A DNA stretch of 38,127 nt from an uncultured Ardenticatenaceae bacterium (GTDB lineage Bacteria; Chloroflexota; Anaerolineae; Promineifilales; Promineifilaceae): assembly GCA_964350725.1 (NCBI GenBank), contig CAYGMR010000003.1:1-38127 (forward strand). The letters are read 5' to 3'. Positions 1 to 38,127 of this stretch are shown piece by piece; within the stretch, counting starts at the first letter, position 1; every line of letters starts with the position of its first letter. The position numbers and the translations under genes were made by a program. The notes under the pieces are model-generated. The model ran no database searches. It saw only the letters and a program-made list of their open reading frames with translations, and was not told the DNA's origin.

Positions 1-63
1 TTTTAAGTAATAGCGACTTGTGCCTGCGTTATCCAGATGCTACCGACTTGATTTCCGCTGAAA

Positions 64-1071
64 TTATGGAGTTTGCGATTTGATGGGATTTTGCAGGCCA
101 CGGATTGTGAGGGCGAGGCGTTTTTTACGGCCGTTTACACTCAAAATGCGTGCTGTGACTTCATCGCCTATTTGCACGACATTGCGGGGATGAAAGAAAG
201 AGCCTTCAGCCAGTTCAGAGATGTGGATCAACCCTTCGAGTTCTTCTTCGAGCAGGACAAATGCGCCGTAGTTGACCACATTGCTGACTGTGCCTGTGAC
301 GAGTTGGCCGGGCGTGTAGCGTGCTTCAGCCGTATCCCACGGGTCTTGTTTGAGCCGTTTTAGACTGAGAGCAATACGTTCGTTATTTTTATCGATGCTC
401 AAGACCATGACGCGGGCGCTGTCGCCCGGTTTGAGAATTTCGCTGGGATGGGTGACGCGGCTCCAAGATAATTCGGAGATATGGATCAAACCTTCAACGC
501 CGCCTAAATCCAGAAAGACACCGAATTTGGTTAAATTTGTAACTTCACCTGCAACGACATCGCCTGGCTGCAGGCTTTGTAACAAATCGACGCGTTCATG
601 TGCTTCGACCAGAGCGGCGCGTTCCGATAGGATCAGACGGTTGGTTTGTTGATTGACTTCGATGATTTTGAGCTGCAGGGTTTGATCTTGGCGGTTTGAC
701 AATGCACGCATCCGTTCGCGCGCCATATGAAATTGAGGAAAATCGACAAGCTGCGAGGCGGGGACAAAACCTTGTAAGCCGTTCCATGAAACGAGCAAGC
801 CGCCTTTGTTATAGCCAGTGACTTGTAATTCTAGAATCTTGTCAGATTCTAGATGTTCTTGTGCAGTTTCCCAGATGCTTTGCTTGGAATTTTGTGAGGT
901 TTCTGCGGATGACCAGGTTAAACGGCCGTCACTTTTTTCATCTATTGGCGGCCATTCATCTTCCATTGAAGGTAATGATGATAGTGACTTTTCTTCCTGC
1001 TGGAATAGTGCATCCCAATACCCATCCGAATTATCGGCCGCTTGATTCCTGTTATCCCGTTCCATTTCCAT
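64..1071 (-). CDS. S1 domain RNA-binding protein (ribosomal protein S1-like, three S1 repeats)
   Basis: 335-aa ORF. Three tandem S1/OB repeats are readable in the translation (GYNKGGLLVSWNGLQGFVPASQL; GEVTNLTKFGVFLDLGGVEGLIHISELS; GTVSNVVNYGAFVLLEEELEGLIHISEL), preceded by an acidic N-terminal extension. No clear SD, so the exact start is unverified. Confidence 0.8.
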   Translation of the reverse strand: MEMERDNRNQAADNSDGYWDALFQQEEKSLSSLPSMEDEWPPIDEKSDGRLTWSSAETSQNSKQSIWETAQEHLESDKILELQVTGYNKGGLLVSWNGLQGFVPASQLVDFPQFHMARERMRALSNRQDQTLQLKIIEVNQQTNRLILSERAALVEAHERVDLLQSLQPGDVVAGEVTNLTKFGVFLDLGGVEGLIHISELSWSRVTHPSEILKPGDSARVMVLSIDKNNERIALSLKRLKQDPWDTAEARYTPGQLVTGTVSNVVNYGAFVLLEEELEGLIHISELAEGSFFHPRNVVQIGDEVTARILSVNGRKKRLALTIRGLQNPIKSQTP

Positions 1072-1234
1072 TACCGTTACTCACGTAGGCAAACTTCCTT
1101 CCGATTGCGGGGCCAGTTGGAGGTCTATGCTTTTTAACAATTCCTTAATTTCCTATCTTTCCTATTATAAACAGTGGTTGCGTGGTGTCAAACAATGATA
1201 GTCTGGTACTCTTGTAATCATGGAGAAATGATGG

Positions 1235-2056
1235 ATGATGGATAATTTGCGAGAAACGGCCGTTCAGGCAGCGCTAAAAACAAAATGGATCGGGCAACAT
1301 TATCGTTTTTTTGAAGCGGTAGGCTCGACCAATGATAAACTCAAGCAAGATGTTAAAAGTTTGTTGGCTGAGACATTACCCGCTGGCACGGTTTATCTGA
1401 CAGATTTTCAAGCACAAGGACGCGGTCGTCTGCAACGTCGTTGGGAAGCGCCTGCAGGCACCTCGCTTTTATTGTCACTACTGCTGCGCCCCGACTGGCC
1501 GGCGCAGCAAAGTGCCTGGCTCACTATGCTGGCTGCATTGTCTGTTGCTGAAGCGATTGAAGCCCAGACGAGTTTGCAAGTGAAACTAAAATGGCCGAAT
1601 GATGTGGTTTTGGAGGTGGACGGCCGTTACCATAAACTTTGCGGCATTTTAGCGGAAGGCAATATCACAGCGGAACAACGCCTCGATTATGCCATTGTGG
1701 GCATGGGTATCAACGTCAATATCCCACCTGAAAGTTTACCGGCTGCCGCAACCCCGGCAACGAGTCTATTCGCAGCCACAGGCAAATCGATTTCGCGCTT
1801 GCCACTGCTGGTGACGTTGTTGCAGAGATTGGAGCATTGGGTGGAAACGGCCGTGGAGGGGCAATCCCCCCAACCTGCCTGGAACCAACGCCTGGTCACT
1901 CTGGGACAAATCGTGCATGTCAATCAAATGGGCAAGGGAGAGCCATTGACTGGTGTTGCCGAAGGTACCGATGCCTGGGGACAGCTATTGGTCCGTGACG
2001 CCGCTGGTCAATTACATACAATAGGTGCCGGCGATGTCACCTTGCGTGAATCCTAA
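1235..2056 (+). CDS. birA: Biotin--[acetyl-CoA-carboxylase] ligase (no N-terminal HTH, class I type)
   Basis: GRGRLQRRWEAPAG matches the biotin-protein-ligase GRGRxGRxWxSPxG loop. KWPNDV motif is present. GGAG lies about 9 nt upstream of the ATG. Length is 273 aa. Confidence 0.9.
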   Translation: MMDNLRETAVQAALKTKWIGQHYRFFEAVGSTNDKLKQDVKSLLAETLPAGTVYLTDFQAQGRGRLQRRWEAPAGTSLLLSLLLRPDWPAQQSAWLTMLAALSVAEAIEAQTSLQVKLKWPNDVVLEVDGRYHKLCGILAEGNITAEQRLDYAIVGMGINVNIPPESLPAAATPATSLFAATGKSISRLPLLVTLLQRLEHWVETAVEGQSPQPAWNQRLVTLGQIVHVNQMGKGEPLTGVAEGTDAWGQLLVRDAAGQLHTIGAGDVTLRES

Positions 2057-2082
2057 TCTGGATAAACCAAAAAAGATTCTGA

Positions 2083-2194
2083 CACGAATTACACGGATTT
2101 CACGAATTTAGGCCGTTTTAATTCGTGAAATCCGTGTAATTCGTGGCAAAAATTGACTCCAAGTCAGGTTTTTACAAAAAGTGCCAACATATTG
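2083..2194. repeat. Intergenic foldback repeat, copy A (perfect 26-bp inverted arms made of three CACGRATTW 9-mers)
   Basis: Arm 2083-2108 CACGAATTACACGGATTTCACGAATT is the exact reverse complement of arm 2120-2145. The loop is TAGGCCGTTTT. The tail GCAAAAATTGACTCCAAGTCAGGTTTTTACAAAAAGTGCCAACATA is near-identical to copy B. The element starts 27 nt after the birA stop. Confidence 0.9.
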
Positions 2195-2656
2195 AGTGCA
2201 TTAAATCCCCGTTTTTTTCTAAATCCGTTGTGGTTTTTCATTTTACGCCTTCTTCACCGCTGTTTCACAAGCCGTTTACCCCGCTAAAGCCTTCCACTTG
2301 TTAATATGTACAGCAATGGTAGCTATGGTTCAGCCCCTAATGATTACTTGGGTGCGACCAATGCATGTTGGACCAACCAATGCTTAGACAATAAAAAGTT
2401 GTACAAACAGGATCGCAAGATTTGGTTGGTGCATAGGTGGTTCTGGCAACACACAATTAAGATTTTCGGAGTACCCAATTTTATCTGTTGCGGCAGCGTG
2501 CTTCTGGCGGCGTAGTTGAGTGTTGGTAAACATTCAATGACCAAAAGAAGGGCCAGACTAACTCGTTGAGTGCTGACGAAAATAATTCATGTGACAACGG
2601 TTGGTTGTCACACAGGGCGGAGCGTGCCCGGACACAAACGTAGAAAAAACTTTTTT

Positions 2657-3400
2657 ATGCCTTCAATTATTCGTGGATTGAACCTATATCTTCAACGTCA
2701 AGCATCGAGTTTCGGCCGTTACTGGCTGGAACAAACGGTATTGTTTTTATTTGGCTGGGTGCCGACTTTGGTGGGCATCGGTCTGCGTGGGGTGGTTTAT
2801 CGGTTCATTTTGCAGATGGATGGCTGGGCCGCGATTGAAAAAGGGGTGCGGCTGCGCTTTGCCGACAACATCCATTTGGGCCACGGTGTTTACCTGGATG
2901 AAAAAACCTACTTGCACGCCTGCCCAAATGGCATTGACATCGGCGATGAAACCATCGTGATGCATGGTGCGATTTTGCATGTCTATAATTTTCGCGACTT
3001 ACCAAATGCTGGCATCAAAATCGGCAAAAACAGTCTGATTGGTGAATATTCAATTATTCGCGGTCAGGGCGGGGTTGAGATTGGTGACCGTGTGTTTACA
3101 TCCCCATACACACAAATTATTGCTGTCAATCATGTGTTTGACGATCCAAAACGGCCGTTTACTGAACAAGGTATTACCGCTGAAGGCATCATCATCGAAG
3201 ACGATGTTTGGGTGGGGGCAGGTGCCATCATCACAGACGGCGTGCATGTGGGCAAAGGGGCTGTTATCGCTGCGGGCGCCGTCGTCACCAAAGATGTGCC
3301 AGCCCATACAGTTGTCGGCGGCGTGCCGGCACGGCCCATCAAAAAAATTGATGCCGAGCAGGTTTCATATTTGGATCGTGATATTTATCATTTAGCTTGA
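2657..3400 (+). CDS. Hexapeptide-repeat (LbH) sugar O-acetyltransferase with N-terminal hydrophobic helix
   Basis: C-terminal LbH signature [53 protein letters not shown]. The ORF track opens at a GTG at 2570. The ATG at 2657 (MPSIIRGLN) is the more plausible start. Paralogous to the 23447 gene. Confidence 0.8.
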
Positions 3401-3413
3401 GTTGTTTTCAGAG

Positions 3414-3623
3414 AGATTTGTCAAGTTCTTCGACTGTTTATTCACAGCACTACCTTTGCAGTTTTCTTTTATTGCCACGAATTACACGGATTTCACGAAT
3501 TTAGGCCGTTTTAATTCGTGAAATTGGTGAAATTCGTGGCAAAAATTGACTCCAAGTCAGGTTTTTACAAAAAGTGCAAACATAGTGTTCACAGTTCACT
3601 CGTAGTAGAAATTTGACAAATCT
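3414..3623. repeat. Larger foldback unit bounded by inverted 11-mers AGATTTGTCAA / TTGACAAATCT, enclosing copy B
   Basis: AGATTTGTCAA at 3414-3424 and its reverse complement TTGACAAATCT at 3613-3623. The flanks between these ends and the central hairpin are imperfectly inverted (CACTACCTTTGCAG at 3448-3461 versus GTGCAAACATAGTG at 3574-3587). Confidence 0.7.
3476..3587. repeat. Intergenic foldback repeat, copy B
   Basis: About 95% identical to copy A over about 110 bp. The left arm 3476-3501 is identical to A. The right arm has 3 substitutions (AATTCGTGAAATTGGTGAAATTCGTG). Confidence 0.9.
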
Positions 3624-3715
3624 GAAATTGACCACTTGTAGTACACAGTCTACGACTTCCAGACTACAAGACCATCGACTACGAGACTTTTGTCTTTCGT
3701 AAGGAGAGAATCAAA
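3599..3715 (+). promoter_or_regulatory. Repeat-rich 5' leader of the long glycan operon (ACTACRAG motif x5, direct and inverted) plus SD
   Basis: CTCGTAGT 3599-3606 and CTTGTAGT 3635-3642 are reverse complements of ACTACGAG 3678-3685 and ACTACAAG 3663-3670, giving nested 8-bp pairings. There are three direct repeats with 15-nt period: aGTCTACGACt at 3647, GACTACAAGAC at 3662 and GACTACGAGAC at 3677. AAGGAGAG lies 8 nt before the ATG at 3716. Confidence 0.5.
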
Positions 3716-4906
3716 ATGACCACCTTATCAGTTGTTATCCCGGCTTATAATGAAGAGTCGGGGATTAAAGAAATCGCCCAACGTGTGTTGGATGTGGGGG
3801 CGGCTTTACAAAAAGTGGGTGTTGGCGGCCTTGAATTATTAGTTGTGGATGATGGCTCACAAGACGAAACGGCCGTTATCGCTGGCAGTATGGCTGGTGT
3901 GAAAGTTATTCAGCATCCAACAAACCAGGGATATGGCGCTGCCTTGAAAACGGGTTTTGGCCAAGCAGGAGGCGAGTTGATTGGCTTTTTAGATGCCGAC
4001 GGCACCTATCCGCCTGAATATTTCCCGCAGCTGTGTACAGAAGCATTGCTCGGTGCAGACCTCGTGATTGGTTCGCGCATGTCGGGTGCCGACAGCCAGA
4101 TGCCAATGACACGCCGTATGGGCAACCTTTTTTTCGCCAATTTGCTCAGTCTGATGGGACGCAAACGCGTTTCTGACAGCGCAAGTGGTATGCGTGTTTT
4201 CAAGCGCGATTTGCTGCATCAGATTTACCCGCTGCCCGATGGCTTGAACCTGACACCAGTCATGAGTACACGCGCTGTACATGAAGAAATCCGTATGGCT
4301 GAGGTGCCGATTCCGTATAGTGAACGCATCGGCCGTTCCAAATTGAGCGTTGTGCATGATGGATCATTGTTCTTGCGTTCGATGGTATGGACAGTGCTGG
4401 AATATAACCCGGTACGCATTTTGGGTTTGCTGGGATTATTGGGCATGGGTTTCGCGGCATTCACATTCCTCGGTTTGTTACTTGCACGTTTGCAAGGTGT
4501 GACCACACTCGAACCCTGGAACATCGCCTTTTTGTTTGCTGGTGCGATGGCTGCGGTGATTGGTATTAGTCTTTTCTCGTTGGGAATTACCTTCAACTAT
4601 CTGGTGTCACTTTTCCATAAACGGCCGATACGCCAAGGTCTATTTGGTCGTCCGCTATTTAAGAAAACGCCATTAGAGAAACAATTTGGCTGGATGGGCG
4701 GTGTGGCGTTGGCAGCTGGGCTTATCATCGGCGCCGTTAGTTTGGTTATGGGTTTGAGCGGCTGGGACATGAACCGTTTATGGCTCTATGGTCTGGTGAG
4801 CGCGATGGCAGTGATGATCGGCGTGCAGTTGATTGTATTTTGGGTATTGCTGCAAGTTCTAAACGAATTGAGTCAGCGGGAATTAGCCGGACAACCGGTC
4901 AGCTAG
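3716..4906 (+). CDS. GT2 polyprenyl-phosphate glycosyltransferase (Dpm1/GtrB/ArnC-like) with C-terminal multi-TM extension
   Basis: VVIPAYNEESGI, LVVDDGSQDET, GYGAALKTG and FLDADGTYPPE motifs are typical of the Dpm1/GtrB clade. About 4 predicted TM helices lie in the last 170 aa. Strong SD. Confidence 0.85.
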   Translation: MTTLSVVIPAYNEESGIKEIAQRVLDVGAALQKVGVGGLELLVVDDGSQDETAVIAGSMAGVKVIQHPTNQGYGAALKTGFGQAGGELIGFLDADGTYPPEYFPQLCTEALLGADLVIGSRMSGADSQMPMTRRMGNLFFANLLSLMGRKRVSDSASGMRVFKRDLLHQIYPLPDGLNLTPVMSTRAVHEEIRMAEVPIPYSERIGRSKLSVVHDGSLFLRSMVWTVLEYNPVRILGLLGLLGMGFAAFTFLGLLLARLQGVTTLEPWNIAFLFAGAMAAVIGISLFSLGITFNYLVSLFHKRPIRQGLFGRPLFKKTPLEKQFGWMGGVALAAGLIIGAVSLVMGLSGWDMNRLWLYGLVSAMAVMIGVQLIVFWVLLQVLNELSQRELAGQPVS

Positions 4907-4909
4907 TCC

Positions 4910-4943
4910 GCTGGTCAGCTTGTTAGCTAAAACGCTGACCAGC
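4910..4943 (+). other. Intercistronic stem-loop (10-bp perfect stem)
   Basis: GCTGGTCAGC at 4910-4919 pairs with GCTGACCAGC at 4934-4943, with a 14-nt loop. It sits between the GT2 stop (4906) and the GGAG/ATG of the radical SAM gene. It lacks the uninterrupted U-tract of a classic terminator. Confidence 0.5.
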
Positions 4944-4957
4944 TTTGGAGAATATAT

Positions 4958-6622
4958 ATGAATGAAAAAATTGAAGACCCGCTGCGTGTTAATTTAGGTA
5001 CGCGTCGTGTGCCCAAGCTGCGCATGGCTAAGTTCCCTGATGCGGATGAGATCGTACGTCAGGGTTTGTTAGATGCGGCACGACCGGAAACGGCCGTTGA
5101 TATTGTCCTTGTCAATCCGCCCACACCTGATGGTGGTTTGTGGATTCGTACCCAACATCGTGTGGGTCGCCGTACGCGTGAAAATATGGTTTGGCCACAA
5201 GTTTCGCTGGCGCAAATGGGTGCACTATTGGCCCCGACCTACAAAATCGCCATCATTGACGCCAATGCCGAGTTTATGGGCTGGCCTGAATTTGCAGATC
5301 TATTGGATAAATACCAACCGAAATATTATTTAACCCAGGTGACAGCACCCACGCTCGAAAATGATATGTATGGCTGTTTTCTGGCTAAAGCCCGTGGTGC
5401 ACAAACGATAGCGTTCGGTACGCATGTGACACCTATTCCACGCGAAACGATGCGGCCGTATCCGGCACTTGATTATATTTTATTGGGCGAACCAGATTTG
5501 ACGATTCGTGATTTGCTCGATCATTTAGAAGGGCGCATTGATGAGCGTCCAGCAAACATCGAAAAATTGTTCTCCGAACATGATCCGCTCTATAAACCAG
5601 CTTTGTTAGAAGATGGTGCTGTTGATATGGGGGGCATCAAGGGTTTGGTTTGGCGTGATAAGGATGAGATTGTGGTGAATTGGCAACGGCCGTTTATCAA
5701 AAATCTCGACGATCTGCCACTGCCGCTGCACCATCTGCTCCCCTGGCAAACACACCGCATGCCCCTCATCAAAGGGCCTTTTACCTTTATTGTTACCAGT
5801 CGTGGCTGTCCCGCCGGCTGCACCTACTGTATCAAACATGTTAGCTACCAATACTCCGTGCGCGTTCGTTCGCCACAAAATATCATGGATGAACTGTGGG
5901 TGCTCAAAAAGCTGGGCATCAACAACATTCACATGTATGCCGATCTGTTCACAGTTAATCGTGAGCAGGTTGTAGGTTTATGCAAATTGATGATCGAACA
6001 AGAGATCAACATGAAATGGACCTGCAACAGTCGTGTAGATTATGTGGACGAGGAGATGCTCAGCTTGATGGGGCAGGCTGGCTGTTGGTTGATCTCCTGG
6101 GGCATTGAAAGTGGCAGCGAAAAGATTTTGCGCCATGCGCGCAAAGGTGCCTATCCCGACAAAGCTGAGCGTGCGCTTGTGTGGGCCCATGCTGCTGGTA
6201 TCAAAAATTGGGGTTACTTTATCATTGGGCTACCCGGTGAAACTGAAGAAACGATTCAACAGACAATTGCTTTTTCAAAACAACTGCCGCTCGACATCGC
6301 GCTATTCCATGTTGCTGCACCTTATCCCGGCACGCCCTTCTTCTTTGAAGTGGTCGAAAACGACTGGTTCCGTGCCGATACACGCTGGGAACAAGTAGAT
6401 ATGGACAAGGGCACTGTGTTGGATTATCCGCAGTTGTCGGCTGAACGTTTGTTGTATTGGCAGAAACGTGCCTTTCGCGAATGGGCGTTACGGCCGGGTC
6501 CCGCATTAACCTATTTGAAGATGCTGCTTTCAGATCGATCTACATTGCGCACAGCATTAAGTGTCGGCTGGCAGCATCTGAGTTGGACATCAACGGAGAC
6601 CGGCTTACCGGTTTCCTCATGA
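4958..6622 (+). CDS. B12-binding-domain radical SAM enzyme (class B rSAM, putative methyltransferase-type)
   Basis: CxxxCxxC cluster in IVTSRGCPAGCTYCIK. The N-terminal region DIVLVNPPTP...AIIDANAE is typical of the cobalamin-binding Rossmann-like domain fused to rSAM cores. Length is 554 aa. Confidence 0.85.
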   Translation: MNEKIEDPLRVNLGTRRVPKLRMAKFPDADEIVRQGLLDAARPETAVDIVLVNPPTPDGGLWIRTQHRVGRRTRENMVWPQVSLAQMGALLAPTYKIAIIDANAEFMGWPEFADLLDKYQPKYYLTQVTAPTLENDMYGCFLAKARGAQTIAFGTHVTPIPRETMRPYPALDYILLGEPDLTIRDLLDHLEGRIDERPANIEKLFSEHDPLYKPALLEDGAVDMGGIKGLVWRDKDEIVVNWQRPFIKNLDDLPLPLHHLLPWQTHRMPLIKGPFTFIVTSRGCPAGCTYCIKHVSYQYSVRVRSPQNIMDELWVLKKLGINNIHMYADLFTVNREQVVGLCKLMIEQEINMKWTCNSRVDYVDEEMLSLMGQAGCWLISWGIESGSEKILRHARKGAYPDKAERALVWAHAAGIKNWGYFIIGLPGETEETIQQTIAFSKQLPLDIALFHVAAPYPGTPFFFEVVENDWFRADTRWEQVDMDKGTVLDYPQLSAERLLYWQKRAFREWALRPGPALTYLKMLLSDRSTLRTALSVGWQHLSWTSTETGLPVSS

Positions 6623-6649
6623 AAAAACATTAAACCTAGGATGTAGCGG

Positions 6650-9412
6650 ATGTATAGAAGTAATGGTTCTTTCTTATGCGCGGTGAAAAGTTGGCTGCGA
6701 CAATGGTCGTTGCAGATTTCCTTTTCTAACCTATGTGTAGGCATCATCGTATTGTTATTAACTGTATTGGTATTGGCGCCTACGCGTAGCATGGCGGCTC
6801 AGGATGAGGATTCGGCCTGGTCGCCGCCGCGCAATTTATCTCAATCTGGGGCGGCAACTGATCCGCAGGTCGTATTGGATAGTAATGGGAATTTACATGC
6901 GCTGTGGCGTGAAGATGCGATCAATAATTTTGTCTACACGCGTCAGAATGGAGAAGGTGGGTGGACACGGCCGTTGCCCCTTGAACTCCCCTTTGCTACC
7001 CGGCGTTGGTTTGATGAAGATGAGCTGCGCGAAGATGATCCGACACCATTATTTGACCCGTACTTGGTCACAGATGGTACCGGGCGCATCCATGCATTTT
7101 GGCGGGATGAAGATAATGTCCTCTATTACAGTCAGGTTGGAGCCAGTAAGGTTGCTGATTTTGACAGTTGGACATTGCCAGCCAGGATTGCAGAGGCAGC
7201 AACGGCCGTTACTGCCCACGCCGATGCTAATAATCTTGTTCACCTTGCTTATGTGCGACCACTAGATACGGCCGATAACCCAGCTGGTATTTATTATCAG
7301 CAGGCATTGGCTGAGAGCCCCAACTGGAGCAACCCTTATTTATTAGAAGCCTCGACATATTTTCGCGCAATGCCCGAAGAAGATGCCAACCTGCAAATGC
7401 AGATAACCGCTAGTGACGGCGTTTGGGTCGCTTGGGAAAATCTTGGCCTTGAACAAATCTTTTTGGCGGGCTCTCTGGATCAGGGTCAAACCTGGAGCCC
7501 CATTCAAATTTTAGACCGACGGGAAGAAATTGATATTGTCCAAGCGCTAGGGCCCCAAAATTTGCGCCTGGTGGCTGCTGGTGACATGTTGCATGCATTT
7601 TGGCAAGCTGGGCATGATAGTGAAAATTGCAATCAATATCATAAATACAGTCCCGATGGCGGCATAAGCTGGACGTTAAACATACATATGGAGCAGTTCG
7701 ACAGTTGTGCAGATGAACTGTTGGCGTTAGGCGGTGCGGATGAGATGGTTTATCTGCTTGCAGCCACAGCCAATGAAACCAATCTATGGGCTTGGAACGG
7801 CACTGTCTGGAGTTTGCAGCAGCGACAACCTATTCACATTGACAATGTGATCGACCCAGCCACCTATCGTTCTTTTGCCTTCGAGCAGATGAGCGGCTTA
7901 CTGACCCCAGCTGATCAATTGGTTTTGTTTGGCAATGACGAAGGCAAAGGTGTGACGAATCGCATTGATGAAGATGAAGGTAAGGATGTCTGGTTGTTAG
8001 AGCGCACCTTAAATGATACAGAATCCTGGTTTGCACCACCTTCCATGTGGTCTGAACCCCAATCCATAACGCCTATCACGGCGGCTACCAGCAAGTTACA
8101 TATGTTTGCCTCTCCAGATGCACTTTTTCACCTGTTTTGGGAAGATTCGCGTTTGGGTGAAATCAATTACACACGCGGTGTTGCTGACCAATGGTTAGGC
8201 GTGACACCCCTTACTAAGGATGGCCTGAACTTTGCTGTTGATTTGGATTCACAGGCGCTTTTTTCGGGAGCCTGGAATACGGTTGATGGTAAGCTTTTGT
8301 TCAGCAAAATAGAATCTGACCGTGTCGAGGCATTTTCTGGCTGGGCAGCCACACAAGAGATTCCTGTTTCCCATTTAGGTCTGAATAAATCGGCGCTTGC
8401 TGTCGGGGCTGACGATCAAATCACGCTGGCTTATGTGTCACCAGTAAATGAAGGCCGCGGCGTTTATGTGACGAGTTCGCAAGATGGTGGTGAGCATTGG
8501 ACAGAGCCTATCATGGTTTTTGATGCAGTCGCTGCCGATTGGCCGGTTGTCGATAACCCACGACTCGCATTTACGGGTGCCAACAGCATGCATTTGTTGT
8601 GGACACGATCTGATGTTTTAGGGGAAGCTGCACAAGAATTATATTATGCCCGTTCCGATGACAAAGGTATGAGCTGGTCTAACCCTGTACCAGTTGAGAC
8701 GGTTGCTACACGTGACGCCTTGATCTTATGGAGCCAGGTTGTTGGAATTGGGGAACAGATTGTGCATCGTTTGTGGCAGACAGCCGATGAAAACCGGGTT
8801 ACTGTATGGCATCAACTATCAACGGATGCTGGTTTAACTTGGTCAGAAGCGGAAGCGGTTGTCAGTGATGTGGTTGAAATGGATGATGCTGGTTTAGTGA
8901 CCGTAACGGCCGATCCATACGGCCGTCTATTTTTGTTAACCACCACACCACAAATGGTGCGCCAACATGTGTGGCAGCTTGATCATTGGCAGCAAGATGA
9001 ATCACTGGTTTTTCGAGATGAAACGGCCGTCGCTGCGCTCACAGCAGCTTGGTCATCCAATAACACGCTCGGACTGTTGCTGGCAGCAAAATCAATCGAA
9101 GATATCAATGCTGATAGCGAACTCCTGTTTGCTACCGGTGATGTTGCTGAGCCTACATCCAAACCAATTGCCATACCCACACTGACACCCACCCCCGAAC
9201 CGACACCCACACTGACACCCACACCGCTGCCCCAACCGACACCTACTGTTGTCTTTCCACTCGATCGTTCGGGCGACTGGCAGCAATCTATGGGGACCAC
9301 GGTAATAAATCAGACCCTTTTGCAGGTCTTGGCTGGCATTGTGCCCGCCATCTTGGTGGTGTTCTTTGGATTTGTCATTGGCATCACAGTTGTGCGCCGT
9401 AAACGGTCATAA
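6650..9412 (+). CDS. Large membrane-anchored BNR/Asp-box repeat (sialidase-like beta-propeller) protein with Pro/Thr-rich stalk and C-terminal TM anchor
   Basis: Asp-box SxDxGxTW copies: SLDQGQTWSP, SPDGGISWT, SQDGGEHWTEP, SDDKGMSWSNP, STDAGLTWSEA. N-terminal signal/anchor IIVLLLTVLVLAP. Stalk PTLTPTPEPTPTLTPTPLPQPTPT. Terminal TM plus RRKRS. Confidence 0.75.
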   Translation: MYRSNGSFLCAVKSWLRQWSLQISFSNLCVGIIVLLLTVLVLAPTRSMAAQDEDSAWSPPRNLSQSGAATDPQVVLDSNGNLHALWREDAINNFVYTRQNGEGGWTRPLPLELPFATRRWFDEDELREDDPTPLFDPYLVTDGTGRIHAFWRDEDNVLYYSQVGASKVADFDSWTLPARIAEAATAVTAHADANNLVHLAYVRPLDTADNPAGIYYQQALAESPNWSNPYLLEASTYFRAMPEEDANLQMQITASDGVWVAWENLGLEQIFLAGSLDQGQTWSPIQILDRREEIDIVQALGPQNLRLVAAGDMLHAFWQAGHDSENCNQYHKYSPDGGISWTLNIHMEQFDSCADELLALGGADEMVYLLAATANETNLWAWNGTVWSLQQRQPIHIDNVIDPATYRSFAFEQMSGLLTPADQLVLFGNDEGKGVTNRIDEDEGKDVWLLERTLNDTESWFAPPSMWSEPQSITPITAATSKLHMFASPDALFHLFWEDSRLGEINYTRGVADQWLGVTPLTKDGLNFAVDLDSQALFSGAWNTVDGKLLFSKIESDRVEAFSGWAATQEIPVSHLGLNKSALAVGADDQITLAYVSPVNEGRGVYVTSSQDGGEHWTEPIMVFDAVAADWPVVDNPRLAFTGANSMHLLWTRSDVLGEAAQELYYARSDDKGMSWSNPVPVETVATRDALILWSQVVGIGEQIVHRLWQTADENRVTVWHQLSTDAGLTWSEAEAVVSDVVEMDDAGLVTVTADPYGRLFLLTTTPQMVRQHVWQLDHWQQDESLVFRDETAVAALTAAWSSNNTLGLLLAAKSIEDINADSELLFATGDVAEPTSKPIAIPTLTPTPEPTPTLTPTPLPQPTPTVVFPLDRSGDWQQSMGTTVINQTLLQVLAGIVPAILVVFFGFVIGITVVRRKRS

Positions 9413-9420
9413 TCAGTCTT

Positions 9421-11256
9421 ATGCACAAATCGCTCTCAACGCTTAACTTGGCTGTGTTGCAACTATTGGCCGCCGCTGCTGCTGCTGCCCTGTGGTATGT
9501 GTGGCCTGCTGCTGGCGCGTGGCCGCTGCTGCTGGCAATCCTTCCTTGGTTAGTGAATGTGATTATTGGCAAACGGCCGTTGCTGCGCACGCCTTTCGAT
9601 TGGCCAATCTTGTTGTTTTTAGTGACCGGGTTGCTGGCCGTGTGGAGCGCTTATGACAAGGATGTGGCCTGGGCTAAGTTTTGGTTGATTATTGGTGGAG
9701 TACTCCTCTTTTATGCTTTTGCCAATTGGATTCAGGTATTGAAGCGCGCGCAAACCCCCTATCCAGAACAACCCGCCTGGGTATTGGCCTTCTTTGGTAC
9801 GGCCGTTGCCATCTATTTCATTTTTACCCACGACTGGGATGCTTTCACGGTTAAATTTGCTGGGCTGGCTGCGCTTGGACATACACTGCAATCCTTTGCG
9901 CCGGTGCTGCCCGGCCACCGTTTGAACCCGAATGTTGCCGCATCGATGCTCTTGTTGGCACTGCCTTTTGGCATTGTCACGGTTACACAGGCCTGGCAGA
10001 AACGCACTACAGCGGTTTTTTTAGTGGGTTTGCTTAGCTGCATTAGCATGCTGATGGCAATCATGTTGACAACCTCACGGGGCGCTTGGGCAGCACTGAT
10101 CATCGGCAGCATAATCATCCTGACATGGCAATGTACCCGCTTGCTCAGTCGCAAAGCTGGCGCACGACGTTATTATTTTCTGCTGCTTTTGGGGCTAGGG
10201 TTTCTGATTGTCACTGTTTTCCTACTGTTGCGACCACAAACATTGCAACAACTAATTGCGCTAACGGCCGTTTCTGATACCGGCAGCAGCCGTCTTGATT
10301 TAATCCGTAACAGCATTGTTTTGGTGCAAGACTATCCTTTCATTGGGTCGGGCTTAGGTAGTTTCATGATGGTCTATTCCTCCTACGCACTGCTCACACA
10401 TGTTGGCTATATTGTCAATGCCCACAATTTGTATCTGGATGTGGCCATCGAACAAGGGCTAATTGCCTTGGCCACGTTGGTTTGGATGTGGTTGATTTTT
10501 GGGCGTTTGTTATGGCGAGAAATGGGAGCCGGGCATGTGCGACCGTTGCTGGCTGCGGCTGCAACCGCATTACTGCTCATTTTGATGCATGGCTTGGTGG
10601 AAGACACTTATTTTGGCAGCCGTGCTTTGCTTCTGTTTTTATTGCCACTGGCTTTTGTGATGGATCTGCCCGCACAAGAAATTGTGCGGGCGAACTCGGG
10701 GCGCTGGTTACTGCCTGCAGCCGGTCTGGGGGTCGCGCTTGTGTTGGCGATTGTGGCGCTACGGCCGTTGCGTGCAGCTGCCTACGCAAATCTAGCCGCT
10801 GTCCAACAAAGCCGTGCTGAATTAAGTGTGTATCGTTGGCCCGAATGGCCGCTGCAAGATGAAGTGCGCCGTCAATTAACATTGAGTGATGCGGTAGCAA
10901 ATTATGAGAATGCGTTGGCGTTCAACCCTGCAAACGCCAGTGCGAACCGGCGCTTAGGCCAAATTGAACTTTCCTTGGGTGCATACGAGGATGCCCTCAC
11001 CCATCTGGAAGCTGCTTATGCGACGATGCCCTGGGACAACACAACTAAACAGTTATATGGCGAGGCGTTGATTGTAAACGGCCGTTTAGATGCTGGTCGT
11101 GTATTGTGGTCAGACATCAATCAAGCGCAAGGACAATTAGATGCGCGCGTTTTTTGGTATGGGCAGCTTGATGCTGCCGAAAAAGCGGCCTGGATACAAC
11201 AAGTTCGCGATCAGGTTGCTGCTGAACAAAAACCTTATGAAAATCAAATCCAATAG
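9421..11256 (+). CDS. Wzy/WaaL-family (O-antigen polymerase/ligase-like) polytopic membrane protein fused to C-terminal TPR repeats
   Basis: TSRGAWAALIIG and AHNLYLDVAIEQGLIAL match the conserved Wzy_C loop and helix. There are more than 10 TM segments. The C-terminal soluble part has TPR-like repeats (ANYENALAFNPANASANRRLGQIELSLGAYEDALTHLEAAY). Confidence 0.8.
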   Translation: MHKSLSTLNLAVLQLLAAAAAAALWYVWPAAGAWPLLLAILPWLVNVIIGKRPLLRTPFDWPILLFLVTGLLAVWSAYDKDVAWAKFWLIIGGVLLFYAFANWIQVLKRAQTPYPEQPAWVLAFFGTAVAIYFIFTHDWDAFTVKFAGLAALGHTLQSFAPVLPGHRLNPNVAASMLLLALPFGIVTVTQAWQKRTTAVFLVGLLSCISMLMAIMLTTSRGAWAALIIGSIIILTWQCTRLLSRKAGARRYYFLLLLGLGFLIVTVFLLLRPQTLQQLIALTAVSDTGSSRLDLIRNSIVLVQDYPFIGSGLGSFMMVYSSYALLTHVGYIVNAHNLYLDVAIEQGLIALATLVWMWLIFGRLLWREMGAGHVRPLLAAAATALLLILMHGLVEDTYFGSRALLLFLLPLAFVMDLPAQEIVRANSGRWLLPAAGLGVALVLAIVALRPLRAAAYANLAAVQQSRAELSVYRWPEWPLQDEVRRQLTLSDAVANYENALAFNPANASANRRLGQIELSLGAYEDALTHLEAAYATMPWDNTTKQLYGEALIVNGRLDAGRVLWSDINQAQGQLDARVFWYGQLDAAEKAAWIQQVRDQVAAEQKPYENQIQ

Positions 11257-11266
11257 CTCACTCACA

Positions 11267-12163
11267 ATGAATCAAATATCTGATAATTCTGTGGATTCGC
11301 ACGATAAAGACAAGGCCGGCCAAGAAACGGCCGTGCCGCATATGATCATCAAACCATCAAAAGGTTGGATATCGCTGCAACTTGACCGTGTCTGGCAATA
11401 CCGCGAACTGCTCTACTTCTTGGTCTGGCGTGACATCAAAGTACGCTACAAACAGTCCGTATTAGGCATCCTCTGGATCGCCATTCAACCTGTGATGACC
11501 ATGGTTGTCTTCACTTTCCTGTTTGGCAATCTGTTAGGCGTGCCGACTGGTGGCATCCCCTATCCGATCTTCGTTTATTCGGCTTTGTTGCCCTGGCAAT
11601 ATTTCGCCAACTCGCTGACAAGGTCCTCCACAAACTTGGTAGACAACTCGCAATTAATCACCAAAGTCTACTTTCCGCGTCTCATCATTCCCTTTTCTGG
11701 TGTATTTTCCGGCCTTGTTGATTTTTTTGTGGCCTTTATCGTTTTGATTCTTTTGATGGCGTATTACAAAATCCAACCCACCGCAGCCATTATTTTTCTG
11801 CCGGGATTTCTTTTATTGGCAATGATAACGGCGCTGGGGTTTGGTTTATGGCTTTCGGCTTTGAATGTGCGCTTTCGGGATATCAAACATCTTGTGCCCT
11901 TCATTGTGCAACTGTGGATGTATCTGACACCGGTCATTTATTCCAGTTTGATGATTCCGGAACAGTTCCGGTTTTTATTGGCACTCAACCCAATGACCGG
12001 TGTTGTGGCTGGCTTTCGTTGGGCTTTGTTGGGCAATGCGTTTGGTGATGCTACCCCACCAGGCGACCTTTTTCCCATCTCGGTCCTGATCGCGCTGCTA
12101 GTTTTTGTCAGCGGCATGATTTATTTCCGTTATACGGAGCGTACTTTTGCGGACATCATCTGA
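11267..12163 (+). CDS. wzm: ABC-2 type polysaccharide export permease
   Basis: YRELLYFLVWRDIKVRYKQSVLGILWIAIQP is the hallmark N-terminal motif of Wzm/TagG/KpsM permeases. There are 6 TM segments. The ORF track begins at 11141 inside the upstream gene. The ATG at 11267 (MNQISDN) is the first start after the upstream stop. Confidence 0.9.
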   Translation: MNQISDNSVDSHDKDKAGQETAVPHMIIKPSKGWISLQLDRVWQYRELLYFLVWRDIKVRYKQSVLGILWIAIQPVMTMVVFTFLFGNLLGVPTGGIPYPIFVYSALLPWQYFANSLTRSSTNLVDNSQLITKVYFPRLIIPFSGVFSGLVDFFVAFIVLILLMAYYKIQPTAAIIFLPGFLLLAMITALGFGLWLSALNVRFRDIKHLVPFIVQLWMYLTPVIYSSLMIPEQFRFLLALNPMTGVVAGFRWALLGNAFGDATPPGDLFPISVLIALLVFVSGMIYFRYTERTFADII

Positions 12164-12164
12164 T

Positions 12165-13436
12165 ATGAATAATTTTGCTATTCGCGTTGATAATTTAGGG
12201 AAACGTTATAACTTGGCTGCTGCTCAGGATCGCAACGACACGTTACGAGATGCCTTCATGGGATTATTCGGCCGTTTACGGCGACAAGCCACTGCTTCGA
12301 CGAAAAAACCGCCTTTTTGGGCATTAAAGGATGTCTCTTTTGATGTGCAGCCGGGTGAAGTAGTGGGCATTATCGGACAAAATGGGGCTGGTAAATCGAC
12401 ATTGCTCAAGGTGCTTTCACGCATCACGGAGCCGACGCTGGGTGAGGTTGAGGTCTACGGCCGTATCGGGTCATTGCTCGAAGTCGGCACAGGTTTCCAT
12501 CCAGAACTGAGCGGGCGTGAAAATGTCTACATGAGTGGTGCTTTGTTGGGCATGCGACGTGCCGAAATCGAGCGTAAATTTGACGAAATCGTCGCCTTCT
12601 CCGGCGTCGAAAAATTTATCGACATGCCTATCAAACGCTATTCCAGCGGCATGAATGTGCGCCTGGGCTTTGCGGTGGCTGCCCATCTAGAGCCGGAAAT
12701 CTTGCTCGTAGATGAAGTGTTGGCTGTAGGCGATGCCGCTTTCCAGCGCCGCTGCCTGGGCAAAATGGAAGATGTCGCTAAAGAGGGTCGCACTGTCCTG
12801 TTCGTCAGCCATAACATGATCGCCTTACAGAGTTTGTGTAAACGCGCCATCTGGCTGCATCAAGGGCAAGTCAAGGAAAGCGGGCCAACGGCGCCTGTGG
12901 TTGCCAATTACCTGAAGCAAACGACTGACAATGCCAATTTGACGCATCAAATATGGCCCGATAGTGCTGCGGCCCCTGGCAACGATATGGTGCGTTTGCA
13001 CTCAGTATGCATTGAAGCGACCGACGACTCCCCCTTAATTACGATGCAAACGCCATTACAGGTCACGATAGAATATTGGAATCATGTGCCCGGCATGCAA
13101 CTACACACCACTTTGCATGTGCTGACTGAACAAGGCATTGTTGCCTTTAGCACCTTCCCGACACAAGACCCCACACAAGAAATAGCAACAGGCTTATATC
13201 GCGCGACCTGTCAAATTCCGGGTAATTTGCTCAACAGCGGCACACATGTTGTAAATTTATTGATAGTCAAAGAACGCACTTCGACCGCTTACCGGCATGA
13301 TCGTGCATTGGTCTTCGAGGTTGTAGATACAAATGTGCGTGACGGTGCTTGGTACGGCCGTGAACCAGGCGCTGTGCATCCAGTTTTGCCCTGGTCAACT
13401 GAACTGTTGCCCGACAAAACGGCAGCTAGAGAGTAG
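12165..13436 (+). CDS. wzt: Polysaccharide ABC exporter ATP-binding protein with about 170-aa C-terminal extension (Wzt_C-like)
   Basis: Walker A GQNGAGKST, signature YSSGMNVRLGFA and Walker B ILLVDEVLAVGD. Residues after about aa 250 form a beta-rich extension resembling the glycan-cap-binding domain of Wzt proteins. The alternative overlapping start is at 12147. Confidence 0.9.
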   Translation: MNNFAIRVDNLGKRYNLAAAQDRNDTLRDAFMGLFGRLRRQATASTKKPPFWALKDVSFDVQPGEVVGIIGQNGAGKSTLLKVLSRITEPTLGEVEVYGRIGSLLEVGTGFHPELSGRENVYMSGALLGMRRAEIERKFDEIVAFSGVEKFIDMPIKRYSSGMNVRLGFAVAAHLEPEILLVDEVLAVGDAAFQRRCLGKMEDVAKEGRTVLFVSHNMIALQSLCKRAIWLHQGQVKESGPTAPVVANYLKQTTDNANLTHQIWPDSAAAPGNDMVRLHSVCIEATDDSPLITMQTPLQVTIEYWNHVPGMQLHTTLHVLTEQGIVAFSTFPTQDPTQEIATGLYRATCQIPGNLLNSGTHVVNLLIVKERTSTAYRHDRALVFEVVDTNVRDGAWYGREPGAVHPVLPWSTELLPDKTAARE

Positions 13437-14102
13437 ATGATGCAAGTGTCTGAAAAACCTTCCTTGGTTATTTGGGGTGCCGCAGGCCATGCGCTGGTTG
13501 TGGCTGATATTGTGCGCTTGCAAGACAAATACGAGATCGTTGGCTTTTTGGATGATGTGAATCCTGGCCGTGAAGGAGCCATATTTTGTGGATCCCAGAT
13601 TTTGGGTGGCAAAGAACAACTTGACCGGCTGCAAGCGCAAGGTGTTCGGCATATTCTATTGGGTTTTGGGAATTGCAAGATGCGTTTGGAATTGACGAAG
13701 TGGCTGCAAAGCAAAAACTTTTTGCTGCCATCTGCTGTTCACCCGCAAGCGATCGTGGCACAAGATGCCGTGATTGGAGCTGGCACAGTCATCAGTGCCG
13801 GCGCAGTTGTGAATCCCGCTGTCAAGATCGGCAAAAGTGTCATCATCAACACAGCGGCCACTGTTGACCATGAGTGTACCATCGGAGATGCCGCCCACAT
13901 CGGGCCGGGCGCACATCTCGCGGGGCATGTCACCGTTGGTCAAGCGACACAGATTGGAATCGGAGCTGCTGTGATTGATCGCATCCATGTTGGTGCCCAG
14001 GCGATTGTCGGTGCTGGCGCTGTTGTTGTAGAGGACATCCCAGAGCGAGTTGTCGCTTATGGTGTGCCCGCGCAGATAAAAAGGAGTATAGACCGTGGAT
14101 AA
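13437..14102 (+). CDS. NeuD/PglD-family sugar N-acetyltransferase (LbH)
   Basis: N-terminal Rossmann-like VIWGAAGHALVVADIV followed by LbH repeats (IGAGTVISAGAVVNPAVKIGKSVIINTAATVDHECTIGDAAHIGPGAHLAG). The ATG directly abuts the wzt stop. Confidence 0.85.
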   Translation: MMQVSEKPSLVIWGAAGHALVVADIVRLQDKYEIVGFLDDVNPGREGAIFCGSQILGGKEQLDRLQAQGVRHILLGFGNCKMRLELTKWLQSKNFLLPSAVHPQAIVAQDAVIGAGTVISAGAVVNPAVKIGKSVIINTAATVDHECTIGDAAHIGPGAHLAGHVTVGQATQIGIGAAVIDRIHVGAQAIVGAGAVVVEDIPERVVAYGVPAQIKRSIDRG

Positions 14103-15312
14103 CAAATACAGTATCCAGGATTTAGGCATTTTTAGTGGAAAACCAACCTTTGATGAACCTTTGCATGTAGGACGGCCGAATATCGGTGATCGTGCTGCTT
14201 TGCTAGAACGCATCAATGATCTGCTGGATCGGCGTTGGTTGACTAACAATGGGCCATTCGTGCAAGAATTTGAGCAGCAGATTGCAGCATATTTGGGTGT
14301 TAAACATTGTGTTGCGATGTGCAATGCAACCGTTGCCTTAGAGATTGCTACGCGGGCGTTGGGCTTGCACGGTGAAGTGTTGATTCCTTCTTTCACGTTT
14401 GTCGCGACGGCACATGCGTTACAGTGGCAGGAAATTACGCCGGTCTTTTGTGATATTGATCCACACACCCACAATATCGATCCAAATAAACTTGAGCGCA
14501 TGATCACGCCGCGTACCACTGGTATTATGGGCGTACACGTGTGGGGACGGCCGTGTAATGTTGAAGCTTTAACTGAGATTGCTGCTTACTATAATCTGAA
14601 GCTTTTGTTTGATGCCGCCCATGCGTTTGGTTGTTCGTATAACGGCCGTATGATCGGTAACTTTGGTAATGCTGAAGTCTTTAGCTTTCATGCCACCAAA
14701 TTTTTCAACACCTTTGAAGGTGGTGCTGTCGTCACCAACGATGACGAGTTGGCAGATAAGATGCGCCTGATGAAAAACTTTGGTTTTGCTGGCTATGATA
14801 CGGTGACTTATGTGGGTACCAATGGCAAAATGAGCGAAGTTTCAGCTGCAATGGGGCTGACAGGTTTAGAGTCACTGGAAGCGTTTATCACAGCTAATCG
14901 CCGAAATCATCTTGCTTATCAGGCTGGCTTAAAAAATATTCCTGGCATTCGACTCATCAACTACAATGAGGCTGAACGTTGCAATTATCAATATGTCATC
15001 CTGGAAGTTGATGATCAAATATCGGGCATAAACCGTGATGATTTGGTGCAGATTTTACAGGCCGAAAATATCTTGGCACGGCGTTATTTCTACCCTGGCT
15101 GTCACCAAATGGAACCCTATCGCTCCTATTTTCCACATGCTGGTTTGCTGCTGCCGGAGACAAAACGTTTGACGCAGCGGGTGCTTTCCTTGCCCACAGG
15201 AACGGCCGTTGGCCCCCAAGAAATCGACCAAATTTGCAATCTGATTCGCCTGATCGTTGCCCACAGCCAGGAAATCCAGACTCAATTAATCCCCCAGTTA
15301 GCAGTGAGCTAA
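14095..15312 (+). CDS. DegT/DnrJ/EryC1/StrS-family PLP-dependent sugar aminotransferase
   Basis: FSFHATKFFNTFEGGAVVTND contains the conserved PLP lysine context (SFHxxK). GTG start with AAGGAG 10 nt upstream. There is an 8-nt overlap with the upstream gene. Confidence 0.9.
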   Translation: MDNKYSIQDLGIFSGKPTFDEPLHVGRPNIGDRAALLERINDLLDRRWLTNNGPFVQEFEQQIAAYLGVKHCVAMCNATVALEIATRALGLHGEVLIPSFTFVATAHALQWQEITPVFCDIDPHTHNIDPNKLERMITPRTTGIMGVHVWGRPCNVEALTEIAAYYNLKLLFDAAHAFGCSYNGRMIGNFGNAEVFSFHATKFFNTFEGGAVVTNDDELADKMRLMKNFGFAGYDTVTYVGTNGKMSEVSAAMGLTGLESLEAFITANRRNHLAYQAGLKNIPGIRLINYNEAERCNYQYVILEVDDQISGINRDDLVQILQAENILARRYFYPGCHQMEPYRSYFPHAGLLLPETKRLTQRVLSLPTGTAVGPQEIDQICNLIRLIVAHSQEIQTQLIPQLAVS

Positions 15313-15315
15313 GCC

Positions 15316-16440
15316 ATGAAAGTGAGTGTTTGGATGGTTGCCTACAACCACGAACCGTTTATCGCCCAAGCATTAGAGGGCGTGTTGCAGCAAGTCGTCG
15401 ACTTCGATTATGAAATTGTAATCGGCGAAGATTGCTCAACCGACAAAACCCGCGAGATTTTGTTAGATTACAAGCGCCGTTTTCCAGCACGTATTCGCCT
15501 GCTGTTACATGATCAAAATGTAGGGATGCATCAAAATTTGATACAAACCTTGCGCCTGTGTCAAGGTGAATATATCGCCGTTCTGGAAGGAGATGATTTC
15601 TGGCTGTCGCCGCGCAAATTGCAGCGTCAGGTCGAATTGCTAGATCAGGATAGCTCACTGTCCATGTGTTTCCATGAAGCATTCAATCTCTGGCCAGACC
15701 AGCGTGAAACCTTGTATGTGCGGGGGGCGGGAGTCGCGATAAAAGCACGCTATCAACTTGAAGATGTGGTTTGCCGTCACTTTATTCCCACAGCTTCAAT
15801 GTTATTCCGATGCGAAGCTTTAAGCTATTTGCCAGAAGAGATTTATGAGATTCCAGGGTTTGACCGTATGCTCGCGGTTTTGTTGGCACAAGCTGGCGAT
15901 CTCGCTTTTATTGATGAAGTCTGGAGCGTTCGCCGTGTCCATGCCGGTGGTATTTATGCAGGAGCCGCCCACAAAGCCCAAATAAAACATACCTTAAAAA
16001 CGCTGCGGGTTGTCGATGAATATCTTGGTTATGCTTATCACGATCGGATGCGGCCAATCATGTTGGATTATATGATTGAGTTAATTACCCAGCTTGTTTT
16101 AGAAGCGTCACAACAGAATTTGGATCGACGATTGGGTCGACAAATCGAGAAGTCAATTGATGCAAATCGCGACACATTGCCATTGACACCTGCCGAAAAG
16201 AATTATGTGGTGTCTGAAGTGTTGGTGCGCCTGGTTTTTATCTTCCATAAAACGGGACAGTCTGCTTATTTGCGCCGTAGTTGGTTAGGGGCATTGAGTC
16301 GCAACCGCACGACCATATCTGGTAATCGCGGGTTTTGGTCGATTGGTTTGAGTGCGCTTTTGGGAAACGAAAAAGCCACACGACTACGCCATTGGGTAAA
16401 ATCTATTAATAATGAAGGCTTTGGTAGCCAAACCCTTTAA
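15316..16440 (+). CDS. GT2 family glycosyltransferase
   Basis: VSVWMVAYNHEPFIAQALEGVLQQ, IVIGEDCSTDKT and LEGDDFW (DxD-type) motifs. Confidence 0.85.
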   Translation: MKVSVWMVAYNHEPFIAQALEGVLQQVVDFDYEIVIGEDCSTDKTREILLDYKRRFPARIRLLLHDQNVGMHQNLIQTLRLCQGEYIAVLEGDDFWLSPRKLQRQVELLDQDSSLSMCFHEAFNLWPDQRETLYVRGAGVAIKARYQLEDVVCRHFIPTASMLFRCEALSYLPEEIYEIPGFDRMLAVLLAQAGDLAFIDEVWSVRRVHAGGIYAGAAHKAQIKHTLKTLRVVDEYLGYAYHDRMRPIMLDYMIELITQLVLEASQQNLDRRLGRQIEKSIDANRDTLPLTPAEKNYVVSEVLVRLVFIFHKTGQSAYLRRSWLGALSRNRTTISGNRGFWSIGLSALLGNEKATRLRHWVKSINNEGFGSQTL

Positions 16441-16455
16441 TTTTTCTGTGAAGTA

Positions 16456-17910
16456 ATGAAATCTAATAAACTTGTACAACCCATTTTTTTGATTTTGATG
16501 CTGTTGGTGGTCGGCATGTTGCCTGTTTTGGTTTTCGCACAAGCTGCCCCTGAGCAAACCGATCCGATCCGCTTATATTTGTCCAATCTTGAGTACGACT
16601 TGGATTTTCCTGAGGTTGTGGCAGATGTTTATGGGCGTGTGCATGTGGCAACGGCCGTTAACGATTTAGAATTAACCGAAGCCGCATCCAATGGCGCTAT
16701 TTTTTATACTGTTTGGGACGGCGGCGCATGGAGCAATCCGGTTGACATTTTAGCGGGTACAAATGCAGGGTATGTCAGTTTGGAAAAATTTGCCATCACA
16801 GATAAACAACAATTGCATCTCCTTTGGCTCGAAACAACTGGCAGCTTGAATTGGAGTCGCTTGCAAGCCAATGAAGCCGCCTCGGCGCGTTCCTGGCATA
16901 CAATTGATCTGGTTAATGATGCCACAAATGGGGATATTGCTTTACGCGATGAACAAGACGTTGCCGTGGCCTATGTTTTGAAAAATCGCGACATCATTTT
17001 TCGACGCACGTTGGATGGTGGCGACAGTTGGACGCAAGATGTGACAGTTTGGCAGCCCCCCAATGGTCGCCTGGCGAGCCGTGATGTGCGTTTGGCGCTG
17101 GATGATGATGGTGTTTATCACCTGGCTTGGACAGAAGCGGATACGACCCTAGATTGGAATCCTTCTGCTGTGTGGTATGCGCGTTCTATAGATGGTGGTG
17201 CGACCTGGCAGGATTTTTATTATGTGCCGGATGAAGGCAGCTATATCAATATTGGTTTTGATGGGGAGGGCAATGTGCATTTGTTGTGGAACCAAAATGT
17301 CAGCCGGGACGACGGCCGTTACCACACATGGTCGCGTGATGGCGGTCAAACCTGGGAAAAGCCACAGGTTACTTTCCATGAATTAAGCGGCCGTACCGGT
17401 TTTCCGCGTATGATCTTAGATGACGATGGCATTTTGCACCAGATTTCATCAGGTCGTGGGCGCGGCAGAAATGGCGGTATTTATGCGAGTTATTGGACGG
17501 GAACGCGCTGGGCTGAACCACAGCTGCTTTCTGCTGATGTCCAGGATGACAATAACGAAGGCCCATCGGCGGCACTTGCCTTAGGCAACCAGATGCATAT
17601 CGTTTGGCGCAATAACAATACATTAGGTGATGTCATTTACAGCAATGTCACCACAAACGGTACGCAGCTAGAGCCTGTACCTTTGCCGGAAACATTGGCT
17701 TTCGTAACTCCTGAACAAGAGGCAACGGCCGTGCCAACTGCGCAAATAGAGGCAACGGCCGTACCAACCAAACTGCCTATCAGTTTGGCGCAAGCGCCGC
17801 CCAACTCAGGCATATCCACGACCTATTCAGTAATCGGTGCAATTGGAATCGCATTTTTGCTAGTAATGGTTGTGGTTATGATTCAATGGATGCGCATAAA
17901 TGTACGTTAG
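16456..17910 (+). CDS. BNR/Asp-box beta-propeller protein, signal peptide plus C-terminal TM anchor (smaller paralog of the 6650 gene)
   Basis: Asp-boxes TLDGGDSWTQD, SIDGGATWQD and SRDGGQTWEKP. Repeated xDxxGxxHLxW blades. N-terminal signal LILMLLVVGMLPVLVFAQA. Linker EATAVPTAQIEATAVPT. Terminal TM IGAIGIAFLLVMVVVMI. Confidence 0.75.
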   Translation: MKSNKLVQPIFLILMLLVVGMLPVLVFAQAAPEQTDPIRLYLSNLEYDLDFPEVVADVYGRVHVATAVNDLELTEAASNGAIFYTVWDGGAWSNPVDILAGTNAGYVSLEKFAITDKQQLHLLWLETTGSLNWSRLQANEAASARSWHTIDLVNDATNGDIALRDEQDVAVAYVLKNRDIIFRRTLDGGDSWTQDVTVWQPPNGRLASRDVRLALDDDGVYHLAWTEADTTLDWNPSAVWYARSIDGGATWQDFYYVPDEGSYINIGFDGEGNVHLLWNQNVSRDDGRYHTWSRDGGQTWEKPQVTFHELSGRTGFPRMILDDDGILHQISSGRGRGRNGGIYASYWTGTRWAEPQLLSADVQDDNNEGPSAALALGNQMHIVWRNNNTLGDVIYSNVTTNGTQLEPVPLPETLAFVTPEQEATAVPTAQIEATAVPTKLPISLAQAPPNSGISTTYSVIGAIGIAFLLVMVVVMIQWMRINVR

Positions 17911-19231
17911 AGAACGAAACGCGCAAAATACATCACAAAGTAGGTCGGTCATGCCTAGGGTGAATGCTAACGATGCAGACAAGCGTTTGCGTATTGGTTA
18001 TTTGATTCAAAGTCCTGGTTTGGATTTGTCACGGCCGAGCGGCCCACAGATTCATGTGACACGGATTGTAGATGGATTGCGTGCGCGTGGACATGCTGTG
18101 CGTACTGTTCAAGCGGTGACTGGTGGTGTGCAGTGGAGTGATGATTGTCGCTCATGGACATTTGTGCCCTATCCTTCTCGTTGGCGCCCCACATTACGTT
18201 TGCTGGAACGGCCGATACGGTTGGCGCAAACCCTGATTCCGCGTCTCCCATACTTCAATTACTTTGATAGTTTGCGATTTACCGATTTGGCGCGCACGCT
18301 TTTGTCTGATGTGGATCTGCTTTTTGAGCGCTACGAATTTATGAGTTCCGGTGGCACCTTACTCAGCCATCAACTTGGCGTGCCGCTGCTTTTAGAAGTC
18401 AATGGCAGCCATTTTGATGAACTTGAGCATACGGCCGTTGCGCCCCATGGCATCCAAAGAAGCGTATCACGCTGGTTGACACGACGTACATTTGCAAAGG
18501 CCACAAAAGTGTTGCCATCGGGTTATGGTTGGCAGCAGCGCCTGATGGAAATAGGCTTGCTTGATTTCCGAAACTGTGAAGTTGTTTGGCCCGGCACCGA
18601 TTTCGAACTGTTTTCTCAGCAGCGTGATAATGTGGCTTTGCGTGAAAAGTATGCTGTGACACAGAAAGTGGTGATCACATTTGTAGGGGGCTTTGATGTC
18701 TGGCAGGGATTGCCAGGGTTGATTGAAGCTTTCTCACGATTACAAGCTGAAAACCCGGCGGTGACCTTGCTATTGATTGGGGATGGGCCGTTGAAAAGCG
18801 AGTTGCAAAAACAAATCGAGGATAAACAGTTGGCAGCACATATTCATTTTTTGGGCAGATTGAAACAAGACCGAACGGCTGAAGTTTTAGCCATCACAGA
18901 TATTGCCGTACAGCTTTACAGCCAACGTGCCGAATTTGTGGGCATGAAACTGTTTGATTATATGGCCAGTGGAACGGCCGTTATCGTTACTGCGCCCCAC
19001 AAAAAGCACGATCTCATTCAAGATGGCAGCACTGGTCTGGTTATCGAACCAGATAATGTTGAACAATTAACAGCAGCGTTGTTTTGTTTAGCCGACAATC
19101 CGATTTTGTGTACAGATATGGGGAATGCTGCCAGGCACGTCATCGCCCAAAACCATACCTGGGATCACCGTGTTACAAAAATAGAACAACTTGCAGTTGC
19201 TTTATTGGGAGAACAAAAAAATGTGTCTTAA
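17900..19231 (+). CDS. GT4 (GT-B fold) glycosyltransferase
   Basis: The architecture LRIGYLIQSPG...VITFVGGFDVWQGLPGLIEAF...GMKLFDYMASGTAVIV...GSTGLVIE is typical of group-1 glycosyltransferases. The ATG at 17900 overlaps the upstream stop by 11 nt. The alternative ATG is at 17951. Confidence 0.8.
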   Translation: MYVRERNAQNTSQSRSVMPRVNANDADKRLRIGYLIQSPGLDLSRPSGPQIHVTRIVDGLRARGHAVRTVQAVTGGVQWSDDCRSWTFVPYPSRWRPTLRLLERPIRLAQTLIPRLPYFNYFDSLRFTDLARTLLSDVDLLFERYEFMSSGGTLLSHQLGVPLLLEVNGSHFDELEHTAVAPHGIQRSVSRWLTRRTFAKATKVLPSGYGWQQRLMEIGLLDFRNCEVVWPGTDFELFSQQRDNVALREKYAVTQKVVITFVGGFDVWQGLPGLIEAFSRLQAENPAVTLLLIGDGPLKSELQKQIEDKQLAAHIHFLGRLKQDRTAEVLAITDIAVQLYSQRAEFVGMKLFDYMASGTAVIVTAPHKKHDLIQDGSTGLVIEPDNVEQLTAALFCLADNPILCTDMGNAARHVIAQNHTWDHRVTKIEQLAVALLGEQKNVS

Positions 19232-20408
19232 TCAATCACCTAAAGTTAGTGTTGTTATGGCGGCTTATAATGCTGAAAAGTATATTCAGGCTGCCATTAA
19301 TAGTATTTTGATTCAAACCTTTACCGATTTCGAATTCATCATCATTGATGATGGATCGCAAGACGACACATATGCTTTAATCACTGCGTATACGGATCCG
19401 CGCATTCGTATTATCAAGAATGAAACCAACCTTGGCATTACCCTCTCACTCAATAAAGGATTAAAAATTGCAAAAGGTATCTATATTGCGCGTCAAGATG
19501 CTGACGACATTTCCTATCCGACTCGCCTGGAAAAACAGGTGGCATTCTTGGATGAAAATGCCGAGGTGGGATTTGTGGGTGGTTCTTGGAATGTCATGGA
19601 CGCCAACGGCAAGTATTTGAGTACGAAGCGTGTTATCACTGATAATAGTCACCTGTTGTTAGATCAAGTGTTTGTTGAAGTTGTCATCAATCACGGCGTG
19701 GCTATGTTTCGGCAGGCAGCCATTGAACGTGTCGGAGGGTATCGGCCAGAAGCTGGTAATGCGGAAGACCTCGATTTATGGGTGCGTATTGGTGAGCATT
19801 TCCAACTGGTGAATTTAAGTGAGCCACTCTGTGCAACCCGCGTGCATGACGAGTCGATTGTGGGCGGGAGTCTCAAAATCCACCTGGAATCCGTGTACAA
19901 AGTGCGTCAATTAGCTTTGGACCGCTGGGCAGAAACGGGTCAGGTACCGGTGAAAAAGACGACCATTGCACGCTGTTATTTGCTTATGGCATGCCAGGAT
20001 TTTGCCTTGGGTCGTTTAACTCAGGGACGCAACCATTTGTTAGCGGCGCAGAAGGCGGATAGCGCTTTGCCTGAAAAGCATGATTGTGAATCTGAAATTG
20101 CTGTATATGCGATGTGGGCGTGCAAAATGTCCAATCCTACAGGGGATGTCGGCAGCTGGTCACGTGTCGGCAAAACTTATATTGATAGTGTCGTAGGCCA
20201 TATTCCGCCCGGTTGGTCATTTTCGGCCCGGCGTATCTATGCACACTTTATGGTGATTGCAGCTTTCTATTCTTATAGTCGAAAGCAATTTAGCCGGGCG
20301 TTACAATATGTTTTTTCTGGTGTGCGCAACGATTTACATTGGGCAAAAAATCGTGGGTTGTGGCGTGTGCTTAGCGGGTCGTTGGTCGGGCATCGCGTAA
20401 TCTTTTGA
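19221..20408 (+). CDS. GT2 family glycosyltransferase with about 180-aa C-terminal non-catalytic extension
   Basis: VSVVMAAYNAEKYIQAAINSILIQTFTDFEFIIIDDGSQDDT and RQDADDIS motifs. GGGAGAA lies 9 nt upstream of the ATG at 19221. The track start at 19191 is a TTG. Confidence 0.85.
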   Translation: MCLNQSPKVSVVMAAYNAEKYIQAAINSILIQTFTDFEFIIIDDGSQDDTYALITAYTDPRIRIIKNETNLGITLSLNKGLKIAKGIYIARQDADDISYPTRLEKQVAFLDENAEVGFVGGSWNVMDANGKYLSTKRVITDNSHLLLDQVFVEVVINHGVAMFRQAAIERVGGYRPEAGNAEDLDLWVRIGEHFQLVNLSEPLCATRVHDESIVGGSLKIHLESVYKVRQLALDRWAETGQVPVKKTTIARCYLLMACQDFALGRLTQGRNHLLAAQKADSALPEKHDCESEIAVYAMWACKMSNPTGDVGSWSRVGKTYIDSVVGHIPPGWSFSARRIYAHFMVIAAFYSYSRKQFSRALQYVFSGVRNDLHWAKNRGLWRVLSGSLVGHRVIF

Positions 20409-20429
20409 ATGTTTCTGTGAGTATAAATC

Positions 20430-21671
20430 ATGCGAATTGCTGTTTATCATAACTTACCGAGTGGCGGTGCCAAACGGGCGCTGTATGAAATTGTGCGGCG
20501 GCTTGCCGCCTGGCATACTGTCGATGTGTTTACGCTATCAAGTGCAGACCATGACTTTTGTGATCTGCGTCCTTATTGTGAAAAGCATGTTGTCTTTCCG
20601 TTTACTCCCGGGTCATTGGCAAAACGGCCGTTTGGTCGACTCAATCAAGGTGTACGCACAATTGACCTTTATCGCTTGCAGAAATTGCAACGTATGGTGG
20701 CCGCTGCAATCGATGCAGGCAAGTATGATGTTGTTTTTGTGCATCATTGCCAATTCACACAGGCTCCTGGCGTTTTGCAATATTTACAAACGCCATCTGT
20801 TTATTTTTGTCAGGAACCCCCACGTAAGATGTATGAAACGGCCGTTGCGCGTAGCTATGAGCAGTTTACCCCCTTACAGCGTTTTGGAAACAAACTTGAT
20901 CCGCTCCCCGGCATTTACCGGCGCGCTTTGATTAAAATTGACCGCGAGAGTACATTAAAATCGACACGCTTATTGGTCAATTCGAAATATTCAGCGGAGA
21001 GAATCGAGCATATTTATGGGATGCCAACCGATTTGCTTTATCTGGGCGTGGCTGCCGACAAATTTAATGATCTACAGCTGCCTAGAACCACAGAAGTTGT
21101 TTCGGTGGGGGCGCTTACCCCACGCAAGGGTTTTGATTTTTTGATCCGCAGTCTTGCTTTGATCGCTGCAGAGGAACGGCCGTTGCTCCACATTGTCTAC
21201 AATTCGGCTGACCCCCGTGAACAGGAATATTTGCGGTGTTTGGCTGCTGATTTAGAAGTTGCTGTAACGTGGCACCATAAAATTAGCGACACCGCCTTGG
21301 TAGAACTTTACAATCGAGCGGCACTCACCCTTTACGCGCCCGTTATGGAACCTTTTGGTTTTGTACCACTAGAATCGATGGCTTGTGGAACGCCGGTAGT
21401 CGGCGTTGCTGAAGCTGGTGTGTGTGAAACGATTGTACACGCACAGACTGGTTTGCTCATTGAGCGGAATGAGGCTGAATTTGCAACGGCCGTTACGATG
21501 CTGTTGCAAAACCCCACATTGAGAAATCAATACGGCCAACAAGGCAAAAAAAATGTTGTTACTACATGGTCTTGGGAAAATACAGTGAAGACTTTAGAAG
21601 CCTCCCTGATGGAAACGGCCGTTAACGTAAAAAGAGATGCATATGAGTATGAATTTATCCCAACAAATTAA
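20430..21671 (+). CDS. GT4 (GT-B fold) glycosyltransferase
   Basis: EPFGFVPLESMACGTPVVGVAEAGVCETIVHAQTGLL carries the E-x7-E motif of retaining GT4 enzymes. Confidence 0.85.
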   Translation: MRIAVYHNLPSGGAKRALYEIVRRLAAWHTVDVFTLSSADHDFCDLRPYCEKHVVFPFTPGSLAKRPFGRLNQGVRTIDLYRLQKLQRMVAAAIDAGKYDVVFVHHCQFTQAPGVLQYLQTPSVYFCQEPPRKMYETAVARSYEQFTPLQRFGNKLDPLPGIYRRALIKIDRESTLKSTRLLVNSKYSAERIEHIYGMPTDLLYLGVAADKFNDLQLPRTTEVVSVGALTPRKGFDFLIRSLALIAAEERPLLHIVYNSADPREQEYLRCLAADLEVAVTWHHKISDTALVELYNRAALTLYAPVMEPFGFVPLESMACGTPVVGVAEAGVCETIVHAQTGLLIERNEAEFATAVTMLLQNPTLRNQYGQQGKKNVVTTWSWENTVKTLEASLMETAVNVKRDAYEYEFIPTN

Positions 21672-22473
21672 AATCAGTGGTCACCTAATACAACCTCGTC
21701 GAATCTTTGGGCGTTTTAACGGCCCCAAAGTCTTGTTAGCTAGTGTACCCAAAGCTGGTACCAACTTGCTTCTAAAAATATTAGAAGCTTTTCCCAATCT
21801 CAGATTTGGCAGAGATGTTGTTGGTTCACCAGAAGAGAAACGGCAACAGTTGAACCAGATTGCCACCACGAAACGTGGCCAAATCGTCGTGACACATTTG
21901 CGTTATACATCGGAACTGCCCCCTATTTTGCGCCGCAATAGGATAAAAGGCTTATTCATTAGCCGTGATCCACGCGCTGTTTGCATTTCGCATTTTCACC
22001 ATATCATGCGCCACGCAGACCATTGGTGTCACTCCTACTTCCAGCAAGAATTATCAAGTGCTGACTCGCGGATCATGGCTGTGATCAATGGGCTTGATGT
22101 GGAATATGGTGACAATAAACGGCTTATTTTGCCTTCAATTGACAAGTTTTTCCGCCACCGATTGCCTTACCGCCAGGATGCACAGTTTCTCCCATTGACT
22201 TTTGAAGAATTGATCGGGGGTCAAGGTGGTGGCAGTAATAAACAGCAACGCGATACAATTATCAAAATAGCAACGTATTTAAATGTAAACCTCGATCCCA
22301 ATGATTTAGAAAATATTGTTAATCATGCTTTTTCCCCAGCTTCACCGACCTTTCGCAAGGGTAAGATTGATAGTTGGCGACAAGAAATGCAGCCAAAACA
22401 TATTGCAGCTTTCAAAAAGGTTGCTGGCAAACTGCTTGTTGAACTTGGATATGAAAACGACCTGAACTGGTGA
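21637..22473 (+). CDS. PAPS-dependent sulfotransferase
   Basis: VPKAGTNLL fits the 5'-phosphosulfate-binding loop (PKxGT). FISRDPRAVCISHF fits the 3'-phosphate-binding RDPRD-type motif. The start is uncertain (ATGs at 21637, 21643 and 21649, all overlapping the upstream gene). Confidence 0.75.
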   Translation: MHMSMNLSQQIKISGHLIQPRRIFGRFNGPKVLLASVPKAGTNLLLKILEAFPNLRFGRDVVGSPEEKRQQLNQIATTKRGQIVVTHLRYTSELPPILRRNRIKGLFISRDPRAVCISHFHHIMRHADHWCHSYFQQELSSADSRIMAVINGLDVEYGDNKRLILPSIDKFFRHRLPYRQDAQFLPLTFEELIGGQGGGSNKQQRDTIIKIATYLNVNLDPNDLENIVNHAFSPASPTFRKGKIDSWRQEMQPKHIAAFKKVAGKLLVELGYENDLNW

Positions 22474-22478
22474 TCAAT

Positions 22479-23444
22479 ATGCCAAAAGATTTGCCATCCA
22501 TTGCTTTTATCATCTTGAATTGGAACAACCCTGCCGATACGATTGCTTGTGTGCAAACTTTGCAAACGGCCGTAATAAACGCTGCCTGCCACGATGTGAT
22601 CTTGGTTGTTGATAATGGTTCAACAGATGATTCAGTGGCGCAAATGCGGGCTGCGGATATTGATGTGCAAATCATAGAAAACCAGCAGAATTTGGGGTAT
22701 GCCGGTGGCAATAATGTCGGTATACGCGCCGCTTTGGCACAAGGCATTGATTATGTTTGCATCCTAAATAATGACGTGATTGTCACGCCACATTTCCTGG
22801 TACCCTTGCTACAAACAATCCAAGCTGACCCGCAAATTGGTATCGTGACACCACTCATTGCGCTTGCCTCGCAACCAGATGAAGTCTGGGCAGGTGGTGC
22901 TGAACTGAATGCGCAGACGGGTCAGGTTCAACGTCTAAACGCCGGATTAGTTACCACAAACTTGTCTATAATCCCCGCATATGATGTACAAATTGCGCCT
23001 GGAGCTGCCTTCTTGGTACATCGTTCGGTTTTAGAACAGGTGGGATTATTGGATGAAGCCTATTTTTTGTATTATGAAGAAATTGATTGGAGTTTACGTG
23101 TGCGGCAAGCGGGTTTTCGCATCGTGACGGTTCCGCAATCAGTTGTTCTGCATAAAGTCTCAGCGACTTTAGGGCAGACATCGCCCGTAACTGACTATTA
23201 TATGGCACGCAACCGCTATTATTTTGTTGCTCGCAATTGGTATGGATTAGCACGTTTGCGTTTATTTAGCCGCACTTTTTTGGGACAAACCGCCACGATT
23301 CTGGCTTACACGTTTAGAAAACGCAGTCAGGCACGTTTGTTACGTCGTGATGTGCGTTTGCTTGCTCTGCGCGATGGTCTGCTGGGGCGTTGGGGTGAAA
23401 TGGGCGCTGATGTTACTGCGCGGTGTTTTTCTGGAACTGGATAA
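22479..23444 (+). CDS. GT2 family glycosyltransferase (WbbL/rhamnosyltransferase-like subgroup)
   Basis: IAFIILNWNNPADTIACVQTL, VVDNGSTDDS, NLGYAGGNN and YYEEIDWSLR motifs. The track start at 22470 is a GTG overlapping the upstream stop. The ATG is at 22479. Confidence 0.85.
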   Translation: MPKDLPSIAFIILNWNNPADTIACVQTLQTAVINAACHDVILVVDNGSTDDSVAQMRAADIDVQIIENQQNLGYAGGNNVGIRAALAQGIDYVCILNNDVIVTPHFLVPLLQTIQADPQIGIVTPLIALASQPDEVWAGGAELNAQTGQVQRLNAGLVTTNLSIIPAYDVQIAPGAAFLVHRSVLEQVGLLDEAYFLYYEEIDWSLRVRQAGFRIVTVPQSVVLHKVSATLGQTSPVTDYYMARNRYYFVARNWYGLARLRLFSRTFLGQTATILAYTFRKRSQARLLRRDVRLLALRDGLLGRWGEMGADVTARCFSGTG

Positions 23445-23446
23445 AT

Positions 23447-24055
23447 ATGACAGATATTGGACCTTCGACGACATCAAAACATAGACTGCGCTACTTGCCA
23501 CGGCCGTTAAAACGTTTTTTGAACAAGCTATATTGGTTGGGGTATGATGGGCTCGATTTTCTAGCTGAGGTGGTTGGTTGGATTCCCTTCCATTTTTTGC
23601 GACTGGTTGCTTATCGTTTGTTGAAAGTGCGCATCGGCTCCCAAACAAGCATTCACCGTAAATGCCGTTTTTATCGGCCTGGCGGTGTACAGATTGGCAA
23701 GGGCAGTGTGATCAACCGCGATGTTTTACTCGACGGCCGTTCCACTCTCCACATAGGTAACAGCGTCAGCATCTCCGAAAGTACGCTCATCTTTACGCTT
23801 GAACACGATCCGAACAGCCCCACTTTTGCCCAACGTGGCGGCACAGTGCAAATTCATGATTATGTGTTTGTCGGCAGTCGGGCCACGATTTTGCCAGGCA
23901 TTACTGTCGGCGAGGGCGCGGTTGTGGCGGCGGGTGCTGTCGTGACACGTGATGTTGCGCCCTATACCATCGTCGCTGGTGTGCCCGCGCGCCCCATTGG
24001 CGAGCGTCGCCGCGATTTGTGCTATTCTTTGGATTACAGCAAATTCCTTGGTTAA
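23447..24055 (+). CDS. Hexapeptide-repeat (LbH) sugar O-acetyltransferase
   Basis: VFVGSRATILPGITVGEGAVVAAGAVVTRDVAPYTIVAGVPARPIG. The N-terminal hydrophobic helix resembles that of the 2657 gene. The ATG at 23447 follows the upstream stop by 2 nt. Confidence 0.8.
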   Translation: MTDIGPSTTSKHRLRYLPRPLKRFLNKLYWLGYDGLDFLAEVVGWIPFHFLRLVAYRLLKVRIGSQTSIHRKCRFYRPGGVQIGKGSVINRDVLLDGRSTLHIGNSVSISESTLIFTLEHDPNSPTFAQRGGTVQIHDYVFVGSRATILPGITVGEGAVVAAGAVVTRDVAPYTIVAGVPARPIGERRRDLCYSLDYSKFLG

Positions 24056-24059
24056 TCCC

Positions 24060-25256
24060 GTGAATATCCTTTTTCTCTCAACATGGTTTCCCTATCCGGC
24101 TGACAACGGATCAAAAATTCGTGTGTATCATTTGCTGCAGGCACTGAACACCCGTCATGATGTGACTTTGGTGTCGTTTGCCTTTGGAACGGCCGTTGTC
24201 AACAATCCACAACAGCATTTACCCTTTTGCAAAAAAGTCATAACCGTCCCCCTGGACCCCTTTGCGACCAACAGCACCTCCCAAGTGCACCAATACTTAT
24301 CGCTCACCCCCACATACACCCGAGCAATTCCAGCGATGACTGCATGTGTCCAAGAGGTGCTTAATTCTGAACCATTTGATCTCATTATTGCCTCCACAGA
24401 GCAAATGGCGATATATGCCTTACAAGACCCATCCCACCCACCTGTCATTCTTGAAGAACATAACTCGCTCACCCGGCTGATGGCAGATAAGGTCCAAAAT
24501 GGCGGTGGTTTAGCAAGCAAATTGCGTAGTTGGATAAGCTGGCAAAAAGCACGCCGCTATGAAGCACAATTGTTCAACCAGTTTGATTTAGTGACTATGG
24601 TTAGCGAGCAAGATCGTGATGTGAGTCTGCAACAATTGCCCGGTTATCGCGGGCCAGTTAAAGTTGTGGCCAATGGTGTTTCTATTTGTGATGTTTCTAG
24701 AAAACCCGCGCCTACAACCGCAAACAGTCTGATTTATAATGGCGCATTGACCTATGCTGCCAATTATGCGGCTATGCAATATTTTCTGGCAGAAATATTC
24801 CCCGCGATCCTCGAACTCGTTCCTGACGCTTCCATCACAATTACAGGTTCCACCCAGGGTGTTGATTTGACGGGATTGAAGCTATCCCATCAGGTGCAGT
24901 TAAGCGGATATGTTGAAGATATTCAGCAGGTGGTTGCCGATGCGGCCGTTTGTGTCGTGCCTTTACTAACTGGTGGGGGCACACGCTTAAAGGTTTTAGA
25001 AGCGATGTCTCTGGGCGTGCCGGTTGTTTCTACTTCTAAAGGTGTAGAAGGTTTAGATATGCAAGCTGGCGAGCATTATTTATGTGGCGACTCGCCGCAA
25101 ACATTCGCCACACAGACCATAAAATTGCTCACTAATCCCGGTTTGAGTCAAAAGTTAGCCAAGCAAGCAAAAAAATTTGTCCAAGAACGTTATCAATGGT
25201 CTCAGATTGGGGAGCAATTTCTGACATTGATTGACGAGACAGTTTCCTCACGCTGA
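24060..25256 (+). CDS. GT4 (GT-B fold) glycosyltransferase
   Basis: The protein begins VNILFLSTWFPYPADNGSKIRVYHLL, a typical GT4 N-terminus, if the in-frame GTG at 24060 is used. The track ORF from 23949 would overlap the acetyltransferase by 107 nt. C-terminal GGGTRLKVLEAMSLGVPVVST. Confidence 0.8.
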   Translation: MNILFLSTWFPYPADNGSKIRVYHLLQALNTRHDVTLVSFAFGTAVVNNPQQHLPFCKKVITVPLDPFATNSTSQVHQYLSLTPTYTRAIPAMTACVQEVLNSEPFDLIIASTEQMAIYALQDPSHPPVILEEHNSLTRLMADKVQNGGGLASKLRSWISWQKARRYEAQLFNQFDLVTMVSEQDRDVSLQQLPGYRGPVKVVANGVSICDVSRKPAPTTANSLIYNGALTYAANYAAMQYFLAEIFPAILELVPDASITITGSTQGVDLTGLKLSHQVQLSGYVEDIQQVVADAAVCVVPLLTGGGTRLKVLEAMSLGVPVVSTSKGVEGLDMQAGEHYLCGDSPQTFATQTIKLLTNPGLSQKLAKQAKKFVQERYQWSQIGEQFLTLIDETVSSR

Positions 25257-25374
25257 GTTCCCGTTATTTTTTCGCAAAATTTACACACTTTGAGAGTGCT
25301 CTGTTGCATCCTTTAAGTAATTCCAAAATGACTATGGATGCTGCCGATTCCTTAAGAAAAACGCGCATACCCAC

Positions 25375-25436
25375 GCTCTGGCCGGTCTCCTGACCGTGTC
25401 CACTGGCTCGGTCAGGAGACCGGCCAGAGCTTGTTT
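25375..25436 (+). terminator. 22-bp perfect GC-rich hairpin, candidate intrinsic terminator of the 3716-25256 operon
   Basis: GCTCTGGCCGGTCTCCTGACCG at 25375-25396 pairs perfectly with CGGTCAGGAGACCGGCCAGAGC at 25409-25430. The loop is 12 nt and is followed by TTGTTT. It lies 119 nt after the GT4 stop. Confidence 0.6.
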
Positions 25437-25480
25437 AAACTATTTATGTTACAGAGTACTAATTTAATGAGATTACTGAT

Positions 25481-26887
25481 TTGAATCAACAAACACACTT
25501 ATTTTTAGTAAATAGTAACGTTGGTAAAGGGCTGATTGTTATTGCCGTGTTGGCAGTTGCAGCTTTGTTGGCGCAGGTCGCTTCGCCGATGCTGCTAGGG
25601 TTCGTTTTGGCGAGTGCGGGTGCATTTGTCTTGTTACGCTTCCCGATTTGGGGATTGGTCGGGTTGATTTTTGCGGCGCTTTTGTTCCCATTTGAATTTG
25701 GCACAGGAACTGATGTGATGCTAAATGCGACGACTTTAATCATTCCAGGACTGTTGGGCATCTGGTTTGTGCGTCTTTTTCTGTCTAAAAATTGGCAGAT
25801 AACACGTTCGCGCACGTATGTGCCGCTGCTTCTGTTTTTGTTTGCGGCTTTGATCTCTTTGCTGATTGGATGGGCGACATGGGATCCAACCGTGCCGCGA
25901 TCTGGAAAATTCTTCCTTGTACAAATTGCGCAATGGGCGATTTTTGCTTTTTCTGCGGGTGCATTTTTATTGGCTGCCAATTTGCCGCGTGACGAGCGTT
26001 GGCTGAAATATTTGACCTTTTTATTCTTGATTGCCGCTGGGGTACCAGCTATTTTGCAGCAAGTTCCAGCCTTAACCCCTATCATTAGACAGCTTACGAC
26101 TGTTGCATTTATTCGTGCCCCTTTTTGGTCCTTACTGGTGGCATTGGCATTGGGACAATTATTATTTAATAAACAGCTTTCCTTGTTATGGAAGGTGTAT
26201 CTGCTGTTGGTTTTGGCAGCAACGGCCGTTTACATTTTAGTGGAACAGCAAGAAGCCGCTTCCAACTGGATTGGTGTCGGCGTTGTCATCGTTGTGATGG
26301 GATGGTTGCGCTGGCCGCGTTTGCGTTGGTTAGCATTATGCATCGTCCTGATTATGGCCTTTTCCGGCACAGCGTTTACCTTGTTATGGGATTTTGCTGG
26401 TGGTGACGAAGAATGGTTTCTCAGCGGCGGATCGCGACTTGCCCTGACACAGCGTGTGGTTGAAGATACCCTCAGAAATCCAATAACCGGCCTTGGCCCC
26501 GCCGCTTACCGTGCTTATGGTGCCACACGACCGCTCATTTATGAACACATCGTATGGTATGCCCCTAGAATATCTTCGCATAACAACTATATCGATCTTT
26601 TCGCACATGTGGGGTTGCTCGGCTTAAGCTTGTTTTTCTGGTTTGTGTATGAAGTTGGGCGTCTAGGAGCAAAACTGAAAGGTCGCTATCGGGATGGTTT
26701 CGCTGCCGGTTACATCAATGGGGTTTTGGCTGCTGGCAGCAGCGCGTTGGTTTTGATGGCGTTGGCCGATTGGATTTTACCTTATGTCTATAACATCGGT
26801 TTCCCTGGTTTTCAGGCATCTGTATTTATCTGGTTATTCTTGGGTGGTTTGGTTGCCCTGACACGTTTTTCGACAGAAACAATATGA
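25481..26887 (+). CDS. Second Wzy/WaaL-family (O-antigen polymerase/ligase-like) membrane protein
   Basis: Polytopic, with more than 10 TM segments. SSHNNYIDLFAHVGLLGL matches the Wzy_C HNxY(L/I) helix. TTG start at 25481, no better start nearby, start uncertain. Confidence 0.7.
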   Translation: MNQQTHLFLVNSNVGKGLIVIAVLAVAALLAQVASPMLLGFVLASAGAFVLLRFPIWGLVGLIFAALLFPFEFGTGTDVMLNATTLIIPGLLGIWFVRLFLSKNWQITRSRTYVPLLLFLFAALISLLIGWATWDPTVPRSGKFFLVQIAQWAIFAFSAGAFLLAANLPRDERWLKYLTFLFLIAAGVPAILQQVPALTPIIRQLTTVAFIRAPFWSLLVALALGQLLFNKQLSLLWKVYLLLVLAATAVYILVEQQEAASNWIGVGVVIVVMGWLRWPRLRWLALCIVLIMAFSGTAFTLLWDFAGGDEEWFLSGGSRLALTQRVVEDTLRNPITGLGPAAYRAYGATRPLIYEHIVWYAPRISSHNNYIDLFAHVGLLGLSLFFWFVYEVGRLGAKLKGRYRDGFAAGYINGVLAAGSSALVLMALADWILPYVYNIGFPGFQASVFIWLFLGGLVALTRFSTETI

Positions 26888-28188
26888 AACAATTAAAGCC
26901 GTGGCATTATCTCATCATTATATTTGTTGTTGCAGTTGCTTTGCGTCTGGTCGTTGCTGTTTATCTGGGCGACACAGTGCCGCCGGAAAAGGACGAGCTT
27001 TCTTATTCAACATTGGCACTGCGTCTTGTTGATGGCTATGGATTTAGCTTCGCTGAGGGCTGGTATCCATTTACACCAGCGGAAACCCCAACGTCGCATT
27101 GGTCATTTTTGTATACAGGCTTTGTAGCGGCCGTTTATGCTTTGTTTGGCCCTCATCCGTTGGCCGTACGTTTGCTCAGTGCTGTTTTAGGCGGCATTTT
27201 ACTGCCGTGGATGGCCTATCGTTTAACGCGGCGCGTTTTCCCAGAGCAGCAGGGGTTGGCGTTGGTGGTGGCGGGTTTAACGGCCGTTTATGCCTACTTC
27301 ATCCTTTTTTCTGCGCAGCTCATGACCGAAACGTTTTACATCACCACTTTGTTGTGGTCGCTTGAACGTGCGCTTAAATTTACAGATGATTTGGAGGCTG
27401 AGAAACGGCCGTCGTTCGGTTTGATCATCAGCTTCGGTATCAGTTTGGGAATCGCCACCTTGTTCCGCCAGGCTATTTTGCCTTGGGTAGTCGTTTTGTT
27501 CTTATGGCTGTTGTGGCAAGGGGCACGCCATAAAAAATTCAAAACCACCTTTCTCGCCTTAACCGGATCCGGTTTGATATTGATTGCTTTTATACTACCC
27601 ATCACCATCCGCAACTATCGTGTTTATGGTGATTTTATGCTCCTGAATTCTAATGCTGGCTTTGCGCTGTATTCAGCCCAACATCCGTTACATGGTACGG
27701 ATTTTCAAGCCTTTGCTGTTGCGCCTATGCCCCAAGATATTACGCCCAAGCCACAGAACGAAGCTCAATGGGATCGTGTGCTCATGGCACGTGGTATCCA
27801 ATTTATTGTCGATGAGCCAGGCCGTTACGCCTTGCTCTCCTTGAGCCGAATCGCTGATTATTTTATGTTCTGGCCCAGCCCTGAGACGACATTGATTCAT
27901 AATCTGGGGCGCGTATTGTCGTTTGGTCTGTTTTTGCCGTTGATCGTCTATGGCCTATGGCTGTCGCGTCGTGCATGGCGACGCTTGACGTTGTTATATC
28001 TATTCATTGGCTTTTACACGCTGCTGCATCTGTTGACCTGGTCAATGGTGCGTTATCGTTTGCCCGTGGATGCTGTGTTTTTGATTTTTGCAGGCATAGC
28101 TGTCATTGATTTAGTACAGCGTTTTGTAAAGAATTATTATCCAGAAAACGCTCCTAAGTCTCTGTGGAACTCCGTGACTTCTCCGTAA
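26884..28188 (+). CDS. GT-C fold glycosyltransferase of the PMT/ArnT (GT39/GT83-like) family
   Basis: The first extracytoplasmic loop carries the acidic motif [20 protein letters not shown], as in ArnT/PMT. There are about 11 TM segments. ATGA start/stop overlap with the upstream gene. Confidence 0.7.
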
Positions 28189-28219
28189 GCTCCCTGTAAC
28201 TGCTGTATTTTGGAAAGAT

Positions 28220-29146
28220 ATGAAACCTGAACTGCAACGCCTCTCAATCATTATCGTCAATTGGAATACGCGCCAACTGCTGGCTGAATGTTTGGCGTCG
28301 CTGCAACAAAACATCAATGCGGCGACAGATTTTGAGGTTGAAACGATTGTGGTTGATAACGCCTCTTCCGATGATAGTGTGGCCATGGTGCAGCGTGATT
28401 TCCCTTGGGTGAAACTAATCTGCAACGCTGAAAATCGTGGCTTTGCTGTGGCTAATAATCAGGCAATCCAACAAGCGTCGGGCGCAGCTATTTTGTTGTT
28501 AAACAGCGACACCCATGTGCATTTGGGTGCTTTGCAAGAAATGTTTGCCTTTATGCGCAAAAATCCGCGTATTGGTGCGCTGGGCGCACGTTTACTCAAT
28601 GCCGATGGCAGCCTGCAACCATCTTGTCAGCCGATGTTGACGCCCGGACGTGAGTTTTGGCGTTTGAGTTTTTTGGATCAGCTCATGCCGCGTGCGACTT
28701 ATAACATGTATACGTGGGACACGGCCGTTCCCCGGCAAGTTGAAGTGATTAAAGGTGCCTGTCTATTATTACGCCGTCAAGCGTTAGACGAAATCGGACT
28801 GCTCGATGACCGTTATTTTATGTACACCGAAGAAGTAGACCTTTGTTACCGTTTGGCCCAAGCTGGGTGGCAGCTTTGGTATCTGCCGACGGCCGTTGTT
28901 ACCCATTATGGCGAACGCAGCAGCCGCCAAGAAGCGGAAACGATGTATGTGCAGCTTTACCGCAGCAAGGTGCAGTTTTATCGGAAATTTGGCGGCGAAC
29001 GACGTGCACGCACATTTAAGGAATTGATATGCGTAGCCTATGTGCCGCGCTGGATTATGGCGCATTTGCAAGCGTTATTCTTTGCGCAGTGGAAACCACG
29101 CGCCCGTTTATATCGACGTTTATTAGCGGAACTGCCAGGGATGTAA
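28220..29146 (+). CDS. GT2 family glycosyltransferase (paralog of the 22479 gene)
   Basis: [40 protein letters not shown] and [10 protein letters not shown] motifs. Confidence 0.85.
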
Positions 29147-29148
29147 TT

Positions 29149-30285
29149 ATGCGCATCGCTTACATTTTACTTTCGCCTACCTTTGGTATGCATCAATATA
29201 CGGCCGATTACGCCAACCGTTTTGCATTAGCGGGTCACGCTGTGCATCTGATAACCACAAGCCATTTACCACGCGATCGTTATGCAACGGCCGTTGCCAT
29301 CCATACACCCATCGCCACCACAAACACAGGCATCTCTACTGAACTGTTCCAGTGGCGCAGCATTAAAAAAGTAGTTGATGTTGTTGAGCAAATCCAACCT
29401 GATGTGATCCATTTCACCGGCCCACACCTTTGGAATGTGCCGCTTTTGCGCCAGCTAAAAAAATATCAGATACCCGTCATTCATACTATCCATGACCTCG
29501 ATCCGCACAGCGGCACACGCATGGGGCAGCTGCTTAAATATTGGAACCAGCGCATTATTCAAACGGCCAATCACATTCTTGTACATGGGCATCAATACCG
29601 TCAGCGTTTACTGGCTCAGGGTGTTGCGGCTGAAGAAGTGACTTATGCCCCCTTATTGCATCTGTTTCTTAGCCATGCAGCGGCAGTTTCATTCGCAAGC
29701 CAGCACATACCGGCTACCTATGAACCCTTTGCCCTCTTTTTTGGTCGGGTTGAAAAATATAAGGGGATCGATGATTTATTGGCAGCCTACACGCAGCTGC
29801 AAGCGAGCCAGGAATCAAAATCACGATTAAAGCTCGTCTTGGCTGGCCCTGGTCGTTTGTCCGCCAAATGGCAGACCCAACTACCCGCTGGCGTTACCCA
29901 TATAAACCAACGTATTGATGATGCTGAGGCACTCGATTTGTTTTGTCGTTGTAGTTTAGTGCTGCTGCCCTACACAGATGCCACACAATCTGCCTTGGTT
30001 GCCGCTGCCTATTATTTCCAAAAGCCGGTGATGGTTACACGCTCGGGTGCGTTGCCAGAATATGTGGACGCAGGCGAAACTGGTTTTGTTGTGCCCCCAC
30101 GTCAAGCAACGCAGATCGCACGGGTGTTGCAAATCGCAGGCGATTATCCGCAACAATTAGGCACGATGGGACGCAACGGCCGTCGGTGGTATGACACACA
30201 ACGTTTGCATGAATTTGCCGCTTTAACCGGAATGTATCGGAAGTTGATAAATATTGATCAAAAAAATGTAAAAGTAGTCGTTTAG
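29149..30285 (+). CDS. GT4 (GT-B fold) glycosyltransferase
   Basis: MRIAYILLSPTFGMHQY start at the ATG at 29149, 2 nt after the upstream stop. The track ORF from 29029 overlaps the GT2. FFGRVEKYKGIDDLL...LLPYTDATQSALVAAAYYFQKPVMVTRSGALPEYVDAGETGFVV. Confidence 0.8.
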   Translation: MRIAYILLSPTFGMHQYTADYANRFALAGHAVHLITTSHLPRDRYATAVAIHTPIATTNTGISTELFQWRSIKKVVDVVEQIQPDVIHFTGPHLWNVPLLRQLKKYQIPVIHTIHDLDPHSGTRMGQLLKYWNQRIIQTANHILVHGHQYRQRLLAQGVAAEEVTYAPLLHLFLSHAAAVSFASQHIPATYEPFALFFGRVEKYKGIDDLLAAYTQLQASQESKSRLKLVLAGPGRLSAKWQTQLPAGVTHINQRIDDAEALDLFCRCSLVLLPYTDATQSALVAAAYYFQKPVMVTRSGALPEYVDAGETGFVVPPRQATQIARVLQIAGDYPQQLGTMGRNGRRWYDTQRLHEFAALTGMYRKLINIDQKNVKVVV

Positions 30286-30293
30286 ATTTATCG

Positions 30294-30414
30294 CACTATG
30301 TTTGCACATTTCGCATAAGTGTAATTTTCAGCCACAAATTAATACAGATTATAAATTAAATTCGTGAAAATCTGTGTTAATCCGTGGCAAAAAGAAAAAA
30401 CTGCAAAGATAGTG
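30294..30414. repeat. Intergenic foldback repeat, copy C (diverged)
   Basis: Ends CACTATGTTTGCAC (30294-30307) and CTGCAAAGATAGTG (30401-30414) are inverted. Inner arms GCCACAAATTAATACAGATT (30331-30350) and AATCTGTGTTAATCCGTGGC (30369-30388) have 3 transition mismatches. The reverse complement of the right half aligns at about 85% with the left half of copy B. Confidence 0.7.
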
Positions 30415-30449
30415 TTTATCGGTAATGTACTGTATTGGAGCTCTTAACC

Positions 30450-31943
30450 ATGACATCATATGACAAAAGCCAGGAAAACCTGGAACTCGCCGCGCAAGAA
30501 TGGGCGTTTCGCCGGGTTTGGTTACCTTCATTAGGATTACGCAGTTCCGAGCGTCGTCTGTTGTTAGGAATTGTTGATCTAATCCTGATCAATCTCGCAC
30601 TGATCTTTTCTCTGCTCATTAGCACCGATTTATTGCCATCGTTTTCTGCAATATTGGGGCCGTTCAAATGGTTTGTGACCTTAACGGCCGTATGGCTTTT
30701 TGTAGCCAATATTTTTGATGTGTATAACCTGGCGCGTGCCGCGTCGACAACCTACAGCGTGCGTACCATTGGCACAGTGGCGTTAATCACCAGCATCGTC
30801 TACACAGCCATACCCTGGTTGACACCGCCCATGCAAAACCGCTCCCAGCTTTTCCTCTTTGTATTCTTCGCCATATTTATGCTCGTGGCTTGGCGGGTTT
30901 TGTATGCCCAATTTTTTGTTCAACCGACCTTCCAACGCCGTTCCATCATCATCGGCACTGGGGCAAGCGGTCAAGCATTGGTCACAACCTTGCAAAAGAA
31001 ATTGCTCGGTGTCGATGCCAATCCGTTCCGAGGCACAGGTTACGAAATCCTTGGTTTCATTGAAGATAATGCTACCAACCAGGAAGAGAGAGTCGCGGGA
31101 TTGCCCGTGTTGGGTTCAAGCCAGGATGTGGTCAGCGTCGTTGATAAATTGCATATTGATGAGGTCATTATTGCCATGCCAAATACCCAACACATGGGGC
31201 CGACTTTGTTTGAGGCCATCTTGGATTGTCGCGAATTAGGTGTGCCTGTCACTAAAATGACCACAGTCTACGAACGTTTGACCAGTCGTGTGCCTGTCGA
31301 ATATGCCAGCGATGATATGGAAATCGCGGCGGGTCTAGATGACAATCCTTTTTTGCGTTTGTACACCGCCATCAAACGCCTCACAGATTTAATTGGCGCT
31401 GTTTTGACCTTGCCCTTTTTTCTTTTATTAATGCCACTTGTAGCACTGGGTAATTTGTTCTCTTCACCTGGCCCACTGTTTTTCAAACAGGTGCGTGTCG
31501 GTCGGGGCGGACGGCCGTTTCATATCCTCAAATTCCGTTCAATGGTGCCCGACGCTGAAAAAAGCCAGGGAGCAACCTGGGCACAATCCAACGATGATCG
31601 TGTCACTACGATTGGACGCATATTGCGCTGGTCACATCTGGATGAACTACCCCAAATCATTAATGTGCTGCATGGCGAGATGAGCTTGGTAGGCCCGCGT
31701 CCTGAACGACCAGAATTTGTTGAAAAACTAGCCCCACGTATTCCTTTTTATCGGGCGCGGCATTGTGCCAAACCTGGCATTACCGGTTGGGCCCAAATCC
31801 ATCAGGATTATGGCGACTCAATCGCAAGTGCTCAGGAAAAATTGGAATATGACCTTTACTATGTAAAACATATTAGCCCGATCCTGGATTTGCTAATTAT
31901 GTTGCGTACGATTACGAAAGTGGTCGGATTACGGGGTCGCTAA
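30450..31943 (+). CDS. Polyprenyl-phosphate sugar phosphotransferase (WbaP/EpsL-type initiating enzyme, Bac_transf domain)
   Basis: KRLTDLIGAVLTLPFFLLLMPLVALG...PGPLFFKQVRVGRGGRPFHILKFRSM and DELPQIINVLHGEMSLVGPRPERPEF are hallmark motifs. There are N-terminal TM helices plus a Rossmann-like domain. ATG at 30450; the track uses a TTG at 30435. Confidence 0.9.
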   Translation: MTSYDKSQENLELAAQEWAFRRVWLPSLGLRSSERRLLLGIVDLILINLALIFSLLISTDLLPSFSAILGPFKWFVTLTAVWLFVANIFDVYNLARAASTTYSVRTIGTVALITSIVYTAIPWLTPPMQNRSQLFLFVFFAIFMLVAWRVLYAQFFVQPTFQRRSIIIGTGASGQALVTTLQKKLLGVDANPFRGTGYEILGFIEDNATNQEERVAGLPVLGSSQDVVSVVDKLHIDEVIIAMPNTQHMGPTLFEAILDCRELGVPVTKMTTVYERLTSRVPVEYASDDMEIAAGLDDNPFLRLYTAIKRLTDLIGAVLTLPFFLLLMPLVALGNLFSSPGPLFFKQVRVGRGGRPFHILKFRSMVPDAEKSQGATWAQSNDDRVTTIGRILRWSHLDELPQIINVLHGEMSLVGPRPERPEFVEKLAPRIPFYRARHCAKPGITGWAQIHQDYGDSIASAQEKLEYDLYYVKHISPILDLLIMLRTITKVVGLRGR

Positions 31944-31948
31944 CGGCT

Positions 31949-33226
31949 ATGAATGTTCTTTTCCTGACCCAGCTTTTGCCATATCCATTAGTCGGTGGCC
32001 AAAAGATTCGTGCATACTATATGTTACGGCAATTGGCTCTAAACCATGATGTCACGCTGGTTTCCTTCACACGGGAGGATGATCGCCCAGAAGATATTGA
32101 ACATTTACGCGGATTGTGTGCGGCCGTTTACACCGTTCCCATGCAGCGTTCCCTGTTCAAAAACATCCAAGCCGTAGTAGAAAGCGTGTTGAAAGGCAAA
32201 TCAATCGTCATCACCCGGGACCGGCTGCCCGCGATGCACACTTGTTTGCAAAAATTGGTGTCAGAAACTGAGTTTGATGTCATCCACGCCGATCAAACTG
32301 CCATGGCCCAATATGCGCTTTTTGCACAAGATACGGCCGTAAACAATCCCCGCACAGTATTAGACCAACATAACGCGCTGTATCTGGTCGTTGCGCGTCA
32401 GGCAGACCATGCACGCGGCCGTTTGCAACGTCTATTATGGCGCTGGGAAGCAAAACGTTTGGTTGCTTATGAGGCGGATGTTTGCCGCCGCTTTGACCAT
32501 GTGATAACTGTTACGCAGGAAGATAAAGAAGCCTTACTGCGCCTTTATCCAGCAGCAGAAGCCGCGCATCTTGCTAGACGCTTCACCCCACTGCCCATCT
32601 GCGTCGATCCGGATGAACAGCCCATATTGCCAAGAGAAAGCGGAGCGGATAAGCAAATCATATTTCTGGGAACGATGTTTTGGCCGCCCAATGTAGAAGG
32701 GGCGCGTTGGTTTGCTGAGGAAGTATTGCCACTTGTTTTGCAACGCGTTCCGCAATCAAACTTCAAGATTGTGGGCAAAAACCCGCCTGCGTCGATCGTG
32801 AATTTACAAGCTGCAACAGCGCCGTATGCTGAGCATATTGAGATCACAGGCTTTGTGGCCGATGTTGAACCCATATTGGCAAGCAGTTGTGTGTTTGTTG
32901 TGCCTTTATTAGCTGGCGGCGGAATGCGCGTGAAAATTTTAGATGCATGGCAATGGGGGCTGCCGGTGGTTTCCACCACGATTGGCGCAGAAGGTATTTT
33001 AACGCAGCATGGCGAAAACATCCTGTTAGCGGATGATGCCGACGCTTTTGCTGACGCGGTGGTTGATGTTTTGGTTGATGCTGAATTGGCCTATGATCTG
33101 AGGGTCAACGGCCGTTCCTGGGTCGTGCAAAACTACAACTGGCACACGGTTTATCCACAACTTGATGCAATCTACACACAACTCAATTTGAGTGCGTACA
33201 ACAAAATTCACGAAGATTTGATGTAA
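31949..33226 (+). CDS. GT4 (GT-B fold) glycosyltransferase
   Basis: MNVLFLTQLLPYPLVGGQKIRAYYML N-terminus. LLAGGGMRVKILDAWQWGLPVVSTTIGAEG C-terminal nucleotide-sugar-binding region. Paralog of the 24060 gene. Confidence 0.85.
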   Translation: MNVLFLTQLLPYPLVGGQKIRAYYMLRQLALNHDVTLVSFTREDDRPEDIEHLRGLCAAVYTVPMQRSLFKNIQAVVESVLKGKSIVITRDRLPAMHTCLQKLVSETEFDVIHADQTAMAQYALFAQDTAVNNPRTVLDQHNALYLVVARQADHARGRLQRLLWRWEAKRLVAYEADVCRRFDHVITVTQEDKEALLRLYPAAEAAHLARRFTPLPICVDPDEQPILPRESGADKQIIFLGTMFWPPNVEGARWFAEEVLPLVLQRVPQSNFKIVGKNPPASIVNLQAATAPYAEHIEITGFVADVEPILASSCVFVVPLLAGGGMRVKILDAWQWGLPVVSTTIGAEGILTQHGENILLADDADAFADAVVDVLVDAELAYDLRVNGRSWVVQNYNWHTVYPQLDAIYTQLNLSAYNKIHEDLM

Positions 33227-33285
33227 ACATGGTTCAGCATGTGGCATCATTGCAACGATCCTAAATTCGGTAGCTTGAGATTTCC

Positions 33286-33368
33286 GCCACTAATTTCACG
33301 AATTTCACGAAGGCAAATGGCTAGTTCGTAAAATTCGTGCCATGCGCGGCAAATTTTGTGTCTACATA
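33286..33368. repeat. Intergenic foldback repeat, copy D (shortened)
   Basis: CACGAATTTCACGAA at 33297-33311 pairs with TTCGTAAAATTCGTG at 33325-33339 (1 mismatch), with a 13-nt loop. The tail GGCAAATTTTGTGTCTACATA resembles the GGCAAAAA...GTGCAAACATA tail of copies A and B. Confidence 0.65.
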
Positions 33369-33397
33369 AATTAGCTAAACAGGCTTAAGGAAAAACT

Positions 33398-35065
33398 ATG
33401 GAGATAAAGCAGTATATCATCCCTCTACGCAAATGGTGGTGGCTCATTATAGCTGCCGCGTTGGTTGCCTCAGTATCCAGTTACTTGATGGTTCAACGCC
33501 AGCCGCCACTTTATCAGACGAGAACCGCACTGGTTATGGGGCAAGCGATAAACGATCCAAATCCAAATGGATCGGGTATCTATTTTATTTCTACCCTGCT
33601 GGGAACCTATGCAGATATTGCTAATCGTGAACCGGTCAAGCAAGCGACGATGGACGCATTGGGTTTGACCTGGCTGCCTGAATATGAAGTAAAAGTTTTA
33701 TCGAATACGCCCTTGCTGGAAATAAGTGTTGTCGATACCAACCCAGAACGCGCAACGGCCGTTGCCAACGAATTAGCCAACCAGCTAGTCTTAGCCAGCC
33801 CTGCCAGCACCGAACAAGATGAATACGAACGGCAAGCGTTTATCAACCAACAGCTCGATAATTTGGAAGTTCAAATCCAAGAAACGACGGACGAATTGGA
33901 GATCAAACAGGCCGAATTGGGTGAACTGTTTAGCGCCCGCCAAATCGCTGACATGCAAACGGACATCGACGCCCTAGACGGCAAACTCAATACGCTGCAA
34001 AACAATTATGCGGTGTTGCTCTCAAATACAAATGAGGGTGCATTAAACAGCCTGAGCGTCATCGAACCAGCCGCATTACCCCAAAAACCAATTAATTCTA
34101 ACAAAATCATGACCATTGTTGCCGCCGGTATCATTGGCATCATTTTAGCCATATCTGCAGCGTACTTGTTGGAATATCTCGATAACTCGATCAAAACTCC
34201 TGAAGACATCAGCCGCGAATTGAATTTGCCCGTCATTGGCTACATTGGCGATATTCCATCAGCCGAGGAGCGCGGTTTAGTGGTTGTGGATTCACCACGC
34301 GCCCCCATCGCTGAGGCTTTTCGTTCGTTACGTACCAACTTGGAGTTTGCCGGCGTTGACAAACCGCTCAAGACAATTTTGGTTACAAGCCCCGGCCCTG
34401 GCGAAGGCAAAACGACCGTCTCAACAAATTTAGCCGCTGTTATCTCACAGGGGAATAAACGGGTTGCTTTGATCGATGCCGACCTGCGCCGGCCGAGCAT
34501 CCATAAACGCTTGGGCATATCAAACCGACGCGGACTGAGCGATATTTTCCGTGGCCAGTTAGATATCCGTGATGTGATACGGCCGTGGCGTAATAGTTTT
34601 GCTGTCATCACGAGCGGCAGTTTGCCACCCAATCCAGCCGAGTTGTTGGGCTCCGCCAAAATGAGCGAAATGCTTTCTGAACTAGAGAAGTTTACCGATA
34701 TGGTTGTATTGGACAGCCCGCCATTTTTGGTGACAGATGCCCCTGTATTAGCTGCAAAGGCGGATGGTGTGATTTTAGTCATTCGTCCTGGACGCACACC
34801 GGTGGACGCAGCTAAAGCGATGATGGAGCAGTTAGATCGTGTTGGGGCGCGTGTGGTTGGTGTTGTGCTCAATCGCGTGCCGCGCAGTGGCTCTTACTAT
34901 TATAGTTATAAATATTACTCCCCTTATTATGGACATGATGACAGTTCAAACAGCGGGGCAATACAAGATGATGAGCAACCTCACGCTGAACCGGGCGTAA
35001 GTCGCCTGGGGGCACTTTTTGGCCGCTCAAATCGGTCTGCTGTGAGTGTGATTGATGAAAGCTGA
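33398..35065 (+). CDS. Fused polysaccharide co-polymerase (Wzz domain) / bacterial tyrosine kinase (Wzc/EpsB-like)
   Basis: N-terminal TM, then a coiled extracytoplasmic domain, then a second TM. Walker A SPGPGEGKTT, Walker A' LIDADLRRPS and Walker B MVVLDSPP. C-terminal tyrosine cluster SGSYYYSYKYYSPYYG. Confidence 0.9.
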   Translation: MEIKQYIIPLRKWWWLIIAAALVASVSSYLMVQRQPPLYQTRTALVMGQAINDPNPNGSGIYFISTLLGTYADIANREPVKQATMDALGLTWLPEYEVKVLSNTPLLEISVVDTNPERATAVANELANQLVLASPASTEQDEYERQAFINQQLDNLEVQIQETTDELEIKQAELGELFSARQIADMQTDIDALDGKLNTLQNNYAVLLSNTNEGALNSLSVIEPAALPQKPINSNKIMTIVAAGIIGIILAISAAYLLEYLDNSIKTPEDISRELNLPVIGYIGDIPSAEERGLVVVDSPRAPIAEAFRSLRTNLEFAGVDKPLKTILVTSPGPGEGKTTVSTNLAAVISQGNKRVALIDADLRRPSIHKRLGISNRRGLSDIFRGQLDIRDVIRPWRNSFAVITSGSLPPNPAELLGSAKMSEMLSELEKFTDMVVLDSPPFLVTDAPVLAAKADGVILVIRPGRTPVDAAKAMMEQLDRVGARVVGVVLNRVPRSGSYYYSYKYYSPYYGHDDSSNSGAIQDDEQPHAEPGVSRLGALFGRSNRSAVSVIDES

Positions 35066-35093
35066 TTGTTTTTGGCTGTTGGACGAACTACAT

Positions 35094-35156
35094 AGATTTG
35101 TCAATTTTCTACCACGAGTGGATTGCGAACAATTTTGTTAAAAACTTGACAAATCT
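35094..35156. repeat. Short unit bounded by the same inverted 11-mers AGATTTGTCAA / TTGACAAATCT
   Basis: AGATTTGTCAA at 35094-35104 and TTGACAAATCT at 35146-35156. The interior CCACGAGTGGATTGCGAACAATTTT is a degenerate CACGRATT-type segment. Confidence 0.6.
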
Positions 35157-35163
35157 CCACGTT

Positions 35164-35192
35164 GCCCTTGTATCCAACAAGGGCTTTTTTTT
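35164..35192 (+). terminator. Rho-independent terminator
   Basis: GCCCTTGT at 35164-35171 pairs with ACAAGGGC at 35177-35184. The loop is 5 nt and is followed by 8 T (35185-35192). It lies about 100 nt after the BY-kinase stop. Confidence 0.85.
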
Positions 35193-35198
35193 GTCCAA

Positions 35199-35240
35199 AT
35201 TACGAGGATTTACGCTTTTTTCACGAGAGCTTTACGAATT
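35199..35240. repeat. Degenerate remnant of the CACGRATT repeat family
   Basis: AATTACGAGGATTTACGC...TCACGAGAGCTTTACGAATT resembles AATTACACGGATTTCACGAATT. No clean hairpin. Confidence 0.35.
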
Positions 35241-35438
35241 ATGCATTGGAAAGGGATGGAAAAGCTTCTATGCTTAGTACTTGAGTAACGAATGTGGGGT
35301 GGACGATTAAATAATAGACGGAAATTCAGCGTCAGCCCTGGGGAATGGTAAGGAAACAACTTCGCGTTCTTATTAAAATTCTGTTCCCACGGCAGCTTAT
35401 TGGTAGTATGTAATATAAAAATTTAACGGAAGTAAAAC

Positions 35439-36509
35439 ATGGCTCTCCCTGAAGAACTAATTCCAGTAAATCGAAATGATTCTAATATCCCCGTGGTTTG
35501 CCCTTATTTGGGCACAATGCCGGATCCCCATACATCAGTTGCTTACCCATCCGGTGCTAATTTTTGTCACCGGACGGATAATCCTCAGTTAGTTAGCCCT
35601 GCCCATCAGGGTCAAGTTTGTCTACTTGAAGCGTATGATAATTGCGCTACCTATCGCGATGCTCTTATTCCTGTTAAAAGTATTGATGTGGGAGGGCCGG
35701 TCAAAAAGAAATCGAATTGGAAACGGCCGTTAGCCATTGTTGCCGTTATCTTGCTCTTTGGTGTGGTTTTGTTTGGTGCCTACGCCATGTTTTCCCCTTT
35801 CAGCACTGAACCCGTAGATGCGTCAGCACCATCCATCCAAGATTCAGAAGAAACGGCATTAGCCAGCATAAGTGTACCGACGCCAACCTTGATAGCTGTT
35901 TCAACAGAAGATGTGTCAGGAGAAGATGTGTCAGAAGTCATTGACGTAGATGCCATCACAACTGATGCTGCCCAGACAGACACAATCGCCGAAGAGGCTG
36001 AGGAAATTGAAGCCCCACCTACCGCTGCAGAAAACGAAAATGAGATAGATGCGTCTTCTGAAGAAGCGAAAAAGGCACCTATTTCCCAGACCCCAGCTCC
36101 CACAGCAATTCCTGATTTGAAAGAAGATACAGCATTTTTTGATTTCGATGATATCGACGCCTTCGATTCAGCCGATGAATTTGCAAGTGCGACCGAGCCT
36201 TCGTCTATTGCTGAGGAAACCGCTGCGGAAACTGTTGAACCGACTCCCGCTGCTAATACGGATATTGCTGATGGAACGGCCGTAATCCGCACAGGTGCAT
36301 TAAATGTCCGCAGCGGCCCTGGCCCACAATTCCCTTCAATTGCGCTTGCCTACAATGGCCAACACGTCATTTTATTAGGTCGCAATGGTGATAATTCCTG
36401 GGTAAAAGTTCGCCTCCTCAACGGCCCTGTCGGTTGGATTTATGCCGCGCATATCGAACCAGGCCAACCCCTGGACGAAATCCCCTTCATCCCCCGCGCA
36501 CAACGATAA
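35439..36509 (+). CDS. Single-pass membrane protein: N-terminal Cys-containing cytoplasmic module, acidic low-complexity linker, C-terminal bacterial SH3 (SH3b) domain
   Basis: N-terminus VVCPYLG...ANFCHR...QVCLLEAYDNCATY. TM LAIVAVILLFGVVLFGAYAMF. Acidic linker rich in E, D, A and T. C-terminus GTAVIRTGALNVRSGPGPQFPSIALAYNGQHVILLGRNGDNSWVKVRLLNGPVGWIYAAHI is an SH3_3-type pattern. GGAAG SD. Confidence 0.7.
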   Translation: MALPEELIPVNRNDSNIPVVCPYLGTMPDPHTSVAYPSGANFCHRTDNPQLVSPAHQGQVCLLEAYDNCATYRDALIPVKSIDVGGPVKKKSNWKRPLAIVAVILLFGVVLFGAYAMFSPFSTEPVDASAPSIQDSEETALASISVPTPTLIAVSTEDVSGEDVSEVIDVDAITTDAAQTDTIAEEAEEIEAPPTAAENENEIDASSEEAKKAPISQTPAPTAIPDLKEDTAFFDFDDIDAFDSADEFASATEPSSIAEETAAETVEPTPAANTDIADGTAVIRTGALNVRSGPGPQFPSIALAYNGQHVILLGRNGDNSWVKVRLLNGPVGWIYAAHIEPGQPLDEIPFIPRAQR

Positions 36510-36597
36510 GTAGCCGTTCGGAAATAACTTAACGATTTCAACCCGAACGGCTACTGAAGCCCATTTGCCAATTCCGCTAACTTATTTGCGAATGGGC
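36510..36597 (+). terminator. Two tandem stem-loops just after the stop codon (possible terminator or mRNA stabiliser; no T-tract)
   Basis: GTAGCCGTTCGG at 36510-36521 pairs with CCGAACGGCTAC at 36543-36554. GCCCATTTGC at 36559-36568 pairs with GCGAATGGGC at 36588-36597 (one G-U). Confidence 0.4.
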
Positions 36598-36698
36598 ACT
36601 AAGTACTGCATCTTCTAACGGCTGCAACAAATTGAGGATAGAACAAATTTGAATTCCGAGAAAAATTCGTTCCTTCCTTAATTCGCTGTAGCTTTCGT

Positions 36699-36727
36699 TT
36701 TACCCATCGCCCCACGTTCAGTATAAT
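36699..36727 (+). promoter_or_regulatory. Sigma70-like promoter (TTTACC-17-TATAAT) ending 6 nt before the ABC-F start codon
   Basis: Perfect -10 TATAAT at 36722-36727. The -35-like TTTACC at 36699-36704 has 17-nt spacing. There is no SD between the -10 box and the ATG at 36734. Confidence 0.45.
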
Positions 36728-36733
36728 CACAGC

Positions 36734-38127
36734 ATGTCTATCCTATCTACAAGCAACGTTGGGCAAGCTTTTGGTGCCTATGACGTATTCAGCGGCGTAA
36801 CTGTCAGCATTCCCAATGACGGCAAAATTGGTCTAGTCGGCCCCAATGGCGTTGGCAAAACCACGTTGTTATACATTTTAGTTGGGATGAGTTCCCCTTC
36901 AGCCGGCAGCGTACACATCGCACGCGGTACACGCTTGGGCTATCTTTCACAAGAATCTTCTGATGCCTTCATCGGCCGCAACCACAGTGTCTATGACGAA
37001 ATGTTGACGGTTTTTGCAGAGCTGCGAGCAACGGCCGATCGTTTACGCGCAATGGAAGCCACCATGGCTGATGGCGAATTTAGCGACGAGCTTTTTGCCA
37101 CCTATAGTGCCCTGCAAGAAAAATTTGAATACGACGGCGGCTATGATTATGATCTTCGCATTCGCCAGGTTTTAACCGGTCTTGGTTTTGATGAGGTGTC
37201 CTGGGCGCAATCGCTTGATCATCTCAGCGGCGGCCAAAAAACACGTGCCTTGTTGGCGCGTCTCTTGCTTGAAAAACCAGATTTGCTTGTATTAGATGAA
37301 CCGACCAACCATTTGGATGTCCAAGCGATCGAATGGCTTGAGGGGATGCTTAGATTATGGGAAGGCGCACTGCTGATCGTTAGCCACGACCGTTATTTCC
37401 TTGACCGTGTCGTCAACACGATTTGGGAGATGAGTCATGTCGGCATCGAAAGCTACCGGGGGAATTACAGCGCCTATTTGCTGCAGCGGCAGGATCGTTG
37501 GCAGCAAAAACAGATCGCCTTTGACACCTTTAAGGCCCATGCACTCAAAGAAATGGACTATATCCGCCGCAATATCGCCGGCCAGCGCACCCAGATGGCA
37601 CAGGGTAAATTGAGCCGCTTGGCACGCGAGGTCGAGGCTGTACGCGTGGGCGGTCTAGATATTTTAGGCACCTTAAATAGTAAAGGGTGGCTGCAAGTCT
37701 CGAATCAACTCGATTTGCGGCGACCCGCGCAAAGAGTGGGCGAACTGCAGGAAGCAATTGGCGCACTGCGACCACCGACCCGCCCGCCAGTTCTCAAAAT
37801 GCGCCTGCACACAGCCATGCGCAGTGGCAATATTGTCCTGCGTACCACGGACCTGGAGGTGGGGTATCCGGGTTTGTCTTTGTTCGAGGCCGAGGATATC
37901 GAACTATTCCGCCAGGAAGTGGCGGCACTGATCGGGCCGAACGGCAGTGGCAAAACGACTTTTTTGCGTACGATATTGGAAAAAATGCCACCGTTGGCAG
38001 GAAAGATTAAATTGGGAGCCAGCCTAAAGGTCGGCTATTTTGCACAGGCACATGATTCATTAAACCCAGACAGCACGGTCTTGGATGAATTGTTGGCGCA
38101 TAAACATATGTTGTTGGGCGAAGCACG
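36734..38127 (+). CDS. ABC-F family ATPase (two tandem NBDs, no TM domain), 3' end truncated by the window edge
   Basis: My own translation reads MSILSTSNVGQAFGAYDVFSGVTVSIPNDGKIGLVGPNGVGKTTLL. Signature and Walker B LSGGQKTRALLARLLLEKPDLLVLDEPTNHLD near 37220-37320. Second Walker A IGPNGSGKTT near 37925-37960. An in-frame stop at 36689 means the ATG at 36734 is the first possible start. The ORF is absent from the track because it is open at the window end. Confidence 0.9.
   Translation, partial: MSILSTSNVGQAFGAYDVFSGVTVSIPNDGKIGLVGPNGVGKTTLLYILVGMSSPSAGSVHIARGTRLGYLSQESSDAFIGRNHSVYDEMLTVFAELRATADRLRAMEATMADGEFSDELFATYSALQEKFEYDGGYDYDLRIRQVLTGLGFDEVSWAQSLDHLSGGQKTRALLARLLLEKPDLLVLDEPTNHLDVQAIEWLEGMLRLWEGALLIVSHDRYFLDRVVNTIWEMSHVGIESYRGNYSAYLLQRQDRWQQKQIAFDTFKAHALKEMDYIRRNIAGQRTQMAQGKLSRLAREVEAVRVGGLDILGTLNSKGWLQVSNQLDLRRPAQRVGELQEAIGALRPPTRPPVLKMRLHTAMRSGNIVLRTTDLEVGYPGLSLFEAEDIELFRQEVAALIGPNGSGKTTFLRTILEKMPPLAGKIKLGASLKVGYFAQAHDSLNPDSTVLDELLAHKHMLLGEA

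Follow-up and report, generated by a model that had tools for sequence, protein, structure and literature searches.

In cyanobacteria, the sites of the highly iterated palindrome (HIP) HIP1 are methylated, and methylated HIP1 confers higher transformation and integration efficiency. One-base variants of HIP1 are concentrated at positions 1 and 8 (Elhai 2015). A second word of this kind, ACGGCCGT, recurs about once per 700 bases in the genes of the Chloroflexota bacterium described here, of its relatives and of their phages. It seems to be a counterpart of HIP1 not described so far; no prior description of ACGGCCGT as a HIP was found in the literature, within a limited coverage.

The window, the whole stretch of 38,127 nt that was analysed, contains exactly 54 exact copies of this 8-base palindrome. 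Within these copies, 24 of the 54 form the decamer AACGGCCGTT, and 54 of the 75 CGGCCG hexamers in the window (72%) carry the A...T flanks. All 54 lie in coding sequences, where 29 encode Thr-Ala-Val, 12 x-Gly-Arg and 13 x-Arg-Pro-x. HIP1 itself (GCGATCGC) occurs 0 times in the window. The original prediction, which had taken the word for a HIP-like palindrome set by the DNA and not by the encoded peptides, agrees with the recount in its total, its estimate of about 24 decamers, its share of flanked hexamers (about 72%), its frame split and its statement that HIP1 is not enriched. It was less exact in its coordinates, since 43 of 54 start positions are correct and 11 are too high by 10 (corrected starts 3869, 8919, 9573, 9799, 12457, 13354, 14547, 15202, 20624, 23500 and 36276). 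The last start was among these, and the range therefore ends at 36283 and not at 36293. The copies of ACGGCCGT are listed below from the exact count and frame map and, where marked, from the alignment to locus L001 (strand of every site ".", strand of the gene in brackets).

127..134, nAC-GGC-CGT, x-Gly-Arg, S1 gene 64-1071(-); site common to L001, L009, L010
922..929, x-Gly-Arg, S1 gene 64-1071(-); same site in 6/9 lineages
1256..1263, Thr-Ala-Val, BirA 1235-2056(+); also L001 alignment
1620..1627, x-Gly-Arg, BirA 1235-2056(+); also L001 alignment
1847..1854, Thr-Ala-Val, BirA 1235-2056(+); also L001 alignment
3151..3158, x-Arg-Pro-x, hexapeptide acyltransferase 2570-3400(+); also L001 alignment
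3869..3876, Thr-Ala-Val, GT2 3716-4906(+); L001 has ACGGCCGC
5090..5097, Thr-Ala-Val, radical SAM 4958-6622(+); also L001 alignment
5686..5693, x-Arg-Pro-x, radical SAM 4958-6622(+); L001 has GCGGCCGT
6967..6974, x-Arg-Pro-x, BNR protein 6650-9412(+); also L001 alignment
7202..7209, Thr-Ala-Val, BNR protein 6650-9412(+); L001 without site
8919..8926, x-Gly-Arg, BNR protein 6650-9412(+)
9023..9030, Thr-Ala-Val, BNR protein 6650-9412(+)
9573..9580, x-Arg-Pro-x, Wzy_C/TPR protein 9421-11256(+)
9799..9806, Thr-Ala-Val, Wzy_C/TPR protein 9421-11256(+)
10264..10271, Thr-Ala-Val, Wzy_C/TPR protein 9421-11256(+)
10761..10768, x-Arg-Pro-x, Wzy_C/TPR protein 9421-11256(+)
11078..11085, x-Gly-Arg, Wzy_C/TPR protein 9421-11256(+)
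11327..11334, Thr-Ala-Val, ABC-2 permease 11141-12163(+)
12457..12464, x-Gly-Arg, ABC ATPase 12147-13436(+)
13354..13361, x-Gly-Arg, ABC ATPase 12147-13436(+)
14547..14554, x-Arg-Pro-x, DegT aminotransferase 14095-15312(+)
14642..14649, x-Gly-Arg, DegT aminotransferase 14095-15312(+)
15202..15209, Thr-Ala-Val, DegT aminotransferase 14095-15312(+)
16651..16658, Thr-Ala-Val, BNR protein 16456-17910(+)
17312..17319, x-Gly-Arg, BNR protein 16456-17910(+)
17725..17732, Thr-Ala-Val, BNR protein 16456-17910(+); unit 1 of 30-nt tandem duplication
17755..17762, Thr-Ala-Val, BNR protein 16456-17910(+); unit 2 of 30-nt tandem duplication
18431..18438, Thr-Ala-Val, GT4 17900-19231(+)
18974..18981, Thr-Ala-Val, GT4 17900-19231(+)
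20624..20631, x-Arg-Pro-x, GT4 20430-21671(+)
20838..20845, Thr-Ala-Val, GT4 20430-21671(+)
21176..21183, x-Arg-Pro-x, GT4 20430-21671(+)
21486..21493, Thr-Ala-Val, GT4 20430-21671(+)
21615..21622, Thr-Ala-Val, GT4 20430-21671(+)
22566..22573, Thr-Ala-Val, GT2 22470-23444(+)
23500..23507, x-Arg-Pro-x, hexapeptide acyltransferase 23423-24055(+)
23733..23740, x-Gly-Arg, hexapeptide acyltransferase 23423-24055(+)
24189..24196, Thr-Ala-Val, GT4 23949-25256(+)
26222..26229, Thr-Ala-Val, Wzy_C membrane protein 25481-26887(+)
27280..27287, Thr-Ala-Val, unknown protein 26884-28188(+)
27405..27412, x-Arg-Pro-x, unknown protein 26884-28188(+)
28721..28728, Thr-Ala-Val, GT2 28220-29146(+)
28889..28896, Thr-Ala-Val, GT2 28220-29146(+)
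29287..29294, Thr-Ala-Val, GT4 29029-30285(+)
30176..30183, x-Gly-Arg, GT4 29029-30285(+)
30684..30691, Thr-Ala-Val, priming sugar transferase 30435-31943(+)
31511..31518, x-Arg-Pro-x, priming sugar transferase 30435-31943(+)
32333..32340, Thr-Ala-Val, GT4 31949-33226(+)
33108..33115, x-Gly-Arg, GT4 31949-33226(+)
33755..33762, Thr-Ala-Val, GNVR/ParA-like kinase 33398-35065(+)
34579..34586, x-Arg-Pro-x, GNVR/ParA-like kinase 33398-35065(+)
35723..35730, x-Arg-Pro-x, SH3_3 protein 35439-36509(+)
36276..36283, Thr-Ala-Val, SH3_3 protein 35439-36509(+)

The abundance of ACGGCCGT far exceeds what composition would produce, with a composition-based observed/expected ratio of 109 in the window. Compared to the 54 observed copies, dinucleotide-preserving shuffles (n=100) average 0.49 and never exceed 3, codon-order shuffles give 0.7, and an order-3 Markov model predicts 1.8. 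A maximal-order Markov model, which the original prediction had named as a test, expects 52.9 and is uninformative because each 6- and 7-mer sub-word of ACGGCCGT itself derives from the motif. The synonymous-codon shuffle, which keeps all protein sequences, is judged to be the better control; it yields 3.1 copies on average and at most 11 (n=1000), and a codon-usage effect is thereby rejected as the origin of the word. A peptide motif is likewise rejected as the origin, since all three frames are used. ACGGCCGT is a DNA-level word, and no mobile repeat.

This word nonetheless leaves a clear trace in the proteins. Thr-Ala-Val is the commonest tripeptide of the window, found 30 times compared to 5 expected (six times), and 29 of these 30 are spelled by ACGGCCGT, as are 12 of 14 [NDYH]-Gly-Arg and 13 of 21 Arg-Pro-[FLSYCW]. 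Across loci, the saturation of synonymous opportunities tracks the density of ACGGCCGT, from 90–100% through 40–67% to 0%. The sites fill almost all synonymous opportunities and alter amino acids as well.

Of 13 related chromosomal loci, 12 have ACGGCCGT as their commonest 8-mer, and the thirteenth (L107) has it as its top palindromic 8-mer. Its density at these loci is 0.38–1.62 per kb over 48–64% GC, and it is also found in the non-coding DNA of the relatives, while three outgroup loci contain 0 copies. The motif-bearing loci include Ardenticatenaceae and Promineifilaceae, and the carriers form an Anaerolineae-type Chloroflexota clade, including both families, with a common BirA-S1-FtsK synteny.

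The phages and the conjugative or plasmid-like elements of this clade carry ACGGCCGT at chromosomal density or above. In IMG/VR, 36 loci have ACGGCCGT or an overlapping word as their top 8-mer, among them terminase/portal (tailed) phages and FtsK/ParA-type elements. Their median density is 1.66 per kb with ascertained pairs removed, and the maximum is 2.8 per kb; these values are biased upward because the scan required two nearby sites, and dropping the paired sites was the sole correction. Thr-Ala-Val is in 9–10 fold excess in these phages and elements, and the terminase of one phage groups with proteins encoded in Anaerolineae and Promineifilaceae MAGs.

The sites are made by point substitution, as is seen in the comparison of orthologs that had been suggested at the outset. 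In the alignment of the window with L001 (80% nucleotide identity), 11 of 11 window sites are gap-free, and 8 of the 11 are identical, compared to 24% of all 8-mers. Across divergence bins, 90, 65, 36 and 26% of motif 8-mers are conserved versus 30, 13, 6 and 4% of other 8-mers, and at identical amino acids the values are 78–96% versus 17–38%. Sites are therefore retained at orthologous positions across deep divergence, far over background. This excess could be due to a saturating mutational drive and not to selection. At lost sites, no one cytosine stands out in the C-to-T decay spectrum. The typical interval is ~0.6–1 kb, and spacing is evener than random at 6 of 7 loci (pooled coefficient of variation 0.72; KS versus exponential, P = 3e-4), with short and long gaps both deficient.

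A search of the window and of ~0.3 Mb of chromosomal sequence from related loci found no methyltransferase, no Vsr- or MutH-like nuclease and no other reader. The one cytosine-N4 methyltransferase that was followed up, that of phage locus L096, falls in an MvaI/BcnI-type (CCWGG/CCSGG) family. No enrichment is seen for CGGCCG lacking its A/T flanks or for GGCC elsewhere than in the motif, and therefore a plain CGGCCG or GGCC methylase does not by itself account for the 8-mer. Whatever its nature, the reader of ACGGCCGT recognises at least the 8-mer.

A link of ACGGCCGT to a CGGCCG/GGCC methyltransferase or to very-short-patch repair, which the original prediction had suggested, is hypothetical. 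A lineage-conserved protein, presumably dimeric, would recognise the palindrome. By analogy with HIP1, the favoured candidate is a solitary DNA methyltransferase centred on CGGCCG. The methyl mark might label DNA as “kin” and so favour marked DNA in repair, recombination or the establishment of incoming DNA. Site-creating substitutions would then be preferentially fixed, and sites would be kept by selection for coverage of each ~1-kb stretch. This methylation-dependent kin-marking step is tentative and rather doubtful. That ACGGCCGT is a HIP-type, actively maintained DNA signal is, on the other hand, very probable, and the overall confidence, which takes account of both, is about 0.5.

Like HIP1, ACGGCCGT is hyper-abundant, occurs in all frames and in the non-coding DNA of relatives, spreads by substitution, is conserved at its sites and has its one-base variants mostly at positions 1 and 8; it passed every HIP-defining test from the literature that was run. 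It differs from HIP1 in sequence and in phylum, the source organism being an Anaerolineae-type Chloroflexota and the hosts of HIP1 being cyanobacteria. Since the HIP1 repeat is still unexplained, a counterpart in a separate phylum provides an independent system in which the function of such repeats can be learned.

The octamer ACGGCCGT occurs exactly 54 times in the window, which corresponds to 1.42 sites per kb, and 24 of these copies are the decamer AACGGCCGTT. Both counts are those of the original prediction, which had been made by eye, and so is the share of CGGCCG hexamers that carry the A...T flanks (54/75, 72%). The accompanying list of start positions stands except for 11 of its 54 entries, which are too high by 10 in what looks like a line-counting slip; the final site ends at 36283. 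A roughly 90-fold excess had been claimed, and the observed/expected ratio by base composition is indeed high, at 109. HIP1 (GCGATCGC), the highly iterated palindrome (HIP) of cyanobacteria, had been described as not enriched and has 0 copies in the window.

ACGGCCGT and the words that overlap it lead the window's 8-, 10- and 12-mer rankings. Dinucleotide-preserving shuffles (100) contain a mean of 0.49 copies and never more than 3, compared to the 54 observed, and an order-3 Markov model predicts 1.8. A maximal-order Markov expectation, which had been proposed as a refutation test, gives 52.9 copies and cannot discriminate, because the motif itself is the source of all 6- and 7-mer sub-words.

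The window carries a polysaccharide-biosynthesis cluster (GT2/GT4 glycosyltransferases, Wzy-like proteins, an ABC-2/Wzt exporter, DegT, a priming transferase and BNR proteins), preceded by the genes of an S1-domain protein and BirA. At least one site is found in 24 of the window's 28 complete genes. All 54 sites map to coding sequence in the recount, as had been predicted, and they are spelled in three frames: 29 as ACG-GCC-GTn (Thr-Ala-Val), 12 as nAC-GGC-CGT (x-Gly-Arg) and 13 as nnA-CGG-CCG-Tnn (x-Arg-Pro-x). When synonymous codons are shuffled with the proteins kept (1000 shuffles), the mean is 3.1 copies and the maximum 11; shuffling codon order leaves 0.7 copies.

Nearly every opportunity for a site is used. 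Thr-Ala-Val is spelled ACGGCCGT in 29 of its 30 occurrences in the window, compared to about 8% predicted from codon usage (ACG is 26% of Thr and GCC 29% of Ala), and the same is true of 12/14 [NDYH]-Gly-Arg and 13/21 Arg-Pro-[FLSYCW]. Moreover, Thr-Ala-Val is the commonest tripeptide of the window, with 30 occurrences compared to 5 expected from amino-acid frequencies (6-fold). This combination of synonymous saturation and tripeptide excess means that the responsible force both fills synonymous opportunities and makes sites through amino-acid changes. The reading frame of the conserved ABC-F ATPase at 36734-38127, which continues past the 3' end of the window, has 0 sites in 464 codons (1.4 kb); it also has no Thr-Ala-Val, Asn-Gly-Arg or Arg-Pro opportunities, and contains two near-sites, TCGGCCGC at 36972 and ACGGCCGA at 37031.

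Sites are found outside genes as well. Among the relatives described below, 12 of 186 sites lie in 14.7 kb of non-coding DNA, compared to 19 expected if sites were uniform, and the motif is therefore hugely enriched there too; the other 174 are coding. The 2.4 kb of non-coding DNA in the window holds 0 sites compared to 3.3 expected (P = 0.03), which is a fluctuation.

It has almost no probability that the word is not a DNA signal, but a product of codon usage, dinucleotide bias, a favoured peptide, a small mobile repeat or assembly error. The Thr-Ala-Val frame does hold more than half of the sites, and every site in the window is coding. However, three frames are used, shuffles that preserve codons or dinucleotides yield 0.5-3 copies, and relatives carry non-coding sites. 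In addition, the similarity between copies ends by about 14 nt, sites align without indels, and the same enrichment recurs in independent NCBI, ENA and JGI assemblies, on short and long contigs.

Several specific candidates could be rejected. A peptide motif is out because of the three frames and the relatives' non-coding sites, which bears out the initial view of a signal imposed at the DNA level, and the shuffles rule out a by-product of composition, dinucleotides or codon usage. The repeat families of the window share just the motif and a few flanking bases, so the word is not a dispersed repeat or MITE. Likewise, REP, BIME and MITE are extragenic units of at least 20 nt that spread by insertion, while copies of ACGGCCGT share at most about 14 nt, lie in unrelated genes and show no indels. 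There were no Rfam or ARAGORN matches to indicate a structured RNA or tRNA. A cyanobacterial origin of the DNA is excluded, as the nearest genomes are Chloroflexota MAGs.

The window also contains repeats of other kinds. An intergenic repeat of about 115 nt has two direct copies at 2077-2194 and 3448-3587 (95% identity), each with an internal hairpin whose 32-nt arms consist of CACGAATT-like sub-repeats. The full copies flank an acyltransferase gene (2570-3400), partial inverted copies lie at 30294-30414, and ACGGCCGT is in none of the copies. Positions 1-2194 are 99.6% identical to a contig of GCA_030428505.1 (JAUIDT010000529.1) up to the first repeat copy, after which the genes differ; the polysaccharide cluster therefore appears to be strain-variable, with the repeat at the junction. 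A near-perfect hairpin at 25372-25433 (25-nt arms, 96% complementary, 12-nt loop), between a gene ending at 25256 and one starting at 25481, looks like a terminator.

The flanks of the 54 sites show a symmetric preference, with A at -1 (36/54), T at +1 (36/54), G at -3 (34/54) and C at +3 (25/54), which amounts to a weak extended consensus, GnAACGGCCGTTnC. Among the 23 one-base variants in the window, 18 deviate at position 1 or 8; the outer variants include ACGGCCGA (n = 8), GCGGCCGT (n = 6) and TCGGCCGT (n = 3). Each inner variant has 0-2 copies compared to about 0.5-1 expected, which is too few for judging C-to-T depletion in 38 kb. CGGCCG lacking both flanks occurs only 3 times and is not enriched, and GGCC outside the motif is found 119 times compared to 128 expected. 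Therefore, the recognised unit is at least the octamer.

Sites are spaced more evenly than random in the window (coefficient of variation of the gaps 0.68, P ~0.002), and likewise in 6 of 7 chromosomal loci. For 226 pooled gaps the coefficient of variation is 0.72, and a KS test against the exponential distribution gives P = 3e-4. Both extremes are deficient: gaps below 0.15 of the mean make up 4% compared to 14% expected, and gaps above three times the mean 0.9% compared to 5% expected. The window's only pair of sites less than 95 nt apart belongs to a 30-nt tandem duplication at 17706-17765 (80% identity), which encodes EATAVPT twice and has one ACGGCCGT per unit.

Comparison of orthologous genes had been suggested as a way to see whether sites are gained by substitution. 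In the 7.4 kb that can be aligned between the window and the chromosomal relative L001 (80% nucleotide identity), none of the 11 window sites requires a gap; 8/11 are identical and 10/11 keep CGGCCG, while the share of identical 8-mers over the whole alignment is 24%. The two sites private to one genome differ at 5 of 8 bases, and gained or lost sites are substitutions without gaps. One site in the S1 gene is common to 6 of 9 lineages. Where the motif is missing at orthologous places, 12 of 16 one-base variants are at positions 1 or 8, and most places differ at 3-6 bases. The C-to-T changes at lost sites are spread over C2, C5 and C6, with no single dominant cytosine.

Across nine loci, in pooled statistics whose lineage pairs are not independent and whose reading frames include some shadow ORFs, motif 8-mers are conserved at 90, 65, 36 and 26% in proteins of at least 85%, 70-85%, 55-70% and below 55% amino-acid identity, compared to 30, 13, 6 and 4% for other 8-mers. 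In the same bins, when the spanning amino acids are identical, the values are 96, 85, 78 and 88% for the motif and 38, 26, 17 and 26% for other 8-mers.

A purely neutral mutational drive could account for part of this picture. Very-short-patch (VSP) or methyl-directed mismatch repair centred on CGGCCG would turn near-sites into ACGGCCGT on any replicating DNA, and the word itself would be functionless. Such a persistent drive predicts that synonymous opportunities are nearly all used, as they are, and one-base variants lie mainly at the outer positions, which is the pattern that Elhai's ratchet model targets. Site conservation, too, would follow from a saturating drive. On the other hand, homologous non-motif places usually differ at 3-6 of 8 bases, so most gains did not come from near-sites, and many sites needed amino-acid changes, given the excess of Thr-Ala-Val in the window and on phages. 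The spacing is also too even, as a drive that depends on opportunity should not leave both short and long gaps deficient. Furthermore, known VSP effects, such as that of Dcm/Vsr in E. coli, alter the frequency of a word less than about 2-fold, compared to 100-fold here. For these reasons, and for those that the mobile DNA adds below, a neutral drive is considered unlikely.

The genomes nearest to the window by its S1 protein are 'Anaerolineales bacterium HKST-UBA48' (89% identity) and an uncultured Chloroflexia MAG (72%), and an identical S1 protein is encoded on a contig of GCA_030428505.1. To sample relatives, S1 homologues were taken at ever lower identity, each with its surrounding locus of 18-21 kb. 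ACGGCCGT is the top 8-mer in 12 of the 13 loci that have a short S1 and BirA-S1-FtsK synteny; in the thirteenth (L107) it is the top palindromic 8-mer, outnumbered by CG-rich triplet repeats. L006 and L007 share one S1 protein and count as a single lineage, which makes 12 distinct lineages for the 13 loci. Densities differ between lineages as follows.

Density of ACGGCCGT in chromosomal relatives of the window (outside the window, every density was measured on loci of 4-21 kb)
L001, L002, L006/L007 and L008, nearest relatives: 1.05-1.62 sites per kb
L009, Ardenticatenaceae: 1.57 sites per kb
L010, Promineifilaceae: 1.62 sites per kb
L106: 1.0 sites per kb
L108: 0.67 sites per kb
L011, L012 and L107: 0.38-0.43 sites per kb (L011 to be read with the state of its assembly in mind)

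In L011 (contig_32533, ERZ25039600), many genes that are whole in its sister L012 are in fragments, including MR_MLE, a proton antiporter and a molybdopterin oxidoreductase. This splitting suggests frameshift errors of long-read assembly, and the low motif count of L011 should be read accordingly.

The observed/expected ratio is 22-92 in the eight relatives for which it was computed (L106-L108 left out), and the GC content of motif-bearing loci ranges from 48 to 64%. ACGGCCGT is absent from three more distant loci (L003, L004 and L105 (555-aa S1)), and the only matches of the S1 protein in a metagenome scan were two distant loci, both motif-free. The share of Thr-Ala-Val that is motif-coded falls with density, from 90-100% in high-density lineages to about 85-90% in L106 and L108, 40-67% in low-density lineages and 0% in outgroups. 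This grading of density and saturation would fit a neutral drive whose strength varied between lineages. The decamer flank also varies: AACGGCCGTT is found in most lineages and CACGGCCGTG in the lineage of 64% GC (L006 and L007), in which CACGGCCG and CGGCCGTG equal the octamer itself in frequency.

The motif is not confined to chromosomes. IMG/VR was scanned for AACGGCCGTT within 31 nt of ACGGCCGT, which returned 92 loci in a sample thus selected for paired sites. In 36 of them (at least 4 kb and at least 6 sites), the top 8-mer is the motif or an overlapping word, at raw densities of 0.9-4 per kb. To lower the ascertainment bias, every site within 50 nt of another was dropped; the median of the 36 loci is then 1.66 per kb (IQR 1.4-2.0, maximum 2.8), compared to 1.23 for pooled chromosomal loci. 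Thr-Ala-Val is motif-coded in 40/41 and 46/49 cases in the phage and element groups, respectively, and is 9-10 times as frequent as expected.

Some of these loci (L081, L032/L095 and L103) are tailed phages, because they encode a terminase large subunit together with portal or head proteins. At 90% identity, the L081 terminase clusters with a protein named 'terminase [Anaerolineae bacterium]' and with a fragment from Ca. Promineifilaceae, and therefore at least this phage is tied to the same clade. Three other loci (L079, L015 and L094) have genes for FtsK/SpoIIIE-like proteins, a transglycosylase, ParA and a helicase, which gives them the look of conjugative or plasmid-like elements; no other locus reaches their motif density of 3.4-4 per kb. 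All three (IMG/VR 3300048592_001391, 3300033417_000002 and a third) are catalogued as viral, and no capsid or terminase gene is present in the stretches seen. These results show ACGGCCGT to be a word of the HIP type that a Chloroflexota clade actively maintains at the level of DNA, whatever the replicon. Its presence on all replicon types is what a neutral drive acting on any replicating DNA predicts, but the density on phages and transferable elements, which equals or exceeds that of chromosomes, counts against such a drive.

The load on mobile DNA also bears on a tag of 'self' that is read by a protein independently of methylation. It could be an uptake signal like DUS or USS, a Chi-like end signal that protects or activates recombination, or a word for an FtsK/TraB-type translocase of conjugative elements. 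The USS of Haemophilus occurs about once per kb and is evenly spaced, as ACGGCCGT is. Moreover, one core is kept across families with dialect-like flanks (AACGGCCGTT or CACGGCCGTG), and the top densities are on elements with FtsK/SpoIIIE-like proteins, a transglycosylase and ParA. To our knowledge, the words of DUS, USS, Chi, KOPS and TraB TRS are all non-palindromic, and several act directionally, which ACGGCCGT does not resemble. Nor are its sites concentrated in intergenic terminators, unlike those of USS and DUS, as the low non-coding count of the relatives indicates. An uptake tag would be of no use to tailed phages, which inject their own DNA, but the motif is present on them. Although HIP1 has lately been proposed as an uptake or Chi-like sequence, a tag of this kind is judged improbable for ACGGCCGT.

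A search for the machinery covered about 0.3 Mb of clade chromosomes in all. No methyltransferase signature was found in the window or the first 12 loci by regex and Pfam screens, nor any methyltransferase in the Pfam annotation of later chromosomal loci, and no Vsr gene was seen in the chromosomal loci sampled. Two motif-rich phage loci do encode such enzymes: L081 has a Dam-like D12 enzyme and an SPPY N6/N4 enzyme (72-995 and 9698-10996), and L096 has an SPPY enzyme (9018-9839) that resembles solved cytosine-N4 methyltransferases. The very conserved family of the latter adjoins an MvaI/BcnI-family nuclease in an unrelated, motif-free genome. By this kinship the L096 enzyme is most likely a CCWGG/CCSGG methyltransferase, and its family's pairing with that nuclease in a motif-free genome rules it out as the HIP methylase. 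In the window, CCWGG is mildly over-represented (95 compared to 66 expected) and CCSGG under-represented (41 compared to 62), with the same direction in L009 and L010.

Even spacing, the amino-acid cost and the equal or higher load on mobile DNA favour selection for coverage of the DNA over a purely neutral repair bias. A conserved protein would read the palindrome as a dimer, and sites would be either selected or preferentially fixed. By analogy with HIP1, the favoured form is a methylation-dependent mark of 'kin DNA', which may act in repair, recombination or the establishment of incoming DNA. In a more novel reading, the word would serve Anaerolineae-type Chloroflexota as a clade-wide 'kin-DNA watermark' that evolved independently; a reader system would select for it, and the phages and conjugative elements of the clade would imitate it or be forced to bear it. 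This novel reading is tentative, with a probability of roughly 40%.

In the HIP literature examined, HIPs are analysed in cyanobacteria only, and a case in Chloroflexota breaks this single-phylum picture. The function of HIP1 is debated, and methyl-directed repair, nucleoid structure and the uptake or recombination of incoming DNA have been proposed. ACGGCCGT provides a natural replicate, with the same syndrome for an unrelated word in another phylum, and a general explanation must fit both. If the watermark reading is true, this would be a second, phylogenetically independent HIP system and could settle a 30-year-old question of HIP function. That phages and transferable elements carry the word so densely suggests that it functions in accepting or processing DNA, and not in gene expression. 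Because density is graded (0, 0.4, 1.0 and 1.6 per kb), outgroups are motif-free and long-read data are public for several MAGs, the reader or methylase can be searched for by phylogenetic correlation and modification calling. In practical terms, Anaerolineae-type contigs can be binned, and phages and plasmids assigned to these hosts, with the word as a strong marker; it may also bear on the genetic tractability of these wastewater filament formers.

By every operational HIP criterion tested here, as drawn from Elhai 2015 and Xu et al. 2018, ACGGCCGT behaves as a HIP. It is a short, GC-rich and perfect 8-bp palindrome, with 75% GC like HIP1, and the window and its relatives show hyper-abundance in the HIP range (observed/expected above about 15, about 0.4-2.5 per kb). 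It occupies all three frames (29/12/13) and, in relatives, non-coding DNA. It has spread by nucleotide substitution and not by insertion, as the alignment with L001 shows, and it is conserved above control octamers in nine loci. Its deviations are concentrated at the first and last positions, both in the window (18/23) and at orthologous places (12/16).

The likeness to HIP1 extends further. Each word reaches about 1 per kb, with an observed/expected ratio in the tens or hundreds, and each is found in non-coding DNA as well as in all three frames. Each spreads through substitutions that involve no indels, and its sites are conserved between genomes above control octamers. Both also have one-base variants biased to positions 1 and 8 and a weak palindromic extension past the octamer, and both are lineage-wide, with quantitative variation and losses. 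ACGGCCGT is nevertheless not HIP1 proper, which is GCGATCGC with its GATC/CGATCG core in cyanobacteria, as it differs in sequence and taxon: the word is unrelated, lacks that core and belongs to Chloroflexota. HIP1 sites are methylated by DmtC and DmtA, and methylated HIP1 raises transformation and integration up to 100-fold; a counterpart of these methyltransferases for ACGGCCGT was not found in the chromosomal loci sampled. High density on phages and conjugative-type elements is found for ACGGCCGT and is not reported in the HIP1 literature examined. A neutral ratchet of VSP or mismatch-repair type is Elhai's model for HIP1.

ACGGCCGT is absent from the HIP literature examined, including Elhai's text, and a limited full-text search for the octamer gave, among the top matches, only primers and antibody sequences or genes. 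The motif is provisionally regarded as undescribed. Alternate cyanobacterial HIPs are GGGATCCC, TCGATCGA, CAGGCCTG, GGCGCC, rCCGGy and GCsGC, which indicates that a different GC-rich palindrome can fill the HIP role in a lineage, as here. CAGGCCTG of Synechococcus PCC 6312 has a GGCC centre, as does ACGGCCGT. However, the alternates are all cyanobacterial and most are limited to one or few genomes; CAGGCCTG has a density of only 0.37 per kb and is about 15 times as frequent as expected, compared to 1.0-1.6 per kb and observed/expected ratios of 47-109 in several families for ACGGCCGT.

Other systems resemble ACGGCCGT in part. DUS and USS share a frequency of about 1 per kb, even spacing (pooled coefficient of variation 0.72 here), a location inside genes in several frames, a peptide cost, a clade at family level, flank 'dialects' and presence on resident mobile DNA. 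They are often paired in terminators and are tied to a known competence apparatus. They are also non-palindromic and enriched between genes, whereas ACGGCCGT is a palindrome, slightly depleted in non-coding DNA, with 174/186 sites coding. Dcm/Vsr of E. coli (CCWGG) offers a route from methylase and repair to an over-represented palindromic target, as the original prediction had suggested, but its effect is far smaller (below about 2-fold compared to about 100-fold). Chi and KOPS are asymmetric words, while the core of ACGGCCGT is a perfect palindrome with symmetric flanks. A restriction target would be avoided in host and phage, and ACGGCCGT is enriched about 100-fold in both. ACGGCCGT is classified as a HIP that belongs to a second phylum, has an unrelated word and extends to the mobilome.
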